Assembly: GCA_965262915.1 (NCBI GenBank)
Contig: OZ253564.1
Coordinates: forward strand, 3,680,001 to 3,744,000
Direction of reading: 5' to 3'
Length of the DNA stretch: 64,000 nucleotides
DNA from: Candidatus Spongiisociaceae bacterium
GTDB taxonomy: Bacteria; Actinomycetota; Acidimicrobiia; Spongiisociales; Spongiisociaceae
Made by a program: the position numbers and the translations under genes. Below the pieces are notes generated by a model. It searched no databases, was not told where the DNA came from, and saw only the letters and a list, made by a program, of their open reading frames with translations. Shown here one piece after another: positions 1 through 64,000 of the stretch. Positions within the stretch are counted from its first letter, which is position 1. Each line of letters begins with the position of its first letter.

Positions 1-1
1 T

Positions 2-196
2 GACGAGAGAACCCTTGCAAGAACCGACGAGCGGAGACCGTGAGGCCTGGGCTGCGATCGGCACCAGCTTCGCCACTGGATGACCATGTTTGGTGATGAT
101 CGCCTCGGCGCCGGTCTCCTTCACTTGGTCGATGATCTGCAGGCAGCGGGCCGCGAACTCCGCTACGCCGATAGGCTCGTGCAGGGTGGGGTTCAT
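2..196 (-). CDS. Phd/YefM-family antitoxin (3' end runs off the window)
   Basis: Not in the ORF track. Manual translation from ATG 196: MNPTLHEPIGVAEFAARCLQIIDQVKETGAEAIITKHGHPVAKLVPI..., which has the Phd-type 'EF...L.II..V...G....ITK.G.PVA.LVP' pattern. Confidence 0.85.
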   Translation of the reverse strand, partial: MNPTLHEPIGVAEFAARCLQIIDQVKETGAEAIITKHGHPVAKLVPIAAQASRSPLVGSCKGSLV

Positions 197-481
197 CGGT
201 GTCTGCCCACCGGGACCGCTAGATGGCGAACGTTGGGACATATTCTCCTCCCGCCCACTTATCTGACTGGTCGCGTCTGGTCATATTCTGCCAGCCTGGT
301 CGTCACAGGCTGTTGTCTGTCATCTTGGTGACGGACTCTGCAAGCTCGGGTGAGTTGCTGTCCGGCGAAGACCGAGACACGTTTCGAGTCGGCGGTGACG
401 CCGCTGGTGGCTAGTCGGTGGGTTGGCTAGCGGCCATTGTCAGAGGAGGGCATCTCCTCAGCGGGCATGGCCTTTGGCTAG

Positions 482-511
482 CCACATGATATCATTATTG
501 ATATCATGTGG
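482..511. promoter_or_regulatory. Perfect 13-bp inverted repeat, probable TA autorepression operator overlapping the toxin start codon
   Basis: CCACATGATATCA-ttat-TGATATCATGTGG; contains ATG 506; no Shine-Dalgarno visible. Confidence 0.7.
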
Positions 512-844
512 TCAGTCGAGGTCGAACCGGAAGTCGAGCAATGGATCGAGTCGCTCTCCGTGAGAGAGTTCGCGACCGTGGTTGCGGCCGTAGAACGACT
601 GGCCAAGGATGGCAACCGTCTGCGGTTCCCGGCCTCCCGTGCTCTAGGCGACAGACTATTCGAGCTTCGGGTCGGACTCGACCGTGTCGCGCGGCGGATC
701 ACGTTCTACTTCGCGGACAACCGGCGAATCGTTCTTCTGACAACCTTCCGCAAACAGAGGCAGAACGAGCGAGCCGAAGTCCGAAGGGCTCGCCGGGCGA
801 TGCGACGGTGCCTAGCTGAAGGACATGCACCCGAGGAGGAGTGA
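506..844 (+). CDS. Type II toxin, RelE/ParE (Gp49/HigB-like) family
   Basis: 112 aa with 'V..WI.SL', 'LFELRV', 'RITFYF', 'IVLLTTFRKQ' motifs; directly upstream of an HTH gene. Confidence 0.85.
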   Translation: MWSVEVEPEVEQWIESLSVREFATVVAAVERLAKDGNRLRFPASRALGDRLFELRVGLDRVARRITFYFADNRRIVLLTTFRKQRQNERAEVRRARRAMRRCLAEGHAPEEE

Positions 845-1149
845 TGCCGCGCCCAACGATTGAAGAGTTACGAGACAGACGGCTCAACACGATGAGCACC
901 AACGAGCGCGTCGAGTACGAAGAGGCCCTCACCGCGGCTCGCCTGGCTCTGGAGGTGGGGGAAAAGGTCCGCGACGCGCGAGAATCCGCGGGGCTGACAC
1001 AGCGCGACCTTGCCGCACGGATGTCTACGAGCCAGGCGGCGGTTGCCCGCCTCGAGGCTGGCGGCACGAGCGCCACGCTCAAAACTCTCCACAAGGCCGC
1101 AGCAGCTCTCGACATGACGATCACGGTCGCCCTGGTTCGGGCGCACTGA
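841..1149 (+). CDS. XRE/HigA-like HTH antitoxin
   Basis: HTH_3 pattern 'VRDARESAGLTQRDLAARMSTSQAAVARLEAG'; start overlaps the toxin stop. Confidence 0.85.
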   Translation: MMPRPTIEELRDRRLNTMSTNERVEYEEALTAARLALEVGEKVRDARESAGLTQRDLAARMSTSQAAVARLEAGGTSATLKTLHKAAAALDMTITVALVRAH

Positions 1150-1290
1150 CACGAGCGTATGGGGGCTCTTCGCCTTCGACCCGTCGGACTAGACCAAGGC
1201 GATCCGCACCGCGCGCAGGATGGAGTGGGCATCCCGCCTCGTCCTCCCTGCAGGCCGCTCCCAGTTCAGTACAAACGATGGCTCCACCTA

Positions 1291-1308
1291 TATAAGTGAT
1301 CGTTTATA
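1291..1308. promoter_or_regulatory. Imperfect palindrome upstream of second TA pair (candidate operator/-10 region)
   Basis: TATAAGtgatcgTTTATA, AT-rich, ~20 bp before the toxin start. Confidence 0.5.
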
Positions 1309-1326
1309 CTGCCTCCTGCGTGGGGG

Positions 1327-1677
1327 TTGAGTACACGAACGGAGTTCGGCGAGTGGTGGCACACCTTGGCTGTGGGCCAGCAAGAAGCGCTCACCGACCG
1401 GATCCAGCTATTGGAAGAGCACGGCCCGGCACCTAGGTGTCCGGCGGTAGGCACGCTACGCGACTCGCGTCACGGCAATATGAAGGAGTTGCGCGCACCG
1501 TCGGGCGGCAGGTTGCTGCGGGTGCTGTTCGCGTTTGACCCCAGACTCCAAGCCATCCTTCTGCTCGGAGGGGACAAGACCGGCCAGTGGGAGCGGTGGT
1601 ACGAGTGGGCAATTCCTGCCGCGGACGACCTCTATGACGTGTATCTCAGGGAACTGAGGGACGAAGAACTGATCTAG
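1327..1677 (+). CDS. Type II toxin, RelE/HigB-like
   Basis: 'LEEHGP', 'SRHGNMKELR', 'RVLFAFDP...AILLLGGDKTG.W..WY...IP.AD.LY' family signature. Confidence 0.9.
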   Translation: MSTRTEFGEWWHTLAVGQQEALTDRIQLLEEHGPAPRCPAVGTLRDSRHGNMKELRAPSGGRLLRVLFAFDPRLQAILLLGGDKTGQWERWYEWAIPAADDLYDVYLRELRDEELI

Positions 1678-1681
1678 CCAA

Positions 1682-2044
1682 GTGAGAGCGAACAGGCCAT
1701 GCCGAACACCAAGAACTACCGAGAACTACCGAGAACTACACGAACAAGTCATAGCCCGGCCCGGTGCCGCGGAACGTCTCGCGGCACTGCGTCAACAAAC
1801 TCTGGCTGAGATCGGGCTCTACGAGATGCGCAGACATCTCGACTGGTCCCAATCCGGACTCGCCGCGGAACTCGGAATCAGCCAGGCCGCTGTGTCCCAG
1901 CTGGAGAACGCTCAGGATCTGACTCTGTCCCGATTGCGCAAGTACCTGGAACCTCTCGGCGCGCGGCTTCAGCTACAAGCTGTGTTCGAAGACCAAGGAG
2001 AGGAGTACAGCATCCCGATCCGCGTCGGACGGAAAGCTTCCTAG
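1682..2044 (+). CDS. XRE HTH antitoxin (start uncertain because of a 10-bp tandem repeat)
   Basis: 'LYEMRRHLDWSQSGLAAELGISQAAVSQLE...LS.LRKYLE.LG.RL' HigA-like HTH. Confidence 0.8.
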   Translation: MRANRPCRTPRTTENYRELHEQVIARPGAAERLAALRQQTLAEIGLYEMRRHLDWSQSGLAAELGISQAAVSQLENAQDLTLSRLRKYLEPLGARLQLQAVFEDQGEEYSIPIRVGRKAS

Positions 2045-2359
2045 ATCCCCCACCGAACTGGTGAGTCGCTGTTTGCTGGCCGGCCAGAGGGAGACATCCA
2101 GCCCGGGTCGCAGATCATCGCGGCCCGCTCGGTGTGCCTGGAGTCAGGCGCTCGAAGGCAGGGGGTTACGGAACCCACCGCCACGAGGCGATCTTGCGGA
2201 TCGATACCAGCCACCCCGGCTGGCTGGCTGAGGGAATCCTTGGTTGCTGTCGGTAGAGGTGCTACGCCGGACGCGCGGTGGGCAGCCGGCGTTGTATGTG
2301 TCGGAGTTCTCTGATCTGATCTGGTAGGGGTCGAGGCGAGGGGGTGTCCGGGCGTGTCC

Positions 2360-3709
2360 TTACCGGTCGAGGAGCCCTGCGTATTCGTCTGGTACCACCA
2401 TCCTGTCGATGCAGGTGAAGAAGCTCTCCGTAGCCTTAGCCAGCACTTCCTCCTCGTCGAAGATCAGGAACTGGCGCCCCTCCATCACCACGGTTCCGTC
2501 CACGATGGTGGTGTCGACCGCTGCGCTCTCGGTGCTGTAGACCAGGTGCGACATCAGGTGGGTCTTGTTGCCCGGCACCCAGGGGGTGAAGTGGTGGTTC
2601 TGCAGGTTGATGAGGATCACGTCCGCCACTTTGCCGACGCTCAACTCGCCCGTCTCGTGCCCGAGTGCCCGGGAGCCGTTCCTGGTCGCCATTCGCAGGA
2701 TTCCGGGTGCCTGCAGGATCGACGCGTCCCTGCGCTCGGCCCGATGCACCAGGGAGGCCCATTTCATCACCTGGAACAGGTCGCAGCTGTTGGTGCCTTC
2801 CGCCGAGTCGTGTCCGAGGCCGACGTTCAGTCCCGCTTCGAGCATCTCGGGCAACCGGGCGATGCCGTTGCCCAACTTGGCGTTGGAGGTCGGGTTGTGG
2901 GAGATGTGAGTTCCCGTCTCCCTCATCAGACCTATCTCCCGGTCGGACAGGTGAACGCAGTGGGCGGCCACGCAGTCGGGACCGAGTATCCCCGCGTCGT
3001 AGGCCACCTCGCTGGGCCGTCGGCCGCCGAAGGTCTGCATGGAGATCTCGACCTCGCCGAGGGACTCGTTGAGGTGGATGTGGATGCCGGTTCCCAACTC
3101 GTCGGCCAGCGCTCTGCAGTCGACCAGCAGGGCTTCGGAAGCGAGGGGCAGCCACTCTATACCCAGATAGACCTCCACCCTGCCGTCGCCCATCCCATGG
3201 CATTGGTGGTAGGCCGCCTCGTTGTCCTCGAGAACATCGATGCCGTGCTCCGGATCAGCAACCACGTTGGAGAGCACCACCCGCATTCCGCTGTCGACCG
3301 CGGCGCGAGCCAGGCCTGAGAGCCGGCGGAACATGTCGTTGGCTGTGGTCACCCCCGCCTTCAGCGACTCGCTGTAGCTGGCCATGGCCGCCCAGTAGGC
3401 CTCCTCGGGGTTGATGGACCGGATCATGGGGTACCAGAACGCCTGCAGGATCTCCCAGAGATCCAGATGGTCGCAGTATCCCTTTCCGATGGCGGTGTGG
3501 TAGTGGAGGTCGACGAAGCCCGGCAGGGCTGCCTTGCCACCGGCGTCGATCACTTTCGCATTCGTGCGGTCGAATCCGGAGGTCACTTCGGAACTTCCGA
3601 CCGCGACGATCCGGTTGCCTTCGATCACCATCGACCCGTCGAATACGACATCGTTGTTGTCGTTCATGGTCACGATGGCGGCGTTCTCGATGATGATCCG
3701 ATCAGCCAC
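2360..3709 (-). CDS. Amidohydrolase, TRZ/ATZ / MTA-SAH-deaminase-like
   Basis: PGFVDLHYH, HIHLNES, AAHCVHL, NPTSNAKL, GLGHD motifs; start taken at GTG 3709. Confidence 0.85.
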   Translation of the reverse strand: MADRIIIENAAIVTMNDNNDVVFDGSMVIEGNRIVAVGSSEVTSGFDRTNAKVIDAGGKAALPGFVDLHYHTAIGKGYCDHLDLWEILQAFWYPMIRSINPEEAYWAAMASYSESLKAGVTTANDMFRRLSGLARAAVDSGMRVVLSNVVADPEHGIDVLEDNEAAYHQCHGMGDGRVEVYLGIEWLPLASEALLVDCRALADELGTGIHIHLNESLGEVEISMQTFGGRRPSEVAYDAGILGPDCVAAHCVHLSDREIGLMRETGTHISHNPTSNAKLGNGIARLPEMLEAGLNVGLGHDSAEGTNSCDLFQVMKWASLVHRAERRDASILQAPGILRMATRNGSRALGHETGELSVGKVADVILINLQNHHFTPWVPGNKTHLMSHLVYSTESAAVDTTIVDGTVVMEGRQFLIFDEEEVLAKATESFFTCIDRMVVPDEYAGLLDR

Positions 3710-3795
3710 TTTCGCCTCGCTTTCGCTACTCGGATTCTCGGCCTGCAAGATACCCGGCGGCCCGGCGCAACTGCCAGGCGTCCACCCCCTCGGGT

Positions 3796-5352
3796 CTACC
3801 GCCGCATGGTACGGGCTGTCGGCCCCAGTTGCTCGGGGAGCACGGCGTAGGCATCCTCAATCCACTGGCACAGGATCGGTCTCGTCTGGCGGGGATCGAT
3901 TATCTCAGGAACCCCGAAGGCTTCCGCCGTCCGGAAAGGTGACGACAGCTCATCGTATTGCGCCTCCAACCGGGCAAGCCGTTCCCCGGCCTCGTGGGCC
4001 GGCAAAGCGTCGAGTTCCCGGCGGAAGGCGGCTCTCACCCCTCCCTGGATCGGGATCGAACCCCATCGGGCGGAAGGCCATGCGTAGTGCAGGTTCACGC
4101 CCTGCAGCCGCCCGTAGCTGGTACCGGCCAGACCGAAGAGCCGCCGGATGATCATGCCGCACCACGGAACCCGCGACTGCTCGATAGCCGAAATAAGCCG
4201 GATGGTGCCTCGCACCGCTCCTTCACGTTCGGCTTCCAGCCCGATCACGGTGCCGGGTTGGTCCACGAAGTTGACGATCGGGATGTGGAACGTGTCGCAC
4301 AGATCCACGAATGTCTCGACCTTCTCCGCGGCAGCACGGGTCAGACCACCCCCGAACCGGTAGGGATCGTTGGCGATCACCCCGACCGGATAGCCGTTGA
4401 GGCGGGCCAGCATCGTGATCGACGACGGCCCGTAGGCGGGAGCGATCTCGAAGAGCGAGTCATGGTCGAAGACCAGTGAGAGGAGCCGGCGCGAGTTGTA
4501 GACCCGCCGCTGGTTACGGGGGATGATCGCGGCCAGCCCCTCCTCGGCCCGGTCGGGCCTGTCGTCGCCGGGTAGGCGGGGCGGTATCTCGAAAACACTC
4601 TGGGGCAGATACGACAGGAACTCCTGCGCCTGCTCTATTGCCTCTTCCTCCGAGTCGGCCGCATTGTCGATGACCCCGCTCTGCTCGGTGTGGATGTGGG
4701 CGCCTCCGAGTTCCTCCTTGTCGATGTCCCGGCCCAGGGCCACGCGAGCCACCGGAGGGCCGGCCGCGAATACCTGGCTGGTTCCGCGGACCATCACCGA
4801 GAAGTGGCTGCTCGCGGCCTTCATACCACCGAGGCCGGCCGCCGGTCCCAGCACCAGAGCCACCACGGGTACGTAGCCGAGCATCCCGGCGAGGGGCCAC
4901 ATGCGGTACCCGGGAATCTTGGTTCGGCCCGTCTTCTCGAGTAGTCGGACGCTTCCCCCGACGTTCTCGACCAGACGGATCATCGGCATCCGCATCTCCA
5001 GCGCGTACCGGTTGATGAACTCCCACTTCTCCGATATCTGGGCTTCGGTGGAACCGCCCCTGATGGTGTAGTCGTCGGCTTCCACGGCTACTCGGCGACC
5101 CCGGACCCGACCAGTGCCGATGATGGTGTTGGCCGGCCTAACCTCCACAAGACCGCCTTCGGCATCGTAGGTTGCGGTTCCGGTGAAGGTTCCGATCTCC
5201 CTCCAGGTGCCCTCGTCGAGCAGCAGGCTGAGCCTCTCCCTGGCGGTGAGCCGACCTGCTCCGTGCTGGCGAGCGACGGACTCCTCCCCTCCCATCGAGA
5301 GCGCGAACGCCCTTCGGCGCTCCATCTCCTCGATCTCGGGGTCCCAGATCAA
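3796..5352 (-). CDS. Acyl-CoA carboxylase/decarboxylase carboxyltransferase subunit
   Basis: 'GRLTARERL', 'DYTIRGGS', 'FVDLCDTFHIPIVNFVDQPG', 'IIDPRQTR' motifs. Confidence 0.9.
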   Translation of the reverse strand: MIWDPEIEEMERRRAFALSMGGEESVARQHGAGRLTARERLSLLLDEGTWREIGTFTGTATYDAEGGLVEVRPANTIIGTGRVRGRRVAVEADDYTIRGGSTEAQISEKWEFINRYALEMRMPMIRLVENVGGSVRLLEKTGRTKIPGYRMWPLAGMLGYVPVVALVLGPAAGLGGMKAASSHFSVMVRGTSQVFAAGPPVARVALGRDIDKEELGGAHIHTEQSGVIDNAADSEEEAIEQAQEFLSYLPQSVFEIPPRLPGDDRPDRAEEGLAAIIPRNQRRVYNSRRLLSLVFDHDSLFEIAPAYGPSSITMLARLNGYPVGVIANDPYRFGGGLTRAAAEKVETFVDLCDTFHIPIVNFVDQPGTVIGLEAEREGAVRGTIRLISAIEQSRVPWCGMIIRRLFGLAGTSYGRLQGVNLHYAWPSARWGSIPIQGGVRAAFRRELDALPAHEAGERLARLEAQYDELSSPFRTAEAFGVPEIIDPRQTRPILCQWIEDAYAVLPEQLGPTARTMRR

Positions 5353-6254
5353 TTCGCCTCCGTCCCGGTCCCGACCCTAATCAGATCGGGAATGTCCTCC
5401 ACGCGCTCCGCTATCAGCGCACCGGCAGCCGCCAGGGTTTCGCGTTTCACCACCGCGCGGTCGGTATCGCGCTGCACCATCGCCGATACATGACCGAAGG
5501 AGGATCCGGCCGGGTAGGCGTCCTGGAACTCGCCCACGATCATCGCCACCACCGGTTTGGTCACCTCGCCGCGCTCCATAGCGGCGGTCAGACCGATCTC
5601 ATGCTCCGATCCGGGCTCGCCGAACACCACGATGCTGTGGGTGGTGTCGTCTGCCTCGAACCAGCGGGCGTACTCGGCCATGGTCCTTCCGGTGATCGCC
5701 TCCCCTCCCATCGCGACGCAGGTTGAAATGCCGCTTCCTGCCCTTGCCAGCACTAGGGCGATTTCTGCGGACATGCCTCCTGAACGGGAGCAGACACCCA
5801 CGCTTCCCGGCCGGAACATGTCACCGGGCCTGGGCCCACCGATGCCTCCCAGCTTCGTCTTACCAGGGGAGATGATGCCGTTGGTATTGAACCCGATCAG
5901 GACCGAACCGGCGTTCCGGGCGGCGAGGGCCGCCCTCCAGGCGTCTTGACGAGGAAGGTTCTCGGCGATGGCCACGATCGGCGAGAGCCCGGAGGAAGCC
6001 GCCTCGACCACGGCGCCCGCCGCGTAGCGGGCCGGCACGTACTGAACGGCTGCGTCGGCCCCGGTCACCTCGACAGCTTCGGCCACCGTGTCGAAGACCG
6101 GAACCCCCGATACCGACTGGCCACCCCGTCCGGGTGTCACGCCGGCCACGATCCGTGACCCGTAGTCCAGGCAGATCCGGGTGTCCAGCCGTCCCACCGA
6201 GCCGGTTATGCCCTGAACCAGAATACGGGTCCGCTCGTCGACCAGAATGCTCAC
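5349..6254 (-). CDS. Succinyl-CoA synthetase alpha-like subunit (ADP-forming acyl-CoA ligase), divergent
   Basis: 'MSILVDERTRILVQGITG', 'AGVTPGRGG', 'SRSGGM', phospho-His motif variant 'FGHVSAM'. Confidence 0.85.
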   Translation of the reverse strand: MSILVDERTRILVQGITGSVGRLDTRICLDYGSRIVAGVTPGRGGQSVSGVPVFDTVAEAVEVTGADAAVQYVPARYAAGAVVEAASSGLSPIVAIAENLPRQDAWRAALAARNAGSVLIGFNTNGIISPGKTKLGGIGGPRPGDMFRPGSVGVCSRSGGMSAEIALVLARAGSGISTCVAMGGEAITGRTMAEYARWFEADDTTHSIVVFGEPGSEHEIGLTAAMERGEVTKPVVAMIVGEFQDAYPAGSSFGHVSAMVQRDTDRAVVKRETLAAAGALIAERVEDIPDLIRVGTGTEAN

Positions 6255-6469
6255 CGGCGGCGTTCGATCCGCACGAGCGTATCACCGGCGTCGATAACGT
6301 CGCCCTCCGCCACCGGGATGTCCACCACTACTCCGGCCGCCGGTGCTAGGACCGGGATCTCCATCTTCATCGACTCGAGGATGAGCAGTTGCTCTCCGGG
6401 TTGCACCACTTCACCTTCGGTAACCGTGATCCTCCAGACGATCGACGCCATATCGGCGGTGACTCTCAC
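6251..6469 (-). CDS. Stand-alone biotin carboxyl carrier protein
   Basis: 'LESMKMEIPV.AP..GVV' biotinylation motif; GTG 6469 overlaps the upstream stop. Confidence 0.9.
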   Translation of the reverse strand: MRVTADMASIVWRITVTEGEVVQPGEQLLILESMKMEIPVLAPAAGVVVDIPVAEGDVIDAGDTLVRIERRR

Positions 6470-7614
6470 GGGCTGATCCTGACCAACGTGTCCACGGCGT
6501 CTCCAAGGCTCGCTCCGGGCGGAAGGTAGCGCAGACCGGCGCGGCCTGCCGCCAACCGCCGGGCCCGGTCGGCGTTGAGGCCCTCGAGCCGGATCACGAC
6601 CGGGATCGAGCCGTGCCCGTACCCCCATCTGTCCAACCCGGCCAGGAGCCTCTCGACGATGAGGTCGCACGGGGCCAACTGCAGGATGTTGAAGCTGACC
6701 AGCAGGCGCGAGAGGTTCGGATGGCCGAGGATGGCCTCGATGAGCACGTCCAGCTTCTCCGCCGAGACTCCCGCCCCCAGGTCACTGTGGTTGGCCGGTC
6801 GAACACCCGCTTCGACAAGCAGATCGTGCTGGTAGAGACCGGCGCCGCCCCCGCCCACCAGCAGCCCCGTGTCCCCATCGAGTTCCACGTAACGCACCGA
6901 AGCGCCGGGAAGCCGGCGGTCGGCTTGCGCCACCAAGGCCTCGCGTTCGCTGAGACCATCGGGGCGCCACTGGAGTTCCGGGTGTCTGAAGAGGGCGTTG
7001 CCGTCCACTTCGATCAGCCCTCCGACTGCGGTGAACGTCCCGTCGGCCGACATCGTCAGCGGGTTCAGCTCCACCAGCAGAGCATCGTCGAAGAAGACCC
7101 CCGCAGCGGCCACAGTCAGGTCGACCAGAGCGGAGGGAACCTGGTAGTCGCCGAGTGCCCGTCGCCAGAGATGTTCCGCCCTATCCCGGGTCAGGCTTGC
7201 GAGCCCTTCGATACCGAGATGGACCAACGCATCCCGGGAGTCTTCGATGTCCACACCTCCGTCGGCGGAGGCGGTGACTCGGGGACCGTGGGGGCCCCAC
7301 GAGAAGCCGAGATAGAGTTCTCGGGCAATCGCAAGGGCCTCCTCCACGTACACCGACCGGCAGCGGTAGCCCAGGATCCGGGTGTCGAGCAACTCATGCG
7401 CCGCTTGCGCTACTCCGGCCACCCCGATAGGACCTATCAAACCGTTGTTCTTCGACCGCCGGTTCGCCGGAACCAGGGCCTTGACGAACACCTCACCACC
7501 CAATGCCAGGGCGGCAGTCTCGGCGCCATCCGGTGTCTCGGCCACGGTTCCGCGAGGGACTCTCACCCCGGCACCGGCCAGGCGAGCCTTGGATTCGTGT
7601 TCCAGCAATCTCAT
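6466..7614 (-). CDS. Succinyl-CoA synthetase beta-like ATP-grasp subunit, divergent
   Basis: 'MRLLEHESKA', 'ELYLG', 'GGVDIE', 'LVELNPL', 'YVELDG..G..GGGAG', 'PANHSDLG'. Confidence 0.85.
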   Translation of the reverse strand: MRLLEHESKARLAGAGVRVPRGTVAETPDGAETAALALGGEVFVKALVPANRRSKNNGLIGPIGVAGVAQAAHELLDTRILGYRCRSVYVEEALAIARELYLGFSWGPHGPRVTASADGGVDIEDSRDALVHLGIEGLASLTRDRAEHLWRRALGDYQVPSALVDLTVAAAGVFFDDALLVELNPLTMSADGTFTAVGGLIEVDGNALFRHPELQWRPDGLSEREALVAQADRRLPGASVRYVELDGDTGLLVGGGGAGLYQHDLLVEAGVRPANHSDLGAGVSAEKLDVLIEAILGHPNLSRLLVSFNILQLAPCDLIVERLLAGLDRWGYGHGSIPVVIRLEGLNADRARRLAAGRAGLRYLPPGASLGDAVDTLVRISP

Positions 7615-8048
7615 CCCGGTACGGGCTCCGTCTCGGAGTGGTCTGCGTGAGGTTCGACCAGGCCCGTCAGGACTCCGTCGTTCGTAGCGGGATGGATGAA
7701 CACCCGGCTACCTCCGACATCCTCCATCGGGGTGCGAGAGACCAGGGCACAGCCCGCGGCCTCTGCGGCAGAGGTCGCCTCGGCCAGGGAACCGACCCGC
7801 AGGCAGAGGTGATGGAGGCCCTCGCCGCGCCGTGCCAGGAATCGGTCCAGGTCCGAGCCGTCCCTCGTCGACTCGAGGATCTCCACGTAGGCCGCACCGG
7901 AGCGCAGCAGATGGCTCCTGATCCCCCCCGGCAGGTCCTCGGTGCGAACCTCGACGAATCCCATCGTCGTGTAGCGGTCTTTCGCCGCCGTCGCGTCCCT
8001 GACCGCGATACCGACATGCTCGATGGCGACCACCGGCGATTCACCCAT
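7611..8048 (-). CDS. VOC-family protein, methylmalonyl-CoA epimerase-like
   Basis: 'IEHVGIAV', 'VEILE', 'FLARRGEGLHHLCLRV', 'FIHP..NDGVL..LVE'. Confidence 0.8.
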   Translation of the reverse strand: MGESPVVAIEHVGIAVRDATAAKDRYTTMGFVEVRTEDLPGGIRSHLLRSGAAYVEILESTRDGSDLDRFLARRGEGLHHLCLRVGSLAEATSAAEAAGCALVSRTPMEDVGGSRVFIHPATNDGVLTGLVEPHADHSETEPVPG

Positions 8049-9624
8049 TCGGGCGCTCCTGTTCGAAAACGGCGCGGTCGGTTGCGAGCTGCCGGAGGTC
8101 CGCCCTTCGTACCTTGCCGGTGACACCGCGTGGTATCGCCTCCACCACCACTACGGCCTCCGGACAGTGGATCGGCGGGATTCCGGCACGCTGGAGGAAC
8201 CCGGCCAGGTCTGCGGCGCGAGGTACGAAACCGGGCCGGGCTTGGACACATGCAACGGGCCGTTCCCCCAGACGGCGGTCGGATACGCCAACCACCACGG
8301 CGGCCTCCAACAGTTCATGGCGAGCCAGCGCCCGCTCCACTCTCTCGGCGGGTATGTTCTCCCCGCCCCGGATCACCATGTTATTGACCCTTCCGGTGAT
8401 CACCAGGTAACCGTCGCGGTCTGCGTAGCCGAGATCCCCGGTCCGGAAGAACCCCTCCTCGTCGATGGCTTCCCCAGGACTACCACCGTGGTAGCCGACC
8501 ATCAGGAACGGCCCCCGGAAGGCGATCTGACCTTCCTGTTCCCGGCCCAGCCGCTCCCCGTCGGGACCGAGTACCCGCATCTCGATCTCGGGATGAGGGT
8601 GACCTTCGGTTGTGAGGAGCTTGCCCGCGGGCGAGTCGGCCCGGGTGGAGCAGACGTGCCCGACCTCGGTCATCCCGAACGCCTTAGACATCCGGCCCGG
8701 CAGGTTGTTAAGCGCCTCCTGCGCCACGTCGGAGGCAAGTTTGGAGCCCGCGCAGGTGAACACTCGGAGCGAATCGAGACGTCCGCGCCAGGTCGAGCGG
8801 CAAGCCAGCAGATCCACCAGGAAGGCCGGGGGACCCGAGCTCACCGTGACCCCGTACCGCGCACACGCCTCCAGCATCAGGTCCGGCTTCCAGCGCGCCT
8901 GGAGCACCACATGGGCTCCGGCATGCAGGCCTAGCCGGACCCCGTAGAAATACCCGAAGTTGTGTCCGACGGGGAGGGCGACGTGCACGACGTCGGAAGC
9001 GTCTATCCCCTGTCTGGAAAGGGTGGAGAGAATACCGGCGCTGGCGGTGGCGTGCGTGTGGAGCACCCCTTTGGGAAGGCCCGTCGTCCCCGACGTGAAG
9101 GCCAGCTCGGCCAGGTCGTGCGGGCCGGGCGGGTCGGGCAGCCCTCCTGGCGGCCCGCCCCCGCCGAGCAGTTCGTCGAGCACCGGCCCCACCCCTCCGG
9201 GGGAGACAGACACGACAGGGGTGCTGCCTATGCCCTCGAGGGTGTCCGGGTCGTTGGCGGTCACCACCAGAGCCGGCCGGGCGAGCCCGGCTATCTCGGC
9301 GAATGCCTTGCCCTTGATCGCCGGGAGAACGGGTGACACCACCGCCCCGAGACGCTCGGCGGCGAGGAAAGCGGGAACGAACCGGCGCACTCCGTGCATC
9401 TGGACGATCACCACGTCGCCATGGCCGACACCCATCCGCCGGTACCGACCGGACAGACGGAGCGTGGCGTCGACCAGACGGCGATAGGTGTACCGGCCGT
9501 ATCCATCGGACACCGCGCTCGCATCGGACCGTTCCACGGCGTGGCGGGCCACATCGTCCCACAACGTTCGTTCGGGCCAGCGGAAGCCGGCCGGAACACG
9601 GTGCTGCCGTCGGAAGGATCTCAC
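8041..9624 (-). CDS. AMP-forming acyl-CoA synthetase (cyclohexanecarboxylate-CoA-ligase-like)
   Basis: 'FTSGTTGLPKGVLHTH', 'FGMTE', 'FRTGDLG', 'IRGGENI', 'TGKV'. Confidence 0.9.
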   Translation of the reverse strand: MRSFRRQHRVPAGFRWPERTLWDDVARHAVERSDASAVSDGYGRYTYRRLVDATLRLSGRYRRMGVGHGDVVIVQMHGVRRFVPAFLAAERLGAVVSPVLPAIKGKAFAEIAGLARPALVVTANDPDTLEGIGSTPVVSVSPGGVGPVLDELLGGGGPPGGLPDPPGPHDLAELAFTSGTTGLPKGVLHTHATASAGILSTLSRQGIDASDVVHVALPVGHNFGYFYGVRLGLHAGAHVVLQARWKPDLMLEACARYGVTVSSGPPAFLVDLLACRSTWRGRLDSLRVFTCAGSKLASDVAQEALNNLPGRMSKAFGMTEVGHVCSTRADSPAGKLLTTEGHPHPEIEMRVLGPDGERLGREQEGQIAFRGPFLMVGYHGGSPGEAIDEEGFFRTGDLGYADRDGYLVITGRVNNMVIRGGENIPAERVERALARHELLEAAVVVGVSDRRLGERPVACVQARPGFVPRAADLAGFLQRAGIPPIHCPEAVVVVEAIPRGVTGKVRRADLRQLATDRAVFEQERPNG

Positions 9625-10481
9625 CTGTAGACGCTACGGATTGGCTCGACTCGATGCCCACCGTCCCCGGAGGGCACGATCACCCGATCGTCGTGGCCCG
9701 GCAGTACCGTCATACCGTAACGCTCCACCAGCCGGCGGACCTTCACCGCCGATCTGGCCCACTCCTCGGGGAACTGGTTGAGGATGCTGGGCACGAACCG
9801 TTTGCCGTAGGTGTCGGCCAGGTAGATGGCGTCCGACGCGATCAGAATCCAGCCGTCCCGCTCCAGCCGAACGGCGACCCCGATAGTCCCCCAGGTGTGC
9901 CCGGGCAGGGTCACGATCCACACCCCCCGCAACAGTTCGAAGTCGGCGAAGACCTCGATGGCCCGGTCGGGAAGCAGCGAGGCGAAGTCGGCCCGAGTGA
10001 AGCCCTGAGGGCTGGTGACTCCCCACAGGGTCACCAGATCGTCCCGGATCAGACCTCCCTTCTGGGTGACGGCCCCTCTCAGCTCGTCCTGACCCACGTA
10101 GATCCGGGCGTCGGTCGGGGCGAACATTCGGACGTTGCCGGCATGGTCGGTGTGCAGGTGGGTGATGACGACATGATCGAAATCGTCCGGGGACAGGCCG
10201 AGAGAGGCGATCCGTTCCGGAAACAGGCCACCGGCTCCCGGATCGTAGGACATTGCGCCTTGGTAGAACTCGTTCTTCCACTCGGAGCGGAAGCGCACCG
10301 ACACGCCGGTGTCGACGAGCACCCGCCCGTCAGGATGCTCGATGACGTACACGTAGATGGGATGCCGCAGCAGCTCCTTGCGACCGGGGCTCTCCGCGGT
10401 CGCCAGGCGGTCGGGCGCTCCGGTGAGGGCGAGTTCGAAATCAAGGGAGGTTCGGCCGCATTCGATCACCTTCAACTCCAT
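9621..10481 (-). CDS. MBL-fold hydrolase, N-acyl-homoserine lactonase / 4-pyridoxolactonase family
   Basis: THLHTDH, PGHT, SDAIY and PGHD motifs; ATG 10481 with GAGGAGG upstream. Confidence 0.85.
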   Translation of the reverse strand: MELKVIECGRTSLDFELALTGAPDRLATAESPGRKELLRHPIYVYVIEHPDGRVLVDTGVSVRFRSEWKNEFYQGAMSYDPGAGGLFPERIASLGLSPDDFDHVVITHLHTDHAGNVRMFAPTDARIYVGQDELRGAVTQKGGLIRDDLVTLWGVTSPQGFTRADFASLLPDRAIEVFADFELLRGVWIVTLPGHTWGTIGVAVRLERDGWILIASDAIYLADTYGKRFVPSILNQFPEEWARSAVKVRRLVERYGMTVLPGHDDRVIVPSGDGGHRVEPIRSVYR

Positions 10482-10547
10482 GTACCCCTCCTCGCAGCGC
10501 GCCGGTAACTCCCGCATTATGGTCAGGTGGGGGAAAGGAGGATCACC

Positions 10548-12122
10548 ATGAGCCGAACTCTGGTCCTGGGTGATCCCCTCGTCGTGCTCGGAGACGCTTC
10601 CCCCGGGTATATCCGGGACGGTGCGCTCGTCATCGAGGGACGGAGAATCGTCCGGGTGGGCAGAAGGCAGGAACTTGAACGCCTCGGCCCTTTCGATCGG
10701 CGGATCGGCTCGCCCGGCCACGCGGTCCTGCCGGGCTTCATCAATGGTCATTACCACTCCGGATCGGTTCTGAGCCGCGGCATGCCCCAGTACATATTCG
10801 AGCGGGCCAACGTCCATGTACACGCCATGTGGAACCCCGTAACGGAGGAGGATCTCTACCACGCGGTGCTGGCCAACGTCATGAACGATGTGAAGGGAGG
10901 CCAGACGGGATTCGTCGACCTCAACTACGGGCGGTCGGGACTACCCAACTTCGGGTATGACGCCATCCTCCAGGCGTACCAGGACCTCGGCGTTCGGGTA
11001 GCGCTCGGCGTGGTGACCCGGGACCGCAACACCCTCGTCCACGCCGACGACGAAGCCTTCCTCGCCATGCTCCCGAGCGATCTGGCCGAACGGGTTCGGG
11101 CTTCGACTATGGGCTATGCCTGGCCGGTCGAAGAGGTGTTCGCCCTCTACCGGGATCTGGTCACCCGGTGGGATAAGCGGGACGGCCGCATCCGGGTACT
11201 GCTCGCCCCCGACTGGACTCCCGCCTGCTCCGACGAACTGTACGTCCGGAATCGGCAGATAGCCGACGAGTTCGGAACCGGGATCATGACCCACGTACTC
11301 GAGACCCGTTCCGAGATGATGTACGCGCTGGACAGTGATGGCAAGACCGCCATGCGCCGCTTGGCCGATCTCGAGGTGCTGGGACCAGACGTCTCCTGTT
11401 CACATTTCGTCTGGGCAACCGACGAGGACATCTCGATTCTCGCCGATACAGGGGCGGTCGCGGTCAACAATCCCGGTTCCAACCTCCGGCTGAGCACCGG
11501 GATCGCCCGGGTCAGGGACATCATGGACCGAGGCGGGCGGGTGTGTTTCGGCACCGACAACATCTCGTTCTCGGACTCCGGCGACTTCTTCCAGGAACTC
11601 CGTCTCGCGGCGTACCTGCAGAGGACACCCGTGCTGCTGGAGGTCGGACGCATGGACTCGGAAACCCTCCTGAGAGCCGCTGCACAAAACGGCGCCCGAG
11701 CGATACGGTTCGAATCCGAACTGGGCTCCCTCGGAGTGGGCAAGGAGGCCGACCTGGTCGTGTTGAGCCGCGACCGTCTGTTCTGGCCGGAAGAGCGCTA
11801 CGCCACCACGCCTCCGCTCGACGTGATCCTGGATCGTGCCTGTTCCGGCGACGTGGCGGCGGTCATGGTGGCCGGGGAGTTGGTACTCGCCGACGGGGAG
11901 TTCACCAAGATTTCCGAGACCCGGGTGCGGGAGCACCTCGCCGATGCGGCACTGCGTCTCATGGGCGATGACCCCGATCCCGAATCGGTACGTCTCGGCT
12001 GGGAGGTCGACCCCTACGTCCTCGACTTCTACCGCTCGTGGGCACGGACGCCGGTCGAACCCGCCGCGGTGTACAACATCAAGCACCCGCCTCCGGTCGG
12101 GGCGCCTATGAGAGAGGAGTGA
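10548..12122 (+). CDS. Deaminase-like amidohydrolase, paralog A
   Basis: PGFINGHYH, THVLE, HFVW, NPGSNLRL, FGTD; SD-like AGGAGG before ATG 10548. Confidence 0.85.
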   Translation: MSRTLVLGDPLVVLGDASPGYIRDGALVIEGRRIVRVGRRQELERLGPFDRRIGSPGHAVLPGFINGHYHSGSVLSRGMPQYIFERANVHVHAMWNPVTEEDLYHAVLANVMNDVKGGQTGFVDLNYGRSGLPNFGYDAILQAYQDLGVRVALGVVTRDRNTLVHADDEAFLAMLPSDLAERVRASTMGYAWPVEEVFALYRDLVTRWDKRDGRIRVLLAPDWTPACSDELYVRNRQIADEFGTGIMTHVLETRSEMMYALDSDGKTAMRRLADLEVLGPDVSCSHFVWATDEDISILADTGAVAVNNPGSNLRLSTGIARVRDIMDRGGRVCFGTDNISFSDSGDFFQELRLAAYLQRTPVLLEVGRMDSETLLRAAAQNGARAIRFESELGSLGVGKEADLVVLSRDRLFWPEERYATTPPLDVILDRACSGDVAAVMVAGELVLADGEFTKISETRVREHLADAALRLMGDDPDPESVRLGWEVDPYVLDFYRSWARTPVEPAAVYNIKHPPPVGAPMREE

Positions 12123-12124
12123 CC

Positions 12125-13093
12125 GTGGCCTTGGTTGTGGATTGCCATATGCACATCATGGAACCGGACTGGAACCCGATGAACGTCTCCTCGGGCATGG
12201 CCGAGTCCTGGGCACGGCAGGTGCGGTGGTACGAGCCCCCCGAGTCTGACCCCGAGTACTTCGCGGAGGCGTGGAGGGTGTCCAGCGACGGCAATGGCGA
12301 TAAGGCGGTGGCGCGTATGGACGAGGCCGGGGTGGACGCGTCGGTGATGATGCCCATGGACCACGGTGTCGGCCTCGGCGAGGAAGGCGTCATACCCATC
12401 GAGGAAAAGAACCGTCTCTGCGCCGAAGCCACCAAACGCCACCCCGGACGCCTCTACACCTTCTGCGGAGTCGACCCCCGACGTCCCAACGCCCTCGAAA
12501 TCCTGCGCACCGCAGTAGAGGAATGGGGCGCCATCGGCCTCAAGCTCTACCCCACCAACGGCTTCTACCCCGACGACGAAAACCTCGTCTACCCCCTCTA
12601 CCGGTACCTAGCCGAACGCGACCTACCCGTACTCCTCCACCAGGGACACTCCGCAGGACGCCACAAATCCAAGTTCGGACACCCCATCTACGTAGACTCC
12701 GCCGCCGCTGATTTCCCCGAACTCCGCTTCATCCTGGGACACTCCGCCCGCTACGAAACCTGGGCACACGAAGCCATCTCCGTTGCCATCTACAAAACCA
12801 ACATCCACCTCGACATGAGCCTGTGGCAACACTGGATCTCCCCCGACGAACTAGTACGCAAAATCGTGTGGATACGAGACCGCATCGGAGCCGACCGGAT
12901 CCTCTTCGGATCCGACATGGCCGGAATCGAAGTATCCCTAACCCTCAAACAATGGGTAGACCAATTCCGAACGCTCCCAGAATGGGCCAAACAACTCGGC
13001 TACCGCATCCCACAACACCAAATCGACCAAATACTCGGACAAAACACCCGCCGCATCTACCGACTAGACCACCACAACCCAAAAACCGCATAA
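12125..13093 (+). CDS. Amidohydrolase_2 family (ACMSD/LigW/IDCase clan), copy 1
   Basis: DCHMH, GLKLYP, PVLLHQG, ILGH, ILFGSD. Confidence 0.85.
   Translation: MALVVDCHMHIMEPDWNPMNVSSGMAESWARQVRWYEPPESDPEYFAEAWRVSSDGNGDKAVARMDEAGVDASVMMPMDHGVGLGEEGVIPIEEKNRLCAEATKRHPGRLYTFCGVDPRRPNALEILRTAVEEWGAIGLKLYPTNGFYPDDENLVYPLYRYLAERDLPVLLHQGHSAGRHKSKFGHPIYVDSAAADFPELRFILGHSARYETWAHEAISVAIYKTNIHLDMSLWQHWISPDELVRKIVWIRDRIGADRILFGSDMAGIEVSLTLKQWVDQFRTLPEWAKQLGYRIPQHQIDQILGQNTRRIYRLDHHNPKTA
12209..13077 (+). repeat. ~870-bp direct repeat, copy 1 (copy 2 at 15515-16383)
   Basis: Appears identical by eye to 15515-16383 (offset 3306); the translations match over the whole segment. Confidence 0.9.
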
Positions 13094-13161
13094 ACACCCG
13101 GTGAAGCCGCGGACAGAAGTAGAAGCGCTCACGAGTCCGGTCAGTCAGGGAGTCCGAGCGA

Positions 13162-14592
13162 TCAACCGGCCCCGGGCCGGCGGTCCCACCAGGGGGCGGC
13201 CTCCTCCAGTTGGGCGGAGAGGCGGAACAGGAGTGCCTCGTTGCCGAAGGAGGCGCCGATCTGGACTCCTACCGGAAGGCCGTCCGGGGTCATGTGCATC
13301 GGGAGGCTGGCGGCGGGACATCCACTGAGGTTAAAGAGGGGGGTGAAAGCGAGATGTCCCCACATCCGCTCTATGTACGCCTCCAAGTCTTCGCCCATCA
13401 TGTCGAGGGCGCCTAGTGGAAGCGGGGGATCGGCCAGGGTCGGGCTCAGGATGATGTCGTAGCCATCGAAAAAACCGGCGAGGCGGCGTCCGGTGCGGTG
13501 GATCATGAGCAACGTGTTCACATAGTCCCGTGCCGACAACCGTCTACCTTCCTCCGCAACCATCCGGGTGATGTTCTCGAGATCGTCCGGCTGCAGTTGC
13601 CTACCCAATGCCGCCAGCCGCAGATCCACATGGTTGGCGGTGTGGGCTGCCATCACGGTCCGCATCGCCGTGCGGCACTCGGATCCGGCGACGGGCGGAA
13701 CCGCCGGGGTGACCATGTGCCCCAGATCGGTCAGCAGCCCGGCAACCCGCTCGGCGGCCCGCACGCATTCCGGGTCGATAGGTTCACCGTAGAGACCTTC
13801 CGTCCATAGCGCGACGCGTAGCTTTCCCGGATTCCTGCCCACTTCGGCCAGGAAACTCCCGTGGGGTACCGGCGCGGCGTAGGGATCCCCCGGCTCCGGC
13901 CCGTGGGTCACATCAAGCAGGACGGCACTGTCCCGGACCGTTCGGGAGACGACGTGGTACTTGGATAGGCCGCTCCATCCCTCCCCCGCGTCCGGCCCTG
14001 CCGGGGTCCTGGCCCGGGTGGGTTTCAGACCGTACAGGCCACACTTGGACGCCGGGCTGCGGATGGACCCGCCCCCGTCCGACCCCTGGGCGACCGGGAT
14101 CATTCCAACCGCCACGGCTGCCGCCGCTCCGCCGCTCGACCCTCCGGCGCTGCGGGAGACATCCCACGGATTGAGGGTCGGTCCGTGCAGAACCGGCTCG
14201 GTGGTCCCGCTGATCCCGAGTTCAGGGGTATTGGTCTTGGCGAGTATCACCAGCCCCGCCTGGCGATAACGCGCGGTGATGCTGCTGTCATGGTCTGCGA
14301 CGTTTCCCTGATAGAGCCGAGAACCGTTGGTGGTCGGCTCGCCGTCGCAGAGACCGTGCAGGTCTTTGAGCATGAAGGGAACTCCGGAGACGGGGCCGTC
14401 GGGAATCCCTCGGGAGATAGCTTCTCTGGCGGCATCCTCCATGAGGTGTATGACCGCGTTGATCTCAGGATTCCTCGCTGCTACCCGGTCCAGCGCCGCG
14501 TCGAGCAACTCCTCCGGGGTTGTCTGGCGGTCACGGATTAGGCCGGTGAGACCGAGAGCGTCATAGTCTTCGTACTCGTCGAACACGGCCAT
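13162..14592 (-). CDS. Amidase signature family enzyme
   Basis: [29 protein letters not shown]. Confidence 0.9.
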
Positions 14593-14651
14593 TAGGGTTT
14601 CCCTGCTGGTTAAGATCCGGTCCCAGCTTACCGGGGGTAGGGAGGGCGCTC

Positions 14652-15428
14652 TTGGCGGATTCCGGACAGTTCGAGATCCTGCAACCCGATCTCCGGGACA
14701 GCACATCACTGGTAGCCGGCGCCAGCCGTGGAATCGGTCGATCCGTCGCCCTAGGTCTCGCCTCGGCGGGTGCTTCGGTGATAGGGCTCGCTCGGTCGGT
14801 CGACGCCCTCGAACATCTCGGAGAGGAGATACGCGCTTCCGGTGGCGAGTTCCTTCCTCTCGTCGCAGACATCGCCGATCTCGACACCACAGAGAAGACC
14901 GTCGAGACGGCTTGGCGGTGGAAGGGAAGCCTGGACAGCCTGATCAACGCCGCCGGGCAGACGAACCGCTCTTCCGCCTTGGACATCAGCCCCGAGGAAT
15001 GGGACAACCTGTTCGACGTGAACCTGCGAGGCGCGTTCTTCCTTACCAGGGAGGTGGGCCGTCGCATGCTCGACGGTGAAGGTGGCTCGATCGTCAGCAT
15101 CGCCTCCCTATCGGGTGTGGTCAGCGACGGCGCCCAGGTCGCCTACAGCGCCAGCAAGGCGGGGATGATCCACATGAGTTCGGTGCTCGCCGACCAGTGG
15201 GCGCCCAAGGTACGGTTGAACTGCGTGAGTCCCGCATGGGTGGAGACCGACATGACCCGTGACTTCCTGGCGAACCCGGACAACAGATCAGCCATCCTCC
15301 AGCAGACGCCGATGGGACGGTTGGCCCGACCGGAGGAGATGGTCGGCGCCGTACTGTTCCTCGTGTCGGACATGAGTTCCTACATGACCGGCCAGAACCT
15401 GATCCTCGACGGGGGGTGGACAGCATGA
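14652..15428 (+). CDS. SDR oxidoreductase
   Basis: GASRGIG, NAAG, YSASK, ILDGG. Confidence 0.9.
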   Translation: MADSGQFEILQPDLRDSTSLVAGASRGIGRSVALGLASAGASVIGLARSVDALEHLGEEIRASGGEFLPLVADIADLDTTEKTVETAWRWKGSLDSLINAAGQTNRSSALDISPEEWDNLFDVNLRGAFFLTREVGRRMLDGEGGSIVSIASLSGVVSDGAQVAYSASKAGMIHMSSVLADQWAPKVRLNCVSPAWVETDMTRDFLANPDNRSAILQQTPMGRLARPEEMVGAVLFLVSDMSSYMTGQNLILDGGWTA

Positions 15429-16393
15429 GCGCCGCCTTGGTGGTGGACTGCCACATGCACATCCGAGGCGATGACTGGAACCCGGTCAACCTGCGCTCCG
15501 GTATGGATGCATCGTGGGCACGGCAGGTGCGGTGGTACGAGCCCCCCGAGTCTGACCCCGAGTACTTCGCGGAGGCGTGGAGGGTGTCCAGCGACGGCAA
15601 TGGCGATAAGGCGGTGGCGCGTATGGACGAGGCCGGGGTGGACGCGTCGGTGATGATGCCCATGGACCACGGTGTCGGCCTCGGCGAGGAAGGCGTCATA
15701 CCCATCGAGGAAAAGAACCGTCTCTGCGCCGAAGCCACCAAACGCCACCCCGGACGCCTCTACACCTTCTGCGGAGTCGACCCCCGACGTCCCAACGCCC
15801 TCGAAATCCTGCGCACCGCAGTAGAGGAATGGGGCGCCATCGGCCTCAAGCTCTACCCCACCAACGGCTTCTACCCCGACGACGAAAACCTCGTCTACCC
15901 CCTCTACCGGTACCTAGCCGAACGCGACCTACCCGTACTCCTCCACCAGGGACACTCCGCAGGACGCCACAAATCCAAGTTCGGACACCCCATCTACGTA
16001 GACTCCGCCGCCGCTGATTTCCCCGAACTCCGCTTCATCCTGGGACACTCCGCCCGCTACGAAACCTGGGCACACGAAGCCATCTCCGTTGCCATCTACA
16101 AAACCAACATCCACCTCGACATGAGCCTGTGGCAACACTGGATCTCCCCCGACGAACTAGTACGCAAAATCGTGTGGATACGAGACCGCATCGGAGCCGA
16201 CCGGATCCTCTTCGGATCCGACATGGCCGGAATCGAAGTATCCCTAACCCTCAAACAATGGGTAGACCAATTCCGAACGCTCCCAGAATGGGCCAAACAA
16301 CTCGGCTACCGCATCCCACAACACCAAATCGACCAAATACTCGGACAAAACACCCGCCGCATCTACCGACTAGACCACCACAAGCCCGACTAA
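15425..16393 (+). CDS. Amidohydrolase_2 family, copy 2
   Basis: Same motifs as 12125-13093; differs only in the first ~30 aa and the last few residues. Confidence 0.85.
   Translation: MSAALVVDCHMHIRGDDWNPVNLRSGMDASWARQVRWYEPPESDPEYFAEAWRVSSDGNGDKAVARMDEAGVDASVMMPMDHGVGLGEEGVIPIEEKNRLCAEATKRHPGRLYTFCGVDPRRPNALEILRTAVEEWGAIGLKLYPTNGFYPDDENLVYPLYRYLAERDLPVLLHQGHSAGRHKSKFGHPIYVDSAAADFPELRFILGHSARYETWAHEAISVAIYKTNIHLDMSLWQHWISPDELVRKIVWIRDRIGADRILFGSDMAGIEVSLTLKQWVDQFRTLPEWAKQLGYRIPQHQIDQILGQNTRRIYRLDHHKPD
15515..16383 (+). repeat. ~870-bp direct repeat, copy 2
   Basis: Matches 12209-13077. Confidence 0.9.
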
Positions 16394-16512
16394 ACCACTG
16401 GTGAACCGCCCCGCCGTTATCCGGAGTACACCGGAGGCTCCTGGGAAACCGGGGTGGATCCAATGTCGAGTTCCAGCCTTGTTACGGTGGGCGGTGGGCG
16501 GTGGGTAGGTCT

Positions 16513-17001
16513 TCAGGGTCGGATATCTTTGACCAGCAGCATGAGCGTCAGGTCATCTATGGGGGAAGGTTCGAACCCCCAATGACGGTAGAAGCCGGCA
16601 GCCTGTGGATCTTTGGCGTGTACCAGCAGCAGGCGAAGTCCGGTTAGTTCGGCTACCTCGATCGCCTTGAGCAAGAAGTGCTTCAGCAGGGCCGCAGCTA
16701 GGCCCTTGCCCTGATGTTGGCGGTCAACTCCCAGGCGGCCGAGGAGCATCGCGGGCAGCGGGTCGGGCTGGTTACGCGCGGCGCGTCTGGTAGCTTCGGT
16801 TCTGGCTACGACTGCTGTGGCAGACGCGTAGAACCCAACCACTCGGGTACCGTCTGTGACCACCCAGGTTCTGCTTGACCCCTCCCGCTGGTTGCGTAGC
16901 GCCCACCTACGCAGCCAGTCATCCAGCGCCTCGTTGCCGCAGTCGAAACCCTCCACATCGTGGGAAACTCCCAGGAGCTCCGGTCCCCGATATCGGCTCA
17001 C
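16513..17001 (-). CDS. GNAT acetyltransferase toxin (TacT/AtaT-like)
   Basis: 'FDCGNEALDDWL', 'PDPLPAMLLGRLGVD...QGKGL', 'VHAKD..A..FY...GF'. Confidence 0.9.
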   Translation of the reverse strand: MSRYRGPELLGVSHDVEGFDCGNEALDDWLRRWALRNQREGSSRTWVVTDGTRVVGFYASATAVVARTEATRRAARNQPDPLPAMLLGRLGVDRQHQGKGLAAALLKHFLLKAIEVAELTGLRLLLVHAKDPQAAGFYRHWGFEPSPIDDLTLMLLVKDIRP

Positions 17002-17270
17002 CCCGATTCAAGTACTGAGGGCTCAGCCAACAACGCAGCTACCTTCGGCTTAGCCGCAGGGGGCCGGTCCAGCAACTCTTGGATCTCCTCCCACACGTGG
17101 TCAGACACAGCAAAGACCCGCCGGTCCGCCAAGTCGTCAACAGCTGATGCGACCGCGCATCCGACCACGTATTCGTTCAGTGACATCCCAGTAGCAGCCA
17201 GCACCTGGCGCACAACCGTGTCCTGAGCCGCTGTCACCCGAATCGACCACCGCCTGGTCTTCGTATCCAC
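16998..17270 (-). CDS. DUF1778 / TacA-like RHH antitoxin
   Basis: 'R.SIRV...Q...', 'GMSLNEYV', 'L.DRRVF.V....W......LDRPP'; overlaps the GNAT start. Confidence 0.85.
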   Translation of the reverse strand: MDTKTRRWSIRVTAAQDTVVRQVLAATGMSLNEYVVGCAVASAVDDLADRRVFAVSDHVWEEIQELLDRPPAAKPKVAALLAEPSVLESG

Positions 17271-17278
17271 ACCCCCGA

Positions 17279-17301
17279 GTGTACGCCGAACCGACGTACA
17301 C
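17279..17301. promoter_or_regulatory. Inverted repeat, probable operator of the GNAT TA operon
   Basis: GTGTACG-ccgaaccga-CGTACAC immediately upstream of the antitoxin GTG. Confidence 0.6.
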
Positions 17302-17333
17302 CACAAGGCATCTCACGAGCCCGGGTCAGTAGC

Positions 17334-17778
17334 AGGCGGCACAGGAGCACCTCGTTGCCGAAGGAGGCGCCGATCTGGACTCCTACCGGAAGGCCGTCCG
17401 GGGTCATGTGCATCGGGAGGCTGGCGGCGGGACATCCACTGAGGTTAAAGAGGGGGGTGAAAGCGAGATGCCCCCACATCCGCTCTATGTACGCCTTGAG
17501 GTCTTCGCCCATCATGTCGAGGGCGCCTAGTGGAAGCGGGGGATCGGCCAGGGTCGGGCTCAGGATGATGTCGTAGCCATCGAAAAAACCGGCGAGGCGG
17601 CGTCCGCTGCGGTGGATCATGAGCAACGTGTTCACATAGTCCCGTGCCGACAACCGCCTACCTTCCTCCGCAACCATCCGCGTGACGTTCTCGAGATCGT
17701 CCGGCTGCAGTTGCCTACCCAATGCCGCCAGCCGCAGATCCACATGGTTGGCGGTGTGGGCTGCCATCACGGTCCGCA
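17334..17778 (-). pseudogene. Truncated duplicate of the amidase 3' region
   Basis: Near-identical to 13220-13664 (offset 4114) with scattered substitutions; lacks the catalytic N-terminal two-thirds. Confidence 0.9.
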
Positions 17779-17920
17779 GTGCTAGCGGATAGGCAGAGCG
17801 CGCTCGCCCGTGTAGTTATTCCGGTGCGGATGCTGGCCAGGCAACCGCATGCCATCGCAGTCGGCTATTGGACTGTCGCGGCCCGTGTCTCCCCGGGTGA
17901 GTACCTATCCGCTAGCCCTC
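17779..17920. mobile_element. MITE-like element with terminal inverted repeats
   Basis: GCTAGCGGATAGG (17781) ... CCTATCCGCTAGC (17904-17916); begins where the amidase homology ends. Confidence 0.55.
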
Positions 17921-17979
17921 TAAGAACATCAGCCGAGAGCGCGGCGACGCTGGTCAGCCCAACCTGTCGGAGGCTCCCC

Positions 17980-18981
17980 TCACCACCCGAGAACAGCAGC
18001 CGCGTGGTCGCCCATGATGCCCTCCAACTTGTGCTGAGGGATAGGGTCGAGGCCCAGAGGCTCGGCATGGTCGTTGATCGTGAGGAGTTTCTCCCGCAGC
18101 ACCACCGGGTCATAGAGGAATCCGGGATAGTCCGAACCGAAGAACAGCTTCTCCAGGGGAACGAAGAACGGCTCGGCCTTGTGCAGGAAGGAGAACAGCT
18201 CCCTCGGGCTGAGCGCCGCGATGAGGTAGGAGAGTTCGCCGTAGAAGTTGGGATGCTTGGTGAGCAGGAAGAGGGCCTCGTCCTGCCACGGGATGCCCAT
18301 GTGGGCGATGATGACGGTGAGGTCCCGGAACTCCCTGCCGACGTCGTCGAGCAGCGCCGGGCGCCCGAGACCGAGGGAGGCGTCGATCCGGGTGGAACCG
18401 GCCTGGTGGAACATGACCGGAATCCCCAGGTCGAGGGCACACTGGTACAGCGGAAAGGCAAGCTCGCGGTCGTCCGGCGACCAGTGCTGGTACATGGGGT
18501 AGAGCTTGACGCCCGACAGTCCCAGCTCCCGAACCGCTCTGGTGAGCTCCTCCACCGCCGCCTTCGGCCCCTTGTAGGCAGGGTTGACCGATGCGAAGCC
18601 GACAAGGGTGTCAGGGTCCTGACGGACGAGCCCGGCAATGTAGTCGTTGCATTTCTCGGGGTCGGGCGGTCCGTCGACTCCGGTCACGCCGGTCGGGTCG
18701 ACCGTTCCTATCAGCTGCCCGTCGAGCCATTGGGGAGACACCGAGAGCAGGACGATCCTGTCGAATCCGGGATGGTCCCGCTTGGATTCGGCGCCGCCGA
18801 TCACCGGCCAGCCTTTCCGCGAGAAGCCGCTCGCCTCCCACTCCTCCTCGGTCGGCATGCGATGGGTGGGAACGGACCCGGAACTTCGGTAGATGCAAAG
18901 GGAACCCTCCCGACCGTATTGGACCGTGAACCCCGGATCGACCGCCAAGGCGAGCACGTGAGTGTGCATATCGATCTGCAT
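17980..18981 (-). CDS. Amidohydrolase_2 family (more distant paralog)
   Basis: DMHTH, GVKLYP, PVMFHQ, IIAHMG, FFGSDYP. Confidence 0.85.
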   Translation of the reverse strand: MQIDMHTHVLALAVDPGFTVQYGREGSLCIYRSSGSVPTHRMPTEEEWEASGFSRKGWPVIGGAESKRDHPGFDRIVLLSVSPQWLDGQLIGTVDPTGVTGVDGPPDPEKCNDYIAGLVRQDPDTLVGFASVNPAYKGPKAAVEELTRAVRELGLSGVKLYPMYQHWSPDDRELAFPLYQCALDLGIPVMFHQAGSTRIDASLGLGRPALLDDVGREFRDLTVIIAHMGIPWQDEALFLLTKHPNFYGELSYLIAALSPRELFSFLHKAEPFFVPLEKLFFGSDYPGFLYDPVVLREKLLTINDHAEPLGLDPIPQHKLEGIMGDHAAAVLGW

Positions 18982-19193
18982 GTACCGCCCCTTTCTCCTT
19001 CGTATCGGCGCTACGAACCACCCTAACCGGTCACATCAGGACGCATACGGGGAAACAGCGAACGTTGTGGACTGCTTCGCGTTCAAGGCGCGAAGTAAGC
19101 TCCGCTCAAGGAACCGAACCGGCCGGTTCGGGAGACACTGCGGGATTCCCGGGGCCGGTTTTCGGATACACAGAAGCCGAAAGGACGGGACAG

Positions 19194-20792
19194 ATGTCGC
19201 GATATCTCATCGTGGGCAATCCGGTGGTCACGCTTGCCGAGGAGGCGTTCATCACCGATGGCGCGCTGATCGTCGAAGGCAAGAAGATCGTCGAGTCCGG
19301 ACCGCGGGCCGACCTCGAGTCCAAAGGCCCCTTTGACCGCATTCTCGGTTCTCCCGACCACTTCGTCATGCCCGGCTTCGTCGCCTCCCACTATCACTCC
19401 GAGTCGGCACTCGGTCCGGGACTCTGGGAGATGCTCTTCGAGCGGGCAAACATCTACGTGCATCCGGTTTTCAAGCCGATGGACGAGGAGATCATGTACA
19501 AGGCGATCCTCGTCACCCTCATGACCGCGGTTCGGGGAGGCATCACGACCACGGTCGATGCGTTCTACGGACGGCCCGGTCCGAAGAACTTCGGTATGAA
19601 CAACGCCTTGCAGGCGTACGAGGACCTTGGAATGCGAACCGCGCTCGGGATCACCCTGCGCGATGAGAACCTGTATGTCCACGAGGCCAACGAGGACTTC
19701 CTGAAACGACTCCCCGATCAGTTGGCCGAAGAGGTTCGCGACTCCCCTATGGGGTATGCCCTACCCGCGGACGATCTGATAGCCGCGTACCAGGATGCCG
19801 CCGGGACATGGGACCGCCGAGACGACCGGCTGCGCGTCCTGCTCGCTCCGGACTGGACCCCGGCCGTATCCGACGACCTGTACCGGCGCTGCCGCGCCAT
19901 CGCCACAGAATACGACACCGGGATCATGACCCATTGCCTGGAGACCCGATCCGAGATGCAGTACAACATAAGGCGTTTCGGTGTCACCGGCATGCAACGG
20001 CTGCACGACATCGGCCTCCTCGGGCCCGATGTGTCGCTCTCCCACTTCGTCTGGGCCACCGACCGCGACATCGAGATCCTGGCCGACAGTGGGGCTGTAG
20101 CTGCAAGCAACCCCGGCTCGAACCTGCGGCTGAGCACAGGGGTGTGCCGGGTACGCGACATTCTCGACGCCGGTGGAGGGCTGGCCTTCGGTACCGACGC
20201 CATCTCGTTCTCCGATCGCGACGACATGCTTCAGGAGGTTCGTCTTGGCGCCTACCTCCAGCGGCTACCCCGCGGCCCCGAACCGGAGCACGGTCGGCTG
20301 AACTCCGAGGCGCTCCTGCGCTCCGCGGCCACGTACGGGGCACGGGCCGCCCGCGCCGAGGATCGCATCGGCAGCCTGGCGGTAGGAAAGGACGCCGACC
20401 TGCTCATCCTCGACCGCAAGCGGGTCTTCGAGAGACCGGCGCGGTTCTACATAAGTCCGGTGCTCGACGTGATACTGGACCGGGCCGAGGGGACCGATAT
20501 CGAGACGGTGCTCATCGCCGGCAAGGTGGTTCTCGACAACGGCGAGATCACCACTCTGAACGAACAGAAGATCCGGGACGAGTACAACGAGGAGATAGCG
20601 AGGGGGCTGTTCGAGCTGGCCGAGCCTTGGGACCGGTGGGCCGAGTTGGCGTTCGAGGTCGAGCCGTACCTGTTCGACTTCTACCGCCCGTGGGCGGAGG
20701 AGCCGATGATCCCCGGCTACGAGTACAACACGACCACCGGCCCAATCGGCTTCCGAGGCGGGCACCGGATCGGAGGAGGTGACATCCGATGA
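19194..20792 (+). CDS. Deaminase-like amidohydrolase, paralog B
   Basis: PGFVASHYH, APDWTPA, THCLE, HFVWATD, NPGSNLRLSTG, FGTD. Confidence 0.85.
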   Translation: MSRYLIVGNPVVTLAEEAFITDGALIVEGKKIVESGPRADLESKGPFDRILGSPDHFVMPGFVASHYHSESALGPGLWEMLFERANIYVHPVFKPMDEEIMYKAILVTLMTAVRGGITTTVDAFYGRPGPKNFGMNNALQAYEDLGMRTALGITLRDENLYVHEANEDFLKRLPDQLAEEVRDSPMGYALPADDLIAAYQDAAGTWDRRDDRLRVLLAPDWTPAVSDDLYRRCRAIATEYDTGIMTHCLETRSEMQYNIRRFGVTGMQRLHDIGLLGPDVSLSHFVWATDRDIEILADSGAVAASNPGSNLRLSTGVCRVRDILDAGGGLAFGTDAISFSDRDDMLQEVRLGAYLQRLPRGPEPEHGRLNSEALLRSAATYGARAARAEDRIGSLAVGKDADLLILDRKRVFERPARFYISPVLDVILDRAEGTDIETVLIAGKVVLDNGEITTLNEQKIRDEYNEEIARGLFELAEPWDRWAELAFEVEPYLFDFYRPWAEEPMIPGYEYNTTTGPIGFRGGHRIGGGDIR

Positions 20793-21457
20793 CGAGCGTG
20801 TGCGATTCACTCCGGGACAGCTGCAAGGCGATCTGGCACGAACTCCACAACCATCCGTTCGTAGCGGAGATGGCGGCGGGCACCCTCCCGGAACGGAAGT
20901 TCGCCTTCTACATAGGCCAGAACATCGTGTTCCTCCGGGAACTGGCCAGAGCGATGGCCCTCGGAGTGGCCAAGGCTGATGACGAGGACACGATGCGGGA
21001 TTTCGCCGCCATCGTGAGCAGCATCGTCGACTTCGAGCTACCAAAGAACCGGCAATTGCTCTCCGAGGTCCGGCAGATGGTTCCGGGTGCGACCGAGGAG
21101 GTCACGATGGCGCCCGGAACGCTGGCCTATACACGGCACCTGCTGACCGTGGCCTACGAGGGAAGGGCCGCCGACATCATGGCCTCCCTCACCCCGTGCG
21201 CCTGGAGCTACGGGGAAATCGGCAAGGAACGGCTTCCCGACGCGCCCGACCATCAGGTGTACCGCACCTGGATCGAGTTCTTCGGCGGGCAGGAGTACTG
21301 GGACACACTCGAAGAGGTGAAGGCGAAGCTGGAACGGTTGTGCCAGGGGATGAGCGAGTCGGAGTTGGCCAGGATCCACGACATCTTCCGCACCAGCAGC
21401 CGCTTGGAGCAGATGTTCTGGGATATGGCCTACAACGAGAGCGCCTGGCCGGTCTGA
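20789..21457 (+). CDS. tenA: TenA / thiaminase II family protein (Cys-type, QN variant)
   Basis: 'HPFV..M..GTL', 'PCAWSYGEIG', 'Y..WI..F', 'LE..FWDMAY'; start overlaps the deaminase stop. Confidence 0.85.
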   Translation: MTSVCDSLRDSCKAIWHELHNHPFVAEMAAGTLPERKFAFYIGQNIVFLRELARAMALGVAKADDEDTMRDFAAIVSSIVDFELPKNRQLLSEVRQMVPGATEEVTMAPGTLAYTRHLLTVAYEGRAADIMASLTPCAWSYGEIGKERLPDAPDHQVYRTWIEFFGGQEYWDTLEEVKAKLERLCQGMSESELARIHDIFRTSSRLEQMFWDMAYNESAWPV

Positions 21458-21467
21458 GTCCCTCCGG

Positions 21468-23501
21468 ATGACCTGGACCGTCGCCATCGACATCGGTGGC
21501 ACCTTCACCGATGTGGTAGCGGACGACGAGGCCGGTCGGCGCCTCACCGCCAAGGTTCCCACCGTCCCCGCCGACCCGGCACTCGGGTTGTTGACCGCCC
21601 TCTCGGAGCTCGGCCGCCAGGGTTTGGCGTTCGACGACGTCGCTCTCGTCTTCCACGGAACCACCATCGCCACCAACGCGGTCATCAACGACAGGCTGGC
21701 CCGGGTCGTCCTCCTCACGACCAAGGGGTTCCGCGATATCCTGACCTACCGGTCGGGTTCCCGTCCCGACGCGTACGACCTTCGCCAGAGCCGTCCCAGG
21801 GAGTTCGTCCCGCGCGGTGACCGGATCGAGGTGGACGAAAGGATCAGCGGAACGGGCGTCGTCAAGGCCCTCCCTGCTTCGGAAATCAACCGGGCCGCCG
21901 ACGAGGTGATGTCAAGGAACCCCGAGGCGGTCGCCATCTCGTTCCTGTTCAGCTACCTGGACGACCGGCACGAACGGGCGATGGCCGATGCGCTCCGGGC
22001 AGCCCTCCCTGATCTGCCCGTTTCGCGTTCATCAGACGTGGCGAGAGAGTTCCGCGAGTATCCCCGCACTGTCACCACCGTCGTCAACGCCGGCCTCCGT
22101 CCGGTGGTACGTGATTACCTGGTGGGGGCCGAGCAAAGCATCCGGGAACTCGGGATACGCGGAACCTTCCTCGTCATGCAGTCGAACGGCGGCGCTGTAC
22201 CGACTGCCCGGGCCGAAGCCGAGGCCCACAAGCTGCTGGTCTCCGGGCCTGCCGCCGGCGTGGCCGGGGCGGTGGCTCTGGGGACAGCCACCGGGCGAAC
22301 CCACCTCCTGTCCCTCGACATCGGGGGGACATCGGCCGATGTCTGCCTCATCCGCGACGGGGAGGCGTCCGTAGTCCCGATGCGACACATCGACTCCCAC
22401 CCGATACTGTCGCCGTCTCTCGACATCCATTCCGCCGGCGCGGGGGGTGGGAGCATCGTCGAACTCGACCGGTCAGGCGCTCTGAAGGTCGGGCCCCGCA
22501 GCGCGGGGGCGGACCCCGGACCCGCTGCGTACGGGCTGGGAGGCGAGAACGCCACCCTCACCGACGCCCACCTCGTGGCGGGCACGCTCGGGGTACGGAC
22601 TGCCCTCGGCGGGAGCCTCACCCTCGATCGCGAAGCCGCCCTCGACGCGGTCGCCCGCGTGGGGAAACGGCTCGGTTTGAGCACCCTCGCCACGGCGGAA
22701 GGCGTGGTGGCTATCGCCGACGCCCACCTGGAAGCGGCGATCCGGAGGGTGTCGATCGACCGGGGAGAGGACCCTCGACGATATACGCTCGTGGCGTTCG
22801 GCGGAGCAGGACCGCTCCATGCCGGCCAGTTGATTCGGGATCTGGCCATGCCCGAAGCGGTCATCCCGCGTCACCCCGGATTGTTCTCGGCGGCCGGCCT
22901 GGTCGCCACCGATCTCAGGATCGACGACTCGGCCACCATACTGAGGATCATCGACCGGGTCTCGGTAGGTGAGATGGCTACCTGGTTCGAATCAACCGCG
23001 GAATCGCTGCGGATCCGGTTGCGCAAGGACGGTATCGACCACGACCGGATCCGCCTGCAGGCTTCCATCGACTGCCGGTACCAGGGCCAGGGCTTCGAGC
23101 TGAACGTCCCGGTGCTATCCACCGCACTCGACCCGGAGCAGGTGCGCCGTGACTTCCGCCGCGTTCACGACTCCCTATACGGCCACGTATCGGACGAACC
23201 CGTCGAAGCCGTCACGCTGCGTATGTCTGCTTTCGGCGCCCTACCCGTCGGGACGGCGCCTTCAATTGACGATGCCTCCCGTGCTCCGCAACCTGTTTCC
23301 ACCCGGACTATGAAGCTGCGGGAGATGCCGCGCCCCGCCGAAGCCCCCGTCTACTTCCGTGAAGATCTCGGCACCGGCGCCCGGCTGCCAGGACCCTGCA
23401 TCGTCGAGCAGCCGGACGCCACCACCGTGGTACTCACCGGCCAGGCAGCCCGGGTGGACGGGTACGGCAACCTGTGGATCCGGGAAGCGACCGATGCGTA
23501 G
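21468..23501 (+). CDS. Hydantoinase/oxoprolinase subunit A
   Basis: DIGGTFTD, HGTTIATNA, SGPAAG, DIGGTSAD, GAGGGSI, GPRSAGADPGPAAYG, FGGAGPLH. Confidence 0.9.
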   Translation: MTWTVAIDIGGTFTDVVADDEAGRRLTAKVPTVPADPALGLLTALSELGRQGLAFDDVALVFHGTTIATNAVINDRLARVVLLTTKGFRDILTYRSGSRPDAYDLRQSRPREFVPRGDRIEVDERISGTGVVKALPASEINRAADEVMSRNPEAVAISFLFSYLDDRHERAMADALRAALPDLPVSRSSDVAREFREYPRTVTTVVNAGLRPVVRDYLVGAEQSIRELGIRGTFLVMQSNGGAVPTARAEAEAHKLLVSGPAAGVAGAVALGTATGRTHLLSLDIGGTSADVCLIRDGEASVVPMRHIDSHPILSPSLDIHSAGAGGGSIVELDRSGALKVGPRSAGADPGPAAYGLGGENATLTDAHLVAGTLGVRTALGGSLTLDREAALDAVARVGKRLGLSTLATAEGVVAIADAHLEAAIRRVSIDRGEDPRRYTLVAFGGAGPLHAGQLIRDLAMPEAVIPRHPGLFSAAGLVATDLRIDDSATILRIIDRVSVGEMATWFESTAESLRIRLRKDGIDHDRIRLQASIDCRYQGQGFELNVPVLSTALDPEQVRRDFRRVHDSLYGHVSDEPVEAVTLRMSAFGALPVGTAPSIDDASRAPQPVSTRTMKLREMPRPAEAPVYFREDLGTGARLPGPCIVEQPDATTVVLTGQAARVDGYGNLWIREATDA

Positions 23502-25125
23502 CCGGAGACTCGATCCCGTGACCTACGAGTTGATCCACAGCCGGTTGCTCCACTCGGCCCGCGAGATGGCGGTGATCCTCAAGCGGTCCAGTCACAGCCC
23601 GATCATCAGGGAGATGGAGGACTTCAGCTGCGCGATATTCGCCCCGAGCGGAGAATCGGTGGCTCAGGACGAACGGATCCCCGCGCAATTAGGAGCGATG
23701 TCGCTGGCGGTCCAGACCTGCATCGCCGAGTTTCCGGAACCCGGAGACATACAGCCCGGAGACGCCTTCCTGCTCAACCATCCTTACATGGGATGCATGC
23801 ACACGCCGGACCTGAACCTGATCATGCCGGTGTTCGCCACAGGCGTGGTGGTGGGATGGGCCGGATCGACCGCCCATCACGTCGATCTGGGCGGTCCCAC
23901 ACCGGGCACCCTGGCGCCCCACCACCGGGAGCTCTATGCGGAGGGCCTGATCTTCCCGCCCATCAGGCTATACCGGCGGGGTGAGGAGAACCGGGACCTG
24001 TTCCGGATGATCGCCGCCAACGTACGGGACCCGAGAGGGCTGGTGGCGGACCTGCGAGCCCAGCACGCCTCGTGCCTGACCGGGACGAGAGCCCTGCTCC
24101 TCACGATGGAACGCTACGGAACCGACCAGGTTCTCGCCGCCTTCTCCGAAATCCTGGACCGGACCGCCCGGCGCACCCGGGCGGCTCTGGGGAACCTCGA
24201 AGACGGGCAGGCGGTCCGCACCGGTCACCTCGACGATGACGGCCTCGGGAGCGCTCCGGTACCGATCCGAGTGCGGCTCTCCAAGTCCGGCGAGGAGTTG
24301 GATGTGGACTTCACCGGGTCTTCAGCCCAGGTGGACGGCGCGCTCAACGTGCCATGGGCCAGTACCCGAGCCTGTGTTGCGTACCTGGTTCGTACGATGG
24401 TGGGCCTCGACATTCCCTCCAACGACGGCTTGCTGGCCCCCGTATCGATCACTTGCCCGCCGGGCACCATCCTCAATCCCCGTTTTCCTGCTGCGGTCTC
24501 CGTACGTCACAACACGTGCCAGGTGGTCGCCGACACCCTCATCCGGGCGGCCTCCGACCTGTGGCCGTCCCGGGCGGTGGCGAGCAGCAGCGTGACCTTC
24601 TTCGGCTTGCAGATCGGCAGCCGGTCTCCCCGGACCGGGGAGACCGCCGTGCTCATGGAGGTCGTAGGTGGCGGGACGGGCGCCCACGACCACAGCCGGG
24701 GTATCGACGGCGTCGACACCTACATGTCCAACGTGGCCCTCCTACCGGTGGAGGTGGCCGAGACCGAATACTCTGTGCGGATCCTCAAGAGCGAACTCGT
24801 CGGGAACTCCTCCGGTGAGGGACGGCTCTCCGGAGGACTCGGCATCCGCCGCGAGTACCAGATCCTGGACGTTCCGCAGATCGCCACGCTCTACTGCGAG
24901 CAGGCGATCGACGAGCACCGACCTCAGGGAGCCGAGGGAGGTGACGATGCCCGGCCCACCCGGGTCACGATCGTGGGACCCGACGGAGGGGTCCTCTCCA
25001 CAGCCTCCAAGATCTCGACCTCGTTGCCGCCCGGCTCGGTGATCAGGGTGGAGACCAGCGGCGGCGGCGGCTACGGACCGGCTTCGACCGCGGGCACGAC
25101 TTCGGAAACGGCCCGCTCCAGTTGA
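23494..25125 (+). CDS. Hydantoinase/oxoprolinase subunit B
   Basis: 'DPVTYELI', 'SPIIRE..DFSCA', 'NHPY.G..HTPD', 'HHVDLGG', 'GGGGYG'. Confidence 0.9.
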   Translation: MRSRRLDPVTYELIHSRLLHSAREMAVILKRSSHSPIIREMEDFSCAIFAPSGESVAQDERIPAQLGAMSLAVQTCIAEFPEPGDIQPGDAFLLNHPYMGCMHTPDLNLIMPVFATGVVVGWAGSTAHHVDLGGPTPGTLAPHHRELYAEGLIFPPIRLYRRGEENRDLFRMIAANVRDPRGLVADLRAQHASCLTGTRALLLTMERYGTDQVLAAFSEILDRTARRTRAALGNLEDGQAVRTGHLDDDGLGSAPVPIRVRLSKSGEELDVDFTGSSAQVDGALNVPWASTRACVAYLVRTMVGLDIPSNDGLLAPVSITCPPGTILNPRFPAAVSVRHNTCQVVADTLIRAASDLWPSRAVASSSVTFFGLQIGSRSPRTGETAVLMEVVGGGTGAHDHSRGIDGVDTYMSNVALLPVEVAETEYSVRILKSELVGNSSGEGRLSGGLGIRREYQILDVPQIATLYCEQAIDEHRPQGAEGGDDARPTRVTIVGPDGGVLSTASKISTSLPPGSVIRVETSGGGGYGPASTAGTTSETARSS

Positions 25126-25967
25126 GCGATGTGGTCGCCGGCCGACTCGATACCAGGCATGTAGCTGGTGAAGAAGGAAACGTCGGTGGCTCCTAGGGCG
25201 GCCATCCGGCGCACGTTCGAGATGATGCGGTCGGTGGGCTCCTCGGGCCCCAGACCCACCGAAACGTGCAGCCGGAGAGCGTCGGCGCTGCGGCCCGCCT
25301 CGGCAGCCAGGCGCCGGATCTCCTTCCACGAGGCGCCGATCTCATCGACTGTCTGGACCGGCCTCGACAGCCATCCCACGCCGTGCTCCACCACCCGCCG
25401 GAATACGGGTGGGGTGGTGCCGCCGAACCACAACGGCGGGTGCGGCTTGGTCACCGGCTTGGGTTCCATTCCCATGCCATCCACCACATAGAAGCGCCCG
25501 TCGAAGTCCACCCGGTCACGGGTCCAGAGCAGCTTCATGAGCTCGATTCCCTCGTCCATGCGCCGGCCCCGCTCGGTGAAGGGGACCTCCAGCGCGTCGT
25601 ATTCCTCCCGGTGCCATCCGATCCCGAGGCCGAGTTCGAGCCGCCCTCCGGAGAGGCTGTCGACCGCCGCCGCCTGCTTCGCCACCACCGCCGGTCCCCG
25701 CTGGGGCAGGATCACCACGGCAGAACGCAGGGCGATACGTCTGGTCACGCCTCCCAGATAACCGAGCGCCACCAGGATGTCGTGGTAGGGGGTGCGGGCC
25801 GGGTAATGCGCCCGCGGTGTCCCGTCCGCCGCCGGGTAGGCGAGCAGGACATGATCGATCAGGGTCAGGAAGTCGTAACCCTGGTCTTCTGCAGCCTGGC
25901 AGATGTCCCGCATGGCGGTGGGATCGTCGATGAGGAGAGAGTTGACGGCGCCTATCCCGTATTTCAT
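25071..25967 (-). CDS. LLM-class (luciferase-like) probably F420-dependent oxidoreductase
   Basis: 'DHV', 'AKQAA.VD.LSGGRLELGLGIGW..EEY', 'PKPV..PHPPLW.GG'. Confidence 0.85.
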   Translation of the reverse strand: MKYGIGAVNSLLIDDPTAMRDICQAAEDQGYDFLTLIDHVLLAYPAADGTPRAHYPARTPYHDILVALGYLGGVTRRIALRSAVVILPQRGPAVVAKQAAAVDSLSGGRLELGLGIGWHREEYDALEVPFTERGRRMDEGIELMKLLWTRDRVDFDGRFYVVDGMGMEPKPVTKPHPPLWFGGTTPPVFRRVVEHGVGWLSRPVQTVDEIGASWKEIRRLAAEAGRSADALRLHVSVGLGPEEPTDRIISNVRRMAALGATDVSFFTSYMPGIESAGDHIAQLERAVSEVVPAVEAGP

Positions 25968-26016
25968 CTTCACGGCTCCTTCATGATCGACATCCCGTAC
26001 CCTTAGGGAGGCTACC

Positions 26017-26116
26017 TTGTGGTCTGCCCGTGAAATGGCGGCGTGGTATGCGCCGGCAGCGAGGGGCGTCGGTGGCTGCCAGAGCATGGCAGGTTGTTTT
26101 GCGGACAGACCACTAG
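26017..26116 (+). mobile_element. MITE/REP-like element, family 1, copy a
   Basis: GTGGTCTGCCCGTGAAATGGC ... GTTGTTTTGCGGACAGACCAC-TAG; same ends at 42103 and 44190. Confidence 0.65.
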
Positions 26117-26131
26117 AGACGGAGGATCGGG

Positions 26132-27235
26132 ATGAGGACGAGAGCGGCGGTACTGCACGAGTTCAACACCCCATTGGTCGTCGAAGGGGTCGAACTCGAA
26201 GCGCCGAAAGCCAACGAGGTCCGGGTGAAGATGGTGTCGAGCGGGGTTTGCCACAGCGATCTGCACATCGTCCAAGGCCACATCCCGGTCAACCTGCCGA
26301 TCATCTGCGGCCACGAGGGCGCCGGCATCGTGACCGCGGTGGGACCCGGCCCCGCCACCGTACAGGTCGGCGACCGGGTAGTCCTCTCCTGGGTGTCGCC
26401 CTGCGGCAACTGCAATTACTGCGCTACGGGGAGCCCCGCATTGTGCATGACCGCGATCGGACCGTCCTACGAGGGACATCTCCACGACGGGACCAGCCGC
26501 TTCTCGGACCCCGCAGGCCGGGCGATCAGCCACCATCTGATGCTGTCCACCTTCTCTCAAGAGGTGACCGTGCCCGCTTCGGCGGCGATTCCGGTCCCCG
26601 ACGATGTTCCCCTCGAGCCGCTGGCGGTCATCGGATGTGCCGTCTCCACGGGGATCGGCGCGGTGGTGAACACCGGCAACGTGCAGCTGGGCGACAGCGT
26701 CGCGGTCATCGGATGCGGAGGTGTGGGCCTCAACGCCATCCAGGGAGCTCGCCTCCGGGGTGCGGGCAAGATCATCGGAGTGGACATCAACGAACAGAAG
26801 CTCGAAGCGGCCCGACGCTTCGGCGCTACCCACACGGTGAACGCCGCCGAGGACGACACCGTCGAGACCCTCATTGCCATGACGGGTGGATTGGGAGTGG
26901 ATCTGGCGGTGGAGGCGATCGGCCATCCACAAACCGTGGCTACCGCCGTGAAGTCGTTGCGTCGCGGTGGAACCGCGGTGCAGGTCGGGATCGCACCGTA
27001 CGGAACCGAGGTCTCGATCGATATGACCCTGCTGCTCGACGAGCGCAAACTCCTGGGTTGTTACTACGGCTCGCTACGGCCCGCGTTCGACATCCCCAGG
27101 TACGTAGAGCTGTACCGGGCGGGGAAGCTGCTCGTCGATGAGTTGATAACCGCCGAGATCGGGCAGGAAGACATCAATCGCGCCCTCAACCAGTTCGAGC
27201 GTGGAGAAGGTATCCGTAGTCTGGTCCGCTACTAG
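26132..27235 (+). CDS. Zn-dependent alcohol dehydrogenase (class III-like)
   Basis: GVCHSD, GHEGAG, CGNCNYC...C, GCGGVGL. Confidence 0.9.
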   Translation: MRTRAAVLHEFNTPLVVEGVELEAPKANEVRVKMVSSGVCHSDLHIVQGHIPVNLPIICGHEGAGIVTAVGPGPATVQVGDRVVLSWVSPCGNCNYCATGSPALCMTAIGPSYEGHLHDGTSRFSDPAGRAISHHLMLSTFSQEVTVPASAAIPVPDDVPLEPLAVIGCAVSTGIGAVVNTGNVQLGDSVAVIGCGGVGLNAIQGARLRGAGKIIGVDINEQKLEAARRFGATHTVNAAEDDTVETLIAMTGGLGVDLAVEAIGHPQTVATAVKSLRRGGTAVQVGIAPYGTEVSIDMTLLLDERKLLGCYYGSLRPAFDIPRYVELYRAGKLLVDELITAEIGQEDINRALNQFERGEGIRSLVRY

Positions 27236-27444
27236 CCTCAGCACCGGAACCGTCTGCTCGGGCCCTCAGAAGACGGTCACCGCACCCAGGAATCGACTGG
27301 CCTTCGTACGTGGTCTGCGGTAGGAAGGTGGCTCCGGCGAGGTCTCCGGCTGCTCGGGGTTCGAGGATGCCCAGGCGGTCATACCAACGGAGCGCGACGT
27401 CGCCTATCGGTCCCTCATCGTTGTTCTGCTCTTCCTTCGCGTAT

Positions 27445-27651
27445 TCATTCGATCACCGCACTCAGCACGGTTATCACTAATCCGGCACTACCGAGCGCCG
27501 CAGCCATGATTAGAACAGCAAGCCACCTGGTCATGCTCGTCATGCGCTGTTCCACCGTCAGCAAGGCATTGGCCATGTCGGTACGTAGCTCGGCCTGACG
27601 GGCTTCATCCTTTGCGTCCACGACAGCCACCGTAGCTGCATCGAGGGCCAT
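27445..27651 (-). CDS. Small hypothetical protein, coiled coil plus C-terminal TM helix
   Basis: 68 aa; GGAAGGAG upstream; AT-rich promoter-like region at 27680-27700. Confidence 0.55.
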   Translation of the reverse strand: MALDAATVAVVDAKDEARQAELRTDMANALLTVEQRMTSMTRWLAVLIMAAALGSAGLVITVLSAVIE

Positions 27652-27807
27652 GTCGTATCTCCTTCCGGTCTCAACGACAACTATAACATATTTCTATGCT
27701 TGCTTGCATATCGTTACTGGTTGACTAAATCAGCGTGTAGCCCCGCTTCAGCGCCGAGCAGGAACCACTCCATCCCATTCGTTGGTCCATCGAGGCCAAC
27801 AAATACC

Positions 27808-28569
27808 TCAGAGGCCCCGGCCGCCGTCCACGGAGATCAGCTCTCCGGTAACCATCCGGGCGTCCGTCGACGCCGCCCACGCTGCGACGCCGGCCACCTC
27901 ATCGGGTTGTACGAGGCGGCCCATGGGGATCGCCTCGGCAATCGCTGCGCGGCTCTCCGGAGTGTTCGCACCGCCCATGAACTCGACCAGCATCGGCGTG
28001 TCCGATGCGGCAGGGCACAGTGCCACGACCCGTATGTTCCGTGGAGCGAGCTCGAGGGCCAGGCTTCGGGTGAGAGTGGCTACCGCCCCCTTGCTCGCCG
28101 TATACGCGGCGTATCCGGGACGGGGCCGGATCGAGATGTTCGATGCGATGTTGACGATGACCGGCTCTTGCGACTGCGCCAGATGAGGTAGGGCGGCCCG
28201 GATCGTGAGGAACACGCTCCGAACGTTGATGGAAAAGATACGGTCGAATTCGGCCTCACCGGTCTCTTCGATGGGCTTGGGACGCTGACCCACCCCTGCG
28301 CAGTTCACCAGCACGTCGATCCCGCCGAGACCACGCACCGACTCCTCGACAGCACGCTCCAGATCGGCAGCCAACACCAGGTCGGCTTGTACAAGAATCG
28401 CAGTCGATCCGGTGGCGCGGATCCGGTCGGCCACAAGAGCGATGCCGTCGCCGTCGCGATCGACCAGAGCTACCGACGCACCTTCCAGGGCGTACCGCCG
28501 GCTGATGGCCGCGCCGATACCCGACGCCGCGCCGGTTACCACCGCCCTCCGACCCAGCAGTCCGGACAC
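27808..28569 (-). CDS. SDR oxidoreductase
   Basis: TGAASGIG, NCAG, YTASK, VDGG. Confidence 0.9.
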   Translation of the reverse strand: MSGLLGRRAVVTGAASGIGAAISRRYALEGASVALVDRDGDGIALVADRIRATGSTAILVQADLVLAADLERAVEESVRGLGGIDVLVNCAGVGQRPKPIEETGEAEFDRIFSINVRSVFLTIRAALPHLAQSQEPVIVNIASNISIRPRPGYAAYTASKGAVATLTRSLALELAPRNIRVVALCPAASDTPMLVEFMGGANTPESRAAIAEAIPMGRLVQPDEVAGVAAWAASTDARMVTGELISVDGGRGL

Positions 28570-28651
28570 GTCAGTCCTCCCGATTCAATCCGTGAACGGG
28601 CAACCTACCAGCTACGATCCACACCCACAGGTTGAGAGAAGGAGGACAAGC

Positions 28652-29314
28652 GTGGGCGAGCAGACATCGAGTCAGGCTCAGTGGTTCTGGGATAACACCG
28701 ACGACATATGGTCCGCGATCATAAGCCACCCTTTCCTCGTCGAACTCGAAGCAGGAACACTCCCCGACGAGGTACTCCGCTTCTACTTCGAGCAGAACCT
28801 CCAGTACGTCGACGCCGTCTACAGATGCCGGCTGGTTGCGGCCGCCAAGGCTCCCGACAAGGAAACCTTCGACCTGCTCACACGCGATTGGAACCTCGAG
28901 CCCAGCGACGAGCGGCAGGGAGACTTGCTCGTGAGTTTCGGAGGCGACCCTGACAACCTGCCGCCTATGGCACCGGCGTGCCGGGGTTACACGTATCACA
29001 TGTGGTACAACGCTCTCGACGGGCGCACCATCGATTGGCTGGCCAGCTTCGTCGCCTGCCCTTGGACATACGACCTGATCGGAGAACAAGTCTCGGGCAA
29101 CATCGGCGAGGAGCGCCGCGAGTCCTGGATGGAGTACTACGGCAGCAAGATCCACCATGACCTCATGGATGACTTCCGCGCTGCTGTCGACCGGCTGACG
29201 GTCGGCCTTGAACAGGATGACCTGGACGGGCTCCTCAAAAAGTGGCGCCTCGGCATGCGGTACGAATGGATGTTCTGGGACGACGCCTACCACATGCGGA
29301 GTTGGCCCGTCTGA
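28652..29314 (+). CDS. tenA: TenA family protein (Cys-type, QN variant), paralog 2
   Basis: 'HPFL.ELE.GTL', 'YFEQN', 'ACPWTY', 'YEWMFWDDAY'; GGAGG before GTG 28652. Confidence 0.8.
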   Translation: MGEQTSSQAQWFWDNTDDIWSAIISHPFLVELEAGTLPDEVLRFYFEQNLQYVDAVYRCRLVAAAKAPDKETFDLLTRDWNLEPSDERQGDLLVSFGGDPDNLPPMAPACRGYTYHMWYNALDGRTIDWLASFVACPWTYDLIGEQVSGNIGEERRESWMEYYGSKIHHDLMDDFRAAVDRLTVGLEQDDLDGLLKKWRLGMRYEWMFWDDAYHMRSWPV

Positions 29315-29450
29315 ACCGATCAAATCGCGTTTTCGCGTGACCCGCGACGTAGGCGCGGGTATCATCGATATCGCACGGAAGGCAACCCGGCCCTAGCGAC
29401 CCCTACGAATTAGGGCCCGAGCCTCGAAGCGCCCCTACGAGGGAGGCCCA

Positions 29451-31358
29451 ATGATCTGGAAGAGGTTCTGCTACCCAATCACATTGCTGGTGGCTTTCGC
29501 AATCGTTGCCGCCGCGTGCGGCGCCGACGACGAGCCGGCCACCACAGCCGCACCCGCCACCACAGCCGCACCCGCCACCACAGCGGCGGCGACCACGGCC
29601 GAGTCCGCCGGAACGGAGGCTCCCACCACCACAGCGGCGGCGACCACGGCCGAGTCCGCCGGAACGGAGGCTCCCACCACCACAGCGGCGGCGACCGCCA
29701 CCACACCACCGACCACCCAGCCACCGGAGGTCGAGGAGGGTGACGTGATGCGGGCCCCGGACCGCGTGCAGGACGCCGAGACGGTCGTGATCGCGTGGAC
29801 GGGCTATTACAACAGTCTCGATCCGCCCGACAGCCTCGTGAACTTCAACCGTGAGGCCAGCGCCGCCATGTATGACCGCCTCCTCACGTACTCGCTCACC
29901 GAGCGCGAGGACGGAACGCTCGTATGGGACGGCCTCGGGGTGGCGCCAGGGCTCGCCGAGAGCTGGGCGATCGACGGTGGATCGGTTACGTACACGATCC
30001 GCCAGGGCGTGACGTTCAACAAGACCGGCAACCCCTTGACGGCCCACGACATCTGGTACTCCTTCGTGCGGGCTGTCGAGGTGCCCGGGTTCGGGACTTT
30101 CAACTCGGGCCTCGCCGGTATCTTCGAACCATCCCGCCAGCTCACGGTGATCGATGACCACACGATCCGCTTCGACCACGAGTTGACCGATGGGACCCCC
30201 TTCCTGCTGAAGGCTTCGTTACCGAGCATGCGGTTCCCGATCTTCGGGATCGTGGACTCTGTCGAGGTGAAGGCCCGCGCCACGGACGAGGATCCGTGGG
30301 GCCACGAGTGGCTCAAGGAGAACCCGGAGGGCTCAGGCCCTTACGTCATCGAATCGGCGACACCCGGTACCGAGTTGATCCTGAGCCGTGTCCAGGGCCA
30401 TTGGACCGAGGGTGACCAGAGCCAACTCGGGCGGGCCTACAACGGCTTCGACCGAGTGATATACCGGACGCTCAACAGCCCGGCGGACATCACGGCGCTC
30501 ATGTTGGGGGGCGAGGTCGACGTGGCTTTCGCCCTGGGAACCAGGGAACTCACCGCCTTGGGCGAGGCGGGCTTCACGATCGTGAACGCCGAGATTCCCG
30601 ATATCTGGCGCCTCGACCTCCCGGTGACGACGCCGCCCTTCGACAACCCGGCAGTGCGTCAGGCGATCGCGCACGCGGTGCCCTACGACACGATCGTGGA
30701 GAACGTATTCTCGAACGCGACGCGCGCCTACTCCATCGTCAACCCGGCTTCGCCCTCGTTCATCCCGGAGTGGGACTACGACACGGACCTTGACAAGGCC
30801 CGCGACCTGCTGGCGGAGGCCGGCCTGGCAGACGGGTTCGCCACCGAGCTCTTCTACAACTCGGCGCGCCAGGAGTGGGAGGACATCGCCCTCTTCCTCC
30901 AGGCCAGCCTCGGAGAGGTGGGGATCGAGCTCACCCTCCGTCCGCGACCTGCGACGCAGTTCCAGGAAGAGACGACGGCCCGTTACGCCGACGACACGGT
31001 GATGCCCGGCATCCAGATGCGCAACGGGTTGATATGGCTGGACGACGCTGATCCCAACGTCGGTCTGTGGCTCGTGACCCGCGGGTTCCCGGGCCCGGTC
31101 GGTGTGGGCGGGTTCTCGAACGCCAGCCACTACTCGAACATCGAGGTGGACACCCTGCACTTCGAGAACCGGTTCAACCCGGATCTCGAAGCACGGGCCG
31201 AGGCCTACCGCGAGGTCCAGCGGATCGGAGCGCGCGACCTTCCGATGATCCCGCTGGCGGTGCGCGGGTTCCCGGGCGCCGTCCATCCGGCGATCACCGG
31301 CGTGGCGTTCACGGCCGACCCGCATCTACGGTCGTACCTGTTGAGGCCGGCCGGGTGA
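29451..31358 (+). CDS. ABC substrate-binding lipoprotein, family 5 (DppA/OppA-like)
   Basis: Lipobox AAACG, Thr/Ala linker, 'PGLAESW', 'GSGPY', 'VRQAIAHA'. Confidence 0.9.
   Translation: MIWKRFCYPITLLVAFAIVAAACGADDEPATTAAPATTAAPATTAAATTAESAGTEAPTTTAAATTAESAGTEAPTTTAAATATTPPTTQPPEVEEGDVMRAPDRVQDAETVVIAWTGYYNSLDPPDSLVNFNREASAAMYDRLLTYSLTEREDGTLVWDGLGVAPGLAESWAIDGGSVTYTIRQGVTFNKTGNPLTAHDIWYSFVRAVEVPGFGTFNSGLAGIFEPSRQLTVIDDHTIRFDHELTDGTPFLLKASLPSMRFPIFGIVDSVEVKARATDEDPWGHEWLKENPEGSGPYVIESATPGTELILSRVQGHWTEGDQSQLGRAYNGFDRVIYRTLNSPADITALMLGGEVDVAFALGTRELTALGEAGFTIVNAEIPDIWRLDLPVTTPPFDNPAVRQAIAHAVPYDTIVENVFSNATRAYSIVNPASPSFIPEWDYDTDLDKARDLLAEAGLADGFATELFYNSARQEWEDIALFLQASLGEVGIELTLRPRPATQFQEETTARYADDTVMPGIQMRNGLIWLDDADPNVGLWLVTRGFPGPVGVGGFSNASHYSNIEVDTLHFENRFNPDLEARAEAYREVQRIGARDLPMIPLAVRGFPGAVHPAITGVAFTADPHLRSYLLRPAG
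29538..29700 (+). repeat. Intragenic tandem repeats (18-bp PATTAA units, then 51-bp x2) encoding the SBP linker
   Basis: GCCACCACAGCCGCACCC repeated, then a 51-bp unit encoding TTAAATTAESAGTEAPT twice. Confidence 0.85.
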
Positions 31359-31378
31359 CACGAGCGGCTTTCGAGCCG

Positions 31379-31417
31379 AACGACCGCGGCGTGATCACTG
31401 ATCGCGCCGCGGTCGTT
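31379..31417 (+). terminator. Strong hairpin after SBP gene (mRNA stabiliser or partial terminator)
   Basis: AACGACCGCGGCGTGATCA-c-TGATCGCGCCGCGGTCGTT. Confidence 0.6.
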
Positions 31418-31468
31418 TCGTTCACGTATTCCACTTCCGCGCCGCCTCCGACGGAGGCCTGATCGGGG

Positions 31469-32485
31469 ATGGACTCCGGCCTGTCCCGCCAGCTGGTCAT
31501 CAGGCTCCTGTTGGTGCTCCCCGTCATCTTCGGGGTGGTCACCCTGACCTTCCTGGTGTCACGGGTGTTCGCGCCCGATCCGGTAGCGCTCTATATCCCT
31601 CCGCAGGCCGATGAGGAGCTCCGCCAAAAGATCAGGGCCGAGTTGGGCTTCGACAAGTCGATCCCCGATCAGTACGCGGTCTTCCTCGCCGACCTCGCCC
31701 AGGGTGACTTGGGTGAATCGACGATCACGGGGCGGCCCGTCACGAGCGACCTGTGGGACCGTCTCCCCGCGACGATGGAGCTGGCCCTCTTGTCGCTCAC
31801 CTTCGCCGTCGTGGTCGGTGTCCCGCTGGGGGTACTGGCCGGCGCGAAGCGTGACGGCGCGGTGGACTTCTCCGTGAGAGGCATCACCCTGATCGGAATG
31901 GCGTTGCCGTCGTTCTGGCTCGGCCTCGTGCTCATCCTGATCTTCTTCGTGTATCTCGGTTGGTTACCCGGGCCGGTCGGCCGGCTTCCGCTCGGCGCCG
32001 CGGCACCCGACAAGATCACCGGGCTCTACACCCTCGACAGCCTCATTCAGGGCGACTTATCGATGTGGTGGGAATCGTTCCGCCACCTGATACTGCCGGG
32101 CGTCACGCTCGGGGTGGTGATCATGGCGCCGATCACGAGGGTGGCGCGCGCCTCGATGGTCGAGGTCATGCGCTCCGAGTACATCCGCACGCCCAAGGCG
32201 TTGGGCATCGGCAAGCAGACCATCTACTTCCGCTACGCCCTCAAGAACGCCCTATTGCCGATCATCACCATGATCGGAACGATCGTAGGCTTCGTCTTCA
32301 CCGGCGCGGTGCTCGTGGAGGCGGTCTTCAACTGGCCGGGCATGGGCAAGTACGGGCTGGACGCCATTGTCAAGTCCGATTTCACCGCGCTCCAGGGCTT
32401 TGTCGTGATCGCATCGGTTTCCTACATCGTGGCGTTCTTCCTGGTCGATGTCGTGTACATGCTGATAGACCCGAGGACGAGATGA
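31469..32485 (+). CDS. ABC permease (DppB-like)
   Basis: 'RLPATMELA', 'PSFWLG', EAA-loop region 'RASMVEV...EYIRT..ALG', 'VEAVFNWPGMG'. Confidence 0.9.
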   Translation: MDSGLSRQLVIRLLLVLPVIFGVVTLTFLVSRVFAPDPVALYIPPQADEELRQKIRAELGFDKSIPDQYAVFLADLAQGDLGESTITGRPVTSDLWDRLPATMELALLSLTFAVVVGVPLGVLAGAKRDGAVDFSVRGITLIGMALPSFWLGLVLILIFFVYLGWLPGPVGRLPLGAAAPDKITGLYTLDSLIQGDLSMWWESFRHLILPGVTLGVVIMAPITRVARASMVEVMRSEYIRTPKALGIGKQTIYFRYALKNALLPIITMIGTIVGFVFTGAVLVEAVFNWPGMGKYGLDAIVKSDFTALQGFVVIASVSYIVAFFLVDVVYMLIDPRTR

Positions 32486-32495
32486 GGAGGATGTC

Positions 32496-33401
32496 ATGAT
32501 CGACATGACGCGGGACCTGCTCCCGGAGGGCGATTCCTTGGATGCCATCGCCCCCGGGCGCACCAGGTGGGGGAAGATCCGTTACGTCTTCGGCCAAAGC
32601 AAGAGCCTGACGGCCGGGACGATCATCGTCGGCATATTCATCCTGATCGCGTTGCTCGCCAAGTTCATCACCACGTACGATCCCGGCGCCGTACTCACCG
32701 GCGCCCCGTTGTCCGGCCTCAGCGGCGAGCATTGGTTCGGCACCGACAAGGTGGGCTCGGACGTGTTCTCCAAGACGATTGCCGCCACCGCGCTCGATCT
32801 GCGGATCACGGTGTCGGCGGTGGTTACAGCCCTGGTGGCCGGTGTCGTGCTCGGTACTGTTGCCGGCTACTACGCCGGGATAGTCGACCTCGTCCTGCTG
32901 CGCCTCCTCGAGATCCTCCAGTCGATCCCGACCTTGCTGCTGGCGATGATGGTGGTGGTGGCCATCGGGCCCGGGGAGGCGAACGTGGTCGTGGTCATGG
33001 CCTTCATCGGCATGCCCTACTACGCGCGCCTGGTGCGGGCCGAGATCCTCACCAAGCGCACCTGGGAGTTCGCGGAGGCGGCTCGAATGGTGGGTGGATC
33101 GGCGATGCGGGTAGCCTTCCGCCATCTGCTCCCGAACAGCCTCTCGCCGGTACTGGCGTACGCGTCGGTCAACGCGGCGTGGGTGGTGCTGGTGACGGCC
33201 GCGCTCGGGTTCCTCGGCATCGGCATCGAACCGGGCACCGCCGAGTGGGGATCGATGATCGCCCGGGGGCAGACGGAGATCATCACCGGCGAGTGGTGGG
33301 TCTCCGTGTTTCCGGGGCTGTTCGTCCTTATCCTCACTGCGGGTTTCTACCTGCTCGGCGACGGCGTACGCGACGTGATGGACCCGAGGTCACGGAAGTG
33401 A
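32496..33401 (+). CDS. ABC permease (DppC-like)
   Basis: 'HWFGTD..G.DVFS', 'FAEAAR..G', 'HLLPN', 'EWGSMI'. Confidence 0.9.
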   Translation: MIDMTRDLLPEGDSLDAIAPGRTRWGKIRYVFGQSKSLTAGTIIVGIFILIALLAKFITTYDPGAVLTGAPLSGLSGEHWFGTDKVGSDVFSKTIAATALDLRITVSAVVTALVAGVVLGTVAGYYAGIVDLVLLRLLEILQSIPTLLLAMMVVVAIGPGEANVVVVMAFIGMPYYARLVRAEILTKRTWEFAEAARMVGGSAMRVAFRHLLPNSLSPVLAYASVNAAWVVLVTAALGFLGIGIEPGTAEWGSMIARGQTEIITGEWWVSVFPGLFVLILTAGFYLLGDGVRDVMDPRSRK

Positions 33402-33417
33402 AGGCAGGGAGGTTCTG

Positions 33418-34446
33418 ATGGCCGGGAACCTCGTCGAGATCCGCGACCTGCAGGGCTACTTCGACACGATCGGTGGGGAGGTCCATGCTCTCAACGGTGT
33501 CAGCTTCACCATCGAGGAGGGCAAGGTGACCGGCCTCGTCGGCGAGACCGGCTCCGGTAAGACGATGACCTCGCTCAACATCCCCCGCCTCATGCCGGAC
33601 AACTTCCGCTACATCTCGGGCCAGGTGCTGTTCCGCGGTAAAGACGTTCTCACCTGGCCGGAGGAGCGAATGGAACTCTTCCGCGGTGACGGTGTGGGTA
33701 TCGCCTTCCAGGATCCCAAGGCCGCCCTCAACCCGGTGTTCACGGTCGGGGAGCAACTCGGCCGCGCACTACGAACCCACACCGAGGCCACCAAGGGCGA
33801 GGCCAGGCAGGCGGCGCTCCGGATACTGGAACGGGTCAGGATCACCGACCCACGGCGCACCATCCGCCAGTACGCACACGAACTGAGCGGTGGTATGGCG
33901 CAGCGGGTCATGATCGCGCTGGCGGTGATCCACCCCCCCAAACTTCTGATCCTGGACGAGCCGACCACCGGGCTCGATGTCACGGTTCAGGCGGAGATCA
34001 TCTCCATGCTCCGGGACCTGGTCGAGTCCATGGGGCTTACGGTGCTGCTGATCACCCACGATCTCGGGGTGGTGGGCGAGTTATGTGACAACGTGGCGGT
34101 GATGTACGCCGGTCGGACCATGGAGTTCGGTGACATCAGCCAGATTTTCGAGCGACCCGCCAACCCGTACACGAGGGAACTCCTCCGATCTACCGAGAGC
34201 GTCGAGGGCGGGGTGGGGGACCTGTACAGCATCCGCGGCGCCCCGCCCGACCTCCGGAACCTGCCTCAGGGGTGTTTCTTCCAGGATCGTTGCCCGTCAG
34301 CAGAGGACATCTGCCGGACGGTTCCACCTGTGGTCGAAGTGGAGCCGGGCCACGTTTCGATGTGCCACTTCGCCGAGCGCTATCACTCGATGCCGGGACC
34401 TCTCCACATCACCAGGGGCGCCGACGCAGAAGGAGGCCGGGAGTGA
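33418..34446 (+). CDS. ABC ATPase (DppD-like)
   Basis: GETGSGKT, LSGGMAQR, DEPTT, C-terminal Cys cluster. Confidence 0.9.
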   Translation: MAGNLVEIRDLQGYFDTIGGEVHALNGVSFTIEEGKVTGLVGETGSGKTMTSLNIPRLMPDNFRYISGQVLFRGKDVLTWPEERMELFRGDGVGIAFQDPKAALNPVFTVGEQLGRALRTHTEATKGEARQAALRILERVRITDPRRTIRQYAHELSGGMAQRVMIALAVIHPPKLLILDEPTTGLDVTVQAEIISMLRDLVESMGLTVLLITHDLGVVGELCDNVAVMYAGRTMEFGDISQIFERPANPYTRELLRSTESVEGGVGDLYSIRGAPPDLRNLPQGCFFQDRCPSAEDICRTVPPVVEVEPGHVSMCHFAERYHSMPGPLHITRGADAEGGRE

Positions 34447-35273
34447 CGCCCGGCAGCAACGGAACTCTTCTCACGGTTCGAGGCCTCACCAAGCACTTCC
34501 ACCGGGGTGTCTGGCCCCGCAAGCAAACCATCGTGGCCGTCGACAATGTCGACCTCCATGTGACCAGAGGGGAGAGCGTCGGGCTGGTCGGCGAAAGCGG
34601 ATCCGGCAAGACGACCACGGCCCGCAGCATCCTGCGGCTGGTCGACCCGACCTCAGGTGAGATCGACTTCGACGGTATCCGGGTTGATCAGACCCCCAGA
34701 TACAGAGTACGCCGCCTCTACCGGAACATGCAGATGGTCTTCCAGGATCCGAACTCGTCGCTGAATCCGCGCATGACGGTGCGCGATATCGTCACCGAGC
34801 CCCTGAAGCTCCACCTGAACATGTCGGGTCGGGAACAGGAGGAACGGGCCAATGAGATAATGTCCCTGGTGGGTCTGCGCGGCTTCCACCTCGATCGATA
34901 TCCCGGCCAGCTCAGCGGAGGCCAGCGCCAGCGGGTCGGTATCGGTCGGGCAATAGCCACCCACCCCAAGCTGGTCTTCCTCGACGAGCCCACCTCCTCG
35001 CTCGACGTGTCGGTGCGGGGTCAGGTGATGCAGCTGCTGGTCGATCTGCAGCGGGAGATGAACATGTCCTACGTGCTCATCAGCCACGACCTCGGAGTGG
35101 TGCGGCAGCTCAGCAGGCGGGTGATGGTCATGTTCGACGGTCGTATCGTGGAGGAAGGCCCCACCCGGCAGGTGTTCGAGCATCCCCGAGACGACTACAC
35201 CAAGAGGCTGCTGGCGGCCATCCCGTCCATGGATGGCTACCGCCGCAGGAGACAGCAGGGAGGAACCAGGTGA
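34443..35273 (+). CDS. ABC ATPase (DppF-like)
   Basis: [21 protein letters not shown]. Confidence 0.9.
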
Positions 35274-36235
35274 GCCGTGTCGTAGACGCCCACATCCACA
35301 TCTTCCGGGAACCTTCCTGGAGTCCCGAATCGCAGAAGGCCATGCCCACCTCCTGGGTGAACCAGGTTCGGTGGTTCGACATGGACGCCGACGACGCCAA
35401 GCGCCGCTACCGGGAGTCGGTGGACGCCTGCTGGGATCCCGACGGCGCCAAGACCATCGCCCGCATGGACGAGGCCGGCGTGGATGTCTCGGTGACCATG
35501 CCGATGGACCGGGGGCTCCTCACCGGCGACGAGGGCGTCGTGCCCTTCGAGGAGAAGAACGAGGGCTACTACGAGCTCACCCGGATGTGGCCGGGACGCA
35601 TCTATTCCTTCTGCGGAGTTGATCCCCGCCGTCCGAACGCCGCGAAGTTCCTCGAGAAGGCGATCGTCGACTGGGGATTCCTGGGTCTCAAGCTGTACCC
35701 CACAACCGGGTTCTACCCCGACGACGAGATCGTCCATCCCCTTTACGAAGTCTGCCGTGAGTTCGACGTTCCGGTCCTGCTGCACCAGGGGCATTCAGGC
35801 GGCCGTCTCAAGAGCAAGTACGGTCACCCGATGTACGTGGACTCGGCGGCGGCGGACTTCCCCGAGGTACGTTTCATCCTCGGCCACGGCGCCCGTTTCG
35901 AAACCTGGGCGAAGGAAGCCATGAGCGTGGCGATCTACAAGACCAACGTCCACCTCGAGATCAGCCTCTGGCAGCACTGGGCCAGCGTCGACGACCTGGT
36001 GAGGACCTTCGTCTGGATCAGGGACCGGATCGGCATCGACAGGTTGCTGTTCGGCAGCGACATGACCAACGTCGAGGTGTCCATGACGTTGAAGGAATGG
36101 GTGGACGTGATCCGTATGCTGCCGGAGTGGGCCAAACAACTCGGGTTCCGCCTCAGTCAAGAGGAGATCAACCTTGTCCTCGGTGGCAATACCGAGCGCG
36201 TGTACCGGATCCCACCGGTCGAGGAATCCGAGTAA
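35270..36235 (+). CDS. Amidohydrolase_2 family, close paralog of 12125/15425
   Basis: DAHIH, '[11 protein letters not shown]', 'PVLLHQGHS', 'LFGSDM'; collinear with copies 1 and 2 but with ordinary high-GC codons. Confidence 0.85.
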
Positions 36236-36272
36236 CCGGTATGAGATCGTCCCAAGCGACCAAGGAGACCCG

Positions 36273-36920
36273 ATGAGCTGGACCCACTACATGTACGAGC
36301 AGACCAAGGACATGTGGGAAAGGATCTACGAACACCCATTCCTGAGAGACTTGGCGGCCGGAACTCTCTCCGACGAGCGCCTCGCGTTCTATTTCGAGCA
36401 GAACACCCACTACATCAACAACGTGGTGAAGTGCCGCTCGATCGCGACGGCCAAGGCCCACAACAACGAGATACGGGACTTCTTCCTGAGCCGCACGGCG
36501 ATGGTGGTGGACGAGCTCTACCACCAAGAGGACATGTTGCGCCGGGTCGGCGGCCAGGCCGGCGCCCGGATCGCCCCCACCTGCCATGCCTACACCCGCC
36601 ACATCCTCAACCTGGTGTGGACGAAGGACCCGGTCGAGTACCTCGGGTCGTTCATGCCGTGCCCGTGGACGTATGACGAGATCGGGATCCAGTTGCGCAG
36701 CGCCGATCTCCAAGGCGCGCCCGCCGAGTGGTGGGAGTTCTACATGAGCGTGGAACACAACGAACTGGTGGCCAACTACCGCGCATTCGTGGACAAGTAC
36801 TCCGAGGGCCTATCGGATGAGCGGCGGCAGCAGATGCTGGACAACTTCATCATCAGCACCAACTACGAGTACCGGTTCTGGGACATGGCCTACAACCTCG
36901 AACAATGGCCCCTCGGCTAG
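36273..36920 (+). CDS. tenA: TenA family protein (Cys-type, QN variant), paralog 3
   Basis: 'HPFL.DL..GTL', 'YFEQN', 'MPCPWTYDEIG', 'YEYRFWDMAY'. Confidence 0.85.
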   Translation: MSWTHYMYEQTKDMWERIYEHPFLRDLAAGTLSDERLAFYFEQNTHYINNVVKCRSIATAKAHNNEIRDFFLSRTAMVVDELYHQEDMLRRVGGQAGARIAPTCHAYTRHILNLVWTKDPVEYLGSFMPCPWTYDEIGIQLRSADLQGAPAEWWEFYMSVEHNELVANYRAFVDKYSEGLSDERRQQMLDNFIISTNYEYRFWDMAYNLEQWPLG

Positions 36921-36933
36921 GTCGGGTGCACCC

Positions 36934-38490
36934 GTGAGCCGCCTGCTTGTCGTCGGGGACCCGGTCGTAGCGCTGGCCGGAAGCCATAGCGATATCGTCA
37001 CCGACGGTGCGTTGATCATCGAAGGCCGCCGGGTCGAGGCGCTGGGACGTCGCGAAGATCTCGAGAAACGGGGTCCTTTCGACCGCGTGGTCGGCTCGCC
37101 GCAACACGTCGTGATGCCCGGGTTCATCAACGGGCACTTCCATTCGATGGGGGCAGGTTCACCCGGCCTGTTCCAGTACGTCTTCGAGCGGATGAACACC
37201 CGTATCTTCCGCCGTGCCCTCACCGACGAGGACAGCAGAACCATCATCCTGGTGGCTCTGATGCGGGCGATCCGAGGCGGCCAGACCGGCGCCGTGGACT
37301 TCAACTACGGCAACCCCTCGCTGGCCGACTTCGGCAACCCTCCGATCCTCGACGCCTACCGCACCATCGGGATGCGGGTGGCTCTCGGCATGGTTACTCG
37401 CGACCAGAACATCTACGTCCATGCCCCCGACGAGGTGTTCCTGGCCTCCCTACCTGAGGATCTCGCCCGCCAGGTACGGGAATCGACCATGGGATACGCC
37501 TGGCCCACCGACGATGTGGTGGCGGCCTACCGGCGGGTCCACGCCGAGTGGGACGGCTGCGACGGGCGGCTACGGGTGATCCTCGCCCCGGATTGGACGC
37601 CCGCCTGCTCGGACGAGCTCTACCTGCTTAACCGCCGCCTGGCGGATGAGTACGACACCGGTATCACGACCCATCTGCTCGAGACCCGCTCCGAGATGCT
37701 GTTCAACCTCGAGGCCTACGGCAAAACCGCCATGCGGAGGCTGGCCGATATCGGCGTGCTCGGACCTGACGTGAGTTGTGCCCACTTCGTCTGGGCAACC
37801 GATGAGGACATCCGGATCCTGGCCGACACCGGAGCGGTCGCGGTGAACAACCCCGGATCGAACCTGCGCCTGAGCACAGGCATAGCCCGCGCCCGTGACA
37901 TACTCGACTCGGGAGCCGCGCTGGCGTTCGGAACCGACTCGATCTCCTTCTCGGATGTGGAGGACTTCTTCCAGGAGTTGCGTCTCGCCATGTACCTGCA
38001 GCGCATTCCCGCCGAGTTGGAGATCGGACGGCTGGACTCGCTCGAAGTGCTCCGCCGAGCGGCCGCGAGCGGCGCCCGGGCGATCCGCCAGGAAGAGGCC
38101 TTGGGGTCGCTGGCCGAGGGGAAGGAGGCGGATCTGCTAGTGCTCAACAAGGAACGCCTCCTCTGGCCACCACCCAAATACGCGTCGGTTCCGATCCTGG
38201 ATGTCCTTGTTGACCGGGCCACCGGATCCGATCTGGAGACCGTCATGATCGCCGGACGGATCGTTCTCGACGACGGGCGGTTCACCACCGTCGACGAGGA
38301 GCGGATCCTGGCCGACTTCGCCGGGGCAGGAAAAGACCGGCTCTGGGTAGCGACCGAACAGGGGCGGAGAGAGGCCCGGTTGGCGGCCGATGTCGAGCCG
38401 TACGTCCTCGACTTCTATCGTGAGTGGGCGCTGAAGCCGCTGACCCCGGCGTACACGTACAACGCTCGAGTCCCGCCCCAGGAGAGATAG
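36934..38490 (+). CDS. Deaminase-like amidohydrolase, paralog C
   Basis: PGFINGHFH, APDWTPACSDELY, THLLE, HFVWATD, FGTD. Confidence 0.85.
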   Translation: MSRLLVVGDPVVALAGSHSDIVTDGALIIEGRRVEALGRREDLEKRGPFDRVVGSPQHVVMPGFINGHFHSMGAGSPGLFQYVFERMNTRIFRRALTDEDSRTIILVALMRAIRGGQTGAVDFNYGNPSLADFGNPPILDAYRTIGMRVALGMVTRDQNIYVHAPDEVFLASLPEDLARQVRESTMGYAWPTDDVVAAYRRVHAEWDGCDGRLRVILAPDWTPACSDELYLLNRRLADEYDTGITTHLLETRSEMLFNLEAYGKTAMRRLADIGVLGPDVSCAHFVWATDEDIRILADTGAVAVNNPGSNLRLSTGIARARDILDSGAALAFGTDSISFSDVEDFFQELRLAMYLQRIPAELEIGRLDSLEVLRRAAASGARAIRQEEALGSLAEGKEADLLVLNKERLLWPPPKYASVPILDVLVDRATGSDLETVMIAGRIVLDDGRFTTVDEERILADFAGAGKDRLWVATEQGRREARLAADVEPYVLDFYREWALKPLTPAYTYNARVPPQER

Positions 38491-38492
38491 AG

Positions 38493-39290
38493 ATGTCGTT
38501 CACGATCACCCCGCTGGTAATGGCCTACGGACCCCAGCGGGAAAAGTCCCGTTTCACTTTTCTGCACAACTTCGGAGAGAAGATCGACCTCCCCTACGTT
38601 TCCTGGCTCATCCAGGACTCCGAGCGGGGCCTCAACGTGCTGGTCGATGTCGGGTGCAGCGCGGAGGAATACACGAACCACATCAAGCCCCCAGGAGAAA
38701 CCAGATTGCGGCACGCCGGTGAGGAATTCGCCGACGTCATCAACATCCGTCCTCTCGACCAGCTGCTGGCCGACCGCGGGCTCGACACCGGCGACATCGA
38801 CTTCATCGTCCTCACCCACCTGGATTGGGACCACTGCATGAACCTGCCCCTGTTTTCCGACACGCGGGTGATCGTCCAGCGGAAGGAGTGGGACGCTCTC
38901 CCACCCCATCCGTTCATAGCCTCAGGGTTCGCTCCCGATTACCGGTACCAGGAGATGGCGATACAGGGGATCGAACTTATCGAAGGCGACCAGCAGCTGG
39001 TTCCGGGATTGGATGTGCTCTTCACGCCCGGACACACGCCGGGCGGACAGTCGATCGCGGTTGAGACACCGAGAGGCCGCTACGTGATCGCCGGCCTCTG
39101 CACGATATGGGAGAACTACTTCCCAGACCCCGAGATCCTCAAGACCGCCAAGTACGAGGTAATCCCCCCGGGGGGCCACACCGACCTGTTCGCCGCCTAC
39201 AACAGCGTGGTGCGGATCCGTGACGAAGCGGGTACCCAGCTGCTTCCGGCCCACCATCTCGAGGCGTTCGATATGGAGCCGATCGCTTGA
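38493..39290 (+). CDS. MBL-fold lactonase-like hydrolase with variant metal ligands
   Basis: LVDVG, THLDWDH, TPGHTPG, PAHH. Confidence 0.8.
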   Translation: MSFTITPLVMAYGPQREKSRFTFLHNFGEKIDLPYVSWLIQDSERGLNVLVDVGCSAEEYTNHIKPPGETRLRHAGEEFADVINIRPLDQLLADRGLDTGDIDFIVLTHLDWDHCMNLPLFSDTRVIVQRKEWDALPPHPFIASGFAPDYRYQEMAIQGIELIEGDQQLVPGLDVLFTPGHTPGGQSIAVETPRGRYVIAGLCTIWENYFPDPEILKTAKYEVIPPGGHTDLFAAYNSVVRIRDEAGTQLLPAHHLEAFDMEPIA

Positions 39291-39667
39291 GCCTCTCGAG
39301 CGAAGAATCCGGTAACCGGGGTCTGGTAGCGGCTATGGTCGACGCGCTCAACGAGGCCGACATCGACCGGTTCGTCTCCTACTACACCGACGATGTCGAG
39401 GTGGACATCCTCCGCTTCGGACGGCATCTGAAGGGCGCCCGAGCCGTGGGGAAATGGATCGAGGACGCCTTCGATGCCCTCGATGGGTTCTGCAACGACA
39501 TCATCGGAATCTACGGGGACGGCGAGACGATCGCCTTGGAGGTGATCGCCCGCGGCACGGCTACGCGGCCGTTCGCGGGCAGGGAGGTTGGCGAACCTCT
39601 CGACGCTCACGAGGTGTACATCTACACCTTCCGTGACGGAAAGATCGCCGATGTCCGCGCCTACTAG
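39287..39667 (+). CDS. SnoaL/NTF2-like protein
   Basis: 126 aa; 'A.N..DID....YTDD', 'YTFRDGKI..VRAY'. Confidence 0.8.
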   Translation: MSLSSEESGNRGLVAAMVDALNEADIDRFVSYYTDDVEVDILRFGRHLKGARAVGKWIEDAFDALDGFCNDIIGIYGDGETIALEVIARGTATRPFAGREVGEPLDAHEVYIYTFRDGKIADVRAY

Positions 39668-39687
39668 AAGCGGTGGACCCCCATTGG

Positions 39688-39786
39688 GAGGGTGCTGAGA
39701 AACCCCCTGACGGCCCGTCGGCCGATGACATAATGCCTGTTCAGAGGAGGACGGGTCGTTGCTCCCCACCGTTTTGCAGCACCCTC
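39688..39786. mobile_element. MITE-like element, family 2, copy a
   Basis: GAGGGTGCTGAGAAAC ... GTTTTGCAGCACCCTC, followed by CTAG. Confidence 0.6.
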
Positions 39787-39843
39787 CTAGAATTCCGACC
39801 GGTGGTGGCGTCGAGCTACGGATAGCAGCCGGGCCGACATGGA

Positions 39844-39910
39844 AAGATATGAATATCTTTCTCGAATAAGCGTGGATTTGCCCCTTTCTCCAGAAAGATA
39901 GTCTTATCTT
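39844..39910. promoter_or_regulatory. Two copies of palindrome AAGATA-N4-TATCTT (candidate TF operators)
   Basis: 39844-39859 AAGATAtgaaTATCTT and 39895-39910 AAGATAgtctTATCTT, in an AT-rich patch upstream of the deaminase. Confidence 0.65.
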
Positions 39911-40031
39911 GAGGTGTTGCCCAGACCAATCGGACATGCCTAGGGAAGCGCCAGACCTGCGCGATGCGGTGATCCATCGTTTGCATCCACCTACGATCAG
40001 GGTTAGAAACAGGCAGCAGCAGGAGGCGTGG

Positions 40032-40616
40032 ATGAACCGAACCGAGCCTATCCCACCGGATGTCCGCACGCGGCTGACCGAGTTGCGCACCGAGGTCGGC
40101 GGCCACCACGACCGTGAACCTCACGATCGGTACAGCCGGATGGCGATCGACCAAGCTATCGAAGGGGGATTGGAGGGCAACGCGGCGATCGGAGCGCTGA
40201 TCGTAGACCCGGACGGTGAAGTGATAGTCAGCGAGCGCAACCGGATGTTCGTCCCCCGGTTCAGGAGCGACTTCCACGCCGAGATGGTGCTCCTGACCCG
40301 CTACGAGAACGAGCTTGGCAACCGGGCCGATCTCCGTAGCCATACTCTGGTCACTTCCCTGGAGCCTTGCGAGATGTGCATGATCCGTATCATCAACTCC
40401 GGCGTGACCAACACCCTGTACGTCGCCTCCGACTTGGGGAAGGGGGGTATCACCGGTCCCAACCAGCTGGCTCCCCACTGGGCCCGGCTGGCCGAGCCAC
40501 AGAACTTTGCAACTGCGGATTGCTCCCCCCGGTTGGCCGAGATCGCCCTGGAAGTCTTCCAAGCGACGATCGGTGGCGTCATCGAGAAGATGATGGCCCG
40601 CCGCCTACCCGGGTAA
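40032..40616 (+). CDS. Cytidine-deaminase-fold nucleobase/nucleoside deaminase
   Basis: HAE and EPCEMC Zn motifs; AGGAGG before ATG 40032. Confidence 0.85.
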   Translation: MNRTEPIPPDVRTRLTELRTEVGGHHDREPHDRYSRMAIDQAIEGGLEGNAAIGALIVDPDGEVIVSERNRMFVPRFRSDFHAEMVLLTRYENELGNRADLRSHTLVTSLEPCEMCMIRIINSGVTNTLYVASDLGKGGITGPNQLAPHWARLAEPQNFATADCSPRLAEIALEVFQATIGGVIEKMMARRLPG

Positions 40617-40709
40617 TCGGCAAGGGGAACGACAGGACGACTAACCGATACTCACTCAGTCTCGTTACGGGCGGAGCACACGATCCCGAACGAGACCCAG
40701 GAGGTAACG

Positions 40710-41216
40710 ATGGACACAGCCATTACCACCACCGAGATCGTCTTCCGGCTGATACCGCTGCTCCTTGTCCTTGGCACCGCCGTCATGGGTCTCATCGTCT
40801 GCCTCAACAACATCACGGCCCCTGGAGCGAACCTCCGGTTCGTGGAGCACATCATGACCATGGACACCACCAACATGGACCGTGGTACGCAGTGGCGCGA
40901 GATCAGATCGCCGGCGCTGCACCGGGCAGCGTTCGTCTCCATCCTGGTTTGCGAGGTGGCGGTCACCGTGCTCGGACTGGTCGGTAGCTACTTCCTGGCC
41001 GTCAACCTCACCGCTGCGGCCAGCTCCTGGGAGTCCGCCAAGCTGTTCGGCTATCTGACGTTCATCATGGCCCTGGCGGTGTGGTTCCTGATCATCCAGG
41101 TGGTGGGGGCCGAGTGGTACGTCAGTTGGCAGTCGGAGAAGTGGAACGCCATCCGCGACTCCACCCGCATCAACCTGATCACCATCGCCGGAGTCATCCT
41201 TCTGCGGCTGTCGTAG
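40710..41216 (+). CDS. DUF2165-like membrane protein
   Basis: 'NNIT...AN..FV.HIMTMDTT', 'WR.I.SP.LH', 'GAEWY.SWQS..WN'. Confidence 0.75.
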   Translation: MDTAITTTEIVFRLIPLLLVLGTAVMGLIVCLNNITAPGANLRFVEHIMTMDTTNMDRGTQWREIRSPALHRAAFVSILVCEVAVTVLGLVGSYFLAVNLTAAASSWESAKLFGYLTFIMALAVWFLIIQVVGAEWYVSWQSEKWNAIRDSTRINLITIAGVILLRLS

Positions 41217-41289
41217 GTTGCGGTAGTCGGTGGTCAGTGGCCGGCGGACAGGGAGTCCACCAACGTATAGGGTCTCGAATGCAGAACAG

Positions 41290-41577
41290 CTACTCGACCG
41301 GGACCGGTGGTGGGGCCGGATCCACGACAGCTGTCGTCAAACCGTCACGAGCTTCCAGATAACCCTCGACCCTCGCAACCGCCACCTTCAGATCGGCGCC
41401 ATCCCGCTCCAAGTTGCCGATCTTTCCATCCAACTTGTAATAGACACCGTCGACCTTGGCATCGAGATCGGCGATCCTTCGATCGAGCCGGACGAACAGC
41501 GCGATGACCACGCCGATGGTGGTCATCGACATACCCACTATTGCGACGAGCATCACCAGGATCTCCGTTGCGATCAA
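41290..41577 (-). CDS. Small protein, N-terminal TM plus coiled coil, copy A
   Basis: GGAGTGAGG upstream; hydrophobic N-terminus then heptads ending 'VARVEG'. Confidence 0.65.
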   Translation of the reverse strand: MIATEILVMLVAIVGMSMTTIGVVIALFVRLDRRIADLDAKVDGVYYKLDGKIGNLERDGADLKVAVARVEGYLEARDGLTTAVVDPAPPPVPVE

Positions 41578-42054
41578 GACCTCACTCCTACCACGTGAAC
41601 AATCTTAACATACCAAATCTATCAAGCGGAAACCAGTAGTCGATGGCCGGAAGCCGGTCGCCGGAGGTAGGTGATCAGTCGCCGGAGGTCGGAGGACGGG
41701 GGTCGGCCAACCTAGCGGGTCTCGATCGGCGGAACGGCTACTCGACCGGGACCGATGGTGGGGCCGGATCCACGGCTGCGGTAGCAAAACCGTCGCGAGC
41801 TTCCAGATAACCCTCGATCCTCGCAACCGCCACCCTCAAGTCGACCACATCCTCCACCAAGTTGCTCATCTTGGCGTCCAACTTGTGATACACACCGTCG
41901 ATCCTTCGATCGAGCCGGACGAACAGCGCGATGACCACGCCGATGGTGGTCATCGACATACCCACTATTGCGACGAGCATCACCAGGATCTCCGTTGCGA
42001 TCAAGACCTCACTCCTACCACGTGAACAATCTTAACATACCAAATCTATCAAGC
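41472..42054. repeat. 156-bp direct repeat (41472-41627 / 41899-42054) covering the promoter and 5' end of the two paralogs
   Basis: Appears identical by eye, offset 427. Confidence 0.85.
41738..42004 (-). CDS. Small protein, N-terminal TM plus coiled coil, copy B
   Basis: First 35 aa identical to copy A; 7 aa shorter. Confidence 0.65.
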   Translation of the reverse strand: MIATEILVMLVAIVGMSMTTIGVVIALFVRLDRRIDGVYHKLDAKMSNLVEDVVDLRVAVARIEGYLEARDGFATAAVDPAPPSVPVE

Positions 42055-42102
42055 AGGTACCAGTAGTCGGGGGCCGGTGATCAGTCGCCGGGGGACGGAG
42101 CG

Positions 42103-42264
42103 AGTGGTCTATCTGTGAAATGGCGTCGTGGGATGCGGTGGCAGCGGCGTTCCTCGCAAAGCCGCCGCCGACCGCGTACGGCAGCGTATGTCGCGAAGGC
42201 GGAATGCAGCATGGGGCGTCGCCGTCAAGCAGGGCACGGCAAGTTGTATTGCGGACAGACCACT
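42103..42264 (+). mobile_element. MITE/REP-like element, family 1, copy b (long interior)
   Basis: AGTGGTCTATCTGTGAAATGGC ... GTTGTATTGCGGACAGACCACT. Confidence 0.65.
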
Positions 42265-42265
42265 T

Positions 42266-43180
42266 CTAGACCGCGAGTACGCGGGCCGGGTTGGCGTGGG
42301 TCATGGCATGGATCGCTTCCTCACTGACCCCTTCGGCGCGCAGCATGGGTAGGAAGGTCTCGATCAGGTATTGGTAGCCATGACCACCGTTGGTCTTCAG
42401 GCGGGGCCGGGCCGGCATGTCCTGGGCGATGACGAGGCGGTCCTGATGCCCCTGTCGGACCAGTTCGGCCAGGAACTCGGCCCGTCGCTTATCCGAGTTG
42501 ATCCACTCGATGCCGATCAGGTCGAACTCCATGTAGGCGCCGGTGGCGGCCACCCGCTCCAGTTCCGGCATCTCCAAGACCCCGTCGAGGTGGCCGAAGA
42601 TCACCCTATCCACCTCGACTCCCTCCTCCTGGAAGATCTCGAGGAACTCCAGCGCCATGTACATGGTGGTATGGGTGGTTAGGGCCAGGCCGGTCGCTAC
42701 CTGGGCGCGGGCCGCGGCACGCAGAACACGCTCCTCGACCCCTTGAATCCAGGCCTTGTCGAGGCCGATCTCGCCGATGATGCCCGGCCTGATACCGGTA
42801 TCGCCCACACCGTTGCGTATCTCGTCGATCATGTAGTCGGCCAGCCTCTGGGTGGTCCATTTGTTCACGAACTCCGGGTAGTAGGGCTCGCGGTAGAAGC
42901 CGGTTCCCATCACGATATGGACACCGCTCGCCTCCGATACCCGGCGCAGCTTCTCGGGATCACGCCCGATGTGCTCCAGGGTCGGGTCCACCAGGGTTCC
43001 CCCACCGGCTTCCCCATAGAGCCGCACCTCCTCGGTCATCTGCACCTCGTCGGTGATCGGGATGGCCAGCCAGCGGTGCCTGGCCCAGGAGAGATCGGCG
43101 AATACATGGTCGTGCATCTGGGTGTGGCCGAGGTCGCCGGGCGAGACCGGGCCGCGTACCGTCATCACCTGCCTGGACAC
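42266..43180 (-). CDS. Phosphotriesterase-family (PHP/PLL-like) hydrolase
   Basis: 'VMTVRGP', HDH, 'GRDP..L..VS..SG..IV.GTG.Y', GEIG, TH, GHLD, AQD. Confidence 0.9.
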   Translation of the reverse strand: MSRQVMTVRGPVSPGDLGHTQMHDHVFADLSWARHRWLAIPITDEVQMTEEVRLYGEAGGGTLVDPTLEHIGRDPEKLRRVSEASGVHIVMGTGFYREPYYPEFVNKWTTQRLADYMIDEIRNGVGDTGIRPGIIGEIGLDKAWIQGVEERVLRAAARAQVATGLALTTHTTMYMALEFLEIFQEEGVEVDRVIFGHLDGVLEMPELERVAATGAYMEFDLIGIEWINSDKRRAEFLAELVRQGHQDRLVIAQDMPARPRLKTNGGHGYQYLIETFLPMLRAEGVSEEAIHAMTHANPARVLAV

Positions 43181-43251
43181 GATTCGCTACCTCCCGTCAG
43201 ATCTCCGGAACACGATCATCCCGGTTGTCGCGGTCCGCAGCCGAGTCCGGC

Positions 43252-44136
43252 TCAAGGCGATCCCGAACGGGCTGCCTCGATCGCCTCCCGCGCAAAGGCG
43301 GCGCCGCGCTCGAACACACGCTCGGCATGCTCCTCCCGGGCGTGATCCTCGAAGGCCGCGTATTTGGCGGTTCCGTCCCGTTCCATCTCCATCAACAGGC
43401 CCCGGTAGTTGATCCCGTCGTCACCGACCGCAACCGGAATGTAGGTCCCGGCGTGGGTGTCGGACAGCGTCTCGTACTGGTCCTCCGATCCATGCAGCTT
43501 CTCCGAGAAGCGGGCCATGCCCTTGAGATGCGCGTACGCGATGTAGTCGCGCAGAATCCGGTAGCCGTAGGGCCAGGGCTCGATTCCGGCCGTGTATACG
43601 TTTCCTGCGTCGAAGTTGACCCTGACGTGGGGTACGTCGAGGGCGTCCAGGAAACGGGCCGTCAGTTCCGGCTCCCGCACGACATCGGTGCGCTCCGGAT
43701 CCTCGTTGCGGAGATCAAAGTGGTTCTCCAGCAGCATCGTGATGCCCTTGCGGGCCGCCAAGTCGTGGCAGGGTTCCATCCGCCTCTTGTACCGCTCCAC
43801 GATCTCGTCGAAACCCCAGGCAGGGTTGTGCCCCGGATAGGTGATGACGAACTCGGCGCCCACACCCTCGGCAAGATCGATGATGTTGCAGATGGCTCTC
43901 TGCACGGTGCCCACATCATCGGTGATCATCGCGCGGAACTTCGCCGTGGCGTTGACGCAGACGATGCGGACTCCGTACCCGTCGAGGGTCTCGGCGGCAC
44001 GGTCGAAACCGTCGTTCTGGGGGTAGTACACGAGTTCGAGGGCACCGATGCCGAGACGCCGGCATCGTTCACCGAGCTGATCATAGGTGGGGTGCCAGCG
44101 ATTCCAGGACGAGTCCGCGCAGATCGCCAATTCCAT
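43252..44136 (-). CDS. Sugar-phosphate isomerase/epimerase-like TIM-barrel protein
   Basis: LENH, NFDAGN, HLKG, 'G.G.INY', FE motifs. Confidence 0.8.
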   Translation of the reverse strand: MELAICADSSWNRWHPTYDQLGERCRRLGIGALELVYYPQNDGFDRAAETLDGYGVRIVCVNATAKFRAMITDDVGTVQRAICNIIDLAEGVGAEFVITYPGHNPAWGFDEIVERYKRRMEPCHDLAARKGITMLLENHFDLRNEDPERTDVVREPELTARFLDALDVPHVRVNFDAGNVYTAGIEPWPYGYRILRDYIAYAHLKGMARFSEKLHGSEDQYETLSDTHAGTYIPVAVGDDGINYRGLLMEMERDGTAKYAAFEDHAREEHAERVFERGAAFAREAIEAARSGSP

Positions 44137-44189
44137 CTTCTCGTCCTCTCTTCCAGCAACCGGGTGGGTGATCGATGATCCGCATAGGT

Positions 44190-44264
44190 TAGTGGTCTGC
44201 CTGCAAGACAACTCGGCGTGGTCTGGCTGCAGACCACGCAGCCATTTCAGAGACAGACCACTAG
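44190..44264 (-). mobile_element. MITE/REP-like element, family 1, copy c (short, inverted)
   Basis: Reverse complement reads CTAGTGGTCTGTCTCTGAAATGGC ... GAGTTGTCTTGCAGGCAGACCACTA. Confidence 0.65.
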
Positions 44265-44274
44265 ATTCCCGAAC

Positions 44275-45630
44275 ATGGTGAGCGCGCCCCGGATCGTCAC
44301 GAAGATCGGCCTGGCGCTGACCGCATGTCTGGTGATCCTCGCCTGCGGCAGCGACCCGGCCGTGATCGAGACATCGACATCGGCCCCCCGGACATCGATC
44401 ACCACGGCTGCCCCCGTCGCAACATCGGTCAGCACGACCCCGACTTCGACATCGACATCGACATCGTCAGCGACCACGTCCGGCTCGACGGACACGAGCA
44501 CCACTTCGGCTGAGCCCGCGGTTCTCACCGTGGAGGTGGTCATCACCGAGCTGGAGAACCCCCGCGGGGTCGGGATCGACGCGGAGGGTGCTCTGCTGAT
44601 CGCGGAAGCCGGATACGGGGAGGACGCCGAGGACCTGATCCTGAGGACTGGCCGGCTGACCCGCTTCCTGGACCTCGACGGAGACGGCGACTTCGACGAC
44701 CCCGGAGAAGCCGAACGGTGGTTGGACAACCTGTTCAGCTTCAACTCGGTGAACAAGTACCAGACCGGTCGCGATGAGGTGAGCGGGGCGACGGACGTGC
44801 TGGTTCACGACGACGGAAGGGTGTTCCTGTCCCTCGACGGCGGCATAGATCAGGCGGGCGGTACCTTCATCCTCTTCGAGATGGACGGCAAGGGGACCCT
44901 GCTCCGGGAAATACTCCAGGACTCCAACATGACCGGGATCGGGTTCGCTCCCGGACAGAGCAGTGTCTACGCAACCCAGAGCACCCTCAATTCGCTGATC
45001 GAGATCGACCTCGCCGGGGGAGGCCGTCGCGAGATAGTCGTCTTCGAGGATCTCTACAGCGGGCAGCAGGCGGTCCCGGCCGGGCTCGGTGTCGACCCGA
45101 CCACCGGCGACGTACTGGTGGCATTGTTCTCCGGAGTGGCGAAGGCCGAGGGGGTGGCGTGCCGGTTCGTACCCGACGTGATGTGCGACGGCCGCTACTT
45201 ACCGCTGGTTCCAACCGACGCCAGTGTCGTTAGGGTCGATCCCGAGACGGGGATCGTTACCGACGAGGTCACCGGCCTGACTGCGGCGGTCGACGTGGCA
45301 GCCGATGCCGAAGGCAACGTCTTCGTCGTCGAGATGGCGGCCGATCACGCTCAACTCTTCCATCCGGGAGTGGATCTGTTCGCGCCTGACATACGCGCTC
45401 TCCACGGCGGATACGTCAGGTTCAGCGGAAAGGTCACCATGTACCCGGCCGGCAGAAGCCCCCCGCGGGTGCTCGCGGACGGCCTCGACCAACCGACCAA
45501 TGTCACGGTGGGGCCGGACGGCGCGTTGTACGTGTCCACCGGTCAGGGAACCCCCGGCCGGCCCATACCCGGCCCGGGCGGCCGCACGGTCATAGTCGGG
45601 GAGGTAATACGGATCACCGGGTACCGATGA
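44275..45630 (+). CDS. ScyD/ScyE-like beta-propeller lipoprotein
   Basis: Lipobox LACG, Ser/Thr linker, 'L.NPRG...D..G.L.IAEAG', 'QAVP.GL', 'GL..PT.V.VGPDGALYVS'. Confidence 0.7.
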   Translation: MVSAPRIVTKIGLALTACLVILACGSDPAVIETSTSAPRTSITTAAPVATSVSTTPTSTSTSTSSATTSGSTDTSTTSAEPAVLTVEVVITELENPRGVGIDAEGALLIAEAGYGEDAEDLILRTGRLTRFLDLDGDGDFDDPGEAERWLDNLFSFNSVNKYQTGRDEVSGATDVLVHDDGRVFLSLDGGIDQAGGTFILFEMDGKGTLLREILQDSNMTGIGFAPGQSSVYATQSTLNSLIEIDLAGGGRREIVVFEDLYSGQQAVPAGLGVDPTTGDVLVALFSGVAKAEGVACRFVPDVMCDGRYLPLVPTDASVVRVDPETGIVTDEVTGLTAAVDVAADAEGNVFVVEMAADHAQLFHPGVDLFAPDIRALHGGYVRFSGKVTMYPAGRSPPRVLADGLDQPTNVTVGPDGALYVSTGQGTPGRPIPGPGGRTVIVGEVIRITGYR

Positions 45631-45690
45631 CCGTGTGATGGTCGCCGACGGCCGGCTGCCGGCAACGGCCGAGAACGCCCTGCAGGACGG

Positions 45691-45933
45691 TCAATCGCTA
45701 GCCGAGAGAGCCTCGATCGGATTCGACACGTCGAATCGACCCTTGAGTTCACCGACGGTCTTCACGAGGTCGGCGACGACGGCGGTGAGGCGATCGAGAC
45801 GTTCTTCGACTCGACTCAGGTCGGCGCGTCGCGAACGATCGAGGTAGATCATGACGGTCATCATGACACTCATCATCAAGCTCATCATGCCGCCGATTAC
45901 ACCGAAGTCCGCTATATCCACGTTTCCCTCCAA
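45691..45933 (-). CDS. Small protein, N-terminal TM plus coiled coil
   Basis: Met-rich TM followed by 'RVEERLDRL...VGELKG'; AT-rich upstream region. Confidence 0.55.
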   Translation of the reverse strand: MEGNVDIADFGVIGGMMSLMMSVMMTVMIYLDRSRRADLSRVEERLDRLTAVVADLVKTVGELKGRFDVSNPIEALSASD

Positions 45934-46223
45934 GTGCCCCGAGAGCCGGTATCGGGCCCCTGTTGGTCAGTTGGGTTGGCGAGCGGTCCAACCCTCACCG
46001 CTTGTTCTATACTATTACTATATATTAACCATTGTCCATGTATAAAGCTGACAAGAAACAAGCCGGCGGGGGAACCAGGGAGCAGCATGCCGGACACTTG
46101 CCAGGCCGCTCATCAACCCTCGTAAGTCCTCTGCCGGCTGTGGACGGCGAGAAGCAAGGCCACTATGTTTACGAGGTCGCATCGGCACCGGCCGCATCAG
46201 CCAACGAGCAAGAGGAGAGCCGT

Positions 46224-48088
46224 ATGCAAGCAATTCGGATCAGGAGTTTCTTGGGGCTGCTGCTCGCACTGGCTCTGGTAGCCGCGGCGTGCGGCGGCGA
46301 GGAGGACACGTCGGCGGAGGACGCCGCAACTGCAGCCGCAGTCCAAGCAGAAGTAGCTGCAGCCGCAGCACAGACAGAAGCAGCCACAGCACAGGCGGAG
46401 GCCGACGAAGCCGCGGCTGCCCTCGCCCAGGCTCAAGCCGATCTGGAAGCCGCGCAAGCGGCTGCGGACGAAGCCATGGAGGGCGACGAGGCCGCGCAAG
46501 CCGAGCTCGCCGCGGCCCTCGCCGATGCCGAGGCCGCCCTCGAGGAAGCCGAGATGACCGCTGAGGAGGCCATGAAGGCAGCCGAGGAGGCGGAGGCCGA
46601 GGCAGCTGCGGCGACCACTACGACGGCACCGGCTATGGAAGAACCGGAACTCATAGAGGTCGTGGTCTCGGAGGACAGCGACATCTACAACTTCGATCCG
46701 AAGAACTCGGCGGGTGGTGAGTTCGACGCCCCGGTCTTCAGCACGATCTACGAGACCCTGGCCTGGACCAGCCCCTCGGGCGATGTCCTGCCCCGGCTGG
46801 CGACGGAATGACCATCTCCGAGGACAAGATGACCTACACGTTCAAGCTGCGGGAGGGCGTCAAGTTCCACAACGGGGCTGATTTCACGGCCGCCGATGTC
46901 GTCTACAGCGTCAACCGGGCGGTCAGCCAAGGCATCCCGATGGTGCAGCAGCGGGCCCAGAACCTGGACAGCGTTACCGCAGTCGACGACTACACGGTCC
47001 TATACCAGCTGAAGCAGCCGTCCACCGCGTTCCTCCTCAACATCGCGGACCCGACGGGACTGGGCTTCTCGTCGATCCTCACGTCCACGGCGCCCGCCCA
47101 TGGGACAACGCCGGTGGGGACCGGTCCTTACACGTTCGTGTCCTACGTGCCGGGCTCGGAGTTGGTGCTGGACGTCAACCGTGACTACTGGGACCCGTCG
47201 GTATTGCCGGCGTATGACCGCCTCCGGGTGAGGATCATCAAGGAGGACGCCACGATGGTGGCCGCGCTCAGGTCGGGGGAAGTGTCGCTGATCCATCCCA
47301 CAGCCACCGCCACTGCCAGGACGCTTCGGGACAACGCCGACTTCACGATCGTCGACACGGCGTCCCGCACCTTCTGGATCCACGCCAGCCGGGTGGGGGC
47401 GACGCGTGACGAAGCGGTGGTCAAGGCGCTCTGGTTGTCGATGGATCGTCAGGCCTTGGCCGACATCGCCTTCCTGGGCGAGGCCTTCCCGTGGTCGACC
47501 GCCCATCCAGTGGTCGAATATGCCCTGGGACCTGACGATCTTCCCAACTACCAGCGGGACGTCGAGGAGGCCAAGCGGGTGCTGGCGGAGGCCGGCTACA
47601 CGGACGGAGTCGACCTCGTGTTCACCTACCCGACCCGTGTCCCCTACGAGGACGTGTTCTTCGAGGTCCTCCAGGCCTCCTGGGCGGAAGCCGGGATCAA
47701 CGTGACCCTCAATCCGGTGGAGCAGGCGGTCTGGATACCGAAGTTGATCAACGCCGACTACGACTTGTCGGCCACGGATCAGGGTTGGTACTCGAACCCC
47801 TATAGGTACGTCCTACCGAGGACCGGCTGGCAGGCTCCACCTGAGGAGATCCTTCCCGAGCTGATCCCCGAACTGGACGCGCTGGCGGCGGCGTCGCAGG
47901 ACGAGCGCCCGGAGATATTCCAGCGGATCCAGACACTCGAGGCCGAGAACGTTTACCCCTACACGGGGACGGTCTACGCGAACGCGTCACACGTCTATCG
48001 CAACGACCTGCTCTCCAACGCCGATCTAGGCACCTACATCACCGGGGACAAGCGGGTCCTGTACCTCTCCCTGGTCCCGGCGGGATAG
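46224..48088 (+). pseudogene. Family-5 ABC SBP lipoprotein split by a 1-nt frameshift at ~46810 (or sequencing error)
   Basis: ORF1 ends 'PRLATE*' and ORF2 begins 'TISED..TYTF.LREGVKFHNG'; one extra G (TG to TGG) restores the canonical 'LATEWTISED'. Confidence 0.8.
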
Positions 48089-48095
48089 CTCGAGA

Positions 48096-48136
48096 TCGGG
48101 GGCCGGGTGGGCGTCCACCGCCCACCCGGCCCCCGA
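48096..48136 (+). terminator. Strong GC hairpin after SBP gene
   Basis: TCGGGGGCCGGGTGGGCG-tccac-CGCCCACCCGGCCCCCGA, perfect 18-bp stem. Confidence 0.65.
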
Positions 48137-48148
48137 CCATTACTCTCG

Positions 48149-49201
48149 ATGGAGGTCACGGCGGATCCGGACTCAAGACCTGACGGGCCGGTCCTGGCTG
48201 TCCGGGACCTCGTTACCGTCTACCCAACCAGGCTCGGCATCGTTCCGGCCGTCGATGGGGTCGGTTTCGAGTTGCAACCCGGCGAGGTGCTGGGCATCGT
48301 CGGCGACTCCGGCAGCGGGAAAACCACCCTCGCCCGTTCCCTGCTGGGTCTGGTGGCCGCCCCGGGCCGGATCGTGAGCGGGGAGATCCTGCTGCACGGC
48401 CGGAACCTGCTGGCGTTCACCCGCGAGGAGATGAGACGGGTACGCGGCACCGAGATCTCGATGATCTTCCAGAACCCGATCCGCTCCTTCCATCCGGGTT
48501 TCACGATCGGACGGCAGCTGATCGAAGCCGTTACCAGGCATCAGAGGGTCTCCCGTCGCGCGGCTCGGGAGAAGGCTGTCGAAGCGCTCACCTGGGTGGG
48601 GATGCCGGAACCGGCGATCCGGATGAAGGACCATCCCCACCAGTTCTCCGGGGGCATGCTGCAGCGGGTCATGATCGCCATGAGCCTGCTCAACGAGCCC
48701 GCGGTGCTGGTCGCCGACGAGCCGACCACCGCTCTCGATGTCACCATCCAGGCCCAGATACTCGAGCTCATCGAGCGGCTGGCGGTGGACCGTGGCTTGG
48801 GGGTCATCCTGGTGACGCACAATCTCGGCATGGTGGCCAGCATCTGCGACCGGGTCATGGTCATGTACGCGGGCCAGATCGTCGAGGAAGCCCCGGTCGA
48901 CGCCGTGTTCGCCCATCCCGCCCATCCCTATACCGTCGGCCTGCTCGACTCCCAGCCCGACCGGGCGACCGGCACCAGGCTGGAGACGATGGCCGGCGGA
49001 TCACCGAAGATGACCGCGCTCCCGCCCGGGTGCAGGTTCGAGCCACGCTGTGCCTATGCCGAGCCCGGATGCTCGCAACCGCCGGATCTATGGGCATTGT
49101 CCGGTGGCCAGACCGCCAGGTGCTGGGTCAGCAAGCGCCACGGCAAGCTGCCGGACCTTCCGGATCCCGCACCGACCGCCGCCGGACTCGGATCCGGGTA
49201 G
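48149..49201 (+). CDS. ABC ATPase (OppD-like)
   Basis: GDSGSGKT, FSGGMLQR, DEPTT. Confidence 0.9.
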   Translation: MEVTADPDSRPDGPVLAVRDLVTVYPTRLGIVPAVDGVGFELQPGEVLGIVGDSGSGKTTLARSLLGLVAAPGRIVSGEILLHGRNLLAFTREEMRRVRGTEISMIFQNPIRSFHPGFTIGRQLIEAVTRHQRVSRRAAREKAVEALTWVGMPEPAIRMKDHPHQFSGGMLQRVMIAMSLLNEPAVLVADEPTTALDVTIQAQILELIERLAVDRGLGVILVTHNLGMVASICDRVMVMYAGQIVEEAPVDAVFAHPAHPYTVGLLDSQPDRATGTRLETMAGGSPKMTALPPGCRFEPRCAYAEPGCSQPPDLWALSGGQTARCWVSKRHGKLPDLPDPAPTAAGLGSG

Positions 49202-49209
49202 GCCAGGGA

Positions 49210-50223
49210 ATGGCCCTCCTCCGCCTCGAAGGCGTCTCGGTTCACTTCCGGCTCCGCAAGCGGGGTCAGGGAGGCGGCATCGTGCGGGCCGTGGACGACG
49301 TGAACCTGACGATCAACGAAGGTGAGGTGCTGGGCATCGTCGGCGAGTCGGGATGCGGCAAGACCACCCTGGGACGGGTCATCGTCGGGTTGCAGCAACC
49401 GACCGCCGGCGACGTGATTGTCCGGGGCGAGAAACGGTCCCTCCGCCAGCGGCCGGGGGCCAACGCACGCCGCGACGGCTTCCAGATGGTGTACCAGGAC
49501 GCGGCGGGATCTCTCAACCCGTGGAAACGGATCGGTTGGAGCATCGCCGAGCCACTGCGCAACGAGGGGATGGGCAAGCCGGAGATGCGCGAACGGGTGC
49601 TCGAGCTACTGGACCAGGTCGGACTCTCCGACTCGCTGATCGATCAGTACCCGGGCGAACTCTCGGGAGGTCAGCAGCAACGGGCGGCCATCGCACGGGC
49701 TCTGGCCGGCCGGCCCCGGCTGATCGTGCTCGACGAGGCGGTCAGTTCCCTCGACATGTCCACCCAGGCCCAGGTCCTCAACCTACTCAAGGACCTGGCG
49801 GAACATCATTCCGTCAACTACGTGTTCATCTCCCACGATATCGCGGCGGTCGATTTCATGAGCGACCGCGTGGCGGTCATGTACCTGGGGAGGATCGTCG
49901 AGTTGGAGGATGCCCACGACAAGAACAGGCCTCTGGTGCACCCCTATTCCATCACCCTCAGATCGGCGGTGCCGGTACCCGATCCGGTCGTGGAGCGCCG
50001 CCGTAACCGCATAGTCCTGACCGGACCGGTGGCCAGCGCCACCGATCTGCCCTCGGGGTGCCGATTCCACACCCGCTGTCCGATCGCTCAACCTATATGT
50101 TCCGACTCCGAACCGGAACTGGCCAGGGCGTCGGTGACCAGCCGGGTCGCCTGCCACTTCGCGGGAGAGTTCGACGCCCGCCATGCCGAGGCCGTAGCGC
50201 AGACCGCAGAGAAATCTACGTGA
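49210..50223 (+). CDS. ABC ATPase (OppF-like)
   Basis: GESGCGKT, LSGGQQQR, 'PSGCRFHTRCP'. Confidence 0.9.
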   Translation: MALLRLEGVSVHFRLRKRGQGGGIVRAVDDVNLTINEGEVLGIVGESGCGKTTLGRVIVGLQQPTAGDVIVRGEKRSLRQRPGANARRDGFQMVYQDAAGSLNPWKRIGWSIAEPLRNEGMGKPEMRERVLELLDQVGLSDSLIDQYPGELSGGQQQRAAIARALAGRPRLIVLDEAVSSLDMSTQAQVLNLLKDLAEHHSVNYVFISHDIAAVDFMSDRVAVMYLGRIVELEDAHDKNRPLVHPYSITLRSAVPVPDPVVERRRNRIVLTGPVASATDLPSGCRFHTRCPIAQPICSDSEPELARASVTSRVACHFAGEFDARHAEAVAQTAEKST

Positions 50224-51170
50224 TCCTCTTCACCGCCCGCAGGCTGGCCGAGGCGATCGCCGTCCTGTTCGTGCTCACGTTCCTGATCTACGTCATCGGC
50301 ACCATCGTGCCCGGCGACATCGCCCAGCAGATGGCCGGTATCGAAGGCGCCACTCCGGAGAGGATGGCGGAGATGCGGGCACGGCTGGGCCTGGACCGCC
50401 CGCTGCTCGTCAGGTACGGGGAATGGCTGGGCAATGCGGTGCGAGGCGACTTCGGCCATTCGTTGTTCACGGGACGCGACATCGCTGCGGATGTCCGGGC
50501 CCAGTTCCCGGTGTCGCTGGAGGTGGCCATCGTCAGCGTCGTCCTCGCCGTGGTCATCGGCATTCCGCTCGGTGTGTACGCAGCAGTGCACACCGGAACG
50601 GTCATGGATCGGATCCTTCGAGGGATCTCGCTCCTATTCTTCTCGGTCCCGACCTTCGTATCGGGGGTCCTGTTCGTATGGCTGGGATCGATCATCCTCA
50701 AGTCCTTCTACACGTCGTTCTACGTGCCGTTTAGCGAAGATCCCATCGCCAACCTGCGATCGATAGCGTTGCCCTGCCTGGCAATCGCCCTCCCCTCGTC
50801 AGCTTCCATCATCCAGATGACCCGCACGACCATGATCGCCAGCCTCCAGGAACCGTTCATCGACACGGCCCGTGTCAAGGGCGCCCGGGAGAGCAGGGTC
50901 CGCTACATACACGCGCTGCGCGCCTCGCTCGGACCGGTCGTAACGCTCATAGGCCTCATCTTCGGCGCTCTGGTCGGTGGCCTGATCATCGTGGAGCAGA
51001 TCTTCAATCTGCCCGGCCTCGGACGCGGGGTGTTGCTGGCGATCGCGGAGCGGGACTTCCCATACGTGATCACCGCCACGCTGGTCATCGCCAGCGTCTA
51101 TATCGTCGTGAACTTCATCGTCGACCTCCTGTATCCGATCCTCGACCCGAGACAGCGGGAGCAGACATGA
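50220..51170 (+). CDS. ABC permease (OppB-like)
   Basis: 'LGLDRP...RY..WL', 'TARVKG', 'VEQIFNLPGLG'. Confidence 0.9.
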   Translation: MILFTARRLAEAIAVLFVLTFLIYVIGTIVPGDIAQQMAGIEGATPERMAEMRARLGLDRPLLVRYGEWLGNAVRGDFGHSLFTGRDIAADVRAQFPVSLEVAIVSVVLAVVIGIPLGVYAAVHTGTVMDRILRGISLLFFSVPTFVSGVLFVWLGSIILKSFYTSFYVPFSEDPIANLRSIALPCLAIALPSSASIIQMTRTTMIASLQEPFIDTARVKGARESRVRYIHALRASLGPVVTLIGLIFGALVGGLIIVEQIFNLPGLGRGVLLAIAERDFPYVITATLVIASVYIVVNFIVDLLYPILDPRQREQT

Positions 51171-52081
51171 CCGCGACCGGAACCGAACGCGTCGGTGGTG
51201 AGGAGCGGGGAGCCGCCGCGATGCGCAACGCCCGCCTCCGGCACCAACTCCGTGCCGTTGCCCGACACCCTTCCGGAAGGTTCGGTCTGCTGCTCATCGC
51301 CCCCGTACTCATCCTGGCCGTAGTGGGACCCTTCGTGATCCCGTGGGATCCGATCCAGATCAACCCGTCCGACTCTCTACTGGGACCATCGACCCGGCAC
51401 TGGTTCGGGACGGACCAGCTCGGACGCGATCTCGCCGCCCGGGTCGTGAGCGCCATACCGGTGGTTATCTGGGTACCGCTCGGCGCGGTGCTGTTGGCGG
51501 TCACCGGCGGTAGCGCCATCGGGATACTGGCCGGATACCGCCGAGGGTGGCTGGAGCGGGTACTCATGGCGGGAACCGATGTCCTGCTGGCCATGCCGGG
51601 CCTGCTCACGGCCATCCTGATCGTCGGCATCTTCGGTGGAGGATCACGAAACATGATCCTGGCCATCGGCGTCATCTACCTGCCCCGCTTCACCCGGATC
51701 GCCCGCGGATCCACCCTCGAGGTGCGGGGCCTCCCCTATGTCGACGCAGCCCGACTGTCGGGAACCAAGCCGTTGGCCCTCGTGATGCGACACATCCTGC
51801 CCGGGATCAGTTCCCCCCTCTTCGTGATGTGCGTCCTCAGCCTATCCACCGGCCTACTAGTCCAGACAGCCCTGAGCTTCCTGGGATTCGGATTCGAGCC
51901 TCCCACCGCCGACCTCGGGAGGATGCTCGCCAACTCGGTCGACTTCCTGACCCTCGCACCGTGGATGGCCATCTCTCCGGCCGTGGTGATCACCCTGCTG
52001 ATCCTGGCCTTCAACAACCTGGGTGACGCCGTCCGCGACGTGATAGATCCGGAAGTCGCCCGCGCGGCCGGAACGGTGTGA
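51167..52081 (+). CDS. ABC permease (OppC-like)
   Basis: 'HWFGTDQLGRD', 'YVDAAR', 'LSFLGFG', 'FN.LGDAVRD'. Confidence 0.9.
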   Translation: MTATGTERVGGEERGAAAMRNARLRHQLRAVARHPSGRFGLLLIAPVLILAVVGPFVIPWDPIQINPSDSLLGPSTRHWFGTDQLGRDLAARVVSAIPVVIWVPLGAVLLAVTGGSAIGILAGYRRGWLERVLMAGTDVLLAMPGLLTAILIVGIFGGGSRNMILAIGVIYLPRFTRIARGSTLEVRGLPYVDAARLSGTKPLALVMRHILPGISSPLFVMCVLSLSTGLLVQTALSFLGFGFEPPTADLGRMLANSVDFLTLAPWMAISPAVVITLLILAFNNLGDAVRDVIDPEVARAAGTV

Positions 52082-52238
52082 AGTGCCGAACACCTTCTGA
52101 CAAGAGGTTCCTCGGATAGGCGGAGGCCGATCATCCCTGTCAGCAGGCCTATCCGGCCGCTCATCGAGAAACACCTGATCAACGCGGTCACCTGATGAAC
52201 GGTCGCACACTCTGTTTCCCCGGGTAGTCCGTGCCACC

Positions 52239-52421
52239 ATGGACAACGCCGAGGAGCTCGCCGCCTCGGTGTCGGGACTGCACCCGCTCGGGCGCCGGGG
52301 CAAGCCCGCCGACATCGCCGCGGCGGTCGCCTTCCTGGCCGGGGAGGACGCCTCGTTCGTCACCGGCCACACCCTGGTCGTGGACGGCGGCCTCACGTCG
52401 CAACTGCGAACGCCTACATAG
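52239..52421 (+). pseudogene. C-terminal remnant of an SDR gene
   Basis: '[37 protein letters not shown]' with no N-terminal Rossmann part upstream. Confidence 0.8.
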
Positions 52422-52586
52422 GAGATCGGGGAACGTCGCCGGCGGCCATCGACGGATCCGGTGACTGCCTTGCCCCACGGTCGACCATGCCGGCTTGACA
52501 CGACATACATCGTTCCCAAAAAGGTCCGCTTTGCGATTGGCGGGTTCTATTCGCTATATATATACAGGCTGAAGGCTGGCGTACCG

Positions 52587-52622
52587 ATGTGCGCCACTTC
52601 AGAAATGTGCGCCACTTCAGAA
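52587..52622. repeat. 18-bp tandem duplication in the SBP leader
   Basis: ATGTGCGCCACTTCAGAA x2. Confidence 0.85.
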
Positions 52623-52669
52623 TCGTGTGCGCCCAGCAACGACAAGCAAACGAGCGGGAGGAAGACCGC

Positions 52670-54493
52670 ATGAAGAAGTTTACAGGCGTCATCGTCTTGA
52701 TGGTCGCCCTGGCGATGATGGCTACGGCCTGCGGCGATGGTGATGCGGCAGCAGATGCGGAAGACGCCGCTGCTGCGGCCCAGGCTCTTGCAGCCCAGGC
52801 TTCCGCTGAGGCTGAGACCCACGCTGCCGAGGCCGCCGAGGCCCAGGCTGCCGCGAACGAAGCTGCCGCGGACGCCGAGGCGGCCCAGGCTGCTCTGGAA
52901 GCGGCCCAGGCTGACCTAGAAGCCACCAAGGCTGCTGCGGCGGCCGGTGACGAGAAGGCCCAGGCGGCCTTGGATGCGGCTCAGATGAAGGCCGACGAAG
53001 CTGCGGCGATGGCCGACGAAGCCGAGATGAAGGCCGACGAAGCCGAGATGAAGGCCGACGAAGCCGAGATGAAGGCCGACGAAGCCGAGATGGCGTTGGC
53101 GGAGTCCATGATGGTGGAGGCGCCCGAGATCCGGACCGCCGAGGTCGCCATGGGTATCTATCCCTGCTGCGCCGACCTCGCCTACTGGCAGATTCCCATC
53201 GAGTTGGGTTGGTGGGACGAGCTGAATATCACCATCACCCCCAACCAGCCTACGTATCACTACTTCACCGCATCCCAGGAAATCGTTCCGTGGTTGCAGC
53301 GTGGTGATGGCGATGTGGCCCAAGCCTGGGTTCCGGGATCGTTCGGAACGCTGGAGACCTTCGGGCAGGATATTCCGCCGATTCACTTCGCGGACATCTA
53401 TGTCGGCTATGCCATCCTCGTGGCTCCCCACAGCGATGCGAAGACCGCCGTGGAGTTCATGGAGGAAGGTATGAGCTTCCCCGATGCGGCTAAGGCGGCA
53501 GTCGAGCAGTTGGTTGGCGCGGAGGTTCACATTCCGCCTCACAGCACCACCCAGTCCCAATACTCGGATGCGTTCTTCGCCTACCTCGATGAGTGGTGGC
53601 AAGACGTGGAAGAGGACATTCCGGCTCTGGACGGCGAAGGCAACCAGTTGGTTCTTCTGAACCGCGACGGGACGCCGGCTCTGGACGACGACGGCAACAC
53701 TCAGCCCATCCGGATCACCACCAACGACTGGCGCAACTACGCCAACCCGGTATACGTAGACGACCCGACCATCGTCCAGCTTTCGGCTGTCGAGGGCCGG
53801 ATCGACTTCGCCATGCCCTATGGCGCCCCGACCCTGGTGCAGATGATGCGCAACGGCTGGGATCCGCTGATCAACTTCGCGATGATGTACGAGCACGACG
53901 CGGTCTCCCAGCAGACGGCGATCGCCTCGGCCACTGTCGGCGGAACCGGACTCTTGGCCCGCCGCGAGTGGGTGGAGGAGAACAAGGATCTGGCTTACCG
54001 GGTCATCTCCGTGGCCAACCGGATCTTCGCCTACCTGGAGGATCCCGACACCCAGCTCGACGCCTGGACGATCGAGGCCAACCTCATCAACGAGAAGCGC
54101 CAGTTGTCCATGGAGCCCGAGGACATCGGCATCATCTGGGACACTATCGACCCGTCCTTCAACTGGGAGGACCAGGAAGCGCTGTGGGACTTGACCATAC
54201 CCAGCTACCACCCGGAGACAGTGTTCAGGACCCAGATCGAGGCGCTGAAGGCCAGGGGCGTCCTGTCTGAGACCTACGACACGCAGGCAGGCTTGGAAGA
54301 GTTCTTGCTGGCCCAGGACCTCTACTACGACCTGAGGGGCATGCAGGAGCGTTCCGACGACCTGTTCGGCAGGGCAATGGAAATGCAGCTCTCCGAGAGC
54401 CAGCAGGCCTTGGTGGATCAGGCGCATGTCTACTACGACCGATACAACTTCTACGATGCTCTCCGCTACCTCGAGGCAGCCCTGATCGGGTAA
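52670..54493 (+). CDS. Substrate-binding lipoprotein of a TauA/SsuA/ThiY-type ABC importer (divergent), with Ala/Glu stalk
   Basis: Lipobox ATACG; lies upstream of Tau/Ssu-type permeases and ATPase. Family call rests mainly on context. Confidence 0.7.
   Translation: MKKFTGVIVLMVALAMMATACGDGDAAADAEDAAAAAQALAAQASAEAETHAAEAAEAQAAANEAAADAEAAQAALEAAQADLEATKAAAAAGDEKAQAALDAAQMKADEAAAMADEAEMKADEAEMKADEAEMKADEAEMALAESMMVEAPEIRTAEVAMGIYPCCADLAYWQIPIELGWWDELNITITPNQPTYHYFTASQEIVPWLQRGDGDVAQAWVPGSFGTLETFGQDIPPIHFADIYVGYAILVAPHSDAKTAVEFMEEGMSFPDAAKAAVEQLVGAEVHIPPHSTTQSQYSDAFFAYLDEWWQDVEEDIPALDGEGNQLVLLNRDGTPALDDDGNTQPIRITTNDWRNYANPVYVDDPTIVQLSAVEGRIDFAMPYGAPTLVQMMRNGWDPLINFAMMYEHDAVSQQTAIASATVGGTGLLARREWVEENKDLAYRVISVANRIFAYLEDPDTQLDAWTIEANLINEKRQLSMEPEDIGIIWDTIDPSFNWEDQEALWDLTIPSYHPETVFRTQIEALKARGVLSETYDTQAGLEEFLLAQDLYYDLRGMQERSDDLFGRAMEMQLSESQQALVDQAHVYYDRYNFYDALRYLEAALIG
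53011..53092 (+). repeat. 21-bp intragenic tandem repeat (~4 copies, ADEAEMK heptad)
   Basis: GGCCGACGAAGCCGAGATGAA repeated. Confidence 0.9.
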
Positions 54494-54537
54494 TCTCCGA
54501 GGCGCGACCGTCTGAGTAGAAACAAAACAACCAGTCG

Positions 54538-54575
54538 AACGCGGGGTCGGACAAGCGACCGTCCGGCCCCGCGTT
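54538..54575 (+). terminator. Hairpin after SBP gene
   Basis: AACGCGGGGTCGGAC-loop-GTCCGGCCCCGCGTT. Confidence 0.6.
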
Positions 54576-54625
54576 TGGCCTGTAAGGAAACAAGAGACAG
54601 CTAGAAGCCAAGGAACCGATATTCA

Positions 54626-55552
54626 GTGACGATGACCAGCACGGACGTTCTTGACGTGAGGTCTGCGGCAAGGCGCGCCAAAAGGCGCCGACAGATCGCT
54701 TATTTCCTCTACTTGAACCTGGGAATCGTCCTGTTTCTAGGAGTTTGGTGGGCACTCTCCGTAAGGTTCCCCCTGAACTTTCCTTCGCCCTTGAACGCAG
54801 TCCGCCACTTCGCGGACAACTTTATGTCCAGTGAGTGGACCAGGAGGTGGTTCGCCCACGGCAACGCTTGTCCCGGTCTGGCGGAGTCTGGCGAGCCGAT
54901 CCCGTCCTACTGCTCCGGATACGTCCTTCATCTCCTGGTGACGACCCGCAACATTCTCATCGGCGCCACTCTGGGGACGATTCTCGGACTGTCGGCGGGG
55001 CTGGGCAGCCTGGTATTCCCGAAGATCGCCGAGGTGTTCACCCCGGTCGCCTCATTCTTCGGGACGGCCCCGATCTTCATCGCTGCCCCGTTCTTCGTGA
55101 TCTGGTTCGGGGTCAACGTACCCCTCCTGACCACGGTCGGGTTGATCACCTTCTACACCACCCTTCTCATGTACTTCTTCAGCCGCCGGGCGGCGGAGAA
55201 CATCTCGGTGGGAATCGTCGAGTCAGCCCTCACGCTTGGTGGAACCCCCCGCTCCATCTTCCGTTGGGTGTATTTGCGGGGAACCGTGCCGGAGATCGCC
55301 GGAGGCTTCCGGATTGCCTTGGCCGGTGCTTGGGGCCTCGGTGTGTTGGTGGAAGTCTTGGGTATCCAAAGGGGGGGAGGCTTCCTGATCGCAATGTGGA
55401 GGTTCGGCGTTGGCCTCGTAGAGTGGCCGGCCGCGGTCGTCGCTCTAATCACATTCTTTGCGGTGCTGGCCGTGATTGTCGACGGAATTCTGGTAGTGGT
55501 AATCCGCTTCATGACTAGATGGTCCGAGGCTGGCCGCCGGCTAGAGCTGTGA
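54626..55552 (+). CDS. ABC permease (TauC/SsuC-like)
   Basis: 'FPSP', 'P.FVIWFG', 'VESALTLGG', 'GFRIALAGAW'. Confidence 0.85.
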   Translation: MTMTSTDVLDVRSAARRAKRRRQIAYFLYLNLGIVLFLGVWWALSVRFPLNFPSPLNAVRHFADNFMSSEWTRRWFAHGNACPGLAESGEPIPSYCSGYVLHLLVTTRNILIGATLGTILGLSAGLGSLVFPKIAEVFTPVASFFGTAPIFIAAPFFVIWFGVNVPLLTTVGLITFYTTLLMYFFSRRAAENISVGIVESALTLGGTPRSIFRWVYLRGTVPEIAGGFRIALAGAWGLGVLVEVLGIQRGGGFLIAMWRFGVGLVEWPAAVVALITFFAVLAVIVDGILVVVIRFMTRWSEAGRRLEL

Positions 55553-55569
55553 GCAAGGAGGAAACAGCT

Positions 55570-56346
55570 ATGTCAAGAGTCGTCAGCTTCGAGGGTTTGT
55601 GGTGCGTGTTCGAGCACCGGTCCGGCCAACTGGTTCATGCCCTCCAAGATGTAACTTTCGGTGTCGAGAGCGGCGAGTTCGTTTGCGTGGTGGGTCGTTC
55701 AGGACACGGGAAGACCACACTCCTTCGGGTGCTCGCCGGGCTGCAGCCTCCAACGGCCGGCCATGCGAAACTGGGAGACGAAATGGTGACCGGTCCGGGC
55801 GCTGACCGGGCCATGGTCTTCCAGCAGGATACGGTGTTCCCCTGGTTGCACGTCCGGGAGAACGTCGAGTTCGGTCTCCGGGCCATGAACGCGCCGGCCG
55901 ACCAGCGCAACGAGGTTACCGATCACTGGCTGGAGGCGGTTGGGTTGACCGAATTTGCCGACTCCTGGCCCCGGGAACTCTCGGGAGGTATGCGCAAGCG
56001 CGTGGCGTTGGCGTCAGCCATGGCGGTAGGTTCCGATGTGATCCTCATGGACGAGCCCTTCGGATCGCTCGACTACTTCACGCGCCGTAACCTCCACGAT
56101 GTTCTCCTCGATCTGTGGGAAGAGACCAGAAAGACCATCTTCTTCGTCACCCACGATATCGAGGAAGCTCTGATCCTGGCCGATCGGGTGATCCTGCTAG
56201 CAGAAGGAAAGCTGGTGGATGACATTCCGGTCACGCTGCCCCGGCCCCGTGATGAAGACGTGCGTGCCAGTGATGAAGCGGTGAACATCACCAAGGTGAT
56301 CCTGGAGCACCTTGGCATCACCGAAGAGGAAGCGACGCGGGTTTGA
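55570..56346 (+). CDS. ABC ATPase (TauB/SsuB-like)
   Basis: GRSGHGKT, 'VFQQDTVFPWL', LSGGMRKR, MDEPF, VTHDIEEA. Confidence 0.9.
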   Translation: MSRVVSFEGLWCVFEHRSGQLVHALQDVTFGVESGEFVCVVGRSGHGKTTLLRVLAGLQPPTAGHAKLGDEMVTGPGADRAMVFQQDTVFPWLHVRENVEFGLRAMNAPADQRNEVTDHWLEAVGLTEFADSWPRELSGGMRKRVALASAMAVGSDVILMDEPFGSLDYFTRRNLHDVLLDLWEETRKTIFFVTHDIEEALILADRVILLAEGKLVDDIPVTLPRPRDEDVRASDEAVNITKVILEHLGITEEEATRV

Positions 56347-57563
56347 ACCAGTCACAGTCTCTCCGCAGGCTCTTCTGGATCGGGTGGGTTGTCTGGTTTG
56401 TCCTGAGTGCTGCGTTGCTGGCGCTGCTGCCGAGCAGCCTTGCCTTTGTGACCTGGACCTATGGAGAGCGCGTGTTGTCAGTTACGTGGTCCTTCCTGGT
56501 CTCATGGGTGATTCTGTTCTGGGTTTGGCCGTTCGTCTTTCGCTTCGCCGGCTCCTTGAGAACCCTTACCAAGATAGTTCGAGGAATCCAGGGAACTCCC
56601 AAGCGGCTCTTGAACGCGATGCGCACCAATCCGCTGTTCTTCATAACCTGGGCTGTGCTGCTCGTGGGCTGGCAGGTAGCCTCCTATGTAGCGCCGGCAG
56701 GAACGCTCGAACATCCCCTGGTGCCGGGGTGGGACTATGTCTTCAGGGTGGCGTTGCCAAGAATGGCCGGAGACTGGTACGTACCCGGCGGATTCCCCCT
56801 GCCACGTGTGACTCTACTGTTCGATCAACTTGCGCCTTTCCCCGCAATCCTGGGTGAGGAAGCGAGAACCTGGCCGGCGGTGTTCTTGGCGCTCGCCTTC
56901 CACTCGTTCATGACGCTTTCGAGATTGGTGTTGGGCTTGTCGATCGGGCTCTTGGGCGGTCTCTCCACCGGTCTGGTCATCTCCTACTGGTCTGTCCTGC
57001 GGCAGATCTCTTGGACGTCGATGAACTTCTTGCGGATGATCCCCCTCTTGGCAGCCATTCCCTGGATGCAGGTCGCGTTGGGCGCCACCCTCAGGGGTCT
57101 TACCACTTTCATCGCGTTCGGTGTTTGGGTCGTGCTGGTGGTGGCAACCATGAACTCCGTGGCCAACGTGCCCGACCGGTACATCGAGAGCGCCCGCACT
57201 CTCGGCGCTTCACGCCTACGCACCTATTTCAAGGTGATCATTCCCGGTTCGATGCCCGAACTGCGGACCGCCCTCTTGCTATCCGCCGGCCTGGGGTGGT
57301 CCCTGACGATCGCCGCCGAGTTCCTCGGTTTTCCCACCGGGCTGGGATATATGGCTTCCATAGCGGTGCAGGAAACCAATACCGCCCGGCTAGTCATCGT
57401 GGCCATCGTGGTTGCTGTTTACTCTCTCCTGACTTTCTTCTTCCTCAACGAGATGTTCAAGAAGCTCGTGAGTTGGATGCCGCAGCGAACCGGCCAGACC
57501 GACATCTCGAAGATAGCCGGAGCAGCCGGAGCAGCCCGCGCCGAAACCATCCACGAGGTCTAG
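56343..57563 (+). CDS. ABC permease (TauC/SsuC-like) with N-terminal TM extension
   Basis: 'FLRMIPLLA.IP', 'IESARTLGAS', 'IAAEFLG..TGLG'. Confidence 0.85.
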   Translation: MNQSQSLRRLFWIGWVVWFVLSAALLALLPSSLAFVTWTYGERVLSVTWSFLVSWVILFWVWPFVFRFAGSLRTLTKIVRGIQGTPKRLLNAMRTNPLFFITWAVLLVGWQVASYVAPAGTLEHPLVPGWDYVFRVALPRMAGDWYVPGGFPLPRVTLLFDQLAPFPAILGEEARTWPAVFLALAFHSFMTLSRLVLGLSIGLLGGLSTGLVISYWSVLRQISWTSMNFLRMIPLLAAIPWMQVALGATLRGLTTFIAFGVWVVLVVATMNSVANVPDRYIESARTLGASRLRTYFKVIIPGSMPELRTALLLSAGLGWSLTIAAEFLGFPTGLGYMASIAVQETNTARLVIVAIVVAVYSLLTFFFLNEMFKKLVSWMPQRTGQTDISKIAGAAGAARAETIHEV

Positions 57564-57673
57564 GAGGGTGCTGAGCAACGATTCCTGCGGGGTTCGTTGC
57601 TTGGTAACCTACCTGGTCTGAGAGTTGCCGGCTACCGTGCGAACCCCTTTGCACGGGGTTTCCCAGAATCCTC
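57564..57673. mobile_element. MITE-like element, family 2, copy b, flanked by a CTAG direct repeat
   Basis: CTAG-GAGGGTGCTGAGCAAC ... GTTTCCCAGAATCCTC-CTAG; the left CTAG includes the permease stop codon. Confidence 0.65.
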
Positions 57674-57767
57674 CTAGAGCCACTGCTGGATCCGGACCCA
57701 TGACGGGCGGCTCGTCCGGAACACCGGTCTGTTTCCCGCCTGCGACCACCACGGCTGGTAGGCACGG

Positions 57768-58682
57768 GTGTTCCTAGGAACTGTATTCGGTCTGGTCACC
57801 GCGTTGACCCTGGGGGTCAACAATCTGCTGACCGCGGTGGTGGCCCGTCGGTTCGGCGTGCTGCGCTCCACCACCGTCACCCTGACTATTGCCTTTGTGG
57901 TGATGATCGCTTGGGCGATGGTCATCGGTGTGCCCTACGAGATCACGACCGACCAGATCATCTTGCTGGGATTACTCGGTGCCGCAGCAGCCACATCCTT
58001 CCTGGGAAGCTACATGGCCCTACGCCTCGGTCCCGTGTCGGTGGTGAGTCCCATCTCGGCCCTATCCGGCGCCGTTACCGTGCTCTACTCCTACTGGCTG
58101 CTCGCAGAGAGACCGACCGCAGTGCAGTGGATCGGTATTCCCATCGCCGCCCTTGGAGCGGTCCTGGCGTCGCTAGTCATCGAAAAAGGCACCAAAATCC
58201 GGCTGGTCACATGGGGTCCGGTCTTCGCCATGATCGCAGTGCTGGTGGGATCGCTCTCCAATGCCGGTCTGAAAATCCCGATCCGTGACGGACTCGACTC
58301 CAACTGGACCATCATCACGCAGCGCTTCTACACCGTTGCCTACATAGCGCTGCTGTTCGTGATCATCGCCCGCATTACCCAGAACCGACACCGGGAAGGA
58401 AAAACTTCTCGATTGGAGGACTGGGACAAGAGGCAGTCGAAGATCACCTGGCGGAACGGTTGGCTGCTGGGAGTGGTCGGGATAATCGACGCCGTGTCTT
58501 TCGTGACGTTCGGATACGGCTTGGCCTATGCCCCGGCCTGGCTGATCGGGATCCTCTCCCAGAGCGGCCGGGTGATAGCTGTGGTCGGCGGCGTGATCTT
58601 CTTCCACGAACGTCTCCACCACCTGCAGTGGGCCGGGGTGGGACTGGTCGCAGTCGGCCTGGTCATGTCCATCGCTGGCTAG
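57768..58682 (+). CDS. EamA/DMT-family transporter
   Basis: ~10 TM helices; 'GPVSVVSPI', 'L.ER.T..QW.GI'. Confidence 0.85.
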   Translation: MFLGTVFGLVTALTLGVNNLLTAVVARRFGVLRSTTVTLTIAFVVMIAWAMVIGVPYEITTDQIILLGLLGAAAATSFLGSYMALRLGPVSVVSPISALSGAVTVLYSYWLLAERPTAVQWIGIPIAALGAVLASLVIEKGTKIRLVTWGPVFAMIAVLVGSLSNAGLKIPIRDGLDSNWTIITQRFYTVAYIALLFVIIARITQNRHREGKTSRLEDWDKRQSKITWRNGWLLGVVGIIDAVSFVTFGYGLAYAPAWLIGILSQSGRVIAVVGGVIFFHERLHHLQWAGVGLVAVGLVMSIAG

Positions 58683-58768
58683 CGGCGGGGCCCATGAGCT
58701 TGCTGAACCATATATAATAGCGTACAATGATATAGAATCATGCCAGATTCGAGGATATTGAGGATACG

Positions 58769-59233
58769 ATGCAGACGTTCACGTACCAGGATGCTGCCCG
58801 GCAGCTGCTGACCCAGGGCTTCGAGGAACTGGCCGAGGGCGACTCCCGACAGGCATCGGAAAAAGGCTGGGGCGCCGCCGCGCAAATGATCAAGGCCGTC
58901 GCTTCCGATCGCGGTTGGAAGCACGACAGCCACGCCGCCCTTTATGCGGTCATCGACCGGCTGGTGAAGGAAACCGGCGACGATGACATCCGCAACCGGT
59001 TCAGTACAGCGAACGCCCTTCACCAGAACTTCTACGAAAACTGGGGTAGTACCGACTACGTGGCCGGAGGGCTGGCAGACGTACGTGAGTTGCTGGACAA
59101 GCTGGAACCGCTGCTGGAGAGAGATCCAGTTTCTCCCATACCCACCCACAATCGGCGGCGGTCACCTCCAACACGCCACTGCACGAATCCTTTGAAGGCC
59201 CACACCAGGCTCGGTACCTACCAAGTTCGATGA
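58769..59233 (+). CDS. PaREP1-family (HEPN clan) protein, copy 1
   Basis: 'EEL..GD.RQASEKGWGAAAQ..KAVA..RGW.H.SH', 'A..LH.NFYE'. Confidence 0.8.
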   Translation: MQTFTYQDAARQLLTQGFEELAEGDSRQASEKGWGAAAQMIKAVASDRGWKHDSHAALYAVIDRLVKETGDDDIRNRFSTANALHQNFYENWGSTDYVAGGLADVRELLDKLEPLLERDPVSPIPTHNRRRSPPTRHCTNPLKAHTRLGTYQVR

Positions 59234-59300
59234 TCGTCAACGCGGCAGGGTGTTATCCGTTGCCTTGCCAAAGCATGTTACAACATTATATAATGATGTC

Positions 59301-59336
59301 GAAAGACGATAACGGTCAGAAAGACGATAACGGTCA
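59301..59336. repeat. 18-bp tandem duplication before PaREP1 copy 2
   Basis: GAAAGACGATAACGGTCA x2, preceded by the palindrome CATTATATAATG (59284-59295). Confidence 0.85.
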
Positions 59337-59345
59337 GGAGGTAGG

Positions 59346-59732
59346 ATGCAGACGTTGACGTACCAGGATGCTGCCCGGCAGCTGCTGACCCAGGGCTTCG
59401 AGGAGCTAGCCGGGGGCGACTCCCGGCAGGCATCGGAAAAAGGCTGGGGCGCCGCCGCGCAGATGATCAAGGCCATTGCTTCCAACCGCGGTTGGAAGCA
59501 CGACAGCCACGCCGCCCTCTACGCCGTCATCGACCGGCTCGTCAAGGAGACCGCCGATGATGGCATCCACGTCGGGTTTGGCATAGCCAACAGCCTTCAC
59601 CAGAACTTCTACGAAAACTGGGGTAGTACCGACTACGTGGCTAGAGGGTTGGTACACGTGAGGGATCTCCTGAACAGGCTGGAACCGTTGCTGGATCTGA
59701 GTGGGAGTCAGCACAAGCAGCGCTCGGGATAG
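59346..59732 (+). CDS. PaREP1-family protein, copy 2
   Basis: Same motifs as copy 1. Confidence 0.8.
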   Translation: MQTLTYQDAARQLLTQGFEELAGGDSRQASEKGWGAAAQMIKAIASNRGWKHDSHAALYAVIDRLVKETADDGIHVGFGIANSLHQNFYENWGSTDYVARGLVHVRDLLNRLEPLLDLSGSQHKQRSG

Positions 59733-59742
59733 GGAACGTACG

Positions 59743-60096
59743 ATGCAGACGTTGACGTACCAGGATGCAGCCCGGCAGTTGCTGGCCCAAAGCTTCGAGG
59801 AGCTAGCCGAGGGCGACTCCCGCCAGGCATCCGAGAAGGGCTGGGACGCAGCCGCGAAAATGGTCAAGGCCGTCGCCTCCATCCGCGGTTGGAAGCATGA
59901 CGGCCACGCTGCCCTTTTCGCTGTCATCAGCCGGTTGGTGAAGGAGACCGGCGACGACGACATCCGCCGCTGGTTCGGTATGGCCGTCGCCCTTCACCAG
60001 AACTCCTGCGAGAACTGGGGTAGCGCCGACTACGTGGCTGCAGGGCTGGCATGCGTGCGTGATCTGCTGAGCAAACTCGAACCTTTGCTGGAGTGA
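59743..60096 (+). CDS. PaREP1-family protein, copy 3 (NFYE changed to NSCE)
   Basis: Same scaffold with several changes at conserved sites. Confidence 0.75.
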   Translation: MQTLTYQDAARQLLAQSFEELAEGDSRQASEKGWDAAAKMVKAVASIRGWKHDGHAALFAVISRLVKETGDDDIRRWFGMAVALHQNSCENWGSADYVAAGLACVRDLLSKLEPLLE

Positions 60097-60147
60097 GACG
60101 AGTGCTTCTCCGACGCCCGCCCCCAACCACGGTTCACAACTGACCTG

Positions 60148-60501
60148 ATGCGAACGTTAACGTACCGGGATGCCGCCTGGCAGTTGCTGGCCCAGGGCTT
60201 CGAGGAGTTGGCCGAGGGCGACTCCCGGCAGGCATCCGAGAAGGGATGGGGCGCCGCCGCCCAGATGATCAAGGCCGTCGCATCCGGCCGCGGTTGGAAG
60301 CATGACAGCCACGCTGCCCTTTACGCTGTCATCGACCGGCTGGCAAAGGAGACCGGCGGCGACGACATCCGCCACCGGTTCGGTATCGCCAACGTCCTTC
60401 ACCAGAACTTCTACGAGAACTGGGTTGACACCGACTACGTGGCCAAAGGGCTGGCAGACGTACGGGAACTGCTGAACAGACTGGAACCGTTGCTGGAGTG
60501 A
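60148..60501 (+). CDS. PaREP1-family protein, copy 4
   Basis: Same motifs as copy 1. Confidence 0.8.
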   Translation: MRTLTYRDAAWQLLAQGFEELAEGDSRQASEKGWGAAAQMIKAVASGRGWKHDSHAALYAVIDRLAKETGGDDIRHRFGIANVLHQNFYENWVDTDYVAKGLADVRELLNRLEPLLE

Positions 60502-60659
60502 GAGGAAAGCTTCTCCAACGCCTACCACCCGATCTAACCATGCGGTATTCCATACATTCCTCGACCCGGTCTACGCGGCGGTACGGGTGCTCAACCGTGC
60601 GTGTGATCGCGGAGTACCTTCCCGATCGTACGGTCGCTCTGGACGGTGCGCAATGCCGA

Positions 60660-61510
60660 GTCAACTCGCGGACGACCAAGCCGAGGGTGTAGGCCGCTAT
60701 TCGAGCGTCCAGACCGACGCCGGTGAGAACCACAGTCGAAGCAGGAGGAGCGAGGTCCAATGCTTCTGCTACTGCGGATGAATCTCCGGTTACCTCGATG
60801 ATGGCGTCGGGCCCGTTTCTCCACCCTGCTTCCGCCAGGACGTCCCCAAGCTCATCGGGACCGGCGACTACCCGCTCTCCCATGACTCCGCCCAGCGCTC
60901 TCCGGGCCGGCTGTGGCTCGGAAAGCGCTACCGTGAGACCGGCAAGGGCACCGACCAGGACGGTAAGCAATCCGGCCGGTCCGCCCCCTAGCACCAGCAG
61001 ATGTTGTCCGGCCGTGAGGCCACTGAGCCCTACGAAGTGGAGGGCGCAGGCGAGGGGCTCCACAAAGATCGCCTCTCCCGCAGCAAGACCGTCCGGGAGC
61101 CTTGTGGTTCACCACGCCGGAGCAGTGAACAGGTCAGCGAAGCATCCGTCCCGAGTGATCCCCATGTGTCGGCTGTTGAGACAGACGTTGGGAAGACCGC
61201 GGACGCAAGAAGTGCAAGCACGACACGGAAACAGCGGTTCGACCACGACTCGGTCTCCCTCGCTAGGCACGGATGCACCGTAGGCATTCCATCCGTTGCC
61301 CGGCCCGACGGCAACGACCTCCGCCACGGTCTCGCGGCCGAGGACGATGGGAAGTGTCGGATCTGACACCCCCTCCAAGTAGACGTGAACATCCGTGGAG
61401 CAGACTCCGCTGACGATCGGGCGGAGAAGGAACTCTGCCTGGCCGGGAAGAGGATCAGGCAGATCGACGACACTGCCCGATCCGACGTCGGTCATCTGAA
61501 AGGCTTTCAT
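60660..61510 (-). pseudogene. Zn-dependent (threonine/sorbitol-dehydrogenase-like) dehydrogenase pseudogene
   Basis: GVCSTD, CRACTSC...C, EPLAC, GGGPAG; in-frame TGA at 61109-61111; GHE changed to GRE; similarity lost after 'LVVRELT'. Confidence 0.8.
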
Positions 61511-61543
61511 GAGGTGACCTTCCTTTCGACGAAGCCTCGACGG

Positions 61544-62383
61544 TTACGTTTCTGGGAAGTTGTACTGGAAGACTCCTCCGGTGCGGATCATCTCGGCGGC
61601 GATTCCGTCCGCGTGCTGGATGAAGCGGTTCAGCATGGCGTTGACCTGATCCGGGACATCTTGGAGAGCCTTATGTCCGGCTCCCACCGGCTTGCCGACC
61701 ACCACCTGGGGGCACAACTCTCGAAGCAGGTCCAGATCAAGATGGGGCTGGCCGCAATCGATGTAGAGGTAGGGACATTCGACTTTGGAGACCACCGGCC
61801 CCGCGTCGAAAGCCATCATGCCGGCCCAGCCGTTGAGGATCACATGGTCGGGAACCTCGGCGAGCCGATCAGCAATGGTGGCCACTCGCGACGGGTCGTC
61901 GGTGGGCAGGTAGGAGGCCATCAGGAACATGCGCAGCGTCTCCCGATAGTCTTGATCCGCGGTCATCAGGTGGTCAAACGGTCCGTGATGGCGCTGGTGC
62001 CATCCGGGTATATTGCTCGGCGAATCCAGGCTGGCGATAGCCCCCACCAGCTCGGGGTGGCGGGCGGCGGTCGAGATGATCACCTGCCCACCCATGCTCT
62101 GACCCACGAGAACCGGCTTCTCGAGGCCCAGGTGGCGGATCAAGGCTGCCACATCGTCGGCATGACCTTCCATCGTATAGATCTCGTCGGGCTTGTCGCT
62201 GTCACCGTGACCACGCAGATCGACCGCGACACACCGATGGTTGGGAGCGAAATACTCTTCCTGGAAACCGAAACCCCCACGGTTTCCGAATCCGCCGTGG
62301 ATGAAGACGATGGCCGGGTCGCCGGTCCCTAGTTGGTGATGGGCGATGCGTACGCCGTCGGATGTGGTGAAGAATTCAGTCAT
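61544..62383 (-). CDS. Alpha/beta hydrolase, paralog 1
   Basis: FIHG, DLRGHG.S, GQSMGG, GAGH. Confidence 0.9.
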   Translation of the reverse strand: MTEFFTTSDGVRIAHHQLGTGDPAIVFIHGGFGNRGGFGFQEEYFAPNHRCVAVDLRGHGDSDKPDEIYTMEGHADDVAALIRHLGLEKPVLVGQSMGGQVIISTAARHPELVGAIASLDSPSNIPGWHQRHHGPFDHLMTADQDYRETLRMFLMASYLPTDDPSRVATIADRLAEVPDHVILNGWAGMMAFDAGPVVSKVECPYLYIDCGQPHLDLDLLRELCPQVVVGKPVGAGHKALQDVPDQVNAMLNRFIQHADGIAAEMIRTGGVFQYNFPET

Positions 62384-62455
62384 GAGTTGGAGGATAGTGG
62401 TCAGGGGTCAGTGGCAGTTTGTACAACGGGGGCACGGACCACGGGCCGCTGACCA

Positions 62456-63295
62456 CTACATCTCGGGAAAGTTGTACTGGAAGACCCCTCCGGTGCGGAC
62501 CATCTCGGCGGCGATTCCGTCTGCATGCTGGATAAGACGGTTCAGCATGGCGTTGATCTGATCCGGCACGTCCTGGAGAGCCTTGTGACCGGCTCCCACC
62601 GTCTTGCCTATCACGACCTGCGGACACAGCTCCCGGAGAAGATCCAGATCCACATCGGGTTGGCCGCAGTCGATATACAGATAGGGACACCTGACCCCCT
62701 GCAGGGTCGCGGTGGGGTTGTAGTCCTTCTTACCCGCCCAACTGTTGAGGATCACATGGTCAGGAACCTCGGCCAGCCGTTCCGCCATCTTCCCGAGCCG
62801 GGAGGGATGGTCGGTGGGGAGGTAGGCGGCGCTGAGAAAGGCGATGAGCGTCTCCCGGAAGGGCCCATCCTCGGTCATCAGGTGGTCATAGGGACCATGG
62901 AATCTCTGGTGCCATCCGGGGATGTTGCTGGGTGAGTCCAGGCTGGCGATGGCCCCCACCAGCTCGGGATAGTGGGCGGCAACGGCGATGATCACCTGCC
63001 CGCCCATGCTCTGGCCCACCAGCACCGGCTTCTCCAACCCCAGGTGACGGATCAGTTCGGCCACATCATGCCCGTGCTGGTCCATCGTATAGAGCGCGTC
63101 AGGTTTGTCGCTCTCACCGTGGCCACGCAGATCCACGGCTATGCACCGGTGACTAGGCGAGAAGTACTCCTCCTGAAAACCGAAGCCCAACCGGTTGCTA
63201 TAGGCGCCGTGAATGAAGACGATGGGCGGGTCGCCGGCGCCCACTTCGTGGTAGGCGATACGCACCCCGCCAGAGGTGATGATCCATTCAGTCAT
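62456..63295 (-). CDS. Alpha/beta hydrolase, paralog 2
   Basis: Same motifs, collinear with paralog 1. Confidence 0.9.
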   Translation of the reverse strand: MTEWIITSGGVRIAYHEVGAGDPPIVFIHGAYSNRLGFGFQEEYFSPSHRCIAVDLRGHGESDKPDALYTMDQHGHDVAELIRHLGLEKPVLVGQSMGGQVIIAVAAHYPELVGAIASLDSPSNIPGWHQRFHGPYDHLMTEDGPFRETLIAFLSAAYLPTDHPSRLGKMAERLAEVPDHVILNSWAGKKDYNPTATLQGVRCPYLYIDCGQPDVDLDLLRELCPQVVIGKTVGAGHKALQDVPDQINAMLNRLIQHADGIAAEMVRTGGVFQYNFPEM

Positions 63296-63374
63296 GGGCT
63301 GGAGGATAGTTCCCGTGGCCCGCTGCCCTCCTGAGCCGGTAGACGGTCGTCGTGACCACTAACCACTAACCACG

Positions 63375-64000
63375 CTAGGTCTTGGGGAAGTTGTACTGGA
63401 AGACCCCTCCGGTGCGGACCATCTCGGCGGCGATTCCGTCCGCATGCTGGATGAAACGGTTCAGCATGGCGTTGATCTGGTCCGGCACGTCCTTGGTGGC
63501 CTGGTGTCCGGCACCGACCGTCTTGCCGATCACCACTTGCGGGCAAAGCTCGCGGAGCAGATCAAGGTCGAGGTCGGGCTGGCCGCAGTCGATATACAGG
63601 TAGGGACACTCCACCTGTTGCAGGGTCTCGGTCGGGTCGTAGGCGCTCATCGCCTGCCAGGCTCTGACGATCACATGGTCGGGTATCCCGGCCAGCCGTT
63701 CTGCCAGCCCCCCAACCCGGGAAGGATCGTCAGTGGGGAGGTAGGCCGCTCTCAGAAACTTGTGTACGGCCTCCCGGTAGGGGCCGTCGAAGGTCATCAG
63801 ATGGTCGAAGGGGGCATGGAATCGTCTCTGCCATCCGGGGAGGTTGCTGGGCGAGTCCAGGCTGGCCACCGCGCCCACCAACTCGGGATGGCGGGCGGCC
63901 ACGGAGATGACCACCTGCCCGCCCATGCTGTGACCCACCAGGATGGAACGCCGCAACCCCAACTGCCGCATCACTTCGGCCATGTCGTCGGCGTACCGGA
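63375..64000 (-). CDS. Alpha/beta hydrolase, paralog 3 (5' end outside the window)
   Basis: GHSMGG, GAGH, same C-terminus as paralogs 1 and 2. Confidence 0.85.
   Translation of the reverse strand, partial: RYADDMAEVMRQLGLRRSILVGHSMGGQVVISVAARHPELVGAVASLDSPSNLPGWQRRFHAPFDHLMTFDGPYREAVHKFLRAAYLPTDDPSRVGGLAERLAGIPDHVIVRAWQAMSAYDPTETLQQVECPYLYIDCGQPDLDLDLLRELCPQVVIGKTVGAGHQATKDVPDQINAMLNRFIQHADGIAAEMVRTGGVFQYNFPKT

Follow-up and report, generated by a model that had tools for sequence, protein, structure and literature searches.

A TenA-rich gene island of a Spongiisociaceae bacterium that most likely serves the catabolism of thiamine-type pyrimidines

The window analysed here is the whole 64,000-nucleotide stretch at positions 3,680,001 to 3,744,000 of contig OZ253564.1 (assembly GCA_965262915.1, Candidatus Spongiisociaceae bacterium). 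It holds most of a probable catabolic island of about 70 kb, located at about 3,650,600-3,720,600 of the genome of this sponge-associated bacterium. When the window was searched with Pfam and NCBIfam profiles, every item in the gene list of an earlier sequence-only reading was found at its given place. The genes are as follows, in window coordinates and assigned by Pfam unless another source is named.

2360-3748, minus strand: AH1s, a short TRZ/ATZ-type Amidohydro_1 protein, final gene of the CoA operon
3796-5352, minus strand: carboxyltransferase of the methylmalonyl-CoA decarboxylase alpha / PCC beta type
5349-6254 and 6466-7614, minus strand: SucD-like and SucC-like subunits of an ADP-forming acid-CoA ligase
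7611-8126, minus strand: glyoxalase-fold protein, candidate (methyl)malonyl-CoA epimerase
8041-9624, minus strand: AMP-forming acyl-CoA ligase, reaching no NCBIfam cut-off
9621-10862, minus strand: MBL_a, an MBL-fold hydrolase
10527-12122, plus strand: AH1L paralogue b, a long TRZ/ATZ-type Amidohydro_1 protein
12038-13093, plus strand: Amidohydro_2 paralogue a, with DxHxH, H, H and D kept
13162-14709, minus strand: amidase-signature amidase, below NCBIfam cut-offs
14652-15428, plus strand: SDR a
15416-16393, plus strand: Amidohydro_2 paralogue b, recent duplicate of paralogue a
17234-17770, minus strand: C-terminal amidase fragment of 178 aa, covering Pfam profile positions 321-445 only
17980-18981, minus strand: AH2c, an Amidohydro_2 protein
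19065-20792, plus strand: AH1L paralogue c, its stop overlapping the TenA1 start
20789-21457, plus strand: TenA1, Asn-type (TENA_THI-4; TIGR04306)
21468-23501 and 23359-25125, plus strand: HyuA and HyuB, an ATP-dependent lactamase/hydantoinase pair
25071-26087, minus strand: F420-type LLM oxidoreductase (TIGR03619, 245.5, above the 166.9 cut-off)
26132-27235, plus strand: Zn-dependent alcohol dehydrogenase, ADH (Pfam and NCBIfam)
27808-28569, minus strand: SDR b, divergent from the importer operon and kept in relatives
28412-29314, plus strand: TenA2, Asn-type
29451-35273, plus strand: Dpp-type ABC importer (SBP_bac_5 at 29451-31358, two permeases, two ATPases)
35270-36235, plus strand: Amidohydro_2 paralogue d
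36174-36920, plus strand: TenA3, Asn-type, probable start 36294
36817-38490, plus strand: AH1L paralogue d, probable start 36937
38424-39290, plus strand: MBL_b, MBL-fold and lactonase-like
39287-39667, plus strand: SnoaL-like protein, closing the conserved operon and kept in relatives
39909-40616, plus strand: CDA-fold deaminase

The minus-strand genes at 3796-9624 form an operon encoding the AMP-ligase, the glyoxalase-fold epimerase, the SucC/SucD-like ligase and the carboxyltransferase. The carboxyltransferase scored 302 bits against TIGR01117 (cut-off 999), HyuA and HyuB scored 436 and 230 bits against caprolactamase models (cut-off 1000), and MBL_b gave weak matches to AiiA and 4-pyridoxolactonase, also below their cut-offs. 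In the NCBIfam profile search, AH1s and AH1L reached no equivalog cut-off; the HxH, HxxE, H and D motifs are kept in AH1s and the catalytic motifs in AH1L paralogue b. Several open reading frames (TenA2, TenA3, the long amidohydrolases and HyuB) probably start too far upstream in the annotation; for example, the TenA2 domain begins near residue 93, so its true start is probably about 28676. The CDA-fold deaminase is possibly part of the island: it has counterparts of 81-86% identity in three relatives (L029, L030 and L035), following the SnoaL gene in all of them.

Part of the richness of the island comes from recent duplication. Amidohydro_2 paralogues a and b share 96% identity, and the amidase fragment, a duplication remnant, is 84% identical to the full amidase. 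Three of the four Amidohydro_2 genes are paralogues, with d 62% identical to a and b, and so are the three long Amidohydro_1 proteins (54-60% identity; paralogue b is 60% and 54% identical to the other two).

The sequence-only reading placed the island at 2360-39667, which proved too narrow, as the island extends beyond the upstream edge of the window by about 29 kb, with key genes 18-29 kb away from that edge. Beyond three transposase genes we found relatives of the soil operon described below, namely ADH (63% identity), ALDH (66%), CoA-transferase (58%), M20 (49%), a second LLM (59%), an epimerase (56%) and an acyl-CoA mutase; among solved structures, 2-hydroxyisobutyryl-CoA mutase is the nearest to the last of these.

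Dozens of distant genomes carry these gene families together, so the grouping is not due to chance. A synteny search seeded with AH1L gave 55 distant loci, each below 80% identity to the window copies, with AH1s at 44, TenA, AH2c and GntR at 38 each, LLM at 34, ADH at 33, CoA-transferase at 28, M20 at 21, ALDH at 20 and epimerase at 18, and the acyl-CoA mutase recurring as well; these loci belong to related Actinomycetota, and the counts should not be read as independent events. The co-clustering of TenA with deaminase-type amidohydrolases and Amidohydro_2 proteins, which the sequence-only reading had proposed to look for, was found in soil Actinomycetota and supports a functional coupling of TenA, the amidohydrolases and the associated genes. 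In its compact soil form (gene order from L058, L053 and L056), the operon reads M20, acyl-CoA mutase, family III CoA-transferase, M20, LLM, epimerase, GntR, TenA(Asn), ADH, ALDH, AH1s, AH1L and AH2c. Nocardioides soli DSM 105498 and Nocardioides sp. LHD-245 are among the cultured strains that have the cluster. AH1s is the orthologue of the short amidohydrolase in L058 (65% identity), proteins of the AH2c type (64-74% identity) are conserved beside AH1s and AH1L in the soil form, and the glyoxalase-fold protein has 35% identity to the soil-cluster Glx. The AH1L-HyuA-HyuB arrangement also occurs in L087 and L094. Judged by gene content, the island is an expanded and rearranged version of this compact GntR-controlled operon.

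The TenA proteins themselves are distinctive. Alignment to the B. subtilis and H. pylori enzymes showed that TenA1 keeps Cys137 and Glu207 while Asn45 replaces Asp44, and all four TenAs of the genome likewise retain the nucleophilic Cys and the Glu, with Asp44 changed to Asn. According to PMC5623701, Asp44 hydrogen-bonds the amino groups of HMP-P, the D44A mutation impairs catalysis and C135A inactivates TenA. Only TenA1 among the window TenAs passes the thiaminase II equivalog model TIGR04306 (168.9, cut-off 130; TenA2 76.8, TenA3 117.8). Because Asp44 is replaced and the TenAs are non-canonical, it is uncertain whether thiamine or amino-HMP is their direct substrate, and the Asn-type proteins may act on neither. 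A TenA-seeded search gave 80 loci, 21 with an Asn-type TenA and 59 with Asp-type TenAs only. At least two pathway genes lay within 8 kb at 20 of the 21 Asn-type loci and at 1 of the 59 others; AH1s or AH1L was nearby at 12 versus none, while a ThiD-like neighbour occurred at none versus 8. The Asn-type TenA is, by these neighbourhoods, a marker of the conserved cluster. Asn occupies the Asp44 position in all cluster-linked Asn-type TenAs, and Asp-type TenAs share some of the clusters in several genomes.

No Rfam family reached its gathering score in the window, the TPP riboswitch included, and none of the 150 candidates scored (of 327) in the 5.06-Mb genome was a TPP riboswitch. Nor was one found at 10 Asn-type loci, at 7 further loci or in another 7 sources, whereas 5 of 8 canonical Bacillota TenA loci in a comparison set carry it. 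The genome (a single contig, 96% complete) yielded no ThiE, ThiN or ThiC; of 8 genomes of the genus, none had ThiE and all had TenA. With these three enzymes and, among the candidates scored, a TPP riboswitch all missing, salvage of thiamine pyrimidines is taken as excluded in this genome, and the scanned Asn-type loci show no salvage context either. The host is predicted to be a thiamine auxotroph that cannot use HMP to make thiamine and, lacking these three enzymes, depends on imported thiamine.

A link to thiamine pyrimidines comes from transport genes. The binding protein of the window importer has generic family-5 binding proteins, not the ThiY type, as its PDB relatives. In L087 and L090 the clusters themselves contain NMT1/THI5 binding proteins, accompanied by a permease and an ATPase, and the L087 protein matches the FAMP-binding ThiY structure 3ix1 at 1.8e-32. 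At the fourth TenA locus of our genome, an AH1s-like gene and TenA4 are immediately preceded by genes for a ThiY-like binding protein (3ix1 at 6.6e-17) and a permease. The complete list of solved relatives of these ThiY-like proteins is FAMP-binding ThiY, an unnamed binding protein and THI5.

From gene content, the most likely explanation, which we give somewhat better than an even chance, is that the island degrades thiamine-type pyrimidines (FAMP, amino-HMP, HMP or their 4-oxo analogues), either to gain nitrogen and carbon or to detoxify them. The substrate would be imported by the Dpp-type transporter, or by ThiXYZ-type systems at the fourth locus and in other genomes, and a TRZ/ATZ-type amidohydrolase would remove its 4-amino group. 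The Asn-type TenA would then hydrolyse the C5-CH2-X bond in a Cys-dependent manner, the Asp-to-Asn change suiting a 4-oxo over a 4-amino ring. ADH and ALDH would oxidise the 5-hydroxymethyl group to a 5-carboxylate, an alcohol-oxidation idea that gains support because both genes directly follow TenA in the compact soil operon. AH1L, Amidohydro_2, HyuAB and LLM would process and open the ring (the role of LLM and the order of steps are guesses), and M20 and the amidase would cleave the amide. A substituted malonate-type acid would be converted to its CoA ester and, by epimerase, carboxyltransferase or mutase steps, enter central metabolism; the conserved CoA-transferase, epimerase and acyl-CoA mutase strengthen the earlier proposal of a methylmalonyl-CoA-type ending. 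The link of Amidohydro_2 to uracil-5-carboxylate decarboxylase fared less well. None of the Amidohydro_2 proteins of the window is specifically close to that enzyme or matches an NCBIfam model, the AH2c model matches ACMSD-type decarboxylases and hydratases, and the conserved mutase suggests that a branched C4 skeleton is retained, which is hard to square with early decarboxylation by Amidohydro_2. Overall, the earlier catabolic reading is partly supported, by gene coupling, the absence of salvage and the ThiY link, but not in the Amidohydro_2 role, a canonical TenA or the island bounds.

The foremost alternative, which we hold possible but less probable, keeps the architecture and replaces the thiamine product with another 5-(X-methyl)pyrimidine, for instance a pyrimidine antivitamin such as bacimethrin or a base of modified nucleic acids (aminomethyl/hydroxymethyl uracil or cytosine). 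In that case a pair of TRZ/ATZ-type hydrolases would strip two groups from the ring, such as the 4-amino group together with a 2-methoxy or 2-amino group, leaving the 5-carboxylate to be decarboxylated by Amidohydro_2. The loss of the residue described as the 4-amino binder of HMP-P (PMC5623701), the side-by-side conservation of two distinct deaminase-type amidohydrolases, the low thiaminase II scores of TenA2 and TenA3 and the window importer all fit, and the multiplied paralogues of the sponge lineage hint at a set of related substrates. However, ThiY-like proteins occur within several clusters and also at the fourth locus, canonical Asp-type TenAs share clusters, and a uracil product would make the conserved CoA-transferase, mutase and epimerase unnecessary. 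Against the main reading, Frankia-type loci keep the lower genes without TenA, ADH and ALDH, which would allow the core to act on a different heterocycle or on a wider range.

An unlikely alternative is that the island protects an obligate auxotroph by destroying toxic thiamine-like pyrimidines (HMP 'toxopyrimidine', oxythiamine-type or bacimethrin-type antimetabolites), the CoA genes merely disposing of fragments. For the main reading the size of the island is a puzzle, 70 kb being a large investment in thiamine compounds, of which nature offers little, and the low concentrations of such pyrimidines argue against a growth substrate. The dependence of the host on imported thiamine, with ThiE missing throughout the genus, agrees with this, as does the toxicity of some thiamine breakdown products, whose detoxification routes are described as unknown in PMC11223231. 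Nevertheless, dedicated high-affinity importers and complete funnelling into CoA metabolism resemble nutrient use, and importing a toxin for destruction is unusual. Ordinary pyrimidine salvage, with the TenAs merely sitting in an unrelated amidohydrolase-rich island, is very improbable: TenA1 passes the equivalog model and the genome has one Phos_pyr_kin (ThiD/PdxK-type) gene, but this is contradicted by the missing ThiE, ThiN and ThiC, the lack of a riboswitch among the genome candidates scored and at the scanned Asn-type loci, the translational coupling of TenA to amidohydrolase genes at three loci and the co-clustering of pathway genes with Asn-type TenAs.

Catabolism of thiamine-type pyrimidines thus remains the preferred reading; the island most likely holds so far undescribed genes for the breakdown of the pyrimidine half of vitamin B1, and many soil actinobacteria have a compact version of it.

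The window has a G+C content of 64% and occupies G000:C1:3,680,001-3,744,000 in a genome (G000) of 5.06 Mb in one contig, whose close relatives are sponge-associated Acidimicrobiia or Candidatus Spongiisociaceae. It was annotated by ORF calling with a GC3 filter, Pfam and NCBIfam, and every item in the gene list of the sequence-only reading was recovered in its place: three TENA_THI-4 proteins, four TRZ/ATZ-type Amidohydro_1 and four Amidohydro_2 proteins, HyuA/HyuB, an F420-type LLM protein, a Zn-ADH, two SDRs, two MBL-fold proteins, an amidase, a Dpp-type importer, and an operon of AMP-ligase, epimerase, SucCD-like ligase and carboxyltransferase. The genes referred to by name are as follows.

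2360-3748, minus strand: AH1s, short TRZ/ATZ-type Amidohydro_1 protein
10527-12122: AH1L b, long paralogue
12038-13093: AH2 a, Amidohydro_2 protein
15416-16393: AH2 b, Amidohydro_2 protein
17980-18981, minus strand: AH2c, Amidohydro_2 protein
19065-20792: AH1L c, long paralogue
20789-21457: TenA1
21468-25125: HyuA/HyuB
25071-26087, minus strand: LLM protein
26132-27235: ADH
28412-29314: TenA2
29451-35273: Dpp-type importer, with its binding protein (SBP) at 29451-31358
35270-36235: AH2 d, Amidohydro_2 protein
36174-36920: TenA3
36817-38490: AH1L d, long paralogue
38424-39290: MBL_b, MBL-fold protein
39287-39667: SnoaL protein

The three AH1L proteins are 54-60% identical to one another, and AH1s is only 26-28% identical to them. 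Among the Amidohydro_2 proteins, AH2 a and b share 96% identity, AH2 d is 62% identical to these two, and AH2c is only 28% identical to the others. Judged from such identities, part of the gene richness of the window is paralogy, so that AH1L, AH2, TenA and MBL recur as modules. A recent local duplication relates 12038-14709 to 15416-17770; its Amidohydro_2 copies are the 96% identical pair, and the duplicated amidase has shrunk to a C-terminal fragment of 178 aa (84% identical), a remnant of the event. A GNAT gene (16513-17001) sits between the duplicated segments. Elsewhere the genome carries one more paralogue of the long amidohydrolase, the fourth, at G000:C1:2665903-2667438 (minus strand); its identity to AH1L d is 48%. 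The window holds further genes.

506-1149 and 1327-1677: Gp49/HigB-like toxin genes at the island's left edge, one of them with an HTH antitoxin-like gene behind it; genes like these are characteristic of mobile or unstable DNA
42266-45630: phosphotriesterase-family, xylose-isomerase-like TIM-barrel and SGL/gluconolactonase-like genes, immediately to the right of the island
46808-52081: second SBP_bac_5 importer system
52589-54493: ORF of 634 aa with high GC3 and without a Pfam match, possibly an unusual binding protein, preceding the next set
54626-57563: third importer set, permease-ATPase-permease
61544-63983, minus strand: three tandem alpha/beta-hydrolase genes, the third with partial Pfam matches only

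Sponge metatranscriptome contigs (four runs of one study) matched TenA2, most of the SBP, DppB, AH2 d, TenA3, MBL_b, SnoaL, ADH and TenA1/HyuA with 90-99% likeness. They were not counted as evidence of expression, since DNA carry-over is possible and contigs cannot rank genes; the parts of the window without contigs are uninformative.

The island is larger than the window. Upstream, at G000 3,650,625-3,662,300, lie orthologues of ADH (63% identity), ALDH (66%), CoA-transferase (58%), M20 (49%), LLM (59%) and epimerase (56%). A mutase large subunit, a rhodanese and a further M20 lie in the same stretch. The gene run in G000:C1:3650625-3667601 (L105, L106) is ADH, ALDH, rhodanese, M20, a 320-aa protein with a weak M29 match, mutase large subunit, CoA-transferase, M20, LLM and epimerase. 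Three different transposase genes lie between these pathway genes and the window, and toxin-antitoxin-like genes stand at the window's start; the island appears to be split by insertion sequences. AH1L is present in all seven other genomes of the genus and in two of eight genomes of one sister genus, and it was not found in the other searched genera of the family or in 16 genomes from other families of the order. This patchy pattern fits an acquired island.

When an alignment of the three AH1L proteins was used as the query against one genome per species, 77 loci were obtained, of which 22 belong to close relatives and 55 are distant (<80% identity). The hosts of the distant loci are Actinomycetota of soil and freshwater (Streptosporangiaceae, Frankia, Parafrankia, Nocardioides, Solirubrobacterales, Gaiellales, Acidimicrobiia), apart from a single Dormiibacterota MAG. 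As the counts below indicate, TenA, a deaminase-type amidohydrolase and an Amidohydro_2 protein do recur together among homologs.

Genes accompanying AH1L in distant loci (all 55 loci; the 34 loci of at least 19 kb)
AH1s: 44 of 55; 29 of 34
TenA: 38 of 55; 29 of 34
AH2c: 38 of 55; 25 of 34
GntR: 38 of 55; 29 of 34
LLM: 34 of 55; 25 of 34
ADH: 33 of 55; 23 of 34
CoA-transferase: 28 of 55; 22 of 34
M20: 21 of 55; 18 of 34
ALDH: 20 of 55; 16 of 34
Epimerase: 18 of 55; 14 of 34

The order of the soil operon, read with Pfam in L058, L053 and L056, is M20, (small ORF), acyl-CoA mutase, CoA_transf_3, M20, LLM, glyoxalase-fold epimerase, GntR/FCD, TenA, Zn-ADH, aldehyde dehydrogenase, AH1s, AH1L and AH2c. 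TenA, ADH and ALDH are the only operon genes that the Frankia-type loci (L056, L059, L060, L066, L082, L093) lack. This suggests a modular operon, in which these three genes form an upper module and the remaining ones a lower module. Chance co-localisation of the window genes is rejected by the synteny counts, both those seeded with AH1L and those seeded with TenA.

Some other genes accompany these clusters. A two-domain rhodanese (sulfurtransferase) is found in or beside Asn-type TenA clusters of distant genomes; its positions are G000 3653497-3654357, L087 19459-20583, L104 about 15367-16164 and L037 about 972-1781. A tie to the sulfur half of thiamine is a tempting idea only, and we propose no role. 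An AAT gene (acyl-CoA:6-APA acyltransferase / Ntn-hydrolase) accompanies the HyuAB-containing variant of the cluster (L087 15250-16359, L094 15947-17952, also L080 and L104), and it is followed in L094, the only locus inspected for this, by a polysaccharide-deacetylase-family gene.

The TenA proteins of the window have the TENA_THI-4 fold by their PF03070 scores (143.3, 59.0 and 95.6 bits for TenA1, TenA2 and TenA3; cut-off 22). For the thiaminase II equivalog TIGR04306 (cut-off 130 bits), TenA1 lies above with 168.9 bits, and TenA3 (117.8) and TenA2 (76.8) lie below. G000 has four TenAs in all, the fourth (TenA4) being at 992,355. In all four, C137 and E207, the counterparts of Cys135 and Glu205, are invariant, with C137 aligned to the catalytic Cys of B. 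subtilis, and in all four the alignment places Asn at Asp44 of B. subtilis and H. pylori TenA. According to PMC5623701, Asp44 forms hydrogen bonds to the amino groups of bound HMP-P and ranks among the residues most specific to the family; the D44A enzyme is strongly impaired and the C135A enzyme inactive. Among the best 150 representatives of 2,874 TenA1 relatives, from 1.84 billion proteins searched, 124 have Asp and 22 have Asn. The TenAs of G000 are not canonical.

When this residue was typed in 102 TenA-like ORFs (loci L006-L104), those of the sponge operons and the compact soil operon were all found to be Asn, those of Bacillus, Clostridiales and archaea were Asp, and both types occurred within one locus in several Solirubrobacterales, Nocardioides and other loci. 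In a quick maximum-likelihood tree of 89 distinct TenA sequences (64 Asn, 25 Asp), the Asn/Asp label needs three changes, and none of 500 shuffles was as low; the Asn type may have a single origin. The clusters with both types are L080, L087, L090, L092, L094, L101, L104, L116-L120, L124, L125, L129 and L152, from Solirubrobacterales, Gaiellales, Nocardioides and other Actinomycetota, and their TenAs often flank a ThiY-like transporter. The presence of both types in one cluster suggests two TenA reactions, successive or parallel.

A second search with TenA alone as the seed gave 80 loci, which were typed by alignment. Judged by the genes around these loci, Asn-type TenA marks the conserved cluster.

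Genes within 8 kb in TenA-seeded loci (21 with Asn-type TenA; 59 with Asp-type only). The counts are not independent events, because 8 of the 21 are close sponge relatives and the rest are all Actinomycetota
At least two pathway genes: 20 of 21; 1 of 59
AH1s or AH1L: 12 of 21; 0 of 59
ThiD-like gene: 0 of 21; 8 of 59

The importers were also compared. In the PDB search, the SBP of the window matched only generic family-5 binding proteins, from which no ligand can be inferred. The clusters in L087 and L090 have an NMT1/THI5-family binding protein (200.5 and 173.9 bits for PF09084), a permease and an ATPase between their TenA genes, and the solved relatives of the L087 protein are only an unnamed SBP (4nmy), the FAMP-binding ThiY (3ix1, 1.8e-32) and THI5/THI13. 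Its relatives are found in 14 of the 77 AH1L loci, and in 10 of 21 Asn-type loci as compared to 18 of 59 Asp-only TenA loci. The fourth TenA locus of G000 (G000:C1:988010-993002; L108 3010-8002) consists of a ThiY-like NMT1 SBP (988010-989281; 6.6e-17 to 3ix1), an adjoining permease, an AH1s-like gene and, last, the Asn-type TenA4; the AH1s-like protein is 47% identical to AH1s and the stop of its gene overlaps the start of TenA4. A DUF1989 gene comes next on the opposite strand, and an ATPase gene is presumed between the permease and the amidohydrolase. By sequence likeness, importers of the ThiXYZ type (a ThiY-related NMT1/THI5 SBP with permease and ATPase) are thus predicted in cluster variants and at the fourth locus, and not for the importer of the window. 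There is a conserved gene set built around Asn-type TenA, and it is associated with ThiY-type importers.

One alternative is that these TenAs serve thiamine pyrimidine salvage. The sequence-only reading had seen no TPP riboswitch, and the scans bear this out. No Rfam family was found in the window, and the TPP riboswitch was found neither there nor in the whole genome (150 of 327 candidates scored), nor in 10 Asn-type loci, 7 further Asn-type loci and 7 further sources, which include the fourth TenA locus and the upstream island. As a positive control, five of eight canonical TenA loci of Bacillota did have it, some 1.4-1.5 kb ahead of TenA and mostly upstream of the whole operon. Neither the riboswitch nor ThiD/ThiE partners, which make up a salvage context, were found with these TenAs. 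ThiE (PF02581), ThiN (PF10120) and ThiC (PF01964) were not found in G000 (96% complete, single contig), ThiG gave short, weak matches only, and there is one Phos_pyr_kin gene. In the genus, ThiE was found in none of eight genomes and TenA in all eight. Salvage is therefore ruled out in this host, in which it is not possible; and because of the lack of ThiE across the genus and, in G000, also of ThiC, ThiN, a convincing ThiG and a TPP riboswitch, the sponge-associated Acidimicrobiia of this genus appear to be thiamine auxotrophs.

Of the enzymes that would act on the ring, AH1s and AH1L both retain the residues of mononuclear deaminase-type amidohydrolases (HxH, HxxE, His and Asp); AH1L has two insertions and a C-terminal extension. 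When compared with the characterised NCBIfam equivalogs (guanine, 8-oxoguanine, MTA/SAH and 5'-deoxyadenosine deaminases and the Atz enzymes), their best scores are 200-330 bits and none reaches the cut-offs of 520-610. Solved relatives are MTA/SAH deaminase, 8-oxoguanine deaminase / hydroxyatrazine hydrolase and atrazine chlorohydrolase, and the ESM Atlas gives AH1L nothing but generic amidohydrolase names. The Amidohydro_2 proteins score 105-121 bits for PF04909, with invariant DxHxH, H, H and D metal ligands. The sequence-only reading had noted that their family includes uracil-5-carboxylate (isoorotate) decarboxylase, IDCase. An assignment to IDCase was rejected as it found no support: IDCase is absent from the phmmer PDB matches at E<=0.01, and Foldseek with an AlphaFold model of AH2c, whose pLDDT of 63.9 makes the ranking weak, places it at rank 40-50, behind ACMSD, salicylate decarboxylase, LigW, dihydroxybenzoate decarboxylase and LigJ. 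There is no specific likeness to IDCase, and the proteins resemble the ACMSD-type decarboxylase/hydratase group generally. HyuA/HyuB have Hydantoinase_A, its N and C domains and Hydantoinase_B, and they score 435.6 and 229.8 bits for the caprolactamase equivalog, below its cut-off of 1000. Among solved structures, the mutase is closest to the large subunit of 2-hydroxyisobutyryl-CoA mutase (521 bits), compared with 448 bits for methylmalonyl-CoA mutases.

We infer that the cluster serves to catabolise or detoxify thiamine-type pyrimidines. Removal of the amino group by a TRZ/ATZ hydrolase, with cleavage by TenA, would give a 5-hydroxymethyl pyrimidine, which ADH and ALDH would convert to the 5-carboxylate. 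The Asp-to-Asn change, with the tight pairing of TenA and deaminase, suggests that TenA acts after deamination. The 5-carboxylate with its amino group kept is a known orphan thiamine product, according to PMC11223231. Ring opening would be carried out by AH1L, Amidohydro_2, HyuAB or LLM, with Amidohydro_2 acting perhaps as a decarboxylase, perhaps as a hydratase/hydrolase, and the C4-C5(-C7)-C6 fragment would be a substituted malonate or an isobutyrate-shaped skeleton carried as a CoA ester, to be handled by a transferase or ligases, an epimerase, and a carboxyltransferase or mutase.

The nearest known system is the ThiXYZ-YlmB-TenA salvage of thiamin pyrimidine in Bacillus; the cluster shares its entry chemistry, wired to destruction. 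Both have a TenA-fold Cys hydrolase with Cys and Glu, an M20 amidohydrolase (the family to which YlmB belongs) and, at the fourth locus and in some variants of the cluster, a ThiY-like SBP with permease and ATPase. The cluster differs in having Asn for Asp44, a GntR regulator and no TPP riboswitch, and no ThiD/ThiE partner, ThiE being missing from G000. It also adds ADH, ALDH, two deaminase-type amidohydrolases, Amidohydro_2 and CoA enzymes, and since these follow, the product would be destroyed and not reused. Fungal thymidine salvage, by thymine 7-hydroxylase and isoorotate (uracil-5-carboxylate) decarboxylase, is alike in logic, in that a C5 one-carbon substituent is taken stepwise to a carboxylate and an Amidohydro_2 enzyme is available for its removal. 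However, the oxidation in the cluster would be NAD(P)-dependent (ADH and ALDH), without a 2-oxoglutarate dioxygenase, and its Amidohydro_2 proteins are not specifically IDCase-like. The hydrolytic s-triazine pathway (AtzA/B/C, TrzN, TriA) similarly attacks an N-heterocycle with a succession of mononuclear amidohydrolases of the TRZ/ATZ family (HxH, HxxE, H and D), and atrazine chlorohydrolase and 8-oxoguanine deaminase / hydroxyatrazine hydrolase are among the best solved relatives; yet no NCBIfam equivalog cut-off is reached in the cluster, there is no cyanuric acid hydrolase or allophanate hydrolase equivalog, and triazine breakdown has no use for TenA, ADH or ALDH. Like known pyrimidine catabolism (reductive, Rut, oxidative barbiturate), the proposed route would open the pyrimidine ring and feed its carbon into (methyl)malonyl-type metabolism. 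The cluster has an LLM protein where Rut has RutA, but that of the window scores 51 bits for the RutA model TIGR03612, against a cut-off of 498. No dihydropyrimidinase or barbiturase is among the annotated genes of the cluster, and entry through TenA is unique to it. Bacterial vitamin catabolic clusters are known for pyridoxine in Mesorhizobium and riboflavin in Microbacterium; these are likewise dedicated to mineralising a vitamin, and MBL_b is weakly 4-pyridoxolactonase-like, but the vitamin and the enzymes are different.

It has long been asked how thiamine and its fragments are finally destroyed in nature, and in 2024 PMC11223231 still listed as unknown what becomes of the 5-carboxylate and related products. 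The pathway had been put forward as an undescribed one, and no described gene set for thiamine or HMP catabolism was found in the literature, which is not proof of absence as few subscription journals and no supplements were covered. We tentatively regard it as possible, rather than probable, that the cluster is the first genetically defined bacterial route mineralising the pyrimidine half of vitamin B1, in which an Asn-type TenA subfamily and a TRZ/ATZ deaminase act on 4-oxo pyrimidines, via the 'orphan' 5-carboxylate, towards substituted malonyl-CoA chemistry, and that soil Actinomycetota carry it widely and B1-auxotroph sponge symbionts have it amplified several-fold. The conserved operon and the diagnostic Asp44-to-Asn signature of TenA make the question directly testable; the operon is present in cultured Nocardioides and its lower module in Frankia and Parafrankia. 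Nocardioides soli DSM 105498 and Nocardioides sp. LHD-245 each combine TenAs of both residue types with a ThiXYZ-like importer and the long amidohydrolase, and AH2c and GntR were seen in LHD-245 alone; Frankia sp. EI5c and Parafrankia sp. EUN1f have just the lower module. If this reading is true, the Asn-type TenA subfamily would be one not recognised before, the annotation 'TenA' would not always mean salvage, and large unannotated amidohydrolase subfamilies would be given functions. Vitamin B1 cycling would gain a sink term in soils, oceans and animal holobionts, and, since the island is amplified in sponge symbionts that are themselves B1 auxotrophs, these symbionts would be net consumers of the vitamin breakdown products of their host community.

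Follow-up and report, generated by a model that had tools for sequence, protein, structure and literature searches.

TenA paralogs with Asn in place of Asp44: candidate catabolic hydrolases of modified pyrimidines in a sponge-associated acidimicrobial genome

TenA proteins are annotated everywhere as thiamine-salvage thiaminase II. The window, the whole 64,000-nucleotide stretch of DNA analysed here, carries three TenA genes among amidohydrolase, oxidoreductase and transporter genes (Table 1), and their products have a QN motif in the place of the canonical QD. The locus raises the question of whether such proteins salvage vitamin B1 or degrade other compounds, and which ring they would recognize.

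Active site and fold of the QN TenAs

The window TenAs matched PF03070 with 143.3 (TenA-1), 59 (TenA-2) and 95.6 bits (TenA-3), the Pfam gathering cut-off being 22. TenA-1 (168.9 bits) exceeded the 130-bit cut-off of the thiaminase II equivalog TIGR04306, and TenA-3 (117.8 bits) and TenA-2 (76.7 bits) were below it. A fourth paralog is encoded outside the window, and the four proteins share 28–62% identity.

It had been proposed that the three window TenAs have QN and not QD, and the translations and the AAC codon used for each Asn bear this out. In phmmer matches to PDB chains (B. subtilis TenA 1tyh/1yaf, H. pylori TenA 2rd3/3ibx or Sulfolobus 2qzc; E-values 2.6e-33, 4.8e-23 and 1.2e-13), the Asn of all three proteins aligned with the D of QD, with no gaps nearby. 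The AlphaFold model of TenA-3 (pLDDT 95.2) superposed on B. subtilis TenA 2qcx with a TM of 0.94 and an rmsd of 1.6 Å over 218 columns (TM 0.87–0.94 with TenA structures overall), and its predicted fold is almost identical to that of HMP-bound TenA. Alignment and superposition both equate the Asn with Asp44 of B. subtilis TenA. All four paralogs have Asn at this position, which is Asp in TenA_C thiaminase II (EC 3.5.99.2). QN is more than a chance occurrence, because the fourth paralog is also QN, the genome has no QD TenA, and QN is rare in the phylum census described below.

The nucleophile Cys and the C-terminal Glu were said to be retained, and this was confirmed: the Cys135 equivalent aligned in all four paralogs, and the Glu of E..FW (Glu205) and the Tyr of AYT (Tyr112) are invariant across the QN and QD sets. 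Tyr114, Cys137, Tyr141, Glu207 and Phe210 (TenA-1 numbering) are invariant or nearly so in the QN proteins. For Asp44, a contact with the 4-aminopyrimidine edge had been claimed; the amino-group contact agrees with a second-hand passage in an excerpt of PMC5623701, the one source for this role, which states that the corresponding Asp contacts the HMP-P amino groups and that much of the activity is lost in D44A.

Table 1. Features of the window and the fourth TenA paralog
Feature	Position	Strand	Remarks
Amidohydro_1 '0'	2360..3748	-	TRZ/ATZ group
Amidohydro_2	17980..18981	-	antisense shadow ORF on + strand
Amidohydro_1 'B'	19065..20792	+	TRZ/ATZ / deaminase-chlorohydrolase group; true start uncertain
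TenA-1	20789..21457	+	222 aa; YIGQN, N45 (AAC 20921); Cys in PCAW; Glu in EQMFWD
hydantoinase/oxoprolinase A + B subunits	21468..25125	+	caprolactamase-like; immediately 3' of TenA-1
F420-dependent luciferase-like oxidoreductase	25071..26087	-	TIGR03619, above cut-off
Zn-dependent alcohol dehydrogenase	26132..27235	+	
short-chain dehydrogenase	27808..28569	-	divergent from TenA-2
TenA-2	28652..29314	+	~220 aa from GTG 28652; YFEQN (AAC 28796); ACPW; YEWMFWD
ABC importer	29451..35273	+	downstream of TenA-2; SBP_bac_5 binding protein, 2 permeases, 2 ATPases
Amidohydro_2 (PF04909)	35270..36235	+	immediately upstream of TenA-3
TenA-3	36273..36920	+	215 aa; YFEQN (AAC 36402); PCPW; YEYRFWD
Amidohydro_1 'C'	36935..38490	+	TRZ/ATZ group; longest ORF from 36817
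metallo-beta-lactamase-fold hydrolase	38424..39290	+	3' of Amidohydro_1 'C'
TenA paralog 4	genome C1:992355-993002		outside the window; QN; PCPL around Cys

Distribution of QN and a second signature at position 87

A phylum-wide, unbiased census (301 genomes, 99 unique TenA ORFs) found QN in 2 ORFs and Asp retained in 86; both QN-bearing genomes also have a separate canonical QD TenA. Among the top-150 relatives of TenA-1, 22 of the 147 that cover the column are QN. The objection that QN might be common among ordinary TenAs does not agree with these counts.

TenA-2, TenA-3 and paralog 4 belong to one common, all-QN clade. The TenA-3 clade retains QN to ~27–30% identity, and all TenA-3 search matches of its clade are QN except P0165, a QD protein 62% identical to TenA-3. 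Since ~10 QD representatives are also nested within clade B, D and N interconvert within the clade. QN is nearly fixed in one subfamily (clades A, B and C, which were named only after the tree was seen). When A, B and C were constrained as one clade, the log-likelihood was 5.8 above that of the free tree (p-AU 0.64), and a single origin of the subfamily is not rejected.

His occupies TenA-1 position 87 in 85 of 117 QD proteins and in none of the 24 QN proteins. Two sister pairs switch position 87 and QD/QN together, with few independent pairs to count (3.7 of 5 in the same direction, p ~0.125). Several pocket-region columns also differ between the QN and QD sets. An Asn fixed across the whole clade, together with the loss of His87, suggests altered recognition. 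The preliminary description took the same change in three divergent paralogs to argue for a distinct subfamily rather than drift. The persistence of QN to low identity and the His87 co-variation support the subfamily, but the three paralogs are not independent cases, because TenA-2 and TenA-3 share a clade.

The QN subfamily lies in conserved catabolic gene sets, away from thiamine genes

The ATG of TenA-1 and the TGA of the preceding Amidohydro_1 'B' share bases (ATGA, 20789–20792), and the two genes are translationally coupled. The stop of TenA-3 (36918–36920) is followed 14 nt on by the GTG of Amidohydro_1 'C'. The overlap of TenA-1 with deaminase B and the placement of TenA-3 directly before deaminase C, both described earlier, are thus correct. 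The real start of TenA-3 (ORF 36174–36920) is ATG 36273, which is preceded by a Shine-Dalgarno-like AAGGAG, and a 215-aa public gene call is 100% identical. The likely start of TenA-2 was assigned by homologues within a longest ORF of 28412–29314; TenA-2 has no adjacent Amidohydro_1, and the nearest annotated one ends ~7.9 kb away.

The window Amidohydro_1 genes matched PF01979 with 140–202 bits. Their best NCBIfam/PDB matches were 5'-deoxyadenosine, MTA/SAH and 8-oxoguanine deaminases and atrazine chlorohydrolase, with all scores far under the equivalog cut-offs and a group match to the broad TRZ/ATZ group only. Amidohydro_1 'B' has orthologues in clade-C operons (~600 bits), and Amidohydro_1 '0' is orthologous (~600–645 bits) to the amidohydrolase that comes first in the clade-C TenA(QN) operons. 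The hydantoinase/oxoprolinase subunits also scored far under equivalog cut-offs. The + strand ORF 17722–19026 is an antisense shadow of the Amidohydro_2 gene on the opposite strand.

When neighbours were detected by phmmer with the window's own proteins, a search biased toward relatives, Amidohydro_1 was present within 3 kb of 2/2 QN and 0/86 QD census ORFs. Amidohydro_1 is adjacent to, or 1–3 kb from, QN TenA genes in Acidimicrobiia, a Dehalococcoidia MAG (L022), an Actinomycetota MAG (L049) and Streptosporangiaceae MAGs (L073, L076). The TenA-3 to Amidohydro_1 order is repeated in L006–L013, L015 and L019, and no Amidohydro_1 was found close by in L014 and L021; in L015 and L021 an SBP5 gene precedes TenA, and a luciferase-like oxidoreductase (LLM) gene precedes QN TenA in lineages other than this one. 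Clade C, the soil clade, was represented by 80 metagenome loci: in those with enough flank, Zn-ADH begins ≤50 bp after TenA in all 57 and Amidohydro_1 is within 3 kb in 24/24, and two Amidohydro_1 genes occur within 4.5 kb in 13/17. The order in L196 is CoA-transferase, M20, LLM, GntR, TenA, ADH, ALDH, two Amidohydro_1 and Amidohydro_2. The QN gene sets comprise one or two TRZ/ATZ-type Amidohydro_1, Zn-ADH, Amidohydro_2, a luciferase-like oxidoreductase and transporters, and the operons encode their own GntR or PadR regulators. The expectation that QN members neighbour amidohydrolases holds across several phyla and soil metagenomes, but not for the census QD genes.

Neither of the two QN census genes is in a thiamine context. 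Thiamine salvage is unlikely: searches of the single-contig genome (96% complete) for ThiC, ThiE, ThiN and a TPP riboswitch found none, and the organism appears unable to make thiamine itself. An Rfam search of the window gave no match, and the one Phos_pyr_kin gene is distant from the TenA loci.

Ring preference and relation to known systems

These data suggest that (i) the QN TenAs probably degrade modified pyrimidines rather than salvage vitamin B1, because their subfamily is rare, coherent and located in breakdown operons; and (ii) the paralogs, each of which has a hydrolase partner of its own, serve several related substrates. The four TenAs belong to a distinct Cys-bearing subfamily, with Asp44 changed to Asn and His87 lost, and we see an even chance that they are catabolic C5-methylene hydrolases, probably for 4-oxo pyrimidines. 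The QN proteins resemble TenA_C (EC 3.5.99.2; B. subtilis 1yaf/1yak/2qcx) in fold (TM 0.94), PF03070, Cys135/Glu205 equivalents and ring aromatics, and the chemistry is presumably identical: Cys would attack the pyrimidine C6, the C5-methylene substituent would depart and water would add, giving a 5-hydroxymethyl product. Unlike TenA_C, they have Asn for Asp44 and Gln or Asn for His87, and their genes lie outside a thiamine context, sharing catabolic operons with ADH and deaminase-type amidohydrolases.

On the 4-oxo reading, with oxythiamine as the putative substrate first proposed, the rings would probably be supplied by the co-encoded deaminases, and the Asn carboxamide would pair with N3-H and O4 in the manner of Asn177 in thymidylate synthase. 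There, the Asn177-to-Asp change turns dUMP preference into dCMP preference, and thymidylate synthase and dCMP hydroxymethylase (Asn177/Asp179) likewise combine Cys attack at C6 with one Asn/Asp at the 3,4 edge that sets whether a 4-oxo or a 4-amino ring is preferred (excerpt of PMC8670742). Fold and overall reaction are unrelated to those of TenA, however, and the likeness is a mechanistic analogy. ADH and ALDH would oxidise the 5-hydroxymethyl product, and Amidohydro_2 may decarboxylate the resulting carboxylate, followed by ring breakdown. In fungal thymidine salvage, 5-hydroxymethyluracil is converted to 5-formyl- and then 5-carboxyuracil, the substrate of isoorotate decarboxylase, an Amidohydro_2 family member. 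The TenA-ADH-ALDH-Amidohydro_2 set would suit a similar 5-hydroxymethyl oxidation and carboxyl removal, but the fungal oxidation is by a dioxygenase, not ADH/ALDH. No close similarity was found between the window Amidohydro_2 proteins and characterised decarboxylases.

An unprotonated 4-aminopyrimidine is another possible partner of the Asn, which could accept a hydrogen bond from 4-NH2 and donate one to N3; the ring may thus be of either type. It is rather unlikely, though to be taken seriously, that the QN TenAs are catabolic thiaminase II or aminopyrimidine aminohydrolases whose substrates are still 4-aminopyrimidines (thiamine, aminomethyl-HMP, analogues), with Asn only tuning binding or pKa. 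TenA would then release HMP, ADH/ALDH would form the 5-carboxylate, Amidohydro_2 would decarboxylate it, and Amidohydro_1 would deaminate last. The soil order of TenA, ADH, (ALDH) and amidohydrolases fits such a first step equally well, and TenA-1 passes the TIGR04306 cut-off. Formation of 2-methyl-4-amino-5-pyrimidinecarboxylic acid, reportedly seen in older work on bacterial thiamine breakdown, also counts for it. The missing Amidohydro_1 neighbours of TenA-2, L014 and L021, and the QD state of P0165 and the clade-B representatives, weigh against the 4-oxo reading. Against retention of 4-amino substrates stand the prevalence of Asp in the census and the D44A defect (PMC5623701), the clade-wide Asn and His87 loss, and the thymidylate synthase precedent, which by analogy ties Asn to 4-oxo rings.

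It is improbable that the QN proteins are TenA-fold hydrolases of other heterocycles that carry a leaving group on a methylene attached to the ring, such as pterin/folate-type, pyridoxamine-type or hypermodified-nucleobase compounds, and that their partners are pterin- or purine-type deaminases. The broad TRZ/ATZ group does include 8-oxoguanine, guanine and adenosine-type deaminases, and the paralogs' divergence and the differing pocket columns would suit such substrates, but the ring-stacking and catalytic residues are (near-)invariant and the modelled fold almost matches that of HMP-bound TenA. We strongly disfavour ordinary thiamine-salvage TenAs with a neutral Asp-to-Asn change: it is a one-base change (GAC/AAC) and the public names are all 'thiaminase/TenA', but thiamine genes were not found, QN is rare and never in a thiamine context in the census, and it is retained across a deep clade in catabolic surroundings. 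Least credible of all are non-enzymatic regulators such as LysR2 of the lysolipin cluster, since the active-site Cys, Glu and Tyr are retained in the four paralogs and across the clade, and the operons already encode regulators, although regulatory TenA-family proteins exist (excerpt of PMC12817078) and 9wdg (LysR2) is a weak PDB match of the window TenAs. Cys-less TenA_E and LysR2-type proteins share Pfam family and fold with the QN proteins, but lack Cys or other catalytic residues, both of which the QN proteins keep.

In the literature searched, including excerpts of PMC4412061 and PMC12345177, we found no genetically defined bacterial breakdown route for the thiamine pyrimidine or 5-substituted pyrimidines. 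An extension of the 4-oxo reading, which we hold tentatively, is that the QN TenAs catalyse the first step of a bacterial pathway, widespread and so far undescribed, that mineralises 5-(X-methyl)pyrimidines, with Asn re-targeting the TenA chemistry from 4-amino to 4-oxo rings. Candidate substrates would be the thiamine pyrimidine, its deaminated or antivitamin analogues, or 5-aminomethyl/5-hydroxymethyl-uracil-type bases, and the full route would comprise deaminases, ADH/ALDH, an Amidohydro_2 decarboxylase and ring-opening enzymes, perhaps expanded to four parallel modules in sponge-symbiont Acidimicrobiia. Such a route would bear on the turnover of vitamin B1 and antivitamins in soils and sponge holobionts. 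If Asn/Asp sets 4-oxo versus 4-amino preference, TenA would add a second case, independent and in an unrelated fold, of the thymidylate synthase rule, and many database annotations could easily be corrected. QN without His87 offers one clean active-site marker for a rare subfamily whose conserved catabolic operon ranges over soil metagenomes, Streptosporangiaceae, Dehalococcoidia and sponge-associated Acidimicrobiia.

The TenA paralogs and their active-site motifs

Translation of TenA-1, TenA-2 and TenA-3, the three thiaminase-II-like genes of the window, yielded the motifs YIGQN, YFEQN and YFEQN, with an AAC codon for Asn in all three (at 20921, 28796 and 36402), confirming the preliminary description of these proteins as QN rather than QD. 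Scores with the Pfam model PF03070 were 143 bits for TenA-1, 59 for TenA-2 and 96 for TenA-3. When the three proteins were compared with PDB chains by phmmer (E-values of 2.6e-33, 4.8e-23 and 1.2e-13), their Asn fell on the QD-motif Asp (Asp44 in B. subtilis) of B. subtilis TenA (1tyh/1yaf), H. pylori TenA or Sulfolobus 2qzc, the Cys of PCAW, ACPW or PCPW aligned with the nucleophile Cys135, and the Glu of E..FWD aligned with the acid Glu205. An AlphaFold model of TenA-3 from an 11-sequence input (pLDDT 95.2) had B. subtilis TenA 2qcx as its top PDB match (TM 0.94, rmsd 1.6 Å, 218 columns). The proposed equivalence of Asn with Asp44, and the retention of Cys and C-terminal Glu, were thus borne out.

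The source genome is one 5.06-Mb contig (C1) that contains the window. A PF03070 search of the whole contig gave only four matches, namely the three window genes and paralog 4 (C1:992355-993002), and no QD TenA. Paralog 4 is 62% identical to TenA-3, carries YFEQN (AAC) and lies directly after another Amidohydro_1-like ORF. Identity among the four paralogs is 28–62%. The ESM Atlas yielded generic TenA names only.

Among the sequencing runs matched to the window, one is on record as RNA and two were guessed to be RNA. Contigs of a sponge metatranscriptome run (recorded as RNA, share 0.05) cover 28714-29100, within TenA-2, and 36045-36302, at the Amidohydro_2/TenA-3 junction, with 19 differing letters each. 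They come from a relative about 90–95% like the window, with about 93–95% over these two stretches, and DNA carry-over is possible; they are not counted as proof of TenA expression, and stretches without contigs carry no information.

Frequency and ancestry of the QN motif

Searching 1.84 billion representatives with TenA-1 (phmmer) yielded 2874 matches at E ≤ 0.001. The best 150 of these, a sample skewed to the query, comprised 121 QD, 22 QN, 3 ED and 1 QT proteins and 3 fragments without the column. As a view meant to be unbiased, PF03070 was searched in 301 genomes drawn evenly across the phylum. Matches at E ≤ 1e-10 came from 100 genomes, a tally that includes eight genomes marked unpublished. 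The census took 30 given loci and 80 further regions; three loci of unpublished genomes, the remaining matches from unpublished genomes, some 20 matches in the list with E-values weaker than 1e-17 and 11 unlisted matches were left out. TenA ORFs were detected with an HMM of TenA-1 relatives (E ≤ 1e-8). Among 99 unique ORFs, 86 were QD (62 with Cys and Glu), 2 were QN and 11 were other (QY 4, EQ 2, ED 2, QE 1, gapped 2). The idea of a special QN group would have been weakened had QN been common among ordinary TenAs; at 2 of 99 ORFs, it is rare in the TenA family as a whole. Each of the two QN census genomes also holds a canonical QD/Cys/Glu TenA elsewhere. Eight of the 30 given loci (L085-L091 and L095) were among the best scorers with the Pfam model, yet were missed by the HMM of TenA-1 relatives; they probably represent the PqqC-type branch. 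Many genomes of the phylum also carry tandem TenA pairs, with a Cys copy (QD..C..E) beside a Cys-less copy (QD..A/L/V..E), as at L096, L112, L118, L123, L125, L129, L130, L142, L150, L153 and L156.

A search with TenA-3 returned 54 proteins at E ≤ 1e-10, all publicly named 'thiaminase/transcriptional activator TenA'. Matches of its own clade were QN throughout, down to about 27–30% identity, with the sole exception of P0165, and the roughly ten distant canonical matches were QDY. P0165 (FSFEQD, 62% identical), a relative of TenA-3 and paralog 4, is the only QD protein in the close TenA-3 clade and may be a natural reversal.

In a FastTree phylogeny of 142 rows, clade A (support 100, QN throughout) united TenA-2, TenA-3 and paralog 4 with four representatives; clade B (support 97) held TenA-1 and several QN representatives, with about ten QD representatives nested in it. 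Elsewhere in the tree stood clade C (RYFEQN), likewise QN throughout, and three isolated QN rows; the three clades were named only after this first tree had been inspected. Read at face value the tree implied 6–8 QN/QD changes, a count weakened by the AU test, and separate origins of A, B and C are not claimed. In an IQ-TREE set of 67 rows, the tree joining A, B and C had a logL 5.8 above the free quick tree (p-AU 0.64), so a single origin of the main QN lineage was not rejected, and the test perhaps favours it. Within the clade, D and N have changed into one another.

A second column distinguishes the two sets. Position 87 of TenA-1 (window about 21047-21049) corresponds to the His in the B. 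subtilis segment 'emalHref'. Of 117 QD rows, 85 have this His; none of the 24 QN rows does, with Asn (13), Gln (7) or Tyr/Phe/Met (4) in its place. Two of the isolated QN rows depart from their QD sister rows in both columns. In an independent-pairs test of Asn with position 87, 3.7 of 5 pairs changed in the same direction and none in the opposite one (p about 0.125), short of significance because the independent pairs are too few. The ring-stacking and catalytic columns Tyr114, Cys137, Tyr141, Glu207 and Phe210 are equally conserved in the QN and QD sets.

Gene neighbourhood of QN TenA genes

The preliminary description had coupled a distinct QN subfamily to deaminase-type amidohydrolases. 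In the window (see the table), the ATG of TenA-1 shares bases with the TGA of the Amidohydro_1 gene upstream (gene B), and the next Amidohydro_1 gene opens with GTG at 36935, 14 nt past the TenA-3 stop, in agreement with the arrangement described before.

Catabolic and transport genes of the window
Feature	Position	Strand	Remark
TenA-1	20789-21457
TenA-2	from 28652		start probably GTG
TenA-3	from 36273		ATG start; identical 215-aa public gene call; ribosome-binding-like AAGGAG before ATG
TRZ/ATZ-type Amidohydro_1, four genes	2360-3748; 10527-12122; 19065-20792 (gene B); 36935-38490
Amidohydro_2, four genes
Amidase, one gene
Metallo-beta-lactamase (MBL) fold, two genes
Hydantoinase A/B
F420-type luciferase-like oxidoreductase (LLM)
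Zn alcohol dehydrogenase (Zn-ADH)
Short-chain dehydrogenases, two genes
CoA-ligase and carboxyl-transferase genes
Peptide/opine-type ABC importers			two complete, and parts of a third ABC system
Phosphotriesterase family	42266-43180	minus
Xylose-isomerase-like TIM barrel	within 42266-52081
Second complete SBP_bac_5 ABC importer	46808-52081

For the Amidohydro_1 genes, the only matches were to the broad deaminase/chlorohydrolase group (5'-deoxyadenosine, MTA/SAH, 8-oxoguanine and guanine deaminases, atrazine chlorohydrolase), with scores far under the equivalog cut-offs. PDB searches found no characterised close relative of the Amidohydro_1 or Amidohydro_2 neighbours, so a substrate cannot be read from them. 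The phosphotriesterase-family, xylose-isomerase-like and second-importer genes add to the region's catabolic character. A plus-strand ORF at 17722-19026 (434 aa, no Pfam match), at one point considered a conserved unknown protein, is the antisense shadow of a minus-strand Amidohydro_2 gene (17980-18981); its seeming homologues in other loci sat opposite Amidohydro_2 genes, and it was removed from later neighbour counts.

With the clade-A alignment as query, 79 genome loci were obtained, and neighbours were scored by phmmer of the window proteins against stop-to-stop ORFs. The close relatives were Acidimicrobiia MAGs, one of them a Candidatus Spongiisociaceae. TenA-3-type loci (L006-L013 and L019) have Amidohydro_2 upstream and Amidohydro_1 directly downstream; at L015, Amidohydro_1 also follows directly (10 bp), and an Amidohydro_2-like ORF overlaps the TenA frame. 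Paralog-4-type loci (L016-L018 and L020) have an overlapping Amidohydro_1 upstream. ADH and MBL genes adjoin the TenA of a Dehalococcoidia MAG (L022, 46% identity), with Amidohydro_1 at 922 bp; Amidohydro_1 lies 4 bp downstream in an Actinomycetota MAG (L049) and at about 1 kb in two Streptosporangiaceae MAGs (L073 and L076). Gene order at L076 is methylmalonyl-CoA-mutase-like, CoA-transferase III, LLM, TenA(QN), Zn-ADH, Amidohydro_1 (636 bits to window 2360-3748), Amidohydro_2 and PadR, by Pfam. Most of the roughly 55 QD loci in that scan lack the Amidohydro_1 neighbour; a SAR202 group among the QD loci has one about 3 kb off on the opposite strand, and no amidohydrolase or ADH neighbour was found by phmmer at the QD clade-B-like locus L059. 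In the census, Amidohydro_1 lay within 3 kb of 2/2 QN and 0/86 QD ORFs.

A metagenome scan for clade C gave 80 loci (60–91% identity) with 81 TenA ORFs, 79 of them QN by motif pattern and two unmatched by it; neighbours were counted over the 79. Where at least 400 bp of flank was available, a Zn-ADH always started within 50 bp downstream of TenA (57 of 57 loci); where the flank reached 3 kb or more, an Amidohydro_1 was always present within 3 kb (24 of 24). Two Amidohydro_1 genes, each above 300 bits to window genes, occur within 4.5 kb in 13/17 loci, and LLM within 1.5 kb upstream in 22/38. At L196 the order by Pfam is CoA-transferase III, M20 peptidase, LLM, GntR/FCD, TenA(QN), Zn-ADH, aldehyde dehydrogenase (ALDH), two Amidohydro_1 and, on the opposite strand, Amidohydro_2. 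In one soil clade-C operon, a second QN TenA (YFIQN; L249:10924-11418) starts 4 bp past a B-type Amidohydro_1, repeating the window pair of gene B and TenA-1.

The distinct, amidohydrolase-coupled subfamily is well supported. Two loci of the genome scan, L014 and L021, are exceptions without the Amidohydro_1 neighbour. At L021 (a MAG), two QN TenA genes lie in tandem, 4 bp apart (6917-8320), directly after an SBP_bac_5 gene and with no Amidohydro_1 within 7 kb.

Thiamine salvage and a putative reaction of QN TenA

No Rfam match at the gathering score was found in the window. Searches for thiamine genes covered the whole source genome, a single contig that is 96% complete, and found no ThiC, ThiE/TMP-TENI, ThiN or TPP riboswitch; ThiG gave marginal fragments only, and Phos_pyr_kin one gene, at 4.9 Mb. 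No enzyme was found in the genome to build thiamine from hydroxymethylpyrimidine freed by these TenAs, and thiamine salvage is unlikely to be their role. It appears that the organism cannot assemble its own thiamine, and it may rely on imported vitamin. Across 40 relatives, TenA occurs in 7/7 genomes of the same genus and 2/8 of the sister genus, always as the same multi-copy set, and 15/17 other genomes of the family are without it; one match in this comparison is from an unpublished genome.

In canonical TenA, the equivalent Asp is described as binding the amino groups of HMP-P, and much activity is lost in D44A, with C135A inactivating the enzyme (PMC5623701). Our analysis establishes that the QN proteins have the TenA fold, retain its nucleophile and acid, carry Asn in place of Asp44, lack His87 and are encoded in a conserved catabolic neighbourhood. 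The Asn might bind an unprotonated 4-aminopyrimidine as well. TenA-1 passes the thiaminase II equivalog model. The window TenAs share the fold and catalytic core of TenA_C, but they fail two defining features of salvage TenA_C, Asp44 and the thiamine context; because both are missing, they were filed as a variant of the TenA_C kind and not as thiaminase II. The preliminary interpretation holds in part, with 'oxythiaminase' a plausible putative activity. In literature listings, abstracts and selected passages, drawn largely from papers outside subscription, we found no description of a QN TenA or an oxythiamine-cleaving TenA, and no genetic route of thiamine-pyrimidine catabolism; a search there for bacterial isoorotate-decarboxylase routes gave nothing relevant.

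As oxythiaminases, QN enzymes would apply TenA chemistry to a ring with an N3-H/C4=O 3,4 edge, and this 4-oxo ring would be made by the co-encoded deaminases. The hydroxymethyl product would be oxidised by ADH, the translationally coupled partner of TenA in clade C. The Amidohydro_2 family includes decarboxylases; ALDH, seen at L196, and Amidohydro_2 might then remove the carbon, ahead of ring breakdown.
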